From assembly GCA_035221665.1 (NCBI GenBank), contig CM069131.1:25606001-25670000 (forward strand): a stretch of 64,000 nucleotides of DNA, read 5' to 3'. The notes under the pieces are model-generated. The model made no database searches, was not told where the DNA came from, and saw only the letters and a list, made by a program, of their open reading frames with translations. The DNA is from Okamejei kenojei (taxonomy: Eukaryota). A program made the translations under genes and the position numbers. Of the stretch, positions 1 to 64,000 are shown one piece after another (positions within the stretch are counted from its first letter, which is position 1; each line of letters starts with the position of its first letter).

Positions 1-1891
1 TGCATTCTTCTGCCTGTTTTATTCTGATTTTATGTGGTGGTTTCAAGCTGCAGAAATATACATGAAATGGTGTGTAAGGTATTAAAGGATAATTTGGATG
101 AACTTCAAGCTTTTCACACAAGGCAGTTGCTCCTAGATATGGGTGCATTGACAGGAATATCTCTCGGAATGCAGCATGGCTATGAGAGTGAGCAGAAGCC
201 ATGTAGAGTAAACAAGCTGTTGGATGAGGGAGGAAGAAGGAAAACAGAGCTCTCATTTGAACAGCTACAATGATCCTTGGCAATGAATCGTCTAAAATGT
301 CTACACTTTCAGTGAGGACATCCTCACTGAAATATGTCTCTTGTTTCAACCACAGCTACAACTTAAGGTTAGAAAGAAACTGTGCCAGTGGTTGTTAAGG
401 TACAATATTTAGATCGTGAATATTGCAGTCTTTTCCATAGTAAAGTGTGGCATGCACATCACTTTGCAGACCACATGTTAACTTCCGATGTACTGGATCA
501 AAAACTGTCCTGTTCCATAATGTCCAGTTGATGAGAGACAACAGGTATCAAATCGTGCAGTTAATGCCTCATCGCTCACACAGTGTTTATTCTGGCTCAT
601 TCCTCTGTGCCAGCAACATTTGACATACCACAACAAATGCATGTTGGTTATTAGGTGAAAGGCAATAGCCAGTGACTATACTGATGATGACTGCAAATCT
701 GATGGAATGGACCATCGATTTGTTGGATCAACACTTTTGATCGCTGGACTAACCTGGAGAAACCCTGCTGTAAAAGCCAGATAGAGTGTTAACATTTATG
801 GTAAGTTTTTATGGGCATGAGTTGATCAAGGAGAGCCAACATTATGGATAGCTGATTTTTGTTGATAGATTAGAGTATCATTGAACAATATCTACACGAT
901 CTCCAGAAAGCATTCAATCAGGTTTCAACAAAAGACATCTGGCATAAATGAGAATGCATTGAATTGGACACATACTTTAGTTTCAGGTTGGAAATTGATC
1001 AGGATTTTAAACATTTAAACTTTGTACTTGTATCTACGTCCAGTGCGTCCTCTGGCAGCTCATTCCACATACCCACCTCCCTCTGCATTGAAAAAGTTGC
1101 GCCTCCATTTTTACAACACTGGCAACGCATAATCTTTTATAGTCACAATTTTCTTTCCAGATATTTTTCATATTTATATTCCTTTTAAGAAATTACCTGT
1201 GCTTAAGAAATTAAAAAGTCAACTCATGAAGTATGGAATACATTTTAAACAATGGAATGCAAATTATTTTAAGTTTTGCTGGAGCCTGACAATATAACTG
1301 AAATGACAAGTTTAGAGTACTGTGTTAAATTTTAATTTTAATACCAAGGAAACCGCAAAACAAATTTTGGATCAACAAGCATTGACTCAACAAGGAGACC
1401 AGAGTATGACTGGGTTCTGTACACCTGATTAATTGTGTTAGTATATAACAACGTGGTACTGTCACACTACACAAGCCTCAGATGTTACTAATACTGCAAT
1501 GATTTCAATTATTGATGAAATGGCTGGCACTGGCCTCAGTAATAATCGTTGGCCTTCAGAGTGTTCTGTTATATTCTAGTTTGGTTAGCATTCAAAGCAG
1601 GGAAAATTATCAGGCACTGTGCAATCCCCTTAGATTAACCAGGTATTTTTGACTGATGTTAAACTGCTGATGCTGCATGTTAGTTTTAAATGTCATTGCA
1701 GTGGCTCTCAACCAATTTATCAAAATAGTCAGGAGTCCAGTGTTGGGCATGCAAGTTACCTGTCCTGCCCTACGGCAGGTGACTAAGGGCTACATTACTG
1801 GGTTTGTTGGCTGAGAGTTGGTTTGCTTATCTTTCCAGTAAATTTGGGGGATTGTCTACAAATACCAGAAATCTATTTGGTCTTTATACAG

Positions 1892-2000
1892 GTCTGAATG
1901 GGAATAGATCCTTTCCAGTTTCGACAATTCTCGATAAGTATAAAGTCGGGAAGGTGATTGGAGATGGGAATTTTGCAGTTGTTAAAGAATGTGTGGAGAG
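1892..2000 (+). CDS. DCLK2: DCLK2 coding exon (kinase N-lobe start, Gly-rich loop)
   Basis: Acceptor tctttatacag|, donor |gtaagt. Translates (G)[35 protein letters not shown](R). NGNR and [14 protein letters not shown] fit DCLK2 better than DCLK1. Upstream DCX-domain exons lie outside the window. Confidence 0.95.
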
Positions 2001-2706
2001 GTAAGTATTATTACCCATGTACTTGTAATTTTGCAAGAAACACGTCCGATATGATTCAACCCCTAAGCCTATTTGCATGAAACTTTATCAAGGTTTTCAC
2101 TGTCTTTCTATTGATCACAAATATGTAATCCACACACTGAATATGTCATGTTGGAATTAGCATGGTATTAGATGCGATTCCAAATATGGATTCTTGCCCC
2201 TCTCTGCCATCCCGACATTCCCATTGGAATTGTTGGCACTTACATTTGAAGGGCCGAAATCATGTACCTCTTTTAAAGAGGAGTTTTTGAGAATCATCCT
2301 GGAAAATTATGCAGTCCGCTATCGATTAGTGACCATAATCAACAGTTAATGATTAGTAACAGATCCAGATCCCAACTCATAGAGCCTACTCACATAAGGG
2401 TGGTGGGTGTATGGAACAAGCTACCAGAGGAGGTAGTTGAGGCTGGGACTATCCCAACATTTAAGAAACAGTTAGACAGGTACATGGATAGGAGGGATAT
2501 GGCCCAAACAGGTATCATTCTATGACTCTATTACTCAAAATCTTCTAATTTTAATAACAGTCAAGCTGGCTGGTAGAATAGGGAGTATCTATTGATATGG
2601 AGAAAATTTCACGTTGAGAGAAGAAAAATACCTCGAGCTATTCTTTGAGACTGAAAATTATTTTTGTACCACAAATAAGATACTTATGTACCTGTATCTT
2701 ACCCAG

Positions 2707-2764
2707 ATCCAGTGGCAAAGAGTTTGCATTGAAGATAATTGACAAGGCCAAGTGCAGTGGTAAG
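2707..2764 (+). CDS. DCLK2: DCLK2 coding exon (VAIK-equivalent lysine)
   Basis: tcttacccag| ... |gtaaga; 58 nt, phase-compatible; (R)SSGKEFALKIIDKAKCSGK. Confidence 0.95.
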
Positions 2765-3589
2765 GTAAGAAGATATCCTCTTGGCTATTGCTTCATTGTT
2801 CCTCACTAAATTTTGGAATGTGCAATTGGTATTCTTAATACACTTTCATGTGACAAAAAGCATGGAGTTATGACTCTTGTGTACAATGAAATAAGGGAAG
2901 AAATGGGCATGATGCTGCATATATTCTAGAATTTGCTTAATTAACTTCAGGGATCTAAGAGAAATAACCCATCTGTCCCGCACTAACTTACCCAAAAGTT
3001 TTATTCTGTATTTGTAGTGTGTCTCATCCCTAAAGTTCTGTGGCTTCTAATATGTAGGGAGGCAATGGGTGTCACAGGGTTCAATTGCAGGTGGTCCCTG
3101 TGAGACTACTCCACGGAAGAGCTGCACTTTTCTGGCCCACCACTTATATTTTTGCATGCTTATTTGGTTCTCATTGGACAATAATGCAAGCAAATGGCAT
3201 CCGAATGAAACCAGTGAACCATTTAATTACATCCAACACTTCCCAGTTCCTGCTCATTGCTTATTGAGAGCAGGCCATCAGTAGATTTGATTGCATGCGA
3301 CTACACTAATACTTTGCCACAACGGTAATGCTTTGGTTTCATCTCCATCCAGTGAACAGATGAAGATGTAGATGGTAACGAGGCCTCTGTTTAAAACAGC
3401 TGGAATTTATTAAACATCGATATAATTGGGTTTTTTAAACAAAGAAAAATATATTTGATATCATAAAACCAGAAAATATAAAACATAGGGGAAACTGCCT
3501 GTCAAAAAAGAGCTACAAAGCCTTACCCCACCTTCCATCAATCATCCATTATCCTTAATGTTATGGATCTTCATAAGTTTTAGCAGCAG

Positions 3590-4790
3590 AGACAAGCCAT
3601 TTGGCCCATCAAGTTTACTCTGCCATTCAATCATGGTTGATCTATCTTTCACTCTCAACCCCATTCTCCTGCTTTATCCCTACATCCCATGACACTAATC
3701 AAGAACCTGCCAATCTTTGCCTTGGAAAAATATCTATTGACTTGGCCTCCACAGCTGCCTGTAGCAATGAATTCCACAGATTCACCACACTCTGACTAAA
3801 GATCTTCAACTATTCATCTAAATATTTTTTTAATTGGTGAGCGTTTCAGCCTCTACCATCCTAAAAGCAATGGGTTCCAGATTTCTACCCATCTGGGTGA
3901 AAAATGTTTTCTTCTTCTCTCCAATTCTTGCATTAATTACTTTATAACTATACTTCCTAGCTTTTGACTCCTCTGCTAAGGCAAACAGGTCCTTCCTATT
4001 TACCCTTTCTAAGCCTCTCATAATTTCATACACTATTAACTCTTACTTCAGCCTACTCTTTCAAAACAAAACTATCATATCCAGTCGATCCTCTTTGCTA
4101 CAGTTTTCCAGACCCATCAACATGCTCACAAATGTTCTGTACAATCGCAAGTTTCCTGTTATGTGGTGACCTGAACTGTATCTAGTAAAGCTATTGTATA
4201 CAGTTTTCACATAACCCTGTTCTTGCATTCTGTGCTTTGGCCAGTAAAAAAAAGATTCCTTTTATCTTTTTAGCCACTTTATTAACACGTTCTGCTATCC
4301 TTAAGAGATTGTGGCTGTACACTAGAAAGCTTGCTTTGTCCCTCCACACCACTCAGTAATTGTATATTCCTTTGTCTTGTTACTCCTCCTTTCATGCTTG
4401 CCTGCACTAAACTCCATTTTCCCATCAGACTATATTGAACGCTGTTGTGATTTTCCAGAGGTTTATAAAATTATGGGGCATAGATACATTTGACTGTCAA
4501 TGTCTTTTTGGCTGGTGGGGTATATAAACTAGTGGACATAGGTTTAAGGTGAGAGGGAAGAAATTTAAAGTTCTTTTCACACAGAGGATGGTGGTTATAT
4601 GGAATGCGTTGTCAGACGAAATGGTTGAGGCAGATAATTTCAATATTTAAAAGGCATTTGGACAGGTACTTAGATAGGAAAGGAGTAGAGGGATTTTGAC
4701 CTAAAACAGGCAAATGTAATTAGTGTATTCACATTCGGTATGGTTGAGTTTGGCCGAAGGGCCCGTTTTGAGTTGTCCAACATTGTGACT
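3590..4790. mobile_element. Cluster of decayed CR1 LINE 3' fragments (two on minus, one on plus)
   Basis: CR1 C-terminal signatures, e.g. ORF 3830-4033 (YEIMRGLERVNRKDLF...FFTQ) and plus-strand ttcacacagaggatggtgg...tggaatgc near 4575-4610. Confidence 0.7.
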
Positions 4791-5337
4791 CAATAGTTAG
4801 ATAAAGCATTTGTCCAAGTATTCAGCCCTGTGGAAATTAATTTATTAAAGAACAATTAATTTATTTGCTATTGATTCAATATCAGTTAAAGTATAATCAA
4901 GGTCCTTTATTAAGCAAACTATTTTTTAATTAGAACTAAAATCATTTCCTTAAAACGCAGTGTCAAATATGTGTGTTGAATTATCTTCTGTGGTGCAAAA
5001 TAAACCTTTATATCCACATGTTCAGAAACGATGGCTATTTTCAAAATGCAATTCCCACACAAGAAGTCTGTCGAACCAGTTTTACAGACATTGTGCCCCA
5101 TTCCTCTTAACATCCTGGGCATCAGGAAATTGAAGCAGTGCTTTGTCCAATGATATACCCATCATATTTTAAATAGGTGATGATGTCCATTTCGTTAATT
5201 AACAAGGTAAATTGGATATAAAGTTTAAAGTTTATAATCTTGTAAATAACACAGATTGAATTGAGGAGTAACTCACAATGAAAATAGTAAATTATGAATT
5301 AAAATTATCTCCACTTCAGGAGGGCAAATAATGTTTA

Positions 5338-5592
5338 ATTTAGTTTAGCGATCCACTCGTTCTATGTTATTCCAGTTTTGTATACACTCCCTACACATTC
5401 AGGACAATTTACAGAGGCCAATTGATTTACAAACCCTCAAGTCTTTGGGATGTGGGAGGAAACCAGAATATCCATGAGGAAAACCATTTAGACACAGGGA
5501 GAACGTGCAAACTCCACACGGACAGCACCCGAGGTTAGGATCAAACCTGGGTCTCTGCCTTTTGTGAGGCAGCAGCTCTTCCACTGCACCAC
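5338..5592 (-). mobile_element. tRNA-derived SINE (elasmobranch HE1-like)
   Basis: Reverse complement reads cagtggtgcagtggaagagctgctgcctcac...ggtttgatcc (A/B boxes); body matches the copy at 48828; (ctaaa)n tail. Confidence 0.75.
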
Positions 5593-5969
5593 TGAGGTGT
5601 ATAATATTAGTACTACATATTAGTACTACCTATTGCATAATGTCATAGAAGGAAACGATTTGACCCATCAAGTTTGTGCCAGTTTCTGCAATCCTCTTCC
5701 CTCACTTATTTTCCTGTAACCTATTTTCACTCAAATGCCCATGAATACTCCACTGATTCTCCTTTCACAACCTATACTACAGATAATTTATAGTAGCTAA
5801 TTAACCTACTAACTAGCACATCAAATCGCCCAGATGGGAACCACACCATCACAGGCAGAATGAGCACCATCGACATCACCAGAGGTCAGGATTGAATCCA
5901 GGTCACTGGAGCTGTGAGGTAGAAGTTCTACCTGCTCAGTCACTATGCTACCAACCTAGGCATAAGAAT

Positions 5970-6007
5970 GGTAGACACAACCAGCATCTGCAGTTCTTTC
6001 CTACATA
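5970..6007. mobile_element. 38-bp Penelope-terminus micro-insertion with 12-bp TSD
   Basis: aggcataagaat at 5958-5969 and 6008-6019 flanks gtagacaca + accagcatctgcagttctttcctaca; both pieces occur in the longer PLE termini in this window. Confidence 0.7.
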
Positions 6008-7359
6008 AGGCATAAGAATATTCTATCTGAGATAAGTACACTTTAAATTAAAATATTGATCTGTTGAGAAGCAAGGTTCGGTACAGTGTGGAAGATTTTT
6101 TTTGTTATTTTGAAAATGTCTGTTTCAAAATCCATTTTTAAAATTCTTCAGGTTTTATTTCGGGAACATGGAAATTTTTGGAAATGGGTGAATTTCTAGA
6201 ATATAAGCCTTGTTTTGAATTGTTGTATTGAGGCACTGAAAATTTGCATTCATCTGAAACTTGAATGCTCTATCTACTCCTACCTCAAAATAGGCTGAAG
6301 AACGAGGGATTACAGAGCCAGAGATCCCTGAAAGCAACAGGAGAGATAATGAGGTTGGTTAAGGAAGCGCATATAAAAGTTGACCACATAGTTCATATCT
6401 GTTTCAGAGTTGTCCATGCATTGCGTGGAAGGCCTACTACAGGCCCTGGTTTCTTAGGGTCAGTGAAGAGGTCCTTGACCAGAGTGTTGTAGTTGTCCAA
6501 TTGAGACCACCGTTAGTAAACAAGGTGTAACAACAAATAGTATCTCTTCCAATCTGCTGTCCTTGACTTGAGTTACAATTCTGCAATGAATCAAATGTGT
6601 TAAATCCCCAGTGATATAATCAGGTGAATTGGACACAAAGAATTCCATTCTCCTGTCTGGATTGCAGTTGGAGAAAGAGTTGAGGACATTAATAGGATGT
6701 TGCCAGGGCAAGAAATGTTAGATATAATGAGAGATTGGCACCATCTAACCAACGTTTCCAATGGACAAAGAAGGCTTGATGGACTTAAAACTTCTTTGCC
6801 CGTTTTCAATGGACAAAGAAGTTTTAACAGAGCTGCATAAAACTATGAGAGGCGTAGAACATGTGGGCAGAAAGGAACCATTCCGATATTTGGCAGCTCG
6901 TTAACTAGGGAATGTAGGAATGTGATTAATAAAAGATGAGAAAGTATTTGGGCAAAACAACTTTCAGCAAAGAATGGTAGTTGCGTTAAACTCGCTACTT
7001 GAAAGGAGAGTGGCAGCAGGAATCCTTATCACATTTAAAAGTCCAAATGACAAGTGACGTCCCAAAACCTACAGGGCAATATGCTGAGCGGGGTGGGATT
7101 AGCCTAAATACCTTGTTTTTAACCTGCTTCCATGTCATAACTTTGTTTTCTATGTCATAACTTTCTATTATGTGGCAAACCCACGTCATAAAATATAGGT
7201 ACAAATTAATGATGTCGTCCAGCTCCCTGATGCTTTGCCTGCTGGGAATGTGCATTTGTAATTTATATGCGGACCACAAAATTGTGCCACATCTAAACTC
7301 TACCAAAATGGAGTTTCAGTTGATGTTTTATCTCAAGCAATCCGTGCTGCTTTACAAAA

Positions 7360-9230
7360 TCATAATAATCTGGTGCTGAAAATATGCAACTGGTTGGACA
7401 GCATCTGTGAAGGGGGAAAGAATGTCAACATTTTAACTTGATTTCTTTCTAACTGAACTGAAAAAATTAAGGGATTGAATGGCGTTTAAACATATATAAA
7501 TGTAGAGAGAGTTAGGAGGGGAGAAAAGAATAACTGGCCCACGATCTGCTGGAAAGCAGGAGTGGAAGTCAAACATGTATGCTAAAGGAGCAAGAAACAC
7601 AAGATGAGTTATAAGAGGTAGAGGAATCTTGGTGTTTGCTCATTTTTAAAAATGGGACGTGTTTGTTATCTGAAATTGCTGCACTGAATTTTGAGTTCAA
7701 AGGGTGGGAAGTGGCTGATCAAGGAAATGCTGTTTCTCAGTTTCAGGAGCAATAAAAGAGTTCAACTGATACAGGTTCAAGGTGGAAAGAACCAGAAAAT
7801 AAATTGTCAAGCATCTGGAAACTTATGGTTATACTTGCAGGCTGAACAAATGCATTTGTGCAAAGCAGCATCTAATCTGCTTTTCATTTTACAGTTTACA
7901 AAGCAAAATGCATCAAGGGCAATGCAATGCAGTATTGTAATTTGGAAGAATAAAAGTAAATGCTTTTTCATCCGACTGTGCGCTTAGGAGGCCCTGAAGG
8001 ATGGGGAGGGAGAAAATAAAAAGGTGGATGTGACATATTTGCAAAATCACCGGTAGGTGCAGCGAAGGAGAGAAACATGTTAAGGCATTTTGAAGAGTTG
8101 GAGTGGACCAGAATGTCATAGAGGAACAATCCTATGGATAGTTAAGGGGCTGTCCCACTTGGGTGACCTAAGTGGCGAGTTTAGAAGAGTTTGAAAAAAT
8201 GACACGTTGAAGACCTCCTTCTACTATGTAGAAGACCTCCTTCGACTATGTTGAAGACCAGCTTCGACTAGCTACGACTATCTTCGGGAAAATTGGACAC
8301 CGAATAGTGGAAAGTGAAGACGACCTCATTCGACCTCCCTTCGACCTCCCATCGATTATGAGGCAGAGTATCTATAACTATCTTCGACTACTCTCGATTG
8401 CCTACGACTAACATGCCGACCTACTACGACCTATTATGACCTACAATGACTAAACCTACGAATAAAAAAGTATCGATTTTTTTCCATGGCAACCATATTT
8501 TACGTGCGGGCACTTTTTAACAAATTGAAAAAAACGCCGCGACCTAGCTGAGGCCTCGAGTACGCAGAGACCACTCTCGAGCATGAAGGAGAGTTACAAA
8601 GACCTCCGGCGACCTCGTGTCGAGCGTGCTGCGAGTATGAGTCGAGGGTAAACTCGCCAGAACTCGTGGATTAGGTCGCCCAGATGGGACAGGCCCTTTA
8701 AAGCGGGAGGAAAAAAATGGGTTTGATGGTAACACCATCTGGAGGTGGACCAGAGGGAGCATTTTGATTCATCATATATGGAGGATGATGGCTTCGAAGG
8801 TGTGGGCAAGGGGGTCTAATAAAGTTCCAGAAATGAGAGGAAGAAAGCATGGAAAATGTGACAAAAAATTATGTCATCCATGGTGAAGAAGATTGTTCAT
8901 TTGGGATGTTTATCAGAAGCACTATTGTGAGAATGGATATCATCAGAACAAATGCAATTGAGGCTGAGAAACTGAGAGACAGAAAGCGGGATGGAAGAAA
9001 TTATAATTAACGTTAAATCAACCTACCATCAGCATATTGTAGACGATGTTCAAAGGACAATGGTGACAGAGATAGAAGAAACGGAAAGAGATGAGAATGG
9101 GCAATGTACACCCAAGACGAGAGTGGAGATTGGAAACAAATTAGATGAAATTTTCCTTAATGAGACAAGGGCAATGGATCAAAAAATCTTGTATTGTGCG
9201 AGAGATCAGATGTATGGAGAAAAGCAGATG
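7360..9230 (-). mobile_element. Old decayed Penelope-like element, interrupted by a MITE
   Basis: Diverged pLTR-like sequence near 7370-7460 and sequence near 7660-7710 resembling the antisense of the GIY-YIG C-terminus seen at 46010-46090; purine-rich antisense body; boundaries approximate. Confidence 0.5.
8145..8697. mobile_element. PIF/Harbinger-type MITE copy 1
   Basis: TTA|AGGGGCTGTCCCAC ... TGGGACAGGCCCT|TTA; CpG-rich with internal ~21-bp gaagacctccttcgactatgt repeats. Confidence 0.85.
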
Positions 9231-9359
9231 GAGAGAGATATAACAGAAACATTATTTGAAGTGAATCAAATTTGGATATTTGCTGCTTTCACCAAAAAGA
9301 AGCCTGGTCAATGTTGTTATTTTATTGCTGGTGAGATTTAATTTGTACTCTGATTTTAG

Positions 9360-9479
9360 GAGCATTTAATTGAAAATGAGGTGGCAGTCCTACGGAAGGT
9401 TAAGCATCCTAATATCATCATGTTAATTGAAGAGATGGATACACCAACAGAACTCTACTTGGTCATGGAACTCGTCAAG
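9360..9479 (+). CDS. DCLK2: DCLK2 coding exon (alphaC helix to hinge)
   Basis: tgattttag| ... |gtagga; 120 nt, phase 0-0; [40 protein letters not shown]. Confidence 0.95.
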
Positions 9480-11962
9480 GTAGGAAGGATCGGTGAGGCT
9501 GTAAGTGAATGTGCTGAGGAATTAATATAATTCAGTTGAACGCTTTGAGAGCAGGTCACGCAAAAGCAAGATTTCCTCTCCATGCATGCAGTCTCTGATA
9601 GTGGTGCGTTTCAAATCCCTCCCTAAAAAGATAGTAACATCTGCGATGGTCATCCCTGACTAGCTCGGCAGAATTAGAAATGCAAACAACAGATGGGGAA
9701 TTTAAAAACGGGGCAAAAGTTGGTATAATCTCATTCCTGCATATTAAATTGGTGATGCATTCATATAAAGACTAGAACCTGAGGCCAGAAATTTACCACC
9801 TTGATTCTTTTCAGACTGAAATACCAGATATTTAATTTCAGTTTGATCAGGTGTGTGTACCATCATCAGTGGCTCTGCAGAAATGCTGTGATGAGGATCT
9901 CATTCCTGCCAGCTGCTCACAATTTTAATTTAATTGGCACCATTTGAAATTATATAACATATACTTTTGTCAGTAGTGTGCAATGCTTAAGTTATAGAAT
10001 AACCTAAAATGTGAGGAGACCTTATCCTGAACATGATCCACAATGTTTCAGTATTTCAGTGTGGGTTGTGAAAAAGCCATCAAACCTGTGAAACAGACAT
10101 TAAAACTATGCAAGGAATATAAAGCCTGCATCAAGGCACTACTTCTTTGACTAATGCTCAAAAGATTCTCTAGTTCGACACAGCTTTAATATCTTTTGGG
10201 TTTGTCAATGTAAAACTAAGTTGCCGACCCTGCCCCCACCCCTATATTCTGCTCCACAATAGCCATCTCCCCACTCCCTATAATCCATCCACCCTCCATT
10301 TTTGAAATCTCAGAAAAAACCCAAAGAAGATTGCTTTAAATTCATGACAAGAACCTGGGAAGAGGGGATGGACCTGCATGGTCTGGTTACTGACTACTTG
10401 GGCACAGATGTAACTGATCTGCTTATTGTTTTTAAAAGCTTCCACATTATTTACAGCACCAGGTTGTATATTTGACGGTTATCAATCCCAGCCCAAGTCT
10501 TGCTTTGCTGACGAATTCAAGTCAATTTTCCATGAAGGATTAAGGAATGTGTTTTCCCCAGTTCACGGTAGGTTGGTTGATGTTGTGCTTAACCCTAATT
10601 CACTTGGAAGGAACCAGAGGCATAAGTTAGGTACTATTGCTTCTCCCCATTGCTATCACTGTGTGCAGATCTGATTCCAATTGGCAGTACACCCCCCTGA
10701 TCAGTTAGCAACACTGACATTTGGATGTACCTTGGTGTGTATGCCTCTCTGCTTTCGGAAGGCTCGTTACTGTTACTCTTTCCATGGAGCAGGAGCACCA
10801 GCCTTATATCCATCCTATCAACCTACAAAATCTTAAAGGAGATAGAAAATTTAATCCAACTCTTGTTTTTGGAATTTAGGTTGCAGCAATAAAATATCCT
10901 GCAGCGCTGCTTTAACTGCTCCTTTCCATTTGATCAGGCAAACAGTATTGCACATTCCTGCTGAGATAACTGAGAGGTCTTGCTTTTAGGTAACTGCTTT
11001 TCATTTATCTGGGTTTTGTAGATTAAGTGAAATCATCACATATTTTGTACAAGAGAATTATAGTATCCAGAATTCTATGTCATCTATAATTGTTGGAGCC
11101 TGATTCTGCCCCACAGTTTTGGTGTTGGAGCACGGTGCAGAAAACCAGGTGTGGATCTGTTCCTCAACTTTGAAAGAATCCAATATTTTCTTCTTTTATT
11201 AATCCATTCTCATGTTCTTTACAATGGAGAATATATTAACAAAGAAAATCACTGAGGGATTATTTTCCAAGAATTAAATACAAATCTTGCTCAGTAACCG
11301 TGCTTTCAAATTAGAAGCGGCAAATTCTAGACGTAAAACTGTGAAAAGGTTTATTTTTCAATGTCACCACCCCGACTGAAAATTGTTATGTACTTCAAGG
11401 CTGGTTCTTGGGAGGTTACCGTAAAATGTAATTGTGTCCATCAATCAAAAGCCATCGGTAACAATATAAATATATCAAACAATCAAATAGCACCTGAGGG
11501 ATGTCACCTAGTAACCACATCACTTTTAACTGATAAAAATTGCATCTATCTCATTAAAGATGTCTATTAAGAAGAATTATAAATATGACAGTGGTATGCA
11601 CCCAGGTATTTTAAGTCCATTGCCCTCAGGATGCAATACTTATGTTCAATTATATGCTCAAATTTTAACTGCTAAACACAATTTTTATTACAAAATGCCC
11701 AAGGCAAAATGTGAAGATGTGATTCTGGTGTTGCATTGTAATGAAAATCAACATCCATCCTGTTGAGCAAAATATTTGTTTTCAAATCTCTTTACAACTG
11801 AGGAACAAAAACATATCTTGTTTCATTGACCATTCTGCAGAAAATGACATTTGAAACATAATTTTAGTGAATTTGTGCATCAGTAAAATAACACGTGGTC
11901 AACTCTTGAGACATATTGAATAAATGCCAGTCTCCAGTTGCTCCTCTAGATTGCAGAAGTAA

Positions 11963-12472
11963 AGGGGCTGTCCCACTTGGGCGACCTAATCTGCGAGTTC
12001 TGGCGAGTTTGCCCTCGAATCATACTCGCAGCATGGTCGAGACAAGGTCCTAGGAGGTGTTTGTAACTCTCCTTCATGCTCGAGAGTAGTCCCCGTGTAC
12101 TCGAGGCCTCAGCTAGGTCGCGGCGTATTTTTCAACATTGAAAAATGCCCACGAGTAAAAAAAGGTCGCCTTGGGAAAATTCGACATTTTTTTTACTTGT
12201 AGGTTTAGTCGTAGTTGGCCGGCATGTTAGTCATAGGTAATCGAGGGTAGTCGAAGGTAGACATAGATAGTCTTCATCATAGTCGAAGGAGGTCGAAGGA
12301 GGTCGTCTTCACTCTCCACTATTCGGTGTCCAATTTTCCCGAACTTCGTCGTAGCTAGTCGAAGCTAGTCTTCAACATAGTCAAAGGAGGTCTTCTACAT
12401 AGTCGAAGGAGGTCTTCAACATGACATTTCTTTCAAACTCACCAATTAGGTCGCTCAAGTGGGACAGCCCCT
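11963..12472. mobile_element. PIF/Harbinger-type MITE copy 2 (same subfamily as copy 1, opposite orientation)
   Basis: TAA|AGGGGCTGTCCCACTTGGGCGA ... GTGGGACAGCCCCT|TTA; interior is the reverse complement of 8145-8697. Confidence 0.88.
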
Positions 12473-12764
12473 TTAGTGATCATAGTGGGCAACATTGGCT
12501 GAAACAAAATTCAGAGATTTTTTGCTTAGCAGTCAAAATCCTGATTTAAATTTAGGTTACCATCACCATTACTGTTATCTCCCTTAAAAAAAATTCTGAG
12601 TAAGAATTACCTGTCATCTAAACTTGATCCCAATTGTTACTTGCATTGTAAAACAACACAGCTTAAAATATTCCAAAACTTAAAATTGTGATTCCTGTAT
12701 TTTTATTTCTGTTATTTACAGAAAAATTCAATGTTAGGTGAAGTACAGAATATTTCAGAAATTT

Positions 12765-13045
12765 GGTTCAGAGATACAGCGCAGAAACGGGCCCTTCGGC
12801 CCACCGAGTCCGCACTGACCAATGATCCCCACACATTAACACTACCCTATACACACTAGGGACAATTGCATTTATACATATGATACATTTATATCAAGCT
12901 AATTAACCTACAAAATGGTACATCAAAGAAAACCCACGCGGTCACGGGAGAACGTACAAACTCCATACAGAAAGCAGCCATAGTCGGGATCAACTCCGGG
13001 TCTCCGGTGCTGTAAGGCAGCAGCTCTACCGCTGCGCCACCACGC
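12765..13045 (-). mobile_element. tRNA-derived SINE
   Basis: Reverse complement ggtggcgcagcggtagagctgctgccttacagc; CR1-derived 3' end gccgaagggcccgtttctgcgctgtatctct. Confidence 0.8.
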
Positions 13046-14329
13046 ACCCTATTCAACATATTTGATGAGTTAATATTGTTATATTGAAGGAGAGTGTAAA
13101 TCAGCCAGTGCAACATTCTTGTAGAAGTGCCATGATATATTAATTCATCTGGTGCTGGCCACATCTAGGTTCACGGAGAGTCTGTGGTAAAGCTTGGAGG
13201 ATGAGCCTGGATATGGAATAGAATGCATCACTCGTTGTTATGTATACTGACTGGCATTCTTTTCATTTAACTTCACTCAAGATGTCTCGACTTGTACAAA
13301 TCCGATTTCTCTACCTATTATTTTATATTTTCTGTGTGGATTCTGCAACATTTTCCTTTAGTGCAATGTCTAGGACATCCAACTAATCCATTGAGTTGGG
13401 AACCTTGGTTGAAGTAATCTTTACTCTGAGGAGAGATGTACATCCTCACTAACTTTACTAATCACCAAACTACTTTCTCCCAACCAAAAGTACAATGTAT
13501 TGCTGGTTCTGGGATTCCTATTCTCTAATCTCACCTGTTGTACTGCCAATTCTGGTGTGGATTTTTAGAGGCTAAACCCTTTATAGAGCAAATGATAAAG
13601 TCCAGGTCTATTCTTGAATACTTTCTGAGCACTCTTCCCTGTCCCATTCAATTGTAAGAGAGAAAATTGCAGAGGTCCTGGCATAACCTATCAAATATGT
13701 ATGTATACTATGGACTGGAACATTGCAAATGTTAGACTCCTGTTCAAAAAAAAGTTTAAAGATAACCCCGGAAACTATAGGCCAGACATTCTAACTGATT
13801 TGAGAGATTAGAAACAATAATCAGGGACAAAGTTAGTAACCACATAGACAACTGCGGATTGATTAGGAAGAGTCAGCATGGATAAAGGCAAACGAAATCT
13901 AACTAACCTGATAGTGTTTTCCATGAAATTGTACATGTAGTCAACAAGGTTAATATGGTATTTATAGATTTCTAATGGATATTTATTAATGTGCCTTCTT
14001 GTTATCAAGACTGAAGGCAAAGACAATAAGATGTTGCAGTGCATGGATAAAAAAATATCCAAATAACAGGAAGAACAATAGAAAAAGGTCGATTATGCAG
14101 TAGAGGGATGCAGTGGAGTTCTGGAGAGGTAGATGCTAGATCTGTGGCTTTTGGAATGCTCTTGCACAGAGCCACAATGGACAAAATGGCCTATAACCAA
14201 TCTGTGATTCTTGCAGAACTAAATCACAAGGACTTTGGATTTCATACCCTAAAAGGTGTTTTATGGCATTTCATATGGCGGCACATGGCTCTCATCGTAA
14301 TGTTGATATGGTTCTTACTCTCTCGACAG

Positions 14330-14476
14330 GGTGGGGATCTTTTTGATGCCATTACATCATCGACCAAATACACTGAGCGAGATGCCAGTGCAATGATGTA
14401 CAACCTGGCTTCTGCACTCAAATATCTCCACGGTCTGAACATTGTGCACAGAGACATCAAGCCAGAGAACTTGTTG
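14330..14476 (+). CDS. DCLK2: DCLK2 coding exon (catalytic loop HRDIKPEN)
   Basis: tctctcgacag| ... |gtatgt; 147 nt; [49 protein letters not shown]. Confidence 0.96.
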
Positions 14477-14732
14477 GTATGTTTCCCAACTAAACACATG
14501 TCAGATGATTTTATTTTTCCAACGTATGTGCAATTTGTGAGTACAACATGTCAGCACTAATGTTTATCTACAATTAAGATATCACATGAAATATGCCTTG
14601 TTAATCAACTCTGTGTGGAATTAATCTGATGTTAGCTGTAATAATTTATCATTGGATGGGCTTAGATGCGATAAATATATATTGAGCAATAATATTTGGT
14701 TTACATTTTATGATCCCTTTATGGGAATTTAA

Positions 14733-15443
14733 TCGGCCTGTCCCATTTAGGCGACTGCAGGAAACTTTGCAGTGGCCACATGGTCGCCACATGTTCGCGG
14801 GTGGTTGCCGGGGAGTCGACTTCATGGTCGTGAGGAGTTCCCACATTCTGGGAACTAGTCGCGGCCTCTTTATGGCCGCCGTGAATTTTTCAACATGTTG
14901 AAAAATTAGCGGCGACTAGAATGAAGCCGCCATGGAGAGTAGCGAGAATTCTCGAGCCATAGGTGGGTCGCAAGGAGGTCCTAGTGGGTTGCCAGGAGGT
15001 CGAAGGTTCTCTTAGGTTCTCGTAGGCTAGTGAATTTCTTTGGCTCATTGGGAGAATAAAACATAAGCAGTAGTTTTCAGAACCAAGGATAACCGACCGG
15101 TAATGTTAAATGTCCGCCGAGCTTCACAGCTGTGTATCTCTGGTTTCTTAAAAGTTGTCTGGCTTCTTAATAGTTGTATCCACTACTTCTCCCTCCCTCT
15201 TCTCCCCCCCCCCCCCTTTAAAGGACTTATCGTACACTGTGCTAGCCGTCTTAATTACAGCGCCAACCTTCCTGTTCATCGCGGTGTGTGTCTGTTTCAC
15301 CTTTGCACCGTGTAAATTGCAGACAACGCCCCCCCCCCCCCCCCCACTTGCCCTGGCCCCGCCTTTACGATGTGTATGTGCGTGTTCCACTCTAAGAAGT
15401 CGCCGGCAGACGCCTGAAAAATCGCCTAGGTGGGACAGGCCCA
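14733..15443. mobile_element. PIF/Harbinger-type MITE copy 3
   Basis: TAA|TCGGCCTGTCCCAT ... GTGGGACAGGCCCA|TAA; shares the ttttcaacatgttgaaaa palindrome with copy 6. Confidence 0.8.
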
Positions 15444-15477
15444 TAAAGAGAACGTTCAAGATCTTTTTTTTTGAACA

Positions 15478-16460
15478 ACACTAATCAAGAATCTATCTAT
15501 CTCTGCCTTAAATATATCCACTGACAGGCCTCCACAGCTTTCTGTGGCAAAGAATTCCACAGATTCAACACCCTCTGACTAAAGAAATTCCTCCCCATGT
15601 CCTTCCTAAAATATCTTTGCTTAATTCTAAGGCTATGACCTCTAGTCCAAGACTCTCCCAGTAGAGGAAACCACATCCACTCTATCCAAGTCTTTCACTA
15701 TTCTGTTTGTTTCAATGAGGTCCACTCCTCTTTCTTCTAAACTCCAGCAAGCACAGGCCCAGTGACGTCAAACGCTCATTATAGGTTAACCCATTTATTC
15801 CTGGGATCATTCTTGTAAACCTCGTCTGGACCCTCTCCAGAGCCAGCACATCCTTCCTCCAAAGTTGCTCACAATATCCCAAATGTGGCCTGACCTGCAC
15901 CTTATAGAGCCTCAGCGTTTCATCCCTGTTTTTGTATACAAGCCCTCTCGGAATAAATGCTGGCATTGCGTTTGCTTTCTTTACTTCTGATTCAACTTGC
16001 AGATTAACTTTTTGGGAATCCTGCACCAGCACTCCTAAATCCCTTTGCAACTCTGATTTCTGGATTCTCTCCCCATTTAGAAAATAATCTATGCCTATTC
16101 CTACTATCAAAATGCATGACTCCACACTTTGCTACACTATATTCCACCTGCCACCTCTCTGTCCACACTCCCAACCTGTCCAATTCCTTCTGCCGACTCC
16201 CTGCTTTCTCTACATTACCTGCCCCTCCACCTATTTTCGAATCATCTGCAAACTTAGCCACAAAGCCTTCAATTACCTCATCCAACTCATTAATATACAA
16301 GGTGAAAAGTAGCGCTCAGCACCGACCCCTGTGGAACTCCACTAGTCACTGGCAGCCAACCTGAAAAAGTTTGTTTTATTGCCATTCTTTGCCTTCTGCC
16401 ATCAAGCCAACCTGCTATCCATGCTGGTATCTGCCCTTTGATACCATGGGCTCTCATCTT
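15478..16460 (-). mobile_element. CR1 LINE ORF2 (RT) 3' fragment, frameshifted
   Basis: ORFs 16004-16300 (YINELDE..KFADDSKIGG) and 15712-16125 (QRDLGVLV..LYKVQVRPHLGYC..LERVQTRFTRMIPG). Confidence 0.9.
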
Positions 16461-17924
16461 CTCTCATCATCTCTCATTATAAAGCCCAACTTATCCACAA
16501 ACGGACAAGTTCTGAGTTTGTCTGGTTGTACTAAATTGATCACAGAATGTCTTTCGTATGACAGTAATGGGAGTAATTGGAACTTCCTGAGGAGCTGAAA
16601 TAAATTATGTAAATTCATTATTTTTTTTCCTTAACCATTCCTTTGTGTATCACTTAACAAGCGTTAATTTTAAAATCCATCTGCCTCATCATTATCCATC
16701 TACATAATTGACGATCTTCAAGGAGTTTTGGACCAGTCACATTCGTGCTCAATACTTGCCCAGCGGTTGCCTTGTTTCAGCAGAACATTTGGTGGTAATA
16801 TTGCAGATGTTTTGTTCTTTATTGTTCATAATTATTACCAGCAGTAATAGTTTCACATAACCACCGTGGAACATAACGAGTTATTTCTCCTCGGGCAGGG
16901 AGTGTTCGAATTTATGTCACAATCTGTCACATATTCAATCCCAGATACCAACATTGAGCTCCCTTCCTTAAAGAAAGTTGATCAAATGCCTCTGTAAAAC
17001 AAGTACCACAATTCCCTGGATTGGCTTTGCTCATTAGTTTATATATAATCTCAAAACAGTTTAAACCTTTTAAAATATATATTTTATTTTAAAACATTGC
17101 CACTTCATCAAAAAAGTTCTGCTAGATTTGTGTTCTTTAAATATTCTGCCATGATATCACTTGTAATCATACTTTTTTTCCACATGCATTTAATTCTATC
17201 TGGCTTGTATCTAGCAACTTAATTTGTCCCTCTTTTTGAATATTAGCATACTAATTTGTCATCTTCCATTATATAGGAAATACAACAAAGACATAATTAA
17301 TTTCTTGTTCTCTTCTTTGAAGATTCCAGGACATATCCCACCCTAAACTTTTTGGCGATTCAACCCTTCCAGTTTCAATGCAATGCTTTCTTTGCCAATA
17401 TCCTTCTGTGCCATGGGTAGCTTTGCTATGACCAGAATTGTGTGATTTTTGGATGTCTGCCTTTAATTGCACTTTGTGTAGGGAGTCACAATCTACTTTC
17501 TCTTTGTTCCTTTGAGCATATTTCTTCTGTATTTTAGATTGTTATAAAAGTGTGTCTACGCTTGGAAGTCTGTGCCATATCAAAGCCTTGACATACTGCT
17601 GTCTGTTTGATGCTGTAAATGCCTTTCTAATCTCAGCACGACACTGGATTTTAGCTGCATTTTTCAGCCGAATGGCAAGGGCTTATCTCCCTCTTAAGAA
17701 CATCCCTTTTCCCAGCTGTTTTAAAATGTAGTTCACAATTAATATTATTAAAGGCTCTTCTCATTTTTCCAAAGGCATGAAACCATACTCACGGAGGATG
17801 TTTCCATGAACTAGAGAAACAACAGTAGTTATACTTGACGTGTGCTCCTCATGATAGGCACACTTAAATTAATGCTATGTCTACTTTTGGAAGCCAGTAC
17901 TATTTCAAAGCCTTGATGTAATGC

Positions 17925-18526
17925 TTCTACTTCTTTAGAAGGCTTAGGAAGTTTGGCAAGTCCCGTACAACTCTCACCAACTTCTACAGATGCACCATAG
18001 AAAGCACTTTATCAGGATGCATCACAGCTTGGTTTGGGAACAGCTCCATCCAAGACCGCAAATTGCAACTAATTGTGGGCATAGCCCAGACCATCACACA
18101 CTTACCTCCGTTCCACTGATTCCATTCATACCTCAGGCTGCCTCAGCATGGCCAGCAGCATAATCAAGGACAAGCCGCATCCTGGCCACTCCCTCTTATC
18201 CCCTTTCCCTTCAGGCCAAAAGAAAGCGCACACCACCAGATTCAGGGACAGTTTCTTCCCAGCTGTTATCAGGCAACTGAATCACCCTACCACAACCAGA
18301 GAGCAGTGTTGATCTACCATCTACCTCTTTGGTGACCTTCAGACTAACCTTGATCAGACTTTGCTGGCTTTACCTTACACTAAATGTTATTCCCTTATCA
18401 TGTATCTATACACTGTAAATGGATCGATTCTAAATTATAATCATGTATTGTCTTTCTGCTGACTGGTTAGCATGCAACAAAAACTTTTCACTGTACCTCA
18501 GTACACGTGACAATAAACTAAACTAA
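17925..18526 (+). mobile_element. Rex1/Babar-type LINE 3' fragment
   Basis: Reads RRLRKFG..TLTNFYRCTIESTLSGCITAWFGN; ends caataaactaaactaaa. Confidence 0.75.
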
Positions 18527-19225
18527 ATTGTCAAAATGCTGGCGATTCAGTGCCAAGTTTTGAAACCTAAGTACCAGTCAGTATTAGAACTACCATTACT
18601 GCATGCCGTATAGTCTGCACTTGATTGAACATCCCTTTTCAATGCAATCGCAGTGAGGAATGTGGGGAATCCGCTGTGGTGGGTGTTTATGTTAACTTTT
18701 ATGTAGTTGTCTGTCTTGATGCTTTTTTTAGTGTGGCTGTATGGTAATACGAATATCACTGTACCTTAATTGGTACACGTGACAATAAGATACCTTTGAA
18801 ACCTTTGAAAGGCAAATTGTTGAATCCCAGAAGTAGGCTGATTTGTATTTCTGAGAAACATCAGCAACAGTCCCAGAATCTGAAGCAACTCCAGCCTCAC
18901 TATAAACTAAGGTCCCCACTGATTGCAATTGCATTTGAGCTCAACCATTGTGCAGTAATTTTGTATGCAGCAGCAATACAAAAATCACTGTAGAAAATAT
19001 TCACATCTCCTTTGGCAGCTGCTAAAGCTTTCTGATGACTTGATATTGGCAGTGTTCTAATTGTTTCCTGTGAAAACCCTGTGATGTGTCTAACTCAGTA
19101 TTTCTTTTGTACTAAAGGTATTAGCTATTCCATAATTTCTCTATTATATTCGACATTCAGCATTCATTTACTTTAATCGACTTTAAAATGCTTATCCTAC
19201 TCGAGTCTATATACTCAGTACTTTG

Positions 19226-19452
19226 ACACAAAATGCTGGAGTAACTCAGCAGGACAGGCAGTAACACTGGAGAAAAGGAATGGCTGATGCTTCTGTGTTT
19301 CTCCCTCTCCCCTGATATCAGTCTGAAGAAGGGTCTCGAACCGAAACGTCACCCATTCCTTCCCTCCAGAGATGCTGCCTGTCCCGCTCAGTTACTCCAG
19401 CATTTTGTGCCTATCTTTGTTTTAAACCAGTGTCCGCTTTTCCTTCCTACAC
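19226..19452. mobile_element. Inverted pair of Penelope terminal repeats with hammerhead-like motif; 15-bp TSD
   Basis: TSD atac(t/c)cagtactttg at 19211-19225 and 19453-19467; CTGAAGAAGGGTCTCGAACCGAAACGTC at 19323-19350. Confidence 0.8.
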
Positions 19453-21779
19453 ATACCCAGTACTTTGTATGGCATTGAGTGATATATTTTAAAGTCGTTA
19501 GTTCTCCTTTAGGATAAATATAGGAACTGAGGGAAATGCTTCCAAATCACGACTCCAATACGTTGCAGTTTACTTCTTGCTGTTTCTTCAGTGGAAGATC
19601 AGCTGAAACTCCTAGAGGAAGAATGGGAATGTGTGTTCACACCATTGATGTGAAGTCTTCCTTTGTAATTTGAATATCACTGAACCTTAATTGATGCACG
19701 TAACAATAAAATACCTTTGAAACCTTTGAAGTCTTCATTGAAATTACAACGTCTGCTCCAGAAAGAAAGAAAGGTAACCACAGTGCCGGGCTAACAGTGA
19801 TGGGCAACTGTACCGCCTTCCAGTGAGTGTGATAGCTGTTAAACATCAGGGACCTCATTATTGACATTTCCTCCATTGTACCATCTTTTAACTCCATGTT
19901 GAGAAGTAACAGTGAACTACTGATAGTCAAGGCCACCAGCTCCAAATATGTAAATTATCAACAGACCCAAATTTTGAAACAGATATGTAGGTGGGCAGTT
20001 CTTTGAAACTATTGGAATGTTGTGCAGCAGCAAATAATGTAATACATTTTTCAAATGGATAGCACATGGAATTGAACACAAATTTCAGCATATAGTAGAG
20101 CCAATGCCACACATTGGTTGGTTCTTTCTGAAGGAGTGTGAAGTTGTGCTGATTGTATTATGACTTAACAAGGTGCAATAATTGGCTACCAAAAGGGTCA
20201 AGCAAACATTAAGTACCTGAATTACAAGGGGAAGCTGCAGAAACTGCACTTGTTTAGTTTAAAAGCGATTGGAAAGGATTTTACTGAAATATCCAAGACC
20301 TTTACATTTGTCAAAAATGTTAAACGTGAGAAATATTTAACCTGAATCTGGAAATGAACTGTGACAAGAGGCAGAATGAAATAAATCTCAGATAAGGGAA
20401 CATATTTCTCTAGATGTGACAATCTGTAAGTTCTGCTGTGCAGTGCTACATTGTTTTAATGCAGTACATCTTGAATTTTTATCAAAATTGCTCAGCTTAA
20501 TGAGGTGCTTGGTGCACAGGCAGTACACGTCCAGATCTTTGAAGCAAGACCTCTGTGTGAATGACACACCCAAGCACAGGGTCAACATGCAATATTCAGT
20601 TTGACACCACATCTGTGAAATTGTACTATGCAAAAGCTGAGGCCCTGAGTAGCAAAGCAGATGTTGGCTGGGATGGGGGACGTTGAAGCCTGCTTTGCAG
20701 CTTAAGTGCCTGACCCGTCCCAGGGCCCTGCTGGCTAGTCTGCGACATTCATCATCGTTCAGATAAGCTTTTCTTTGAGTTTTCATTTTTACAGAACCCC
20801 TCAACAGCCCTCTTGCCCTCAGCCAAATACAATCATCTCCCCAACCACTGCCCAAACATCTTCCCGAGCCCCCACCTCCCCTGATCTATCTACATTTTCT
20901 CAGTCTTATTCCATTACATCCCATCCTTACAATCTTCACTCCTTGACTCACCATAACCCCCTCCGCCGCCCCCACCCCCACCACCACCACCATTTTCACC
21001 TTTTTACAACTCAATCTGGTCTCCAGAGTATGTCCTCTGCAGTCTGCATTTGCTTCACTGGTGGAACAATGTGTTGGTTTTCACTGGTAAGCGTGAAAGC
21101 CTTGGGCCTCATCCACGATAAAATGTTCAAATGAGGACAACTCAGACAAAACTGTTGTGTCCCTCCCCTCTCCCACGAGATGCCACTTTAACATGCAATG
21201 TTATGTAGATTATAATTTCTGGCCCAACTACTTCAAACAGAGGATGAGTAATGCTTTAATGCATTATTTATGGAAGCATTCGCAGCTGATAATAGCAGTA
21301 ATTATCAAAGGAGTTCAACAGGCATTTGGTAAGAAAATTAATTGAAGGATGTTGTTAATTAACCATGTATCCTGAGACTAGCCTGGTATATATTTCCCCA
21401 GTTCAATTTCTGCTTTTATTTTTATTTCATTTTTGGCCAGTATTACATTTTTTGGCAAGAATACATGAAATTGTCAAGGATTTTAAAAACATCATTCTCC
21501 AGATGGAAAAATCTTTGTTTTGGGCCCACTGGTTCTAATACATGATAAAACTACTTATTTTATAGAACCTGAGACTGAGTTCTATTCTGATTATTTTTGT
21601 ATTAGTTTAAGGAGGGGACGCATCAATATCTCCATCAGGACTTGTGCTTGAGTGCTTGCTGTCTGGTTATATTTTCCTGTCTTTGTCAGTGTTTCCAGTA
21701 CATTCAGGAACGATGTCAAACTCTTGGTTGCCCCAGAATGGAATGTTGTACTATATTGTTTGCTGGGAACTACGCTCTG

Positions 21780-22195
21780 CAGGAAAGGAACTGCAGATGC
21801 TGGTTTAAACTGCAGATAGACACAAAATGCTGGAGTAACTCAGCGGGACAGGCAGCATCTCTGGAGAGAATGAATGGGTGACATTACGGTTCGAGGGTAG
21901 AGGGCGAGGGAGATACATATATACCAGGGGAGAGGGAGATACATAGATAAGGAAGTTTAATGTATGAAACCAGGACAAAGGCGATGAAGATAAAGGAAAA
22001 CGTAGAATAGATCATTGTGAGCTGGGAGAAGGTAACAACAAAGCAAACAGAGATAAAATGTACTCGGAAACAGTCAGACTGGTCGGACAACTGGGAAAGG
22101 GGAGAGAGGGAGAAAGCAAGGGTTACTTGAAGTTAGAGAAGTCAATGTTCATATCGCTGGGGTGTAAGCAGCCCAAGCGAAATATGAGGTGCTGT
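21780..22195 (-). mobile_element. Penelope-like element 3' fragment
   Basis: Antisense pLTR (gaactgcagatgctgg...gacacaaaatgctggagtaactcagcggg) plus antisense of QHLIFRLGCLHPSDMNIDF (GIY-YIG C-terminus). Confidence 0.75.
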
Positions 22196-22844
22196 TACTG
22201 TGTGTTCACTGATAACTGGTGGAGGTACATAAGATTGAAAGTGTGCACCACCAGACTCAAGAACAGCATCTTCCCCTCTGCTTTCAGGCTTCTGAATGGT
22301 CCTTCCATAAGCTAGGGTACTGTTTGATTCACATCTACCCCAATGGTCTTTGTCCGAGGAACTGATACCTACAATGCTAAGAACTATATTCTGCACTTTA
22401 TCTTCTCTTTTACTCTATCTATTGTATTTGAGTTTGACTTGATTTGTATTCATGTATGATAATTCTAATCTGTTTGGATACCATGCAAAGCAAAACATTT
22501 CACTGGATCAACAATGTGACCACAATAAACCCAACCCTAAAGATGAAGCCAACAACTCTGACATACAGTATTGGTAGCTTGTGTATCCTGCACACCTTGA
22601 TCATCCCCTGCAGGGCATGTCATCCCATTGCACCTTTATGCTTCACTGGAAAATATGTAGTTTTTACTAATTAATTGATATTATTTTTTTTCTCCCAAAC
22701 TATTGGGGGAAAGATTTGTTAAAATACAAGTTAAATTGTTCATCTTCCAGTTTTATTTTTCTCATTGTTAAGAATAGCTGATGTATATTAAATTGAAATT
22801 CTGATTATTTAGTTGTATCACTAAACATTTTGAGAACAGATAAT

Positions 22845-23165
22845 AGAAACATAGAAACATAGAAGGAGTAGGCCATTCGGCCCTTATTTCATGCATTCCT
22901 GCTTTTTTTCCTTATTTCATGCATTCTTTCCTGCTTTTTCCCCATATCCCTTGATTCCTTTAGCCCTAAGAACTAAATCTAGCTCTCTCTTGAAAACATC
23001 CAGTGAATTGGCCTCCACTGCCTTCTGTACCAGAGAATTCCACAGATTCACAACTCTCTGGGTGAAGATGTTTTTCCTCATCTCAGTCCTAAATGACCTA
23101 CCCATTATTCTTAAACTGTGACCCCTGTTCTGGACTCCCACAACATCGGGAATATTTTTCCTGCA
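22845..23165 (-). mobile_element. CR1 LINE 3' end
   Basis: ORF 22917-23141 RGHSLRIMGRSFRTEMRKNIFTQRVVNLWNSL; (atagaaac)n microsatellite tail. Confidence 0.85.
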
Positions 23166-25339
23166 TAACGTACCAAATTTAGGAAAAATGGTGGGAGTTG
23201 CCCCTCAGTACTGCATCTTAGAGAACTTGTCCGCAAGTCACTTCCTTCTCAACACTCACAGAGCTTGAAGATCCTGTGCAGTTTCATTGGAAATCTTTAT
23301 TTATCATTTCATGTGCCGTTCTCCTACTTAAATTCCGCAAGTACAACTTTTAAAAACTACTGTGCTTACACAGTTTAAATTAAAAGGAAACATTGAGAGG
23401 CATGTCCTTTCAGGGTAATGTTGGAGTCATACTGTTCCTTTTTTATTGGATTTTTTTTTTTGTGGGCTGGGTGTAGAATCTGGGCATCATTGGCAAGACC
23501 AACATTTATTCCCCTTTTGAAAGGAGCTGCTTTCTTGAAATGCCGTGGGTCCATCTGGTGCAGTCTTACTCCCGCAGTTTTCTTTGGTAGGAAGTTAACA
23601 CCTCTGTACAAAATCCTTATGCAAAACAAAAAAAATCACACTCAGCATGAAATGCTCAGCATGCAACAGACACGATCCTGCCACGAGCCATCACTGGAAA
23701 AAGGAATGTGGAGCTCGTGAGAAATTTGAAACATGCAGGCTATGGATGTGTATCCTTTTATGGAGCATTCCAAGTAAGAATTTGTGTCTTTCCAGAAGTT
23801 TTGATTTTTAATAATTTTAAAATGTCTTCATCAATGAAACAAAAAAGCTTTGATATGACAAAAATAGACATTCATTCCTCTAGTTTGTAGGTTTTCATAG
23901 TGCGACTTCCTCCATGGACTAAAATAACGGTTCATCATGCGGGTCAGGCACACTGAAAACCACTCTATCATCTCCTGCTGGAGAATTGGCCATATTCCCC
24001 TGGCCATGCTTAAAGCACATCAGAAAGAGGCAAGCCAAACTGTTAATTAAGAACAAAACGAATCCCTCAGGAAAACAATAACCAAATTATGAGAAACACT
24101 GTAAACATCTCATCAGACAGTTAACTGAATTTCAGCATGATCAGGATAATTTTTAAGTTTTTCATTACATGAACGTAATGAAAATTCTTAGAAATGTGAA
24201 AGATAATGGCAAAGAAGGTAAAAGTGTACAGATCCAGAAAATTAGCATGCGATTGCAATGCACAGTTAACCTTTGCCTCATGGCTTCCAGCGCAGGCAGT
24301 ATGCCAACATTGTGCTGCCTACTCATTTACTTCATTACTGTCTGCAGCCAGCATAAGGTGCCTTTGTTCATTGGCTTATCTCACAGCTGGAGGCCAGAAG
24401 CACTAAATTTAGCCTGCACTACTCACAGTCAGCACATTTTAACTTAATCCGAGATGTATTCTGGCTACAGGACATTCCAGAGCATATTCTACCCTGGAAG
24501 ATGCTCAGTGATAGCATTACGCATGAGACAGCGTTGCACAGGTGAAATAAATTCATCGGGGTGATATCCTGTTTCCACTGGGATGGGGATAACTCTGATA
24601 CTCAAGTGTTGAGCCCACAGCATTTAAATACAGTGCAATCAAATGGCCTAACAATTGTTATCAGAATCAACCAATATATTCACAAAATCCATCTCCCACA
24701 AGCAACAATATAATTAAAACTTTAGATACTGTTCAATAACTTACCAGTACTCTCTTTCAAGTAGGACTCATATTGAACATTGGTATACTTCATCAAACCC
24801 TCACTCATTTAGCACTGTTGCTAACCTCAGATATGCTTCTGGTTTTGCCAGGTTTTCAACCACGTGAGCTACAGCGAACAAAATAAATGCAGGCTACTCG
24901 TTGACAAATTTCTGCTCTATTGCAGGAAAAATTATATATAAACTCAAGACACAACCACAAATGTAAAGTAGGCCTGCGTAGTTCCACTGATTTACCCCAG
25001 CGAAGGAAATCATGTTCTGACTCGGAATATCTATTGTTGAATCCATAGCCAGCAGCAAGACTGAAACCTTTGAAGATAATGGTATCCTCATACCTAATCC
25101 ACTTTCTTGCATTCCTTTCTTCCGTCATTTCTCAATCTCTTCCGATTTGCAAATTGCAGATAGTGTTTGCATGTACCTCTCAATTTCACAATTCCCACCA
25201 CTTCCACCCCCTCCAATCATTTTTTCGTGTCAGCATTTAACCCTGCAGATAGCTAAGATCTGAAACCTCACCTTGACAGTGGCAAGAAAGCAAGAAAGCA
25301 ATGAAGATAAAAAACACACATTAGATATATCCCAGGACT

Positions 25340-25880
25340 ACTGTAGCTATCAAAAAATATTGGCCTGGATGTCCAGCAGCATGTAAATTATCATGTAATT
25401 CCGCAAGGATTTACACCATGATCAAGGTGCGTCAGTACCATGGTGGAAATTCTCCATTTGCCTGGATGAGAGCTACTTCAATAAATCTCAAGAAGCTCAA
25501 CATCACCCAGGACAAAGTAACCCATTTGAATGGCATCTGATTTACCATGTAAATTCACTAAATCCACCAATACCAAACCCTGGCTGAAGTGCGTGCGATC
25601 TACATAATGCACTGCGGCAAATCGCCAAGACTACTTTAACAGGACCTGCCAAATACATGACCTCTGTTGCTGGAACTACACACGCAGCAACCAGATGTGA
25701 ATACCACCATCTGCAAGTTGTTGTTTTTTGGAGTTACTCACCATAAGACTTGAAAACACATCGCTGTATCTTCATTATTGCTTAGTTGAATCTCTGAAAT
25801 ATCTTATCTAACCAACTTACAAGACGAGAAGCTCTAGAAGGCAGCGAGTGGTGGAAAATAAATATTTGCCTGGAGACTGA
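25340..25880 (+). mobile_element. Ancient CR1/L2-group LINE 3' fragment
   Basis: Reads SPFAWMRATSINLKKLNITQDK, a decayed form of the SPLAWMSAAPTTLKKLDTIQDK-type motif; related fragment at ~35840-36100. Confidence 0.55.
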
Positions 25881-26498
25881 TGTTCACAGAAGAATAAAAA
25901 ATAGATACTGCATATAGGTCTGCACCAAATAACCTGTAACTCAGGCAGGAGGAAAGGATGGCCCAAGTACTCAGAGAACAAGGTCATCCATGACTTTTAC
26001 GGCAGACGATTCAGATGAGCACTTAGTTGGGACGGTCATAGAGTCACACGACCCTTTGACCTACCAAATCCACACCAACGATCAAGCATCCATTTAACAC
26101 GAATCCAATACTAATCTCCACATTCCCATCAATACCTCTGAGATTCTGCCACTCACCTGCAAACTGGGATCAATTTAAAGTGACCAATAAACCTACCAAC
26201 ATCCAACGTCCTTTGGTTGTGGGAGGAAATCAGAGCACTTGAAGGAAACGCACGCAGGCATAGGCAGAGCATGCAAACTCCACACAGACACCATTGGAGG
26301 TCAGGATCGAACCTGTGTTGGAGAAGTGAGGCGGTGTCTTCATTAGCAGGGTCACTTTGCTGCCCTTGTATTACTTTGGACAATCATCATAGGGTGAGCA
26401 CCTGCAATAATGCGAGGTCTATAATTGATCTTAGTTGATATATTATCATTACAGAGCTTTATAGACCTGACGTCATACTAAACTTAAACTAACCAAGT

Positions 26499-28130
26499 TT
26501 CTTCTTCTTCTTAAGCCCTTTGCTCCTCTAGGGAGCATAGGCCATTGACAAATGTCCTCCACCTCTCTCGGTTGTTGGCAGTTCTTTCGAGATCTCCCCA
26601 GTTGAGCCCACGCTCAGACATTTCTGCCTGGACATCTCTTCTCCAGCTGTTCTGGGGCAACCTCTTCTCCTTTTTCCTTGGGGGTTCCGTTTCAGGGCTT
26701 GCCGGGTGATGTTTGTGGCAGGTTTCCTGAGGGTGTGTCCAATCCAACTCCATTTTCTCCTTCGAATTTGTAAGTCAATGGGCTCCTGGCTCTTTCTTTT
26801 CCACAGGTCCACATTGCTTACTTTGTCTCTCCACCAGATGTTAAGTATTCTCCTAAGGCAGGTGTTAATGAATGTTTGCAGCCTGTTTGTAGTGTGTTTT
26901 GTTGTTTTCAATGTCTCTGATCCATACAGCATCATCCTGTTTCATATTTGAGTTGAAGATGCGTATATTGGTGTTGATTGAGATGCGTTATGAGCTCCAG
27001 ATCCTCCTGGGCATGTTAGACAGCACCCTAGCCTTAAGGGCCTGTCCCACTTGGCGCTTTATTCGGCGACTGCCGGCATCATATCAGTGTCGCCAAAAGA
27101 TTTTGAACATTTCAAAATCCAGTGGCAAAAAAAAAATGTTGCGACACTTGAAAATGCACCACCCGTCATACGTCATCACGCCACGTCACCGCCACATCAC
27201 ACCTCAAATTTTTTCGGTGACCTGATACGTCAGTCAATGATGCCGGCTGTCGCCGAAAAAATCGGCAAGTGGGACAGGCCCTTTATTGATCTACTTTTTA
27301 TGTCTGCCTCTGCACCTACGGTGATGTCCGCAACACTGCCTAGGTATGTGAATGTTTCTACCTCCTCTAGAGCAGTGCTGTGCATAAGGATAGGGTTGCT
27401 GGTTTTGGAGTGGATCCTCATCACCTGTGTCTTTGCTGTATTGGGTGTAAGGCCAAGTTTTGTTGCAGCTTGTGAGAGTCTGTCCATCTTCTCCAGCATT
27501 TGTATCTGTGTGTGTGAAAGGGGAGATATGTCGTCTGCAAAGTCAAGATCGTCTAGCTGCTCCCACACTGAATTCCATTTCTTTTCCTTTCCATTGTCCA
27601 CTGAATTCCATTTCTTTTCCCTTCCGTTATTTCAATCATGATCTAGTCAATTGCTTGATATGAAAATGCCAAATCTCCATGTTTCAATGCTCCGAGATAA
27701 TTCTCTTGAGGAACAGGAATGGTGACAATAGACATCCCTTATTGATGCCCGTCCTTGCACTAAAGCTCTGAGAGAGCTGGCCTGCATGCATAAGTTTGCA
27801 TGAGGTTCCATCACATGAGTTTGTGATTAAGTTTATGATCTTGGTGGGAATTCCATAGTGGTCCATTTGGCGCCATAGTGTTGTCCTATCTAAGCTCTCA
27901 AAGTCGATGAAGTTGATGTACAGGGATGTGATTCATTCAATAGACTGCTCAATGATGATGCGTAATGTTGCTTTGTGGACTGTGCAGGAGCCATCCTTCC
28001 TGAATCCTGCTTGCTGGTCCCCTAACCTCTTGTCTACAGCTTCCTGAAGATGGTTGAGGATGACCCGGTTTAGAATTTTACTGGGTACAGAAAGTAGGGT
28101 GTTCCCTCGGTAGTTGTCACATTGTCGCCG
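26499..28130 (-). mobile_element. RTE-clade LINE ORF2 fragment, disrupted, with nested MITE
   Basis: NYRGNTLLSVPSKILNRVIL, QAGFRKDGSC..TLRIIIEQSIE, GCLLSPFLFL, QLDDLDFADDI, YLGS, LYGSET, IRRRKWSWIGHTLRK; (AAG)n tail directly after the stop. Confidence 0.9.
27037..27282. mobile_element. PIF/Harbinger-type MITE copy 4 nested in the RTE LINE
   Basis: TTA|AGGGCCTGTCCCACTTG ... CAAGTGGGACAGGCCCT|TTA. Confidence 0.88.
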
Positions 28131-29060
28131 TTGTTGTTTACATACCAAATTTACGTACCCCATAATCTCTTGAAATCGCCTCACCACAGATTTTACAATT
28201 CACAATACAGCAGGTCAATTTATATTTTGCAAATAACCTACCAACTCACACATCTGCGGCATACAGTATGACACCTGAACACTTGGAGATGAACCACAGT
28301 CACAAGGACAACATGTAAATTGCATACCAATAGTACCAGAGATTATAATTGAACCCAGTCACAGTAGTTTTGAGGTAGCAGTTATATTAAATATGGTACA
28401 ATGTCACCACGATAGATTATCCTGCTCTTCACACTCTGTTAATTGTCCGATCTTGCTCTACTTGAAATACATTGAACATCCTCAGTGTCGAAGTATCAAG
28501 CATTTCAGAGTTAAGATGCCTAGCCAAAATGACAAATATATAATTTATCTGGGAAATCACCCTCAAGGTGCTTCACTAACGTGCATTCACATCAACATTG
28601 ACAGAAAGCTAAGAGATACTAGAATAGATGGCTTAAACTTCAATCAAGGCATAGCTTGAGAACTTTCAGAAGGGAGTTTCAGAACCTCTGTTCCTGTTGC
28701 TGAGGTTACATATACTGAAGGTGTGATAAATGAGCAGAGCAAATAGAACCCTACAATGGTTGTCCAAAGTAATACAAGGGCAGCAAAGTGGCCTAGCTAA
28801 TGGAGACACTGCCTCACTGCCCCGTGACACATCTGTGAGTGATTGTAGAGCTTGCAGAGTTCAGAGAATGATCTTGGGGCATCGAAACACGAAGACTGGG
28901 CATTTTCATACCAAGGCATTAGTTGCCTATGAAATTCTGTTGCTCAGGATGATAACACTTGGCAAGGGTTAGCATGCAGCTAGCAGCGTTTTGATTAAGC
29001 AAAACTATGTATTGGCTGTAGGTATGGAGAGTCTTCTTGGAAAGTAATTATAACAGTTAA

Positions 29061-29651
29061 AGGGCCTGTCCCACTTAGGTGATTTTTTTTGGCGTGAGCG
29101 GTCTCCTCAAGTGTCGTTACTTATTTCTTGTCGCCGCTGGATTTTGAAATGTTCAAAACCTCTCGGTGACAGTGGGCTTGACATTGCCTGACGTTGCCTG
29201 TCTATACCTGTCATAGGTGCTGTCGTAGGTTGTCGCCAGGATGACACCAGGTGACGTTGATTGTCGCCGGGTCATAACCTCGGTGAATTCCATTGGCGAC
29301 AATCTACGTCATCCTACGTCAACCGGCGACAGTACCGGCTTCAAGAGAAGTATTCAGTTATCTTCATTTGTCGCCGACAGGGGTGTAGCTTATCGTAGCT
29401 TGTCGCTGGTGGAGGTAGGTTGACTTCGGGTGTCGTAGGTTGTCGCCTGTGTGGTAGAAGGTTGTCGTAGCTGGACGTCCCGAGTCGCGAGGAATTGTGT
29501 CGCCCGTTGACGTAGCTTGCCGTAGCTTGACGTTGACTAGGTGGTAGCTTGTCGTGGACATTGTCGTGGGGTGGGAGCATTTCCGGCGTCACGCCGTGAC
29601 AGTGACTGTCGCCACAGTTGCCTAAAATATCGCCAAAGTGCGACAGGCCCT
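29061..29651. mobile_element. PIF/Harbinger-type MITE copy 5
   Basis: TAA|AGGGCCTGTCCCACTT ... AAGTGCGACAGGCCCT; GTCG/CGAC-rich; right TIR duplicated by a later PLE insertion. Confidence 0.82.
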
Positions 29652-29652
29652 T

Positions 29653-29874
29653 GTTTAAGAAGGAACTGCAGATGCTGGAAAATCCAAGGTAGACAAAGGT
29701 GCTGGAGAAACTCAGCGGGTGCAGCAGCATCTATGGAGCGAAGGAAATAGGCAACGTTCCGGGGCCAAAACCCTTCTTGAGAGTGAAGAAGTTTTTGGCC
29801 CGAAACATTGCCTATTTCCTTCGCTCCACAGATGCTGCTGTACCCGCTGAGTTTCTCCAGCACTTTTGTCTACC
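29653..29874. mobile_element. Inverted pair of Penelope terminal repeats; 14-bp TSD
   Basis: Fold-back of gctggagaaactcagcgggtgcagcagcatct with agatgctgctgtacccgctgagtttctccagc; TSD tg(c/g)gacaggccctt at 29639-29652 and 29875-29888. Confidence 0.8.
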
Positions 29875-30451
29875 TGGGACAGGCCCTTCATGGGTTGAAT
29901 GTAGGATTTTGGTGGTGGGTAAACTGAGACAAGCTGGGGATAAATTGTTTCAGGTATAGAATCAGGCAGTCTTTGTGCTGGAGGCCAATGAAGTATGGAG
30001 ATCAGCTCAGTGTCAGCGAGGATAGAGTAAATTACAGTGACTGGGACTGGTCAGAGAGAGAGCTTGAAACAGTAGTGACAAAAGCCATTTTGTGGTGGGG
30101 AAATAAGATATTGGTTACATTTTCCTGTGAGTAAATGGAGGACTGCATAATTCTGAATATCTTAGCATTGTTTGTTCTTTCTGGCATGGTGAAAGCTTCT
30201 GTTTCTGAAAAAATATGTTTGGCCTAGCCTCAGAACAACTTGCAAATGAATTGTTTGTTCTAGAAATCCTGAAAATTGACAAATTTGTTGTTCCACGGAT
30301 TTCTTTTATAACTTCCAAAGCTATTCTTTGGATTGTCATTCTACATTTGAAATATCTTGTGAATTAAATCGAATTTTGTATCCACTCGTACAATCTATGA
30401 TTTACCGAACCAGGTACTTCAATGATCATCATTTTTTTTCTATCCCTGCAG

Positions 30452-30585
30452 GTGTGTGAATATGTAGATGGAACCAAATCCTTGAAGCTGGGTGACTTTG
30501 GCCTGGCGACTGTGGTAGATGGGCCCCTGTATACAGTTTGTGGAACACCAACTTATGTTGCTCCAGAGATCATTGCAGAGAGTGG
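30452..30585 (+). CDS. DCLK2: DCLK2 coding exon (DFG, activation loop, APE)
   Basis: tttctatccctgcag| ... |gtaagt; 134 nt; [44 protein letters not shown](G). Confidence 0.96.
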
Positions 30586-32151
30586 GTAAGTAGTCATCAG
30601 GAGGTTAAGGTTAGTCTGGGGGGTTTTGTTCTTAAAGGAAAGTAGCAGCAAATTGGCCAGCAACTTACAGTGGTTCACCTGGCATTTAAGCTGAATGTTG
30701 TTGACTGATTAACCTATTAATGACGATTATACATTATCAATGCAGCATTAATTTTTCGGCACATTCTATCTACTTATAATTTTCTGGAAGGCAAAGATAA
30801 TTATTTCCTGGTTGAATCTTTTATGCTTTGTGGGTACCAGTGACTCTCATTCTCGAGTCAATATTTGTGGTTCAAGTTCCAGTATTTAAAAGTTCCAGTA
30901 TTTAAACGTAGTTCTATTTTAGTTTAGTTTAGAGATACGGCACGGAAACACGCCCTTCAGCCCACCAAGTCCGCGCCGACCAGCGATCCCCGCACACTAA
31001 CACTAACAGTAGCACAGCACTGAGCACAGAAATCTAGCTTGGTTTTCCAGTGTAGTACCAAGTGACTCACATGACAGTCATAGATTTTGTGCTATGCTAG
31101 ATGCTCCAGAGACAGCTTGGATCTTTTAAAGGAGAAAGATCCATGCAGTCCCTAGCCAATATTTATTTCTCAACAAACTTAGTTAAACCTGGTGAGTCGG
31201 TCACTTGCACATTGCTCAGTGGAGAGCTGTGTTCTGTGTATTACAGTGTCGAATATATTGCAATAAATGTTTGACTACAAAGCACTTTTTGTAAAATCCA
31301 GAAATCTCGAAATGCAAAATATAAATGTATCTCCCCTTCAAGTTCGCTTTGTTTATATAAATGAATCTAAAGGAGGCATGTTGGAAAAGTCTTTATGCAA
31401 ATAAATTGAATTCTGATGCAAGATTATCTCATCATGTCATTCATCCCAGTATACTCAGTAATACATAAGGAACCGTGTGATAAAGGACTGCATCACGGAG
31501 ACATAAGCACCGTGCATCAGACAACAGCTCAATAAACAGAATTATGAACAATGTTGTCTCCCACAAAATATTTTACTCTGAATACGTTGCAACAGAAGTC
31601 ATTTTATGTCACAATGATCTATAAGGCTTATATTTTCAAACAATCTGTTGATACCCTTCCACAAATAGCTGCTCCATTAGATATCTTCCTGTGTTGTAAC
31701 TGCATCTTTATTGTTTATTTATTCCCATAATTTTTATATTCAGTATATTTCTGAATAATATTTCTATTGTGCCTGTTTATTTCTACGAATGGAATGTCTT
31801 AGGCAATGATAAACTCTGATAGAGAACTAGGTCAGTAAGTCCTGGGAAATGTGACATATTTGCAAATGAGTTGGAAACACAGTATGTTGCTTACGATCTC
31901 ATATGGTTTTGAATTAAGTGTAAGCTAGTGCATCTATTTCAACTTAATTTAATTATAATAAATTGTGTTGAAAATGACATCTCTGCAATGATACATATTT
32001 TTACATGGGCCCATTCCAGCCATGTGGAAAAAAACTGTCCATGATGATTATTACTTACAATTGAACTGTTGTGCACCATTACAAGTTATTATTTTGTTCA
32101 AACCTAAATACCAAAAGAACATACCTTTGTTTAAATGACTTATTTTGTTAA

Positions 32152-32241
<90 letters not shown>

Positions 32242-32639
32242 TAATTTATTGCAGACCTCACCGTTACGGTAAAATCTCTTTCCGATCCCAGCTGGTGACA
32301 GGAGCATGATGCATCTGAAGTTGGAGGCATGAAAATAACTAACCACAGATGATGTTTGGCTTCCAAAGCTGCTGAGATTCCAATATTTCTAAACAGGTTC
32401 TAGAAACAAAAGAAGAAGGTACAGAATAAAGAATCAAGTGAAGGTTACAGAAGTTCTCTGTTCTTTGTCCCTCAGATCCCAGCTGAGGGCCACTAGGTGT
32501 TAGAGCAGAACATCATTTCAACTGGGGAGGGGGGAGAGAGCCGAAAGGGGCTGAGTGAGTAGATTGTGCTGGTGATTGGTTCCAGTGAAATCTTCTGCCA
32601 GGAAATTGGTCTAAGCAGTTCTGTCTGTAATTCTCTGGA

Positions 32640-33260
32640 ATGTTGGAGGTCGATGGTTGAACTGATAGAAATATATAAAAATTATGGAGGGATAAATAAG
32701 CTATGACAGTCAGAACCCTTTTCCCAGGATGGAAATATCAAATATAAGGGGGTGGGGGGGGGCATAGCTTTAAGTTGATGGGGGCAAAGTTTAAAGGAGA
32801 TGTATGGGGTACGTATTTTACACAGTTGGTGGTGATTGTCTGGAATGTGTTGACAGTTCTGATGGGAAGCCGGTATGACAGTGACATTTAAGAGATGTTT
32901 GGAAAGGTACGTGGATAAGTAAAGTATCCTTTATTGTCATTCAGACCTTTCCGTCTGAACAAATTTTCGTGCCTGCAGTCATACATATAATAAAAATGAC
33001 AAAAACACACAATAAACACAAATTTAACATCCACCACAATGAGTTCACCAGGCACCTCCTCACTGTGATGGAAGGCAAAAGTCTTTAATTCTTTGTCTCT
33101 TCCCTCCTTATTCTCCCTCTGCGCCGAGGTGATCCAGGCTTCGGGAATATGCAGGGAATAGAGGATTAAGTGCAGGCAGATAAGAGTTTATCTTGGCATC
33201 ATATTCGGTACAGACACTGTGGACCAAAGGGCATGTTCTTGCGCTGTACTACTCCACGTT
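32640..33260 (+). mobile_element. CR1 3' fragment interrupted by a short antisense element (~32918-33142)
   Basis: CR1 motifs on both sides (tataaaattatggagggataaatag; ggaccaaagggcatgttcttgcgctgta); the insert has an antisense aataaaggatactttactt tail. Confidence 0.6.
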
Positions 33261-33844
33261 CTGATTTAGCTTCACTTTTATGTCTAGTAACGTGAGAAAG
33301 GTCTCAAAACATATTTATTCCCCTATTGTCATAAATTGGAGTTTTTGGGTAACACCTGTCATTCTCATTGAGCTCTCATGGTATGCCATCAGCGGAGTCT
33401 TCTATATGTGGATATATTTTATATATATACTGTCTGGCAATTGTAAAAACTAATCTGTAACTAATCCAGTACCTCAGATTTTCAGTCACGATCTTTTTTC
33501 GGTTCCAGGTTACTATATTAATTTAACTGTGTGGACATTTCAACTTCCTTATCCCATCCTTACCAAGTATTTCCTGATTCCCAGCACTTCCACAATTGTT
33601 CCATGGCTGGTGGACAGAGTACTATCACTGTATCGCCCATTTAAAACCATTTCCTCCAACAATCTTCTTCTGAGTCCCTTTCCTATTTCTTTCAAGTTAG
33701 GCTGTATCAAACATCAGCAATAATTACAAAAATGTCTAGCTACCAGAATGTCAGTGCAATCTTTATGACATGTTTCCTTAAAGTCACTCTCCTGTGTTCT
33801 GTTGGCCATTGGCTTTCCAGGAACACAACAAAAATATTTTCTTT

Positions 33845-34145
33845 ATAGTCATAGTGGAAACAGGGTGCAGGAGTAGGCTTCAGCCCTGGCCCAACTGGCT
33901 GATCATCAACTCAGACCCACCCTCTGACCAACTAACATGTCCCATACCACTACTAGTCCATCTGCCTGTGTTTAGCCCATATCCCTTTAAACCTGTCCTA
34001 TTCATGTACCTGTCCAAGTGTTTCTTAAACATTGCGATAATACCTGCCTCAACTATCTCCTCAGGCAGCTCGTTCCATATATACACTACCTTTTGTGTGA
34101 AAAAGTATCCTTCAAGTTCCTATTTTCTCACCTCACCTTAAACCT
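33845..34145 (-). mobile_element. CR1 LINE 3' end
   Basis: ORF 33880-34086 WNELPEEIVEAGIIAMFKKHLDRYMNRTGLKGYG. Confidence 0.8.
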
Positions 34146-34163
34146 ATAAATAAATTGATGATA

Positions 34164-34632
34164 GACACAAAAAGCTGGAGTAACTCAGCGGGACAGGCAG
34201 CATCTCTGGAGAGAAGGAATGGGTGACGTTTCGAGTCTCGAAATCCATGAGTCGCAACCATTCTTTGGCTGTATATATTGATGCGGCTCCTCCCTCGCCA
34301 TCCTTTAATGCAAAATAATGAGTGGGGAAGGTGAAGGCAGTTTTGCCGCTTTCCTCCTTATCTTTCTTCACTCCCTGTCTTTTGCTCGCTGTCTTACTGC
34401 TCATAACCTGAAGTAAACAGACAATAGATTTGTCATAAAGCAGGATGAGTTGTGCAAAGATAGACACAAAAAGATGGAGTAACTCAGCGGGACTGGCAGC
34501 ATCTCTGGAGAGGAACAGGTGACGTGCACATCACCCTTTCCTTCTCTCCAGAGATGCCGCTGTCCCGCTCAGTTACTCCAGCTTTTTGTGCCTATCTTCG
34601 GTTTAAACCAGCATCTGCAGTTCCTTCTGACA
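34164..34632. mobile_element. Composite PLE-terminus insertion carrying ~215 bp of foreign sequence; 16-bp TSD
   Basis: TSD aaataaattga(t/c)gata at 34148-34163 and 34633-34648; pLTR pieces at 34161-34240 and 34457-34630 (inverted pair). Confidence 0.75.
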
Positions 34633-34750
34633 AAATAAATTGACGATAATTATTTTCCAGCATTATTAAGAATTTAAGAATGTAGAAATAGAAATCAAAC
34701 TGGATTGATTTTGCCTGTATGATATTAACAGTATTTTTGTGATTCTACAG

Positions 34751-34847
34751 TGAAAACAACGTGCAGGAGGACCTGTTTGACCAGATTCTTGTTGGCCGCC
34801 TAAAATTTCCATCTCCTTACTGGGACAATATCACGGGCTCTGCTAAA
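34751..34847 (+). CDS. DCLK2: DCLK2 coding exon (alphaG region)
   Basis: gattctacag| ... |gtatgt; 97 nt; [32 protein letters not shown]. Confidence 0.95.
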
Positions 34848-36463
34848 GTATGTAAAGTGAATTCCTAAGCAGTTTGTGGGAATCTAAAATATTGCCATGT
34901 CAGATTATGTGTGGCTCTGTAGGAGATGATGTGTGGGGTATAGATGGGAAATGACATTCTGATGGATGATAGTGGCGGGTCTGATGGGTGGTATGGGGGA
35001 AGGAAAGTTCCAATTTGGGGGATGGAGACAAGATGGTCTGTGAATGTTGAGTTGCTGTGCAGTAATGTACAGGTGGGGCGAGAGATTATGAGTGGCAATA
35101 TGGGGGATGTGTGGTGAAGTGGGGGATGGGAAGTGGTGATGTGAGGGTAATGAGTTGCAGTGTGGGATTTAAGGAATGTCAGTGAGGGGATAATGCGTGA
35201 TGTTGTTCAAGGGGTGTGCACTGGTGTGGAGGACAATGCGTGTTGGTTTGGGAAAGTGTTGGTATGGTGAAGTCAAGGGTGATGAGGTATCTCAGAACAC
35301 TTGGTAATCAGCTTGTCACACCACGTTAGTATTAATATTTGTTCCAACCTGATGAAAGGTAATCGACCAAAATTGTCAACTCGTTTTATTTCTCTCCATA
35401 ATCTGCCCAAGTATCTTCAGCATTTTCTGTTTTCACTTTACGCTGCCGCATGTATCATCACATGTATTAAGCCTTGTTTGCCATCAATACTTTACTCACA
35501 AAACCTATATTGGTTCCTCATTCTTTGAATTGAAACGTATTCCCTGTAATTCCAATCCTTCCACACGCAAATCTTCTTCTCTAATACCTCTTACAACCTT
35601 TAAGATATGTCTAACTCTAATTCTGGCTCTTCACAATTCCTACCATCGGCAGGGTTCTAAATTGTGGTATTCATATCTCTTTGTATTTTTCTTTCCTTTT
35701 AAGTCATTTCTTAAACTGGAAGGACGTACAAATACAAACAGACAGGATCTGAGGTCAGGATCAAACCCGGGTCCGTGGCGCAGCGAGGAAACAGGTCCAC
35801 CGCTGCTGCACTGTGCCACACGAAGCACCCCACCCACCACCCTAAACATGTACTCCCTTCACCCCCGCTGCACCTTAGCTTCAGTGTGTACTATCTATAA
35901 CATATTACCTGGGCTATTCAGCCAACACCTACCATACGCAGCCACTACCACCAGGCTACAAGAGCAGCAGATACGTGGGAATACCACCACCTTCTAAGAA
36001 ACACACCGCAATGGTTCATGTAGGTGGCTAAAAATCTCCTCAATGCCAGTTAGAGATGAGCAATAAACCCTGGCCTTATCTGCGGCATCCACATCCTGGG
36101 AAAGGTTGCTGGCAGTCAGGTTTAAATAACGGAAGACATGATGGTGTGAATCTTATATTATTGTGGTGGTATTTACTCACATCTTGTCAAAAGATTGAAA
36201 TTCATTTGTAGGTGAAGGCTGTGGGTTTAAAAATTACATTGTTATTTTTCTAGCGGGACAATGAAACAAACTCACCTTCTGACTCCGACTTAATATAGTG
36301 CGAATATTACAGGGAAGAAATGCTGCCTAGAATGGCTCTCACATAAGGTGTCTGTAGCAAAATATGCCGTCTAGGCTTATAATTCAGCTGACTATGCAAA
36401 AAAACACTTCCCGCACAAAAGGCTATAAGAGCTTAAAATGCATTGACCCAAAGGTTGTAAAAG

Positions 36464-39400
36464 AAAATAGTAAGATTAAATGAGAACTTACCAGTTTGAA
36501 GTTTGATCTTTATTTTATGAGGAGTTAAGACGAGGGACTACGTGAAGAACCCCACACAGCCGTTCGTTCGTCAATCTTCAAAGCAACGGTGTGAAATCAC
36601 AGGTAATAGTGACTGAAGTATAATAGTAAGAACAAAAGACTAGAACTACCAGATGACATTTATGAGGGTTGGGAATGGAGGGCACGTAGTCCCTCATCTT
36701 AACTCCTCATAAAATAAAGACCAAACATCAAACTGGTAAGTTCTCGTTTAATCTTACTATTTTACTTCGGAGTCACGTGAGTGATTACGTGAAGATTTCA
36801 AAGCTCTGTGATTTCATACCATGTTAAACGAGTATACACAACCACAGCTGCTTCATTGACAAATGAAGGGAAAACATTCATAATGCATACAGTCATGACA
36901 TAGATGTAAAACATGTTGATGCTGCTAAATGAAACAATAATATTTCCATCTCTCACCCAGGTGGAAAATATAACCAGAACATAAATAGAGTTAACAAATA
37001 CCCCTGGTTCAGCAATGGGTTATTATAGAATGTTTGGAGATTCTTTCGTTGGACCATGCTGCAGCCATAACAATGCGACCCAGCGGAACATAAATACCCT
37101 TGCTGCTGATGTTGTAGCAGCCCTGGTGGAATGAGATCTGGAATCAGAATCCATTCCTACATAACACAACTCTGTTTTTATCATCTGGAATGGCCTCCCA
37201 ATTTTTTTGTGACTAACAACATTGCTAGTCCAGAAACTCCAAGGCTCTTAATGACCTTGACATATTGTTGTATATATGTGTGCTTACCTTATCAAAGGTC
37301 CCCTGGCATGCCTGTGACTATTTTGAGACCTGACCCCCTTCTGGTCTGCTCAAGTATTTATAACATAATATTATATATTATAATTTACAGACATAATCAT
37401 CCTGTACCATCACAATGATGTAGCGACTGAACCTGCTGCACTAAACCAATGCCAGAAGGATAACTACCTAATAAACTCCAGCCCAATTTAAGGATATAGA
37501 TGGAGCCTTCTGGTGAAATAGTGTTCACAAATGTGAACATCGCATATGGCATTGTACTGGTTCTGGGAGACCTATGTTGAAGATATCCCTACCACTTGAT
37601 ATCCAGTGTGGACCCGACAGAGCGAGTCTTGTTTGTTACAGCCAACTCAATGAGAAAACTCATTGACCCAATTAATGGCCGTATAACTCAATAATTAACA
37701 AACGATCATTTAACATGAACTCCAAACATTAGCAATTTATACCATTTTCAATGGAACATGAGCATAAACAAACTCTTTCATCTCCTGGAAAAGAAAAATT
37801 CTGCTGTTTGGTGCTATCCAAGCACTTTGAACACATAGAAGGATATGTAACAACCCAAACCTTAGGGCAGTTTATTAAACCTGCAGAACATAATTTGAGT
37901 TTATCATGCAACAACTGATTTCCCAAGCCTCAGGCTGAACCAGCAAATTACGTTTAAAATAACCAAATAAGGTTATATTATTATTTTTGACAAATCGGGA
38001 ATCAATTTGCATAATCACACAATAGGAACCTTAAGCGGCCTCTTAATGACTTTATTTGAAGCCTCGATTGATGAAACAAAATGGAGGGAGCCATAAAAGA
38101 CCTTCCTTCTCCTTTTAGCGATAATGTATCTTTCGCCACTGTTATGCCACATATTTTGCAACCAGTGAAATAAACATGAAACCAACATATATATATATTA
38201 GGTGTTCCATTTAACCAGAATTTCATAATATATTTTGATTCAACACCAATTCTGTGTTGCCATTAACCTATATGTGATGATTCTCCTGTGACAACAAGAT
38301 TATGTAACCATTCCAGGGGTCTTTAACCGATTGCACCCTCGTGACTAACATATGCCATCATCATAATGTATCAACCTGAACCTGCGCATGACAATATGTC
38401 TCGGCCCGAAACGTCGCCTATCTCCTTCGCTCCTTAGATGCTGCTGCACCCGCTGATTTTCTCCAGCTTTTTGTGTAAAGCAGTCTGAAGAAGGGTCTCG
38501 GCCCGAAACGTCGCCTATCTCCTTCGCTCCTTAGATGCTGCTGCACCCGCTGAGTTTCTCCAGCTTTTTGTGTAGCAGTCTGAAGAAGGGTCTCGGCCCA
38601 AAACGTCGCCTATCTCCTTCGCTCCTTAGATGCTGCTGCACCCGCTGAGTTTCTCCAGCTTTTTGTGTACCCTCGATTCTCCAGCATCTGCAGTTCCTTC
38701 TTTAAACATTTATGACAATATGCATATTTGTCCAATCACTCTTTAACCCATACAATGCCCGTAGGGTCCGTAGATAATTGATACCAATAAATGAAAAATT
38801 TGCAAGTCATGCAAGTCTGCTCCACCTCCAAACTCAAGATGATATTTGCAACTTGGTATCTACCGTAAACAGCAACTGTGGCCCGATTTCCGAGCCAGTC
38901 TTGCAAGACAATCTTGGTCCTTCTACTGAACCTGCCCAATTCTAACCTGCTTGAAAAGCTAGTATCGTCCATTTTACATGGTTAGACCCCTCAAAGTAGC
39001 TGATAACGTCTAAATCATTTGTAATGTATAACTAAGTGTACACCTTACCAAGCTGTAAGTGGTCCCTTAATTGTAGAGTAGCACAGGCACAGTGCGTGGA
39101 ACCTCTGGCCAGCTGTCATGCTGCCACAACTTCAGTGAACCGCTTACTGCCAAAGAAGACGTGGGGTGCATTGTCGCCGAAACTATGAAACCTTGCTCGT
39201 TCCAATAGCTTGAGCTTCGCCCTCCAGGTTTCACCTATGGAAATGTCTTACCTGAATAGAAGATTCGGCGGCCAACTGTAATGTCCCCCTGAGAGCGATG
39301 TTCACTGCATGTGTGTTTGGGATGGCAACTTTCCTGCCAGGCATAGACCTCTGGCACATGCCCTGTATCCCTTGGGCATGCTCTACGGCTATACCCTCAG

Positions 39401-40060
39401 ACTCGGCGTTAGACTATACTGATCCCACATGCTCTCCTCTTACATGAGGGAGCCATTAAGCAGCCCTGATACACGGTGCTGCTGGCGCAGCTTCAGCAAT
39501 ACGCCGACTTTGCCATGGCCCCAGCGTCAGACTAATACTGATGCTGCATGCTCTCCTCCTACATGAGGGAGACACTAAGCAGGCCTGCTACTAAGCCCTG
39601 CTGACACAATTTCCCATTTAGGACCATAGCACAAATTTGCAATATAATGAAAGATTTACCTAGCAACTACTGGAGCAGTAATGAATATTCTGGAACCGCA
39701 CTATTCTTGGGTATCCCATCCCCAGGAACCCAACCTGTGGAGTCACTGACCGCGTTATCAGTGACTCTGATCGCGAACCCAACATTCCCAGCTCTTCGCT
39801 TCCTCGGTCGAACCAGGGTTTTTCCCCCAAAGCCCTAGGCTGGTTCCCTCGTCGGCCATCGCGAACATCCCGCAAAAACCTCAGAGGTTCCTGCAGGAGA
39901 CCTACAACAGTAAAGAATAGCACTTACTTGAAGTTTTAGACTTACCATTGGAGGAGCTGCGCTGCTCCACAGTCGTCTGCACGAAAGCGTCTGACGTAAT
40001 GACGCACAAACGGCTATACGGGGTTCTTCACGTAGTCACTCACGTGACTGAAGTAAAATA
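36464..40060 (-). mobile_element. DIRS1-type tyrosine-recombinase retrotransposon, decayed
   Basis: Inverted terminal motifs gactacgtgaagaacccc (36536-36553 versus its complement ~40019-40037). Internal complementary region 36683-36794 matches both termini. Antisense of ~37020-37135 reads SHSTRAATTSAA..MAAAWSNE..QTFYN (YR motifs, frameshifted). Confidence 0.85.
38399..38711 (+). repeat. Head-to-tail trimer (~95-97 bp period) of a PLE terminal unit with hammerhead-like core; 11-bp TSD
   Basis: tctcggccc recurs at 38399, 38496 and 38591; CTGAAGAAGGGTCTCGGCCCGAAACGTC at 38485-38512; TSD atgacaatatg at 38388-38398 and 38712-38722. Confidence 0.85.
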
Positions 40061-40470
40061 GCCATGGTGTTTAAAAGGAAATTTAAAATACATTTGCTGC
40101 TCCTTTTTCGAGCTTGGTTAATTTTGAGCAATGGCTACAATGCAAGGTGCTTCGTTTCCCCCACAAAAAAACAAACAATAAAGCCAGAGGTAATTGTCCC
40201 TTCCCCTCAGTTTCCTTCCCATACGCAAGAGAGCAAGAAAACCTTGCCCAATGCAGATCTTCCCTATTCAGTCTAACAAATCTGAGTTCAGTGGTAGATA
40301 GTAATGTAATGTGTTTGATAAATAGTTTCTGCAGCGCACCATATACTATCAAAATATTGCAGACTTTGTAGTTCTGTATAACATGTTAAATGGAGTGCAC
40401 TGTGGCAGTGAGCTATCTTGAGTCTGTAGCTGTAAATGCCTCTGGCCTTAATGCTCTCATTCTCTTGAAG

Positions 40471-40551
40471 GAATTGATTAGCCGAATGCTGCAGGTGAAT
40501 ATTGAGTCACGCTACACAGCTGAGAAAGTTCTGACTCATCCGTGGGTGGCT
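40471..40551 (+). CDS. DCLK2: DCLK2 coding exon (end of kinase domain)
   Basis: cattctcttgaag| ... |gtgagt; 81 nt; ELISRMLQVNIESRYTAEKVLTHPWVA. Confidence 0.94.
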
Positions 40552-41484
40552 GTGAGTATTGATATAATAGAGAACTGCAAAATGTACTGACTTCACCACA
40601 GTAAAGACTGGCCAAATGAATGGTGGCAGCAAGTGGACCATTAAGTATTGTATTAAAAATTGCCTTTTCGACCCGGCCGAATCCTACCTGTTTAAAATAT
40701 GACAGTGAGACAGATATGGGAGTGAACAAGCAGGCGAATACCGAGCAGGAAAAAAGCAGAGCAGCTGAGGATAGATCATAATAACTGTTCTTAATGACTT
40801 CCTGCTCCAAATAGACACAGACAAACCTTGAGCGGCACACTCATTTCAGGCTATGATATTCCCAATAACATGAATTACATTATAAATAAGATGAAAATAC
40901 TAAACTACTGGATTATGGCTCAAAGTCAGTAAGTGTCTGGAGAGAGATACAACCTGTACAAAGTGTTGAGAAAGACCAAGGAGGAAATCCATGAGGCGCA
41001 ACCATTCATTATACCTAGTGAGCAGTGGAGAGCTACAAAAAGATTGGAAAATGTAATGCCAAATTCAGTATGGATGATGAAGCCAAACACTGGAAACTCC
41101 AGACTCATTCATCTTATTTATACACTCACAAAAAGCATTTGATTATTGAGGTAAGTCTGGGTTTAAAGGGATAGTTGGACCTGTTCATATAATTGCTCAA
41201 GAGATGGAAGGCCGAGTATTGCTGAACAGATATTTTTCCAGATGGAGAAACAGGCAGTGTGATCCCTATTTTCTATGTTCTTGCTTTATGCAAGTCCATG
41301 ACTTGTCTTTCCTTACATTATACAAGTCCTGATCTAGCAGGTGGGAATATGATTTCAAATCTGCATATGGGACAATACTGCAAGTAGGGAAAAGATGTTT
41401 GGAGACCCCTAGGATGAGTGACTTCAGTTTTCTGAATGAAATTGGAAGCAGTTTGGGAAAGTGAATGGAGGCTATGATAAACCT

Positions 41485-41830
41485 GAAGATAGACACAAAT
41501 TGCTGGAGTAATTCAGCGGGTCAGGCAGCATCTCTGGAGAAAGGAATAGGTGATGTTTCGGGTCGAGACCCTTCTTTAGACTGAGAGCCAGGGGAGAGGG
41601 AAACTAGAGGTGTGAAAAGGTATAAAGAACAAACAAATGAAAGGTATGAAAAGAACAAATCAAGCCCAGCATCCTTGATCAAGGAAAGGTGGAGCCCACA
41701 ATGGTCCATAGTTGGCTGTGGAAGAGGTGATAACAAGGGGGTACGAACAATGAAACTCAGCAGGACAGCAGTGAAACCAGTAGGATAACTAGGATGGGGG
41801 AGGGACAGAGAGAGAGGGAGTGCAAGGGTG
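41485..41830 (-). mobile_element. Penelope-like element 3' fragment inserted in an old CR1
   Basis: Antisense pLTR with mutated hammerhead-like core (reverse complement ctaaagaagggtctcgacccgaaacatc); body homologous to 21780-22195. Confidence 0.75.
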
Positions 41831-42537
41831 AGTTTTTTCCACCCAGAAAGTAATCAGCTGAGAGTTACAGAAGATGGTGAAGGATATTGGAAAAAGATAC
41901 CCAAGAATATGGAACTAGATAATATGGCTCAAACTAGCAAAAGTTAATCTGGAGAATAATCTGGGCAGTATTTTTCATTCATTTCAATAATTATGAAAAT
42001 TGCAGGAAATATATTAGTCTAATGTAATAATTCTAATTTCCTACAAAATCATTTAACTATTTTGCTTACATTATGTAAATAATTATGTTACACAGGTCTG
42101 GAGTTTAAAGTCATCTTTAATTGTAACACATAGTATAGCGGTACAGCAGGTTGTTAGTTGCTAATTCATCACCACCGCTTCCAAGACTACTTAATGTAGG
42201 ATGTGAGTGTTAATATAAAGCATACAGTGAGGTGATGCTACTCTACTATGATTGGTTCACATGCAATATCCAATCTACACATTATAATGACGTTTCAATA
42301 CTACTGTTTGTTGTGAAGATCTGTATGATAAAGTGGCAGGGTTGGTGCAGGCCTTGTTTAAAGTTTATTAGAATTAGATTCACTAAATATTGTAATGTGT
42401 CAGCAAACTAAGGATTACATTTAGCCTATATTGTGCTGTTCCTGTCCAGGACATACATCTGCTGCAGCAGTCCAGAGGCAGTTGTGTGAGTAGAAACCGA
42501 TGGGAGATTTTACCTGTTCAATACTTCTTCCCTGCAG

Positions 42538-42651
42538 GATGATATGGCACAAGAGCAAGACATGCAGATGGCAGTAACTGGCAAATTAAGAAAGCACTTT
42601 AATCCAGCAGCAAAGCAGAATAATACTACTGCAGGCGTCAGCGTAATTATG
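42538..42651 (+). CDS. DCLK2: DCLK2 coding exon (C-terminal regulatory tail)
   Basis: cttcttccctgcag| ... |gtgagt; 114 nt; DDMAQEQDMQMAVTGKLRKHFNPAAKQNNTTAGVSVIM, matching the DCLK GKxKxHFN...GVSVI tail. Confidence 0.93.
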
Positions 42652-43229
42652 GTGAGTTCAACTAAATGCCTCAGTTAAGGAAAATCTCCAACTAGAAATT
42701 TGACAGTGTTAGTGTTGCTAACATTTCCTGCGAAGCAGTAATTTGATCTGAGACTGCCCCTGGAAACTCCACTTAGCATCTCAGAATATTAAGTTGTAGG
42801 TCCATGCCTACAAACTCCAACAATGCATTTATTTGGGGGTACAAATTATATGGGCTTGCGTCATTGGTGCAATAACTACTTCTAGAAAAGCACTGGTAGA
42901 GTCTTGTGGATAAAAGAGCAGATTTACAACTTATTCTTAAAAGGAAAAGATATACAGTCACGAAAAAGAAATTGGAAGTAAACTATTTTTTGGGGAAGCG
43001 GTTTGTCAATCATGTGTTTATGTCTGTTTTTGTCTGTAGATTTTCCTTGCCTTTGCATGTTTATTTCCTTATTTCGACCCTGTTATATCTATCCTGTTTC
43101 TTCTACTCACTTTCTCCTCTTTCCAGTTCTCCTTAGCCCACCCTCCTTTCCTCAGTACAATCCCTCAATCCTTCAAAACAGTTCTCCTCCGAGAACTGTT
43201 AAGAAGATAGGTATAGATGAAATAGGTTG

Positions 43230-43725
43230 TGGGCAGTCACAGTGGCGCAACGGTAGAGTTGCTGCCTTTGCAAAATGCAGCGCCAGAGACCCGGGTTCGA
43301 TCCCGACTACGGTTGCTGTCTGTATGGAGTTTGTACATTCTACCCGTGATCTGCGTGGGTTTTCTCTGCGATCTTCGGTTTCCTCCCACACTCCAAAGAT
43401 GTACAGGTTTGTAGGTTAATTGGCTTGATTAATTCAGCCCATCTAGTCTACTCTGCCATTCAATCATGCCTGATCTCTGCCTCCTAATCCCACTTTCCTG
43501 CCTTCTCTCCATAAGCCAAGACACCCGTTCTAATCAAGAATTTGTCTATCTCTGCCTTAAAAATATCCACTGACTTGGCCTCCACACTCTTTGTGGCAAT
43601 GAGTTCCACAGATTAACTACCCTCTGACTAAAGAAGTTCTTCCTCAGCTCCTTTCTAAAAAAAGTGCCCTTTAATTCTGAGGCCTAGACTCTCCCACCAG
43701 TGGAAACATCCTTTCCACATCCACT
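43230..43725. mobile_element. tRNA-SINE 5' part (+) abutting a CR1 3' fragment (-)
   Basis: gtggcgcaacggtagagttgctgcc...gggttcgatccc, then from ~43435 antisense CR1 (tatccactgacttggcctccac...gaggcctagactctcccacc). Confidence 0.75.
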
Positions 43726-44394
43726 GTTCTCTCATGGAGGATTAAGGAAGAGAAATAAAGGATGGCTTTGACACTGATGCCCATAATCGCGAAATGAATA
43801 ACTAAAATAAAAACTGGTTATACAACCGAGGGTCATGGCTTGAATCGCTGCAGCCTCTTTGCTGATACTCCAAATTACATTTGTTGTGAAACCAAAGGGA
43901 TCAATCTTTTGTGGGATAGCTGGAATTATCCTTGTGCATAACACATATAAAACATGCCACCAAGTCTGCCCGTCTCAGACCTTGCTGTGAAACGTCTACC
44001 GGGTGAAGCAGTACAGAGAACAGGAAACCCCTTGGTTCAAGGCCAAGTTGTCTGACGTCGATGAGAAACAAAGAATAAGGGCAGTTAGTTCCATGGACTA
44101 GGGTGGAAGCACATCATCTGTAGTTCCTACTGACTGCTCAATGCAGCCTACCCACACACCAACAACACCTGTCCCTGTGCCCAACATAACTTTACTGACA
44201 CAAATTTATTTGTGTTTGATCCTGTCGTCAGTGGGATAGAATTCCACAGCCTTGCACCATAAAAAGAGACAACAAAGCAAAGTTCCTCACGTGTTTAGGT
44301 GGCTTATAGAGCTCTGCCTGAACTAGAGCTGAGAAGGTTACATTAATAGGAGAATTTGTACACACAGCTTATTGTCAATCCAAAAATAAAACAT

Positions 44395-44790
44395 AAAACT
44401 GCAGATGCTGGTTTATACCGAAGATAGACACAAGATGCTGGAGAAACTCAGCGGGGCAGGCAGCGTCTGTGGATAGAAGGAATGGGTGACGTTTCAGGAC
44501 GAGACCCTTCCTCAACTGAGACACAGAAACATGGAAGGATCAGGTGTTAAATGAGAGAACAAAGTGGACGAAGATCAAGGAAAATCTAGAATAGTTACAT
44601 GTAGTTAAATGTACATGTAGCTAATCTACATATAGCTAAATGTAGAATAGCATTGTTAGCTAGGGGAAGGTGGCATACAAAGAAAATTAATCAGGAGGAC
44701 AGTCAGACTGGTCAGAGAACTAGGATGGGGAGGACTGGAGAGAGAGGGAAAGCAAGGGTTACTTGAAGTTAGAGAAGTCAATATTCATAT
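44395..44790 (-). mobile_element. Penelope-like element 3' fragment (inverted relative to the adjacent PLE body)
   Basis: aactgcagatgctgg...gacacaagatgctggagaaactcagcggg...gacgtttcaggacgagacccttc; ends ggttacttgaagttagagaagtcaat. Confidence 0.75.
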
Positions 44791-44799
44791 TCATTCATT

Positions 44800-46580
44800 C
44801 AAACATAAACTGTTGGACATATAGAGATTGATTATTTTGTGAAGAGAGAAAAGAGAGAAGTGGATTCAGTGTAAACCCTCACCCATCATAAAATGATAGT
44901 TTCCATGTATCATCCAAGACACCGCACACAGGCTTCAGCAATTCAACAACCTTCCATTCCTAGGCCCCAATGCATCATCTTTACCATAGCTGTCCAGTCC
45001 CTCTACATCTCCATTATCCCCAGGTCCCTCCAGTTCTTCTTTAAATAGAGACCCAATAAGTTCCTCACAATTAACCCTTGTCCTCACCCATAACAAGTTC
45101 TCTTTTGAATCCACTCACTTTCTTCAAGTTCAATGGTGTAGCCATGGATGCTCACATGGGCCCCAGCTATGCCAGTATTTTTGTTGGTTCCATTGAATAC
45201 TCTTTGTTCCAAATGCCGCATTGGGGTTGCTTCCTGCACCCATTCAGAACTCGATGAATTCATCAACTTTACTACTAACTTTCGCCCTGTCCTCAAGTTC
45301 ACTTGGACAACTTGTGACATCTCTTTTCCCTTTCTCAGTCTCCCTAGCTCCATCACAGGAGACAGACTATTGACTGGTGTCAATATGCTCACATTTGCTC
45401 CCAAGGTTAAGTTTTTCATCTGAGATATCCGCTTTCTTCAGTAAACATGGTTTTCCTCCTGTTGTTGTGGATAGAGCACTCACCCATATCTCCTCTGTGC
45501 CCCGCAGTTGTGCTTGAACTCCCTCTCCCCAGCTGGAGAAAGAACAGAGTTCCATTGGTCTTCATATTTCACCTCACCATCCTCCACATCCAACACATCT
45601 ATCTCCAACAATTCTGTCGCCTTCAACATGATCCCACCTGCAGTCACATCTTCCTGTCCCCAACCCATTCCACAGTTCGTAGGGACCTCCTCTCTCTTTC
45701 CAGCCACAGACCCTGACTGCCCTTGCAGATGAGAGAGAGGTTCACTGAGGGAAACTGAGAAAGGGGAAGGAGAGAGGTTCATATACAACGGCTCCAATTC
45801 TGTTCATCTCATTTGTTGTTCACAATGTGGCATCCTTTACATTGGCGAGATCAAGCGTACACCAGCATTTAGCTGAACATTTGCTCTCTGTCCACCAAGG
45901 CCTGCTGGATCTCCCATTTGCTAACCATTTTAACTCCCCTTTCCATTCCCATACCCAACTTTCTGTCCTTGACCTCCTCCATTGACAGAGTGAGGCCACA
46001 CACAAATTGGATGAACAGCATCTCGTATTTCATTTGGGTAGCCTACGAGCCATTGGTATGAACATTGAATTCTTCGATTTCAAGTAATAGCCCCTAACCC
46101 CCTCCCATCCCTCACATCTTACCCCTACCCCCCGCACCACACTGGTGTGCACCCATTTCTCCCACCATCACCCGCTACTCTGCCAAACTGATCCATCCCC
46201 TACCCCCCCACAGTAGAACAATTCCCACATCTCATATTTCCTTTTTCCTCCCTCTTTCCCATTCCCCTGGTCTCCAATCAGATCCCTCCCTCCGCTCTTT
46301 ACATTTCACTCCTCCTCTTCATTTCTCATCTGATACCTGTTTGTCTCCTATTGAAATACAAGCCCAGTATGCCAATCTTTCACTCCCATTACATGTCACA
46401 GATAATTTCACCTCTAGCCTTTGTCACCCATCTGCCAATCACACTACCCTCATCTGTATCTACCTATCACTTGCCAGACTCTGCCCCATCCACACCTTTC
46501 TATCCCTGCTTTCTCCTCCTTGCTCCTTCAGTTTAAAGTTATCTGTGCATTTCCTCACAGATGACCTGCTGTGTTCCTCC
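44800..46580 (+). mobile_element. Penelope-like element ORF remnant (RT + GIY-YIG endonuclease), pseudogenised
   Basis: GVAMDAHMGPSYASIFVG (~45135-45188), ELDEFINFTTNFRPVLKFTWT, CGILYIGEIKR (~45826-45858), DEQHLVFHLGSL..GMNIEF (~46010-46075); many frameshifts. Confidence 0.85.
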
Positions 46581-48827
46581 GACCCTTTTTTCTTATAAAA
46601 AGACTGTACCTCAATATACTTGCATATACAACAATAAACTCAATTTGGATTAGCATCCAAAGCATTGTCATCCATCTTCTGGTTCAGTTGCTATTTACAA
46701 TACTCCATTTCATCAATACCTTGTTTATGTTTCATACGACTTCAACTCTTCTTTTGAACCTATTTTGTTAAATGAATATTGTGCCAATGGTGGTATTAAA
46801 CACACTGACATTAATTGTATCCCTGCCAGATCTTGTACAAAGCTCCTGATTATATGGTCAGCTCAAAATAACGGCCCTTCCTGTAACAGTTCCTGATTCC
46901 AGTCTTTATCCAACAATTAGAACCAGTTGCATTGATTTTTTGTAAAAACTATTCACAGCTGATCCATTAATTCATTCTTGATCAGAGTAAGTTGAAGAAG
47001 CACAGCATAGGACAGGTTTTCCCTAATTCTCTCCCACCGTCTGACACAATTTCTTATCTAAGCCTTATCAAGATGAAAGACAGGACATATGACAATCTGG
47101 GACATATGACAATAAAACTTGTTGAACGTTCAACAGGATTTCCAGCATTGAAGGAGACTCCCTCTGTGAGGGGGATAAAAGATAACTGGGCTGTGATTTG
47201 GCCAATTGCCTCTTATGAAATGAGTAATCTACAGTATTTCCTCATCACTGTTGCTTCACAGAACCCTGGCACTTTTGTAGAGAACAGCACACACCCTTGC
47301 AATGTGGAAAGAATTTGCCCTGCCTTAGTCTCCCTGCATTTACACAGGACGAACGGTGAATATGGGTTTGCCGGGGAATACCCCGGATTTGTCTCAGATA
47401 TCGGGAGATTCCGTTCCGCATTTTTCAACAAAGCAATGTTGGAAATTTACTCAGAGTAGAGCAAATTTTTGCCAATTTCTACGTCGATTCCAGCAGGGTT
47501 TGCATTTAAAGTTTTACATTAAGTTTCATGATGTCGCACCTCTCCGAGATAATGCCAGCAAGATCACAATATTCAAAAACCATCTCTATCGTGATTTTTA
47601 ATCTTGCTCATTTAAAAAAAACAGTCATTCTTATTTACTCACCGAGCAATCGGATTTTATTAATCTTGTTTCCTCTAAAACTGTGCTACTTATAAGGCAT
47701 TACTCAAACACCATTCCTATAACAGCTTGAGACCTGTGACGTCAAACACAGCCTCATTCATGTGCCCAGACCTCATTGCCCTTACAGGGTGAGGCCATAG
47801 TCAATCTCAGTTTCCTAGTCTCAGGATCATTTCAGTTGTTGCTGCTTATCTCCACCACACCAGACATTGTTCTGCTTGCTGCAGCTTTAAGAAGGCTATG
47901 CAAACTCTATGTCCAAGGAAGAAAGACTTCACCTACTTCGCCTTTGGCCCAGAGAAACAGTTTGGTGCACATGAGGATTTGATAGAATTGCAGACTTCCC
48001 GATAGATTAAGCACATGGACAAGTATTCAATGGACCTCCCTGTAGCTTCTAACTAAACCTCTCCATAGCATCCTTGCACAAAAAACATGCCTCTTCTGGG
48101 TATTGTTCTTCACAAGCCTATCTAAGCTCCTATTTAAAGTGCCACCGCCTCACCAGCCCCCTTCGTTATTGCAGTGTTTATTCTTCACGCAGTATCAGTG
48201 GCTAGAGGAGTGCTTCCTGTTTCCTTATTTAAGGGAGATCAGCTGAGATTGCAGCTGCAAGGCGAAATGCTGGAAGGTCCATGAACTTACAGTGAAGTGA
48301 CAGAGTAGAGCTGGAACAGGCACATCACAGCCTTACACATAAAAACAGGGCATCATAATTTAAGATGACCTGCTTATTGAACTTCTAAAACAAATTTAAC
48401 GGTGACACCCAGTTCCATTTTAATGCCATTAAATATGTTAAGCAAATTTTAGGCTGGAATTCCTGTAATTTATGAAGGTTATAATTTAAAGACTTCAGTG
48501 TTGTCGGTATGGTGACAGAGGTCCCACTCTCCGAACGTCTCCGTGTGCCCCCAACACGGCACCTGATGTGCCAGTTTGGAGCCTGAAAGTTGTCCGTATC
48601 AGTTGGGGCCAAAGTTCCCCGTGTACATTGTTACATGTAGACCCAGCAGAATAACTTGCAACTTCAGCTGACTCCACCTCAAGGTCTTTTAAGCTGCAGA
48701 TGTTAACAAGGCACACAAACAGCTGTGATGTCAGCTAAGATATTCAACTCTGGGAAACAGGATTTTTGGCCTAAGCTGCGATGGCTACTGTGTTTCCAGT
48801 GCACAGTAATTTGCATAAACTACGAGA

Positions 48828-49145
48828 GGGCGGCCACGGTGGCGCAGCGGTAGAGTTGCTGCCTTACAGTGCTTGCAGCGCCGGAGACACGGGTTCGATC
48901 CCGATTACAGGTGCTGTCTATACAGAGTTTGTACATTCTCCCCGTGACCTGCGTGGTTTTTCTCCAAGCTCTTCGGTTTCCTGCCACACTCCAAAGATGT
49001 ACAAGTTTGTAGGTAAATTGGCTTGGTAAATGTAAGAATTGTCCCTTGTGTGTGAAGGATAGTATTAATGTGCGGGGATCGCTGGTTGGTGCGTACCTGA
49101 TGTGCCGAAGGGCCTGTTTCCTCGCTGTATCTCTAAACTAGACTA
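48828..49145 (+). mobile_element. Full-length tRNA-derived SINE (HE1-like)
   Basis: A box TGGCGCAGCGG 48840-48850, B box GGTTCGATCCC 48892-48902, CR1-like tail gccgaagggcctgtttcc..ctgtatctctaaacta. Confidence 0.85.
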
Positions 49146-52100
49146 CAGATGAAATCTGGAGAATTCCAAGATGTGTTCCATGACTTCCTCACACCTAAGG
49201 GCAAGACACCACAAATTCACCAGATCCATTTTTAGGATAGCAGTGGGACTTGCCTGAAGTAAACACAAGCCTTATGTATATATTTATTGGAGATTTACTA
49301 ATTCTAGTAAGAGCTTGCATCTTGCTACATTGTTAAGTTTTTTTCCTCCAATTAGGTAACCTAAGCAGAGTTTTTTTCCAACATAGCCACTGTCAAACAC
49401 GCTAGAAACCAGCAGATAAATTTGCCTTAAAGTGCTGCCTGGAGAGGCAGATCTGCTTTCCGGACCTGTATTAATATTACAGCCTACAAACCACCGACGT
49501 GCTTCCCCTGTTCAGCTGCCCCTTCCTATTCGTAACAATAGAACTGCTTGAGTTCCTGCAATTTATTGCACTGAAACCTTTGGACAAATTTTGAACAGCC
49601 CGATGACCGCTCCCTCTTGAAATACAAGCCCAGTATGCCAATCATTTCACTCCCATTACGTGTCCCAGATAATTTCAACTGGTTCCAGGAACTTTTTAAG
49701 TATAGGAATGTTATTCAGACTATATTTTCAGTGGAATTGTGAGGACTTTGAAATCAAACAGCTACACCTTTCTGCAGCAAATTCTGAATATTATCTCGGA
49801 ATTGTTAATGAAGTCATTTCAAATAAAGAATAGGGGATGCCACCTGCACAGTGTTCTACCACAATGGATAGCATTTTGCCCTTCCTGCTTGTAAACATAC
49901 AAGTAATGCCTGTCTATTTGGATTGTTTCTACTTTTAGCTCTTTGGCACAGTGCAACACACAAACATAAACCAATGCTACAGTCATCTTAGCCGGGTTGT
50001 CAGATGCAGATTCTTAAGATTCTTCATTGTGCACGCAATCTCTGTCATGCCTTTTAAGAGGTGTAATTCTCAGAACTCTGTTGCTCCTCCATGAAGACAA
50101 AGTATGAGAATATTCATGGGCATCCGTGAGCTTACTGGTCTAGAGTGCCAGGAACATTCTCATACTATTTACCATCCAACACATCCATGGAACTCCCCTT
50201 CATGCCACTCACCACCTTAACACGGAAATATGTCACTACTCATTCAACATCAGCAGACATTCAGCATTTTGATTATATATTTTAGTGACATTTTTTTTTC
50301 AAAGCCAATAGGAAAAGGCATTAACTGTTAGGCTCAGAGGTGGTGCCTTGATCATACTGTGGAATCATAAAATAATAGAATTGTTAGAGCACAGAATAAG
50401 CTGAATTTATTTTGGCCAAATAAGCTTATACATGCAAGGCAGTTAATCTCATTCCTGGCTCCATCCCAAAATCCTGCAGTTTCACTTTTCTTGAGCTAAT
50501 TCGTTTTTGAAAGCCACAACCTAATTTGTTGTCATCACCCTTTCAGGCAGTGAATTTCAAATTATGACTAGTTCCATGAGAGTGTTTTTCATCATATTAC
50601 CTTTGTTTCTTTTGCCACTTAGCTTTAATCTGGGTGCTTTTGTTCACAACCTTTCCTACAAAAATATTTTTTTTTTATTCACTTCATCTAGATCCTGATT
50701 AATTATGAATGTTGTCAAACAATTACTTCCCAAATTTCTATTCAATCTGTTCTGCACCCTGTCTAAGACATTTTATTTAAGGAAAGTTTTGTAGGTTTCG
50801 CGAGAGTGCAGAACAGACTTATCAGAATGACCTTAAGGATAAAGTATTTTAGGGGTGACAGGAGATATTTTGGTAAAAGAATATTTAGTAACGGAATATT
50901 TGTGAAAGTTATGAATTAATACGAGAGATGTGGTTATATAACGTAAATTTTATACACTCTTGATTAATCTAATGGATCACAAGAATGCTTTCCGATGTTT
51001 CATTTTAAGGAGACTGGTAGATGACATTTCAAGGAAGCCGAGAAAACAAATAGCCCAAGTTTAGCAGAATTGAATGGGTGCAGTCACTTCCAGCTCCAAG
51101 CACTGATTTCTCTCTGAATTAGTTCCCAATTTATCAAAATGTCTAAATGAGGAGGGGAGAAAAATAGTGTTTCCATTATGTGTACTGTCACTTACAAATT
51201 GCACATCTTGTTCTGTGGTCAAAGGTACTGGGATAAGATGCCTGCAAAATTCCCCTGATCTGCCTTACCTCATAAAGTCAGAGGAAAATTGACATAATCC
51301 CCCGAGAAATGGCATAAACAGATGTTCTTCTGTGGTTCTTCTAAAGGTACAGCATAAGACCGGGAACTGTTGTGGAAATTTAAGGCAGTAGAATCCATGA
51401 ACAATGATATCTTCTGGCCATGCTATACTGTATTTATCAACTCAGTTAAAACAAAATGGAATCACGCCTTCTGATTCACGGGTAGAAAGATTTGCCACTT
51501 CTTTCAAGCAATCTCTGAAGTTGCTCCTTTTGCATGAATGTCATGCACCAAATTGTAGAAAAGAAGAAACAGCATCAAATCCTTTTTTTATTTTTGTGAT
51601 GCAGCAGGACCCAAGAAAATTGCAAATCATGCCTGAAATGTGAACTGTGGAGTTAGAAAGGGTGACGATGCAAAGATGTTGGATTAAAGACAAAGATAAA
51701 TTATACACAGATATATTGTTTATTAAAGTTTCTATTGGAATGACACTGCATTGAGTCATCTTAGGTCAGGTTACAGCCGAGCATTAAAACAAAAATAACA
51801 ACTTCACACATCCCATCAGTTTCAATGATGTAATATTGGGTCCTCACCAAGGGACTCGAAAATTAAAATAACTTTTAACAGCTTAGTTTAATTAGAGACG
51901 TGTATTGCACCAATGACCTTCAACTGAGTTAACAAGCCAAAGGTTTAGAGATGCTAAAATGCAATCCTCATCAGAAAATCTCAGAGATGCATTGAGAAGA
52001 AGATAATAAAAGTTCTCAATGTGCTTAAAATCAATTGAATGTGAAGCAGTAGAATTGACAACTGTCATCCATGAGACTGCATACATTGTATTATTATCAT

Positions 52101-54865
52101 ATTCATTAATAACTTTCATTAATAAATACCTGGTTTCCTCTGTTCATCCCACTGTTTCACCGATGTATGCGTACTGTCTTTTGTGTCTGGTAATTATATC
52201 TAGTCCTGTGTTTGAGATTATGGTGCTGTAATTCATGGTTAAGGCAAAACATCATCAGGGTTCAATATGTCTATACCGTTAGCTCTTTGAACATGAGTAA
52301 GGTCTTTTTCATAGCGCAGGTCACCACTTCAATGTGCTTGCATTTCTATCAGCGGTCACTCTTGTTCATAATTGCTTTTTTTTTAAAACACCTGCAGGTG
52401 CAGACTGTTAGCAAACTCTCCAATATGAAAATACCCAAATACTGTATGGAGCAGAACTATACATAATGTTCCACCAGATCTAGATCAGGTCGATATAAAA
52501 GCTGGACAGTATCTGAAATATTTGAACAAATCAATTGACTCGACACGAAGATCTTTTTTTTCCTGCTGATACATTGTATTTTTGTCATAACATTTATTCA
52601 AATTGCAACCAATGTATTCTGTCGTAGTGACTTTCACTTCTCATTGAATCAGGTTTGTTCCCGCATCCTAGATGGATGTAAGAACTCAACATCTCACTCA
52701 AATGTACCCCACAACACCACCGCTCCAACTCTTGTTTGTTATGATGAGGTTACCATAAGTCATTCAAGAGGCCCCTTTCTGTTCATTGAAAAATAAAACT
52801 GGTGAAGGGCAGAGGGATTATCATTGGAGAAGAAGACATAAAAGGAACAATAGTTTGTTTGTTTTAACCCTCTCTTAGTGCATTGCTGGTAGTAATCTTT
52901 CACTTACACAGTAAGTCAGCTTCTGCATTGTGTGTGCCAGTAGAATGTTCAATTGCAGAGGCCATTACATCTAAGGCTAATATTGTCCTTGTTTAGTCTC
53001 TACAGGTAAGCACTTCATACAGCTTTCACTGGATAGTGATCAGGAGCAGATGCCAGAGATGAATTTCCACTCGTCAGCATTAAAGCCATGTGTGGGGGTG
53101 GCCGATACTGCACTGTTTAGCTCAACATGCTGTCTGGTTCACCTTAGGATATTTTGATCTGGACAGTTCAGCAACTCAGATGGAAAAGAGGGAGGGAGCT
53201 ATTTTTAAGAATCCTTGTTGTGCAATGAAGTCCTAAACTGAGTAAATTATCGAATGGTATTACAGATAATAACCGTTCCTCACAAAATCAGTGTATTTTT
53301 CAATTGCCTAAACTTCAGATTTCCATCTGCCTCTGAAACTATATAATTGGTGCAACATATAGCAGACTTCTTAATTTGTTTCAACGCAGGATTAGTATCA
53401 AACATTTTTTCCTTTGGTTTCCCCTCCAGTTCATACTTGACATGTGATGAAGTGCATACATGCCATGCCAATTCCCCATTGTTCATTCCAAATGCACTTT
53501 GATATTACCAGGAACTGCAAACTCTATTGGTACCTCCCCCATTGCTCCCATTTTCCATCTGCCATCCAAGCCAGATCTGACCCGGATACTCCGTTCCCAG
53601 TATATCTCATTGCTGGGAGGATAGGGTGGGGCTTTTCCTGCCTAACGTATGTAGTTCCATCACTTTCAATGCTGCTTCCCCATTGTGGAGTGTGACCAAG
53701 GGCCAAGGTTGTTCTGGTCAGATCATTGACTGTAGTAATGGAGGGCAACATCATAATGGAGGCCATCCTTCCATGCAATACCTTCTGAGGACCGCAGCCT
53801 TAACCAAGACCTCCAACAACATTGCTGAATGGCTCCAGGTGTATGCTTGAGCCATCCAAGAATACATTCTGACTCTGACCAGGTGACCGAGGCCAAATCT
53901 GCAGGCAAATGTTCACAAGAAATTATTCCCGCTCTGTCTCCTTCTTGATTATGAGCCTAAGGCCGGGAACTTTGTATCCCTTCAGCTGAAAGCACCACAA
54001 AAAATTATTTCTACCAATAATTTTCCTGATTTCAGCCCAAAATACAACTGAAACATGAACTTTTGGAATTGGAGAGGTTCCAGGTGATCATGATTCATTT
54101 CAATTTGCCTTGTGAAGAGTACAGTGAGGTGGTCTAAAGGCTTTGCACACCTTAGAAGGCCTCGAACGGAATTGCTCGCGCAACCTCTAGCAAAGGTCAC
54201 CATTTGTCGACAAATCTGGATGTCATTCTGGGCAGAACCTATGTACACCTGAGCAAGGCGGGACAAGAGGTAGGTTGTTGGGTAGATGACATGTGGATGC
54301 AGGGGTGTGGTACTTTGTGATGAAGAGTGGTGGTCAGAGAGCTGTAATAAATTGGTCCCTTAGGATACTTCCTGATGTGAATAAGCATCAATGATGGAAT
54401 GAATGCCAGGCTGTTGCCACTATCTCAGAATCCATCACAAAATAGGAGTGGAGAAAGCACATCTACAAAAAAAAATTAAGACTTTAGATTCGTCCATTCA
54501 ATTCCCCTCATCTGCAAATTAGTTCCAAATTCTGCTTGATGCATGGATAATCAAAAACATAATTTTTTATACCATTGTCTGCCACAGAAGAAAGGATAAG
54601 GAATTACAGTGTCTGTTTTTCCTTCTTAGAAATAGGATATTCCACTTTGCAACAGGATGAGCTTAGCAGCCAGTGATGAACCTATAATCTAGCAAAATGA
54701 CCCAACTAAAACATAGGCAAGCAGTGACTTCTTGAACTGTCACCATTTGTCACGTTAATGCATCATTTTAGAGCTCATGGCAGGTGTTCTTGTTAATATG
54801 ATCTAAGCACAGCTCTGCTGCATAATATGATTCAGCAGATGGGATACAGAAAGGTGATTGCCTAA

Positions 54866-55207
54866 TGGACCTGTCCCACTTACGCGACTTTTTCAGCGAC
54901 CGCCGGCGCCCGTCATAGGTCGTTGCAGGTTGCCGAAAATTTTCAACATGTTGAAAATTCAGCGGCGACCAGAAAAACGCTACGACTCTTTGGGCGACTG
55001 AAGAGACTACTCACGACCATACAGGCGACACCCTGGCGACATGTCACGGGGTGAAGCCTGTATGGTCGTGAGTAGTCGCCCAAAGAGTCGTACCTTGTTC
55101 TGGTCGCTGCTTGATTTTCAACATGTTGAAAATTTTCGCCGACCTGCTGCGACTATGACAGGTGCCGGCAAGTCGCTGGAAAAAATCACATAAGTGGGAC
55201 AGGTCCA
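54866..55207. mobile_element. PIF/Harbinger-type MITE copy 6, almost fully palindromic
   Basis: TAA|TGGACCTGTCCCACTTA ... TAAGTGGGACAGGTCCA|TTA; symmetry axis at gacatgtc 55038-55045. Confidence 0.88.
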
Positions 55208-55357
55208 TTAGGTTTTCATACAGTGCAAGAGTACTCTCCATGTAAGTAGTTGGGAATTGTTTGGACATAGATTTGTTTGGCTTTTTAACCAACATTTAAT
55301 TATTTATGAAAATGGCCTTGATATCTTTTGTTTTTGTATGTTTTATATTTTTGACAG

Positions 55358-55379
55358 TTTGAAGTATAAGAGGGAGAGG
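55358..55379 (+). other. Candidate alternative 22-nt DCLK2 microexon encoding FEV-stop
   Basis: ~35-nt U-rich tract ending ttgacag|, then TTT GAA GTA TAA GAGGGAGAGG, then consensus donor |GTGAGT; in frame after GVSVIM. Confidence 0.5.
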
Positions 55380-58300
55380 GTGAGTTCCAATCCTCACACT
55401 GAGACACTGGATAAACCTGGAACAGCATCATGGTATAGAACGCAGTGCCCTAACAGGGGGACCATTCACTAAATCTCAGCCGGTCCACATTTGCATGGCC
55501 TGTCGCCTTGTGCCTCACAGCTCTTTTCTAAGCTTTTCTCAGCTCACAAGGCAGAACTTTTCATGGTGTGGATTCAGGCTGATTGTATCGTACTTGGGAG
55601 AGCAGATACTTTTCTTTTCTGTTGCTCATGCTGGATTAAGTTCACCTCAGACTCACTCGAGGCTCAAAAAATTCTGGACTGCAGAATATTTGACAGAAAC
55701 TCCAGAAAAATCTACCACTTAATAAACCTCACATGAAGTCGTGATTTGAAAGGCCAAACTATATTAACAACTGCACATGGACAAGAATTGGTTTTAAAAT
55801 AAACACTGGCATTAATAATCGAAGAAACCAAGAACTTCCAAAAAAGGAAGACAACCTGAAACTATTTTAAGTAGGCAGAGTGGTCTTTGAGTGCCATCTG
55901 GTGTTAACAAGGCTGAATTGGAAGAGTTGCTACGTCAAAAGCTTTGCTCGAAGTTCTTTGCTTTCCACTAAACTGTATCCCTTTTTTCAGAAATGGTTAA
56001 TTTAGCCTGATTATTACAGTGCTTTGCATTATGTAATATGTTCATGTGAATGCTTGGTTCTCCAGGATAAGCTAGTGGACCGTGTGTTTTATTTAAATTT
56101 GCAAAATAACTGTATTAGCTGGTAAAACAATTGTATTCCATCAACCTTTTAATTAAAGCACTGTTCTAGGGAGCCAAGTATTTTGCATGTTACAATAAGG
56201 TATGAGCTGCAAGGATCGTTCTGTTATACAGCCCTGCAACATTTGGAGAAGGACTTCTTCATCTCATTTCCCTTTAAATGTTTTAAACTATGTACAATAG
56301 CCTGCAAATGTAAATAAACCTTTAAAACATCTATGCAATTGGCTCATTAGAATTTAAAAAGTATAGGAGTTGTCAGCACTTGGACAAACTCCCAACACAA
56401 TTTACGATCTACAATGGAACAGCATTAAGTTTTATATTTTGAGTAAAGTACACAAATTGGAATCTCTACCCAGCAGGTGGTAAAATTTTAAAACATTCAT
56501 AGTGGGATCAGCAAATTGATTTTAAAATGCTTTTGCAGCCACATCTGTAGTGTGTTTTCCTTTAGCTATATAAATATGGATGTGTACGAAACGTGACTAG
56601 TTGCTATCCTTGTGCTTCTTCCCCCGTTTCTCTGACCAGCACCTGTATTGCTCCTCTCTGACTGGTCCCACGCAATGGCATGTACTAACCGCATCAGCAC
56701 TGCTCACATTTCTGCTGCACTCACACTGCTTCTTCCTCTTAAAAAACAATTTCAAAATTGGGGCAGAGGAGAAAAAAAATGTTTTGAACTACTCCTAGTT
56801 CATTCGTAAGCCAGCCAACCATTTAACGCATAGCTGGTGAATGTTTTGACAAAGTGGATGAACTCTGTTCCATATTTCTGCTTTTGGAGATATTCTATAG
56901 AACAACATTGTGCAAGGAGGTGTGCATTATTTAGGAATCCAACCAATCTGAGTGCCAGAACTGAGAGATAGGGAGTGTTGTGTGGCAAACCATATTAAAA
57001 TGCTCATCAGCCTGCATTTAACCCTTTAGCTCTCCAGGGTTCAATTAGTTTCTGGGACATAAAAGATTGTTTCTACCAGCTCTAAATAATAGATAAGATC
57101 TTTAAATGTGCATATTCAAGGAATATTCAACAATCCTTTATAAGACATACTCCAAAATTATGCTCTATCTGATACTGTCTAGGAAGTGATGCATTGTTCT
57201 AAAATTCATTATCCTCGAACTAAAATAGGAAAGCATGTTCAAGATGAAAAATATACCTTGTGGCACAATATTACCACAACTGAAATGAAAAACTGTAATC
57301 TAACATGCAGTTGTAATGAATGTCAAATTGTTATAGTAAGGTTACAAAGATAGAATGATTTCTAGTTGTACTTTCAACATATGATCATGCACTAGTAATT
57401 CGTCTTTTGATACCCTAGGCAACAATAATTCCACATACAGTAATTCACAGAATGACTTTGTGAAAAAATAATAACTTTATTTTGGCTGTTAAAGTCATAG
57501 GATTTTAGATTAGATTTTGAGGCTTGAGGAAGACATTGGCATTTGCAGAGCACTGGAATTAGCCTTACAGAATCCATCCATTTATGCATTACAAGCAATC
57601 TGATCAAGTCATGTGAACAGATGTGAAATAATGGTTCTCCTTGGCAGAGTTTTAGATTGAATCAGTTGGTATTATTCATAATCGGAAAAATATTTTAAAT
57701 GTTTTCCAGGAATGCCAAGAAATTGGATTTCACAAATTGGAAATTGGTGTGCCATGTGCACTGCATCAAATATTAATACACTGCAAAAGCAAAATCATTA
57801 AATTAGCCAAAAATACATTAATAAAAATTGCTGTGATGCAGAATCCTCTGCCATTTCCCAGATGAGCTAACCCCCACATATTTTCCTGCTGATCACCAGA
57901 AAAGGCATCAGTCAAACCCTACAGGAACTTTCTCCATGGAAGCTGCAGCATAGCTACATTAGAGGCTGCGATAACCTTCAAGCAAACATGAACATGAAGT
58001 GGGGGAGGTGGAAACAGCTTGTTAGTACCGACAATCCCAGCCATCACTGCCACCCCCCCTACCCCCCATGTTATCATCTACCATGATTGCGTCCTGTACT
58101 TTGTGTTGCCCCATACTACTGCAAGTTTTGGGCTATTCAGTGAGACAGAGATCACAGTATGTGTCCCGGATGTACATAGTATGTTTTTAAAAACTGAGAT
58201 TACTGATAGAGCTTCAAATATCCTAATTAAAAATTGAGACTGTCAGATGCTGTATGCTTATCATCAGCGTCAGAATGGAGTCTGATGTCTCATTTGCAAA

Positions 58301-58645
58301 GACAACACAAAGTGTTCCTAATTTGAGTGTGGGAATTCAGTAACAGTGATACATCACATCCATAAACACCAGTTTTGCCGTAAAAACAATAGATGTACAA
58401 TTGGCTCCAGAAAAATGTCAGATCCGTTCAGGAGAATTGTGCAAGAAGATCTCGCGTTCAGTTTTCCGAAGTGCATAATTTCAATTGATAATGGTCGCTC
58501 CATTGAACTCACCGGGATTAAATTGGTTCTTTACATAATTTGAGTGTGAGACGCAGGTTACAATGAGCAAAAAAAAACAGCTGTGTGAAATCTCACAGCA
58601 TTTGTCTTGGTACCATAATTGTTGAACAGATTGTATCGCATCCGT

Positions 58646-59222
58646 CATAGTCATACAGCGTGGAAACAGGCCCTTCAGCCCAACTTGCCCCACCAACCAA
58701 TATGCACCATCTACACTAGTCCCATATTGCCTGCATTTGCCTGCATCTGGCCCTTTTAAACCACATCCTTCTAAACTATATCTTCCTATCCCTCTACATA
58801 TCCAAATGTTTTTTAAACTTAGTGATAGTACCTGCCTCAACGACCTCCTCTGGCAGCACGTTCCACATACCCACCACTCTTTGTGTAAAAATGTTGCCTC
58901 TCAGGTTCCCATTAAATATTTCTCCCCTCGCCTTAAACCTATATCCTCTGATTCTTGATTCCCCTACTCTGGGTAAAAGCATTTACGCCATCTATTCCTC
59001 TCATGTTCTTATACACCTCTACACAATCACCCGTCATCCTCCTGCTCTCCAAGGAATAAAGTTTGCTCAACATCTTCCTATAGCTCAGTCCCTCGAGTCC
59101 TGGCAGCATCCTTGTACATTTTTTCTGCACCGATTCCATCTTAACAACATCTTTCTTATAACAGGATGACTAAAACTGAACACAATACTTCAAATGTGGC
59201 CTCATCAATGTTTTGTACAATG
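58646..59222 (-). mobile_element. CR1 LINE 3' fragment
   Basis: ORFs 58939-59139 (ESVQKKCTRMLPGLEGLSY) and 58794-58982 (IFTQRVVGMWNVLPEEVVEAG). Confidence 0.88.
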
Positions 59223-61229
59223 TCTTAATCCCTCTGAGAATTCAAATAAATTATAGGTACCTAAGTAAAAGCCACCCGTGATAATGTTGGGATGCCCTGG
59301 CATTTCATCAGTGTTTCAGGAATATGTTACTAACCTTTCTATTAATGGACATATAGTTTCAGAAAATTGCAATATAAAAGTCACTAAAAATAATTTGATC
59401 TGCATTCCATAGGTCCCAATTATCTTATCTCCAGGCAGATGAGCATTAAATGGTATCATTCAAATAACATGCCAATCCACGGGACATCAGCTCTCTCAAG
59501 TGAATGGAGATAGTGTTTCATTTATCTTGTATCTTTTAGCCAATATTACTAGAGAGGATTATTTTGTTGTTATTACATTGTCGATTGTAAATACTTGGTG
59601 CATGTATATTTGCATTTCCAACAATACAAACATTTAAAAAGCACGTAATTTTGCACATCCCAATCTTATGATGTGTTGTGTATTTACAATCCCATTCGTC
59701 TGTCTTGCGATGTAATAAGTAGGTAGATAATTGAGTGCAAACCTGGTTTTCCTATATTTTTTGTAAATACTTTATGGAGAGAATTACAAAAACCTGCATT
59801 AATTTGCAACACTAGTTTTGCCAGGCTGTTATATTATGTATTTTGCCCTGCCTCTCTTACTACAGTCAAGGTTTGCACCAATGTATGTAATAGCACAGTA
59901 TTTAAGCTGCCATTCTTTCAGCATAAGCCCTTCATGCCCATTCCATAAATCACAATTAACCTAGAATGATTCGTCACATTTCCACATTCATATAAAGTCT
60001 CGCATTTCCACACCCCTGATCTTCCAAACGTCCATAGTTTTCCATGCCCCAACATGCCACATTCAAATATCATTACCAAATCATTCCATAACATCATCCC
60101 ATCCAAATGTCATTGTTTATTTTCTAGATGTATATACTTGCATGCAAAACACACTTGCAATGTTACTCATTGTTCTGCAGCACACCACTGTTCTGTAAAA
60201 GTACGGTGATCCACTGCAGCTCCATTCTAGCTGAGTTTAGTTCCTCTGGCATCTCACTACATGCTCATAACAGCTTCCTGAACATTTTTGCCTTAATCAA
60301 CAAACTTTTTCATTCTGATCTCTATCATGTTTAAGTACACGAGGAAAACAATTGAAATTCAGGTTGTGTTATCATTATTAAGAATGTCATCCCAGTAGCA
60401 ATATAGTCTCACTCTGATATCTCTAGTAACTGATGAGAATTGAAAGTAATGGCTCTCGAGGATTCCTATGTTGCTGACAATGCAGAGCAGGACATCATAT
60501 GATAGCTCCCAGAAGTATAATTTCCATTCATGGCTATTTTCGCACCTTGTTAACTGTGCTGAGATATTGTCTACCATTTTAAAGACTTGATAGAAATGTA
60601 AATTGTAAATGGATTTGTGTTCCTGCAATTCTCCTCCCATACCTCAAGAGTAGATAGGCGGAATTTATTCCTGATTGGTGCAAATTGGTGAGTAATCTAT
60701 TTTTCTTCCTTTTGCTTTTATTTCCTTACATTTCAGTAGTGATGTGTGTATTATAACCAGTCTTCTATTATGCAGTACCATTAGTTTACCATATACTTTC
60801 CACACACAAAGCAACATTAATGCTCTGTGCACCCATGGAATGGCAGTACTGCAGCGTAAGCTTGCCCAGAAATCTTCGTGATGTTGAAGTATGGCTAAAA
60901 TAATGTACACCTCTGAGTTAGACCATTTTGAATTGCTGCTCCATTAATCAAACAACCTGTTAGTGATTCACATGCGCATCATCTAAGATGCATTGAACTA
61001 GGTACATACAGTAATTTTCAACAAACCAAATTGCCCTTCAAATGCACACTGTTCACAGTTTGGAGAGACGTTAAGAGGATAAACAAGCTCACAAAGAAGA
61101 CAAATCTTTGATACTCTCCTTTTGTTTGTTTTGTGTTAATGTGATCCAACGATTGAATTTTTTAAGAACATCAATCCTTTCTATATTTTTACAAAACTGC
61201 TCATTCTCTCTTCCCTTTTTATTTTCCAG

Positions 61230-61409
61230 TACACAGCTCTCGATAAAGAAAGTCAGATATTCAGTGGTAAGCCCCAGCGAGATAGTGAAGGAGTTGGTAT
61301 GGTGCAAACATCTCAACCCTGTCCGGACGAAGATCCCTCCGTGTCTGGGTCCATGACCTATCCCACTCATTCATCTGTGTCAGTGCTGGCCCCTGCACCT
61401 CCTGTCTGA
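61230..61409 (+). CDS. DCLK2: DCLK2 terminal coding exon (stop TGA 61407-61409)
   Basis: Strong pyrimidine tract ctctcttccctttttattttccag|. Translates YTALDKESQIFSGKPQRDSEGVGMVQTSQPCPDEDPSVSGSMTYPTHSSVSVLAPAPPV*. TALDKExQIF is the conserved start of the DCLK1/2 last exon. Confidence 0.9.
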   Translation, partial: YTALDKESQIFSGKPQRDSEGVGMVQTSQPCPDEDPSVSGSMTYPTHSSVSVLAPAPPV

Positions 61410-62846
61410 GCATGCTCTGCAGGCCTGCTACAACCCTCAAGGAAATTACTGCATCGTGCTTTCTACAAGCATTGTATTTTCTTATTTATTTTTTAAAAAA
61501 CTTCTTTAAAGCAACTAAAATTTAAAGAGAACCACATTGAGTTAGTTTTAAACAAACCTGCTTGTAAATTGTTGGTTGTGTGTCAAAATGCTATCCGCCA
61601 CTCTCCTGTAACCTGCGAATTGCATTAGGGAGTCAGGACTTCTCAGCAACAAATGTGGGAGTGAGCTTGAGTGATACGGGAAGCTGTGAGTGAGGTTTGT
61701 TTTCTAATGACACTTCCACCTTTCAAACCCTCATCAAGTAAACCTCTTATTCGATTGAGTTTAAACACTGCTGTTCAACAAATTAATTGTATCTTCTTAT
61801 GGGATAAAGGAGAGAATCCTACGGCTGGAGATAGTTCTCGACTCTTTATTGGGTTTAGCAGAGTTGCTTTATTCCTACAGTGACTTGGTTCTCCTGCCAT
61901 AACTCCAACAGATTATTTGCAGATCCTCAGCAAGAGAAAGGCAAACACAGGTTTTCTCAGTAGTAGTGCCATTTCCCCTGGGGTCCCTACTGGTTTCCTG
62001 CTCGGAGATGTTCCCAGCAAGTTTCAGAATCACTCATTAGAGAGCCAAGAGGCAAATCAGCACATGGCTGTTTTAAATTACCGTTCTTCATTGGGGGCAG
62101 TACCTGATATATTAGCGATCCTTCATATATATGGCTACTGATCTCACACTGGTGAGGAGATCCTAGTTCTAACTTAGAACATAATCTGGTCATTTTAGAC
62201 GACGGCTTCTAATTTGGAAACAGCAATCTTAAATAGACAAATTGTCTTTCATTGTAACAGTTTGTCCTAATAATGTGTTAGAAAATGCAGAGCAGGCGTC
62301 ATTGCACTGGATTGCAGACCAATTACAAAACTGTGAAATGCTTAGGATAGACATAAAACAGCAGAGAAAATGATCATGTGTAAAATTGAGTGTTTGGTAG
62401 TCTTAGACCCCTAGTGTCCTCAATATGCATCTTTGTGATATGATTATACCTCAGCTCATTGAGGACCATTCAGCCCATTGAGACAGGTCTGTTCAACTCA
62501 CTGGACTCAATCATCATGCATCACCAGGAGAAGAAATGTGTCCACTGTCACATTCTTTGCAGATCCTCAGTAAGAGAAAGTCAAACACAGCTTTTCTCTG
62601 TAGGTGTGCCATTACTTATTTGTGCATTGTGCCATCATTTCTACTGAGTATATCAAATGCCTTGTGCTTGTGGAATCGTGCTTCTGTATATTCCAGTGTA
62701 GTTCACGCAAGTATCCAAGCTGGAGTCTCAGGTATGAATGAGAGAACGTTGTAGCCAATGAAAGGCAGGGTCCCCAGAGCAAAAAAATAATAATTTACAA
62801 ACCTCCCAAACGTGAATTAGTTCAGCAAACAATCATTGAGGTCCAT

Positions 62847-64000
62847 GTATAAGTATAAGTATTCACTTTATTGCCATTTCACTGAGTACTTGCATACACA
62901 GAAGAAACAAAAACATTGTTTCTCATCAGTTTTGTCATCAGTGCAATTAATAAAAACAGAAATAAATACTTACAAGTTAAAAATTATCATCTCTAAAATA
63001 GATATAAAACAGACATTCAGACAGAACAATCGGTCCCTAACATAGGAACAATTTAAGTGCTGTTCTGTGGCTTCACCTTGACAGGTGACCAGCTGTCAAG
63101 GTGTTGTGGGGGGGGGGGGGGGGGGGGGGGGGGGTTTAGATGTGTGGGTGTGTGTGTATGGGGAGGGGACACAGTCCGTTAACCATTTTTATTGCTTGTG
63201 GGAAGAAGCAGTTTAGCATCCTGCTGGTTCCACAGCTGATACTCCTGTACCTCTTCCCAGACGACAGGAGGGAGAGGATGTTGTGGGAGGGGCGGTAAGG
63301 GCCCTTAATGATGGAGACGGCTCTGTGGATGCGGCGCTTCTGGTAGATCTCCAACAGGAAAGGGAGGGGGGCACCAATGATCCTGCTGGCTGTCTTCAGT
63401 ATCCTGTTTAGCTGTTTTTGTTTGTAGCCTTGCAGCTTCCAAACCAGGAAGTGATGCCGTAGGTCAGTATGCTTTCAATGGTACCCCTGTAGAAGGTGAG
63501 CAGTGGGGAGGCCTGCTTTTCTGAGTCTCCAGAGGGGGTGGAGCCGCAGCCGTGCTCTTTTGATGACTGCTGTGGTGTTGGTCGTTGAGGTCAGGTCGTC
63601 TGCCAGGTGAACTCCCAGGAACCCTCTCCACAGCAGCACCATCAACGTGCAGCGGTGTATCATGGTGTTTGCCAGCCCTCCTGATATCAATCACCATCTC
63701 CTTCGTCTTGTCCACGTTGAGGGTGAGGTTGTGAGATCTGCACCACTCTGTCAGCAGCTCCACCTCCATCCTGTATGCCGACTCATTATTATCACTGATG
63801 AGACCCACCACTGTTGTGTCGTCAGCGAACTTGATGATGTAATTGTTGCTGAGTCTGGCTGTGCAGTCATGGGTAAGCAGACTGAACAACAGGGGGCTCA
63901 GGACACAGCCTTGGGGTGAGCCAGTGTTTGATGTCCGACTGCCCACCCTGACTGTCTGCTGCCGCTGTGTCAAAAGGTTAAGGACCCAATTGCAGTTGCC
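62847..64000 (-). mobile_element. Rex1/Babar LINE (RT fragment plus 3' UTR), runs off the window end
   Basis: ORF 63464-63973 TGSPQGCVLSPLLFSLLTHDC..IIKFADDTTVVGLISDNNESAYR..LNVDKTKEMVID; antisense tail aataaagtgaatacttatactt. Confidence 0.88.
63108..63134 (+). repeat. Poly-G homopolymer (~27 nt)
   Basis: Seen directly; lies inside the Rex1 3' region. Confidence 0.9.

What the first reader, a model, noticed from the sequence alone, without database searches (positions are those of the whole stretch)
5958..46580. Window-wide system: hammerhead-bearing PLE termini mobilised as small inverted, tandem and cargo-carrying units
Seen: at least eight copies of one terminal repeat family (5970, 19226, 21780, 29653, 34164, 38399, 41485, 44395). 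Five have clear 11-16 bp TSDs and no coding sequence. Four of those combine an antisense arm beginning at about agacac/agacaa with a sense arm ending at cagttc(c)tt. Established: PLEs carry minimal type I hammerheads (CUGANGA..GAAAC-GUC) in their pLTRs and often integrate with an inverted terminal copy. Inference: fixed arm endpoints suggest a reproducible priming or template-switch mechanism and a non-autonomous family dependent on elements like the remnant at 44800-46580. I cannot tell whether this has been catalogued in elasmobranchs.
Basis: partly seen in the sequence, partly recalled or inferred. Interest (0 to 1): 0.7.

Follow-up and report, generated by a model that had tools for sequence, protein, structure and literature searches.

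The report
Tiny Penelope-like retrotransposon end insertions
Eight scattered copies of one retrotransposon end, six flanked by target-site duplications, have 3' ends at two fixed points about 35-40 bases apart, which likely reflects the already described internal priming of Penelope-like elements rather than a new mobile system.

Summary
Eight loci (15 arms) share one terminal repeat, and five inserts have 11-16 bp TSDs (p about 0.0007-0.002). A sixth, at 44398, also has a 9-11 bp TSD. 13 of 15 arm 3' ends fall in two 10-nt windows about 35-40 nt apart (p=5e-5), and each compound insert has exactly one long arm. This matches the known PLE 'tail', explained in vitro by two internal RT start sites (PMC11167929). 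Inverted, tandem and cargo-between-pLTR inserts with TSDs are all described (PMC3846280, PMC8557442). Corrections: only 2 of 15 arms keep an intact hammerhead core, and no arm starts at the cleavage site. No two inserts share a junction, and two arms run into a PLE endonuclease C-terminus, so a separate non-autonomous family is not shown. The ORF remnant is a more diverged relative, not attached to the 44398 copy. Residual interest: 5' ends cluster over the hammerhead (9 of 15), and a 38-bp insert has non-overlapping arms, which favours priming from both nicks. Verdict: new member of a known kind.

The parts
5958..6019 (.). Insert A: 38-bp insert (5970-6007) between 12-bp TSDs; 11-bp antisense arm A1 (5970-5980) plus tail-only sense arm A2 (5979-6007), 2-nt overlap at the junction; the arms cover non-overlapping parts of the repeat
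19211..19467 (.). Insert B: 15-bp TSDs; short antisense arm B1 (19226-19293) plus long, tail-bearing sense arm B2 (19294-19452)
19323..19350 (+). Minimal type I hammerhead core, conserved core bases intact, one mismatch in helix II
21779..22196 (-). Copy C: solitary 5'-truncated PLE with the last 23 codons of the endonuclease, 3' UTR, hammerhead with core deletion, and tail; no TSD found
29639..29888 (.). Insert D (second subfamily): 11-14 bp TSDs; tail-bearing arm D1 (29653-29786, minus) plus short arm D2 (29784-29877, plus); near-perfect hairpin; arms join at a short palindrome just upstream of the hammerhead core; cores degenerate
34148..34648 (.). Insert E: 16-bp TSDs; short arm E1 (34164-34240, minus), cargo, short arm E2 (34457-34525, minus), tail-bearing arm E3 (34526-34632, plus); E2/E3 junction is palindromic; no hammerhead 5' half
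34241..34456 (-). 216-bp cargo between two direct arms; origin unidentified; its first 26-27 bp match 40984-41010
   Evidence: no protein match; only weak PDB matches
38388..38722 (+). Insert F (second subfamily): 11-bp TSDs; 2.8 head-to-tail units of about 95-97 bp (38399-38476, 38477-38573, 38574-38711); tail only on the last; the two junctions differ by 2 nt
38485..38512 (+). Minimal type I hammerhead core, intact (the next unit has G12 to A; the first unit lacks the 5' half)
41476..41830 (-). Copy G: solitary 5'-truncated terminus, core broken, 3' end between the two clusters; no TSD found
44387..44809 (-). Copy H (44398-44798): 5'-truncated terminus reaching the last ORF codons, partial tail, its own 9-11 bp TSD
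44890..46090 (+). [quoted passage not shown]
   Evidence: translation read against the published alignment; no database hit; one sub-threshold NCBIfam match (E 0.062)
46515..46597 (+). The remnant's own decayed terminus, 50-65% identical to the other arms
   Evidence: E 1.6e-7

Best explanation
These are short copies of a retrotransposon terminus whose 3' ends sit at two fixed points, and they are likely by-products of a Neptune-like Penelope element that would nick both target strands 11-16 bp apart and start reverse transcription at two internal sites of its RNA. Shown: the copies, TSDs, two endpoint clusters, one long arm per compound insert, and the link of the repeat to an endonuclease C-terminus. 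Inferred: one nick primes at the downstream site (tail-bearing arm) and the other nick, or a template jump, uses the upstream site (tail-less arms). The cDNAs stop early, mostly over the hammerhead region, and are joined head to head through short overlaps or palindromes (inverted units), or chained by jumps (tandem unit, cargo unit). Initiation at the copy of these sites nearest the RNA's 5' end would give 95-135 nt products without any dedicated non-autonomous master. Hammerhead cleavage is probably not what sets the ends.
For: 13 of 15 arm 3' ends lie in two 10-nt windows (+60..+68 and +101..+106 from the cleavage triplet): p=5e-5, and 10 of 12 with p=5e-4 after dropping three non-independent arms. 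The 35-40 nt spacing equals the 30-40 bp PLE tail, which lies between two RT start sites in vitro; the same enzyme cleaved and extended both strands, and hammerhead mutants did not alter insertion (PMC11167929). All 5 compound inserts carry exactly one tail, at one end next to the TSD, as in the Fig. 2 legend of PMC8557442. The layout of insert E (two direct plus one inverted pLTR around cargo, with TSD) matches the Adineta NRPS case (PMC3846280). Copies C and H contain the ORF end. 0 of 15 arms begin at the cleavage site. Insert A's arms do not overlap on the repeat, so one cannot be a fold-back copy of the other as it stands. Very short PLE inserts are known (median 128 bp, PMC9977147).
Against: One window, six TSD-flanked events, no empty sites and no genome survey. 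Endpoints were set by hand from alignments and are ambiguous by 1-4 nt of overlap with the TSD. Two arms (+77, +90) fall outside both clusters. The in vitro data are for a Poseidon element, and no significantly stable stem-loop was found at the start sites here (z from -1.3 to +0.9; no compensatory pairs). Hairpins can lose their centres later, so junctions may not be original. Tail-bearing arms B2 and E3 share two variants absent from their partner arms, which this model does not explain. The ORF remnant's identity rests on reading motifs by eye; database searches did not confirm it.
Confidence: 0.68

Rival explanations
1. A true non-autonomous family (SINE-like or retrozyme-like): short pLTR units or composite hairpins act as master copies, are transcribed, and are mobilised in trans as units.
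For: High density (8 loci, 2230 bp of 64 kb). 9 of 15 arms start within -32..-4 (p 0.001-0.0015; 6 of 12 with p 0.03-0.04 after dropping dependent arms). An initiator-like motif lies at about -32, as noted in a rotifer pLTR. B2 and E3 share two variants. Short non-autonomous Penelopes are reported in Heliconius and Chlamydomonas.
Against: 0 of 10 pairs among the five compound inserts share a junction; two subfamilies are mixed; C and H run into the ORF. The two shared variants are one of 28 pairwise comparisons and were not formally tested.
Confidence: 0.17
2. Inverted units arise by fold-back self-priming at palindromes (the Arkhipova 2013 hypothesis) rather than priming from both nicks, with later central deletions trimming some hairpins.
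For: The D and E junctions fall at palindromes; arms within one insert share subfamily states (D1/D2; E1-E3); palindromic junctions are described in PMC3846280.
Against: Insert A's arms do not overlap and B's are asymmetric by about 50 nt. Fold-back alone does not explain why the inverted arm stops at the upstream start site next to the TSD.
Confidence: 0.15
3. Hammerhead self-cleavage and circular RNA (rolling-circle) intermediates define the units, especially the tandem at 38399.
For: The tandem unit contains the hammerhead motif, with a palindromic helix III suited to dimers (PMC4209133); tandem retrozymes are reported in one chondrichthyan.
Against: The tail is present once and lies outside the repeated unit; the two junctions differ by 2 nt; helix I has only 2 pairs; no arm starts at the cleavage site; only 1 of 3 units has an intact core now.
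Confidence: 0.08
4. The small units are remnants of longer inverted PLE insertions that lost their interiors by deletion after insertion.
For: Long palindromes are unstable (general knowledge); short overlaps at junctions A, B and D fit microhomology-mediated deletion, which is reported for PLEs.
Against: It does not explain the tandem or cargo units, or 5' ends clustering over the hammerhead; it still requires the same fixed 3' priming.
Confidence: 0.1

Closest known systems
Endonuclease-containing Penelope-like elements, Neptune clade (PMC8557442; passages and supplement alignment read)
   Same: pLTR containing the ORF end, hammerhead and 30-40 bp tail at one end; inverted 5'-truncated copy; partial tandems; RT plus C-terminal GIY-YIG in the remnant with Neptune-like motifs by eye
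   Different: Most inserts here are only 38-470 bp and lack coding sequence; clade not confirmed by phylogeny or database hit
Poseidon PAc of Anolis carolinensis (PMC11167929; main text read)
   Same: Two fixed internal RT start sites bounding the tail; both strands cut and extended; hammerhead cleavage not needed; AT-leaning targets (TSDs 55 of 79 bases A/T versus 59% in the window)
   Different: Different clade; no AC-rich stem-loop demonstrated here; the parts read do not describe tiny two-arm inserts or which strand uses which site
Adineta vaga Penelope pLTR-flanked cargo (PMC3846280; parts 1-4 of 5 read)
   Same: Two direct plus one inverted pLTR around foreign DNA with a TSD; solo pLTRs capturing non-coding sequence; palindromic junctions; initiator-like motif
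   Different: Cargo here is 216 bp and unidentified; arms are partial; copy density is far higher
Metazoan non-LTR retrozymes (PMC7229834, passages; bioRxiv 10.64898/2026.07.22.740005, parts 1-3 of 5)
   Same: Hammerhead-containing tandem repeat related to a PLE pLTR, with a long TSD
   Different: Minimal rather than canonical hammerhead; only one intact core; a tail outside the unit; circRNA untested
L1 twin priming (recalled, no call)
   Same: Both nicked strands prime, giving an inverted 5' part inside one TSD
   Different: Here the second priming point is fixed, and in most inserts both arms copy the same region

Membership tests
Endonuclease-containing PLE | Terminal repeat contains the 3' end of the ORF | tested here: met
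   Copies C and H translate to an endonuclease-type C-terminus with stop; 69.7% identity over 99 bp between C and the remnant's ORF end
Endonuclease-containing PLE | Optional 30-40 bp tail at one end only | tested here: met
   Two 3' clusters 35-40 nt apart; one tail in each of 5 of 5 compound inserts
Endonuclease-containing PLE | Tandem or inverted pLTR arrangement with TSD | tested here: met
   4 inverted and 1 tandem insert; 6 of 8 loci with significant TSDs
Endonuclease-containing PLE | Single ORF with telomerase-like RT and C-terminal GIY-YIG | tested here: inconclusive
   Motifs match the published alignment by eye; Pfam, NCBIfam, PDB, Atlas and homologue searches gave no confirming hit; the ORF is heavily broken
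Neptune clade | Cys-rich linker between RT and endonuclease | tested here: inconclusive
   Only a fragment with two cysteines remains, next to a rearranged purine-rich stretch near 45730-45780
Neptune clade | RT phylogeny | not tested
   No reference PLE proteins were retrieved by the searches
Minimal type I hammerhead of metazoan PLEs | Core CUGANGA / helix II / GAAA / NUH, extra base before 10.1, palindromic 15.2-16.2 | tested here: met
   Met in 2 of 15 arms (19323, 38485); broken or truncated in 13; features from PMC4209133
Minimal type I hammerhead of metazoan PLEs | Helix I of 4-5 bp | tested here: not met
   Only 2 pairs read from the sequence; a 2-bp helix I is described for D. virilis Penelope
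Minimal type I hammerhead of metazoan PLEs | Self-cleavage as a dimer | not testable with these tools
   Needs an in vitro assay; monomer folding did not give the hammerhead fold
Non-LTR retrozyme | At least two consecutive tandem units with complete hammerheads | tested here: not met
   1 of 3 units at 38399-38711 is intact; criterion
Non-LTR retrozyme | Expressed as circular RNA | not testable with these tools
   No RNA data
Dedicated non-autonomous PLE family | Copies share one internal structure derived from a master | tested here: not met
   All five compound inserts differ in architecture and junction; the sample is one window

The most novel reading that the evidence does not exclude
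In this lineage a PLE mass-produces 40-300 bp inserts by priming both target nicks with an ordered choice of start site (one tail site, all others the upstream site) and by initiating near the RNA's 5' end. The genome would then hold a very large in vivo record of the unresolved second-strand and joining steps of PLE transposition, including capture of short host DNA between ends.
Probability: 0.3. Interest if true: 0.55.

Novelty: new member of a known kind. Interest (0 to 1): 0.3.

Why it matters
The architecture is known, so it is not surprising to a PLE specialist. Its value is as material. The steps after RT initiation in PLEs are stated to be unvalidated (PMC11167929). Very short TSD-flanked inserts at about one locus per 8 kb would allow a statistical test of both-nick priming against fold-back self-priming, and of whether the hammerhead or the transcript start sets 5' ends. 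The inverted inserts also form long RNA hairpins if transcribed. I found no paper describing this family's structure in sharks or rays, though PLE expansion in whale shark introns and retrozymes in one chondrichthyan are reported at survey level. Repbase, Dfam and subscription journals could not be checked.

Tried and rejected
Rfam scan: no hammerhead family at E<=1, only miRNA-type matches below gathering score caused by the hairpins. Protein searches for the remnant gave no confirming hit; the word-indexed searches had only 15-62 candidates and no positive control for eukaryotic coverage was run, so this is weak. Cargo as a host exon: it shows an acceptor-like site and a 56-codon open frame, but phmmer on 1.84 billion proteins, Pfam and the Atlas found nothing and the PDB matches (Affimers, best E 0.003) are judged spurious; an exon is not established. 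Cargo as locally templated DNA: the 26-bp match to 40985-41010 has E 2e-5, but 56 of 1000 random window segments have short hits as strong (many are edges of longer repeats); left open. Conserved RNA structure at the start sites: no significant folding or covariation. The 44398 copy as the remnant's inverted pLTR: rejected (own TSD; 49% identity to the remnant's 3' region). Cleavage-defined 5' ends: rejected (0 of 15). The prokaryotic genome scan was not used.

Full report
1. Observation. Self-BLAST and alignment confirm one repeat family at all eight named loci, made of 15 arms. nhmmer recovered 14 of them (the 11-bp arm at 5970 is too short) and added only a decayed terminus at 46515-46597; other hits had E 0.12 or worse. 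The arms occupy 2230 of 64000 bases. Five inserts have TSDs of 12, 15, 11-14, 16 and 11 bp; against 3000 random intervals p is 0.0007-0.002 with one mismatch allowed. Of the other three loci, 21779 and 41476 have none, while 44398 has a 9-bp exact / 11-bp one-mismatch repeat (p about 0.002). At least two subfamilies are present: inserts 29653 and 38399 group together (77-86% identity) apart from the others.

2. Endpoints. Positions are counted from the last base of the hammerhead cleavage triplet and were set by hand from the alignment; the remnant's terminus was left out. Seven arms end at +60..+68, six at +101..+106, one at +77 and one at +90. 13 of 15 fall in two 10-nt windows: p=5e-5 against uniform ends, with 12 of 14 (p=1e-4) and 10 of 12 (p=5e-4) after dropping dependent arms. 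Each of the five compound inserts has exactly one long arm, next to a TSD. The 5' ends vary (-310 to +75), but 9 of 15 lie in -32..-4 (p 0.001-0.0015; 8 of 14, p 0.003-0.005; 6 of 12, p 0.03-0.04). None starts at the cleavage site. Read by eye, junctions A, B and D show 2-4 nt overlaps, D and E join at palindromes, and arm E1 shares 4 nt with its target.

3. Hammerhead. The motif fits the minimal type I hammerhead of metazoan PLEs (PMC4209133, parts 1-2 of 4 read): core, extra base before helix II, palindromic 15.2-16.2. It is intact in 2 of 15 arms. Inserts 5970 and 34164 lack its 5' half. Helix I has only two pairs. Rfam has no matching model at E<=1. Folding found no significantly stable or covarying structure. 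Activity is untested.

4. Link to an autonomous PLE. Copies 21779 and 44398 extend about 310-330 nt upstream of the hammerhead into codons ending an endonuclease-like C-terminus, and C is 69.7% identical over 99 bp to the remnant's ORF end. The remnant (about 44890-46090, plus strand) shows RT motifs and a GIY-YIG region with CxxC that resemble the Neptune rows of the published alignment by eye (PMC8557442 supplement). No database search confirmed this. Its 3' region is 40-50% identical to the three long copies and its terminus 50-65% identical to the arms, so it is a more distant relative. The 44398 copy is probably an independent insertion beside it.

5. Cargo. Insert 34164 holds 216 bp between two direct arms, with an inverted tail-bearing arm beyond, all inside one TSD. 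The cargo has an acceptor-like site and an open frame, but no protein match (weak Affimer matches). Its first 26 bp match 40985-41010 (E 2e-5), which is not rare in this repeat-rich window (56 of 1000 random segments). Its origin is unknown.

6. Mechanism. Established: PLE inserts are often partial tandems with an inverted 5'-truncated copy and a 30-40 bp tail at one end (PMC8557442, 12 of 20 passages seen). A Poseidon protein nicks and extends both strands, starts at two internal RNA sites that bound the tail, and does not need hammerhead cleavage (PMC11167929, parts 1-2 of 4). pLTRs can carry genes or non-coding DNA inside a TSD, in the same two-direct-plus-one-inverted layout (PMC3846280, parts 1-4 of 5). 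Inferred for this window: staggered nicks 11-16 bp apart; one 3' end primes at the tail site and the other nick, or a template jump, uses the upstream site; cDNAs end early and join head to head or chain into tandems. Because these sites also occur near the 5' end of a pLTR-driven RNA, initiation there would give 95-135 nt arms like those in inserts 29653 and 38399. An initiator-like motif lies at about -32, but the palindromes at -32, -16 and -4 or RT stalling on helix II could produce the same clustering. Insert 5970, whose arms cover +58..+68 and +75..+103, cannot be a fold-back product unless trimmed later. Against this reading: the sample is small, two ends lie outside the clusters, no start-site structure was found, and B2 and E3 share two variants that their partner arms lack.

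7. Comparison and novelty. It works like a canonical PLE and meets the structural tests for one; clade membership is inconclusive. The tandem fails the two-intact-units criterion for an active retrozyme (bioRxiv 10.64898/2026.07.22.740005, parts 1-3 of 5; its supplements, which list chondrichthyan families, are closed and may cover this repeat). Canonical retrozymes are described in PMC7229834 (12 of 18 passages). Short and non-autonomous PLE copies are known (PMC6685494, 2 passages; PMC9977147, 4 passages), and PLE expansion in whale shark introns is reported (10.1101/443036, 2 passages). Seven searches returned no structural description of this family in elasmobranchs; a search of one of two supplements of PMC4209133 found no shark or skate entry. 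Repbase and Dfam were not available.

8. Verdict. The feature is real and correctly seen, and is largely explained by published PLE biology. New member of a known kind; interest 0.3. The most novel reading not excluded, an ordered both-nick priming record testable genome-wide, has probability about 0.3 and interest 0.55 if true.

Noticed in passing
window 19294-19452 and 34526-34632: The tail-bearing arms of two different inverted inserts share two non-CpG variants that their own short partner arms lack, while a third site follows the insert rather than the arm: possible separate templates per arm, conversion, or chance.
   Followed up: partly
window 19310-19323, 41575-41590 (minus), 44510-44530 (minus): A pyrimidine run ending in CAG lies one base before the hammerhead's short helix I, recalling the intron end described at this position in D. 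virilis Penelope; it overlaps the initiator-like motif. Splicing could supply a longer helix I.
   Followed up: no
window 40984-41010: 27-bp match (2 mismatches) to the very edge of the cargo in insert 34164; local templating or a shared old repeat.
   Followed up: partly
window 54861-55212, related to 14804-14930: 352-bp near-palindrome (82% self-complementary) of an unrelated family; MITE-like. Its ends resemble those of the 8144-8700 and 11960-12473 elements.
   Followed up: partly
window 8144-8700 and 11960-12473: Two copies in inverted orientation (80% identical) of a roughly 550-bp element with terminal inverted repeats and internal 22-bp tandem repeats; likely non-autonomous DNA transposons.
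   Followed up: partly
window 36464-36763, with pieces at 40000-40061: 81-bp inverted repeats (95% identical) about 300 bp apart; MITE-like.
   Followed up: no
window 14327-14482: Protein kinase exon on the plus strand (Pfam Pkinase, E 6e-14); DCLK-like by recall. The inserts may therefore be intronic; exon structure was not mapped.
   Followed up: no
window 26325-29174: Fragmented and partly inverted LINE-like RT remnants (Pfam RVT_1 E 5e-4 at 27233-27631) with several internal inverted duplications.
   Followed up: no
window 63108-63134: Run of 27 G; possibly a sequencing or assembly artefact.
   Followed up: no
window 7385-7423 and 35345-35431: Two very weak matches to the arm profile (E 0.12 and 0.36); possibly older copies or chance.
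   Followed up: no

Follow-up and report, generated by a model that had tools for sequence, protein, structure and literature searches.

Penelope-like elements (PLEs) with target-site duplications (TSDs) of 8–10 bp and with tails have been described (Arkhipova, 2013), and very short 5'-truncated PLE insertions have been recorded in a mutation study of Chlamydomonas (PMC9977147). The minimal hammerhead motif of PLEs has also been described, including a helix I of 2 bp in the Penelope element of D. virilis (PMC4209133), and the cleavage of hammerhead dimers is covered in a review (PMC6765202). Schostak (2008) did not settle how PLE tandems arise, and noted that some Penelope copies transpose without tandems.

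Two papers on retrozymes propose different routes to tandem hammerhead repeats, namely rolling circle (Cervera and de la Pena, 2020; PMC7229834) vs local amplification (Li, Clavereau and Pollet, bioRxiv 10.64898/2026.07.22.740005). The first of these papers also mentions PLE tandems that have minimal motifs, as something apart from retrozymes (PMC7229834). Li, Clavereau and Pollet report tandem pLTR-derived hammerhead units in 20 of the 31 vertebrates surveyed, a chondrichthyan among them; the families range from 51 to 972 bp, with a mean of 98 bp in Sarcopterygii, most of them have seven units or fewer, and one of the nine dimers tested was cleaved.

Here, we describe a tandem array of a PLE-derived unit in Okamejei kenojei, which provides a clean test case, since its confirmed TSD, single tail and unequal junctions separate both of these routes from repeated template jumping. 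Coordinates refer to the window, the whole stretch of 64,000 nt that was analyzed (assembly GCA_035221665.1, contig CM069131.1, positions 25,606,001 to 25,670,000 of the forward strand).

The array and its insertion site

The tandem array is real and consists of 2.8 units of 95 nt with a single 3' tail, enclosed by an 11-bp duplication. TRF places it at 38398–38669 (period 95, 2.8 copies, 97% matches, score 514), in agreement with a sequence-only reading of this DNA that had claimed three near-identical head-to-tail units of ~95 nt. All units and the tail lie on the plus strand. Unit 1 (38398–38477) is an 80-nt, 5'-truncated pLTR core which keeps helix II, GAAA and GUC, with a potential cut after 38415, and lacks the CUGAAGA box. 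It is followed by an extra AA (38478–38479), which is present at junction 1 only and is likely non-templated, then by unit 2 (38480–38574), a complete 95-nt pLTR core with the sole intact minimal type I hammerhead core among the three, and by unit 3 (38575–38669), also complete, which carries G12A at 38600 and a potential cut after 38607. The PLE 3' tail (38670–38711), present in a single copy, is 42 nt long, comprising about 39 nt plus TTT, and contigs of relatives mapped to 38100–39000 have loose ends at 38705.

When aligned in register, units 1 and 2 differ by one substitution (T at 38457, G at 38554), as do units 2 and 3 (G at 38505, A at 38600, which is the GAAA>AAAA change); the array units are ~99% identical, with 2 substitutions in 271 nt. 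The same alignment bears out the earlier description of a 5'-truncated first unit, a GAAA>AAAA change in the third and a normal 3' end on the last unit only. One correction to that reading is that the two junctions differ, junction 1 having the extra AA.

The two copies of the flanking 11-mer, at 38388–38398 and 38712–38722, are its only occurrences in the 64-kb window, and among 200,000 random pairs of 21-nt zones about 10 have an identical 11-mer in common. The last G of the left copy is at the same time the first base of unit 1, and an alternative reading is a 10-bp duplication with 1 nt of microhomology. Two sets of contigs from related species, X1 and X2, were compared with the locus; across the runs that matched, the best share of words was 0.56. 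Two X2 contigs skip exactly 324 nt (from 38387 to 38712 and from 38390 to 38715; intervening letters not given), a length that corresponds to the insert together with one 11-mer copy, and two X1 contigs skip 335 nt at the array (intervening letters not given). Because contigs of related species are without exactly the 324 inserted bases, the 11-bp duplication is a true TSD, and the proposal of an exact 11-bp TSD around one insertion stands. The X2 empty-site contigs are probably paralogous copies of the host repeat rather than the orthologous locus. Elsewhere in the window, two of the seven other family insertions examined have TSDs, of 10 and 11 bp, and a third has a doubtful one of 9 bp.

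The array is nested in a decayed multi-copy element on the minus strand (36464–40061), which is also multi-copy in the contigs of relatives. Its inverted repeats at 36464–36544 and 36683–36763, both partly complementary to 40000–40061, give it the inverted terminal repeats and internal complementary region that we take to be the terminal architecture of DIRS elements, and near 37100 the minus strand has an HSTR-type motif, presumably that of a recombinase. No match to the host element was returned by the Pfam, homolog or Atlas searches. Judged from its architecture and this presumed motif, the host appears to be DIRS-like; of the earlier claim that the array is nested in a DIRS element, the inverted and complementary DIRS-like termini were retained, while confirmation from the databases was not obtained. 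Since the recombinase-like motif reads on the minus strand, the array is apparently antisense to its host.

The intron that holds the array is flanked by two kinase-like exons on the plus strand (approximately 34740–40548, from translation, with the left edge read by eye). The downstream exon matches Pfam Pkinase (E = 0.0011), and the upstream exon has no Pfam match. The array is therefore in the sense orientation of a kinase-like gene, as had been claimed; we take the gene to be of the DCLK family, and its name DCLK2 received no database confirmation, the match being to Pfam Pkinase only. Elsewhere in the window, 8144–8700 and 11960–12473 are inverted repeats of about 550 bp with 80% identity, each with a 22-bp tandem; they may represent either the termini of a DNA transposon or one repeat present twice in opposite orientation.

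The PLE family of the unit and its hammerhead motifs

On the evidence of sequence comparisons, the unit is the pLTR end (terminal repeat) of an abundant PLE. The contigs mapped to the 901-nt stretch 38100–39000 numbered 57,505 in X1 and 55,680 in X2, and the depth over the array far exceeded that over the flanks. An anchored search detected 12 family copies in the window, three of them in the array, and an additional copy at 19223–19293 was found by blast only. In the alignment, six of the nine non-array copies carry the block that we take to mark the "main" subfamily, and two are close to the variant of the array.

The minus-strand copies at 21785 and 44397 represent a sister subfamily, about 80% identical to the array unit, and upstream of their cores is DNA matching the last codons of an ORF at 44900–46080 on the plus strand (blastn E = 9e-11 and 7e-4). 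This is a decayed PLE ORF with RT, linker and GIY-YIG, which matches RT + GIY-YIG proteins from the RT to the C-terminus (tblastn and HMM). Pfam RVT_1 and GIY-YIG were matched on relatives of the ORF; its endonuclease fragment had no match in the direct homolog search and was identified by tblastn instead. From the Cys-rich linker in P0002, we take the PLE to be of the Neptune type. The tie of the array subfamily to the RT + GIY-YIG ORF would thus be an indirect one, running via the sister subfamily at ~80% identity. The 3' end of the ORF itself is different from the unit and is without a recognizable hammerhead.

The array also has the features of a PLE insertion, including a 30–40 nt tail at one end only, 5' truncation, and a TSD of about 8–11 bp with an empty site. 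The PLE origin that had been suggested for the unit was upheld by the sister copies running into the decayed ORF, by the tail at one end and the TSD, and by the minimal hammerhead. Other arrangements of family copies occur in the window as inverted pairs. A head-to-head pair of the subfamily closer to the array is located at 29642–29888, one copy tailed and one tail-less, within an 11-bp TSD; a second pair, at 19216–19467, has a 10-bp TSD, and for a third, at 34455–34630, a TSD was looked for and none was found.

Both boundaries of the unit recur in other copies. At the 3' boundary, five of the nine non-array copies are tailed, and four end about 2–10 nt beyond the end point of units 1 and 2. 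In an anole PLE, the RT starts at two internal sites which bracket the tail (PMC11167929). Since tail-less copies end nearby and the two start sites of the anole PLE bracket its tail, the 3' end of the unit is, by analogy, likely a natural RT start site and not a random break.

At the 5' boundary, 10 of the 12 same-strand, non-empty-site joints among those listed in relatives' contigs (71 further) restart 0–6 nt from CAGT, with intervening letters given for four of the ten, and this count is biased in that the usual upstream body is absent from the reference, so longer copies pile on the same coordinate. Of the three inverted pairs in the window, only the one at 29652/29784 has its turning point at CAGT. 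In the copies of relatives, CAGT is preceded by a C-rich body ending in AT (loose ends at 38481 in 222 and 193 contigs), and therefore the G before CAGT at both array junctions is not the usual upstream base. We infer that the CAGT boundary is the transcript start; TCAGT fits the initiator consensus. The promoters of PLEs sit within the pLTR (PMC2377424).

Single-G letters between joints, in 4 of the 12 rows listed, were considered as cap-derived G and rejected, as they can come from a base of the subfamily that is read on the other strand at an inversion joint (joint kind not given). Several X1 and X2 contigs break off at 38509–38521, in one row exactly at 38512 and otherwise no more than about 10 nt from the cut site, and resume at CAGT. 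These are tiny hammerhead-only tandems of 1–3 contigs each, with break points that are spread and not peaked, and they could be traces of the RT jumping to the ends of cleaved RNA.

The core boxes, the extra base 9.1, helix II and the ACGU palindrome can be read directly from the letters and fit a minimal type I PLE hammerhead. In unit 2, C3 is at 38485, helix II at 38493–38504, G12 at 38505 and C17 at 38512, and helix I has 2 bp, in line with the earlier caveat that it looked very short. Because Rfam gave no hammerhead at the array at either the gathering or the E ≤ 10 threshold, the hammerhead call rests on the motif as read. The generic CUGAnGA..GAAA pattern had 10 matches vs 6.5 expected and is not enriched.

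In a double hammerhead, each core cuts the GUC of its partner, with G12 as the general base. Since unit 1 is without the CUGA box and unit 3 has G12A, only the core of unit 2 could be functional, and it would act after 38415 or 38607. Cleavage at 38512 would depend on unit 1, whose core is absent, or on unit 3, with its G12A, and that site is thus without a working core in cis and cuttable only in trans. Regarding the dimeric ACGU helix III proposed previously, the palindrome is indeed present in all three units, but a working dimeric ribozyme is not supported, with one of three cores intact and 38512 lacking a core in cis. The constrained active folds lie 13.7 (after 38415) and 13.5 (after 38607) kcal/mol above MFE, the pairing probability is 0.002–0.004 for helix II and at most 0.04 for the inter-unit helix III, and the CUGA box is mostly paired elsewhere. 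The hammerhead of unit 2, the sole intact core of three, is predicted by these folds to be inactive. It is conceivable that a protein chaperone could alter its folding; a chaperone effect has been reported for an anole element (PMC11167929).

Origin of the array

Given a single tail, a single TSD, natural boundaries on either side of the unit and unequal junctions, one target-primed event with two re-primings is the simplest account of the array, and repeated template-jump reverse transcription, one of the routes named in the sequence-only reading, is its likeliest source. We hypothesize, with a probability of roughly 0.55, that a single target-primed insertion produced the array, the PLE RT running off the 5' end of the RNA and re-priming twice. 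The GIY-YIG endonuclease would nick the target, after which the RT would begin at the outer (tail) initiation site and copy the tail and core to the RNA 5' end at CAGT, and then jump to the inner (tail-less) initiation site and recopy the core. A second jump would leave two untemplated bases, and the final copy would stop after 80 nt, with the 5' junction sealed on 1 nt of microhomology. Template jumping by the R2 RT requires non-templated addition (PMC8857657), and for end-to-end jumping by a PLE RT no demonstration was found in the literature examined. The locus is likely a dead insertion with the hammerheads as passengers, given that one hammerhead is truncated, one has G12A, and the last is predicted to be held in competing pairings.

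Alternative to serial jumping, the multimer might have existed before the insertion, in which case a tandem master elsewhere, belonging to a retrozyme-like 95-nt family ending in the tail, would have given a linear multimer transcript that was copied once by the PLE RT with ordinary 5' truncation. We regard this as possible though rather improbable. Multicopy head-to-tail insertions of non-autonomous PLEs are on record (PMC8557442), tandem pLTR-derived families have been reported in a chondrichthyan (bioRxiv 10.64898/2026.07.22.740005), and an X2 joint from 38702 to 38481 (depth 1047, one contig row, one A between, joint kind not given) may mark a tail-inclusive tandem family. However, none of the nine other copies in the window is head-to-tail, and the unit junction is spanned by 0 of 16 contig pieces among those listed (116,573 further), a weak argument as contigs break in repeats. 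Further, the master itself would need a junction made in the same way as in serial jumping. In metagenome contigs, the unit-junction pattern matched two loci, neither with a blastn match to the window, and these are chance matches; the family pattern had no match in viral contigs.

A later local duplication would instead place part of the tandem after the insertion: the element would have arrived as a partial tandem of two units and gained its middle unit afterwards, through unequal crossover or slippage over the 80 bp of homology. An 80-bp homology is enough for unequal exchange, and the ~99% identity of the units agrees with a duplication. Post-insertion local amplification is also the model of the 2026 preprint (bioRxiv 10.64898/2026.07.22.740005). 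However, the two junctions would have been identical at birth, so the AA would have to be a later indel exactly at the junction, for which the rough chance is 0.6–2.3% (2 substitutions in 271 nt, assumed indel:substitution ratio 0.1–0.2) under a flat model, which underestimates how readily slippage removes AA from an A3 run. In addition, the first junction still needs one RT jump. We consider this duplication unlikely.

Rolling-circle reverse transcription of a 95-nt circular RNA made by the hammerhead, as in the retrozyme model and as suggested by the earlier reading, has been proposed for metazoan retrozymes and PLEs (PMC7229834; PMC4209133). The ACGU palindrome for a dimeric helix III in all three units is compatible with it, and the cores of units 2 and 3 may both have been intact at birth. 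Nonetheless, the tail is outside the 95-nt unit and cannot fit such a circle, so an RT start on linear RNA is required; a circle copied twice would give identical junctions, whereas those of the array differ; and the units are not joined at the point where the hammerhead cuts, which calls for a tandem parent in any case. The ribozyme itself also argues against this route, with its 2-bp helix I and active folds 13.5–13.7 kcal/mol above MFE. Minimal PLE hammerheads cleave poorly even as multimers (PMC4209133), and eight of nine predicted Xenopus dimers did not cleave (bioRxiv 10.64898/2026.07.22.740005). We therefore consider the rolling-circle origin very improbable. As for misassembly, the trimer is known from the assembly, with no read found to span it, and the true insertion might have only one or two units. 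Such an artefact is nevertheless hardly credible, since private substitutions in units 1 and 3 and differing junctions are not readily made by false duplication.

Beyond this locus, we tentatively suggest, as an idea that may well prove wrong, that retrozyme-like arrays arise within one Penelope insertion, as the RT repeatedly runs off the 5' end of the transcript and re-primes at its inner start site, without circular RNA or later satellite amplification. If true, their junctions, with a fixed G before CAGT, possibly cap-read, and variable untemplated bases, would leave in the genome a signature of that step which can be counted, and from which the transcript start and the jump chemistry of a vertebrate PLE could be mapped.

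Comparison with PLEs and retrozymes

In searches of the literature, as distinct from repeat libraries such as Repbase or Dfam, no published description of this 95-nt unit was found; the supplements of the 2026 preprint may list the unit. Among described systems, the endonuclease-positive PLEs (RT with C-terminal GIY-YIG) share with the array the 5' truncation, a 30–40 nt tail at one end, a TSD of 8–11 bp and a minimal type I hammerhead in the pLTR, and their inverted pairs have counterparts among the sister copies of the array. The standard partial tandem of these PLEs is pLTR-tail-ORF, whereas the array is without an ORF and consists of pLTR cores only, the tail-less end of each core being joined to the start of the next. 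The non-autonomous Chlamys PLEs of Chlamydomonas are also multicopy and head-to-tail, but they are described as belonging to another PLE clade (with an N-terminal endonuclease), in an alga, and without canonical hammerhead motifs (Craig, 2021; PMC8557442).

The retrozymes of Li, Clavereau and Pollet resemble the array in being short PLE pLTR-derived tandems with a type I hammerhead, and the size of its unit falls in their range of 51–972 bp. The ~95-nt unit had previously been thought unusually small, a view that the published families, with their Sarcopterygii mean of 98 bp, do not support (bioRxiv 10.64898/2026.07.22.740005). Their rule for an "active" retrozyme is two consecutive complete motifs, whereas in the array one of three is intact, although two may have been so at birth. 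Further, these authors propose local amplification after insertion, while the junctions of the array point to birth during insertion. The retrozymes of Cervera and de la Pena (2020) share with the array the tandem type I hammerheads and a TSD of more than 4 bp, and a PLE was suggested as their helper (PMC7229834). By contrast, those retrozymes have canonical hammerheads with loop–loop contacts, efficient cleavage and circRNAs of 150 to over 1000 nt (PMC7229834), and the array departs from this canonical type I form in its 2-bp helix I and in its active folds, 13.5–13.7 kcal/mol above MFE. The claim that the array is a retrozyme is thus weak. Taken together, the array is a tandem repeat of a known kind, and likely no circle-making retrozyme; on the features tested it falls outside both published definitions of retrozymes, and it works like a PLE partial-tandem insertion.
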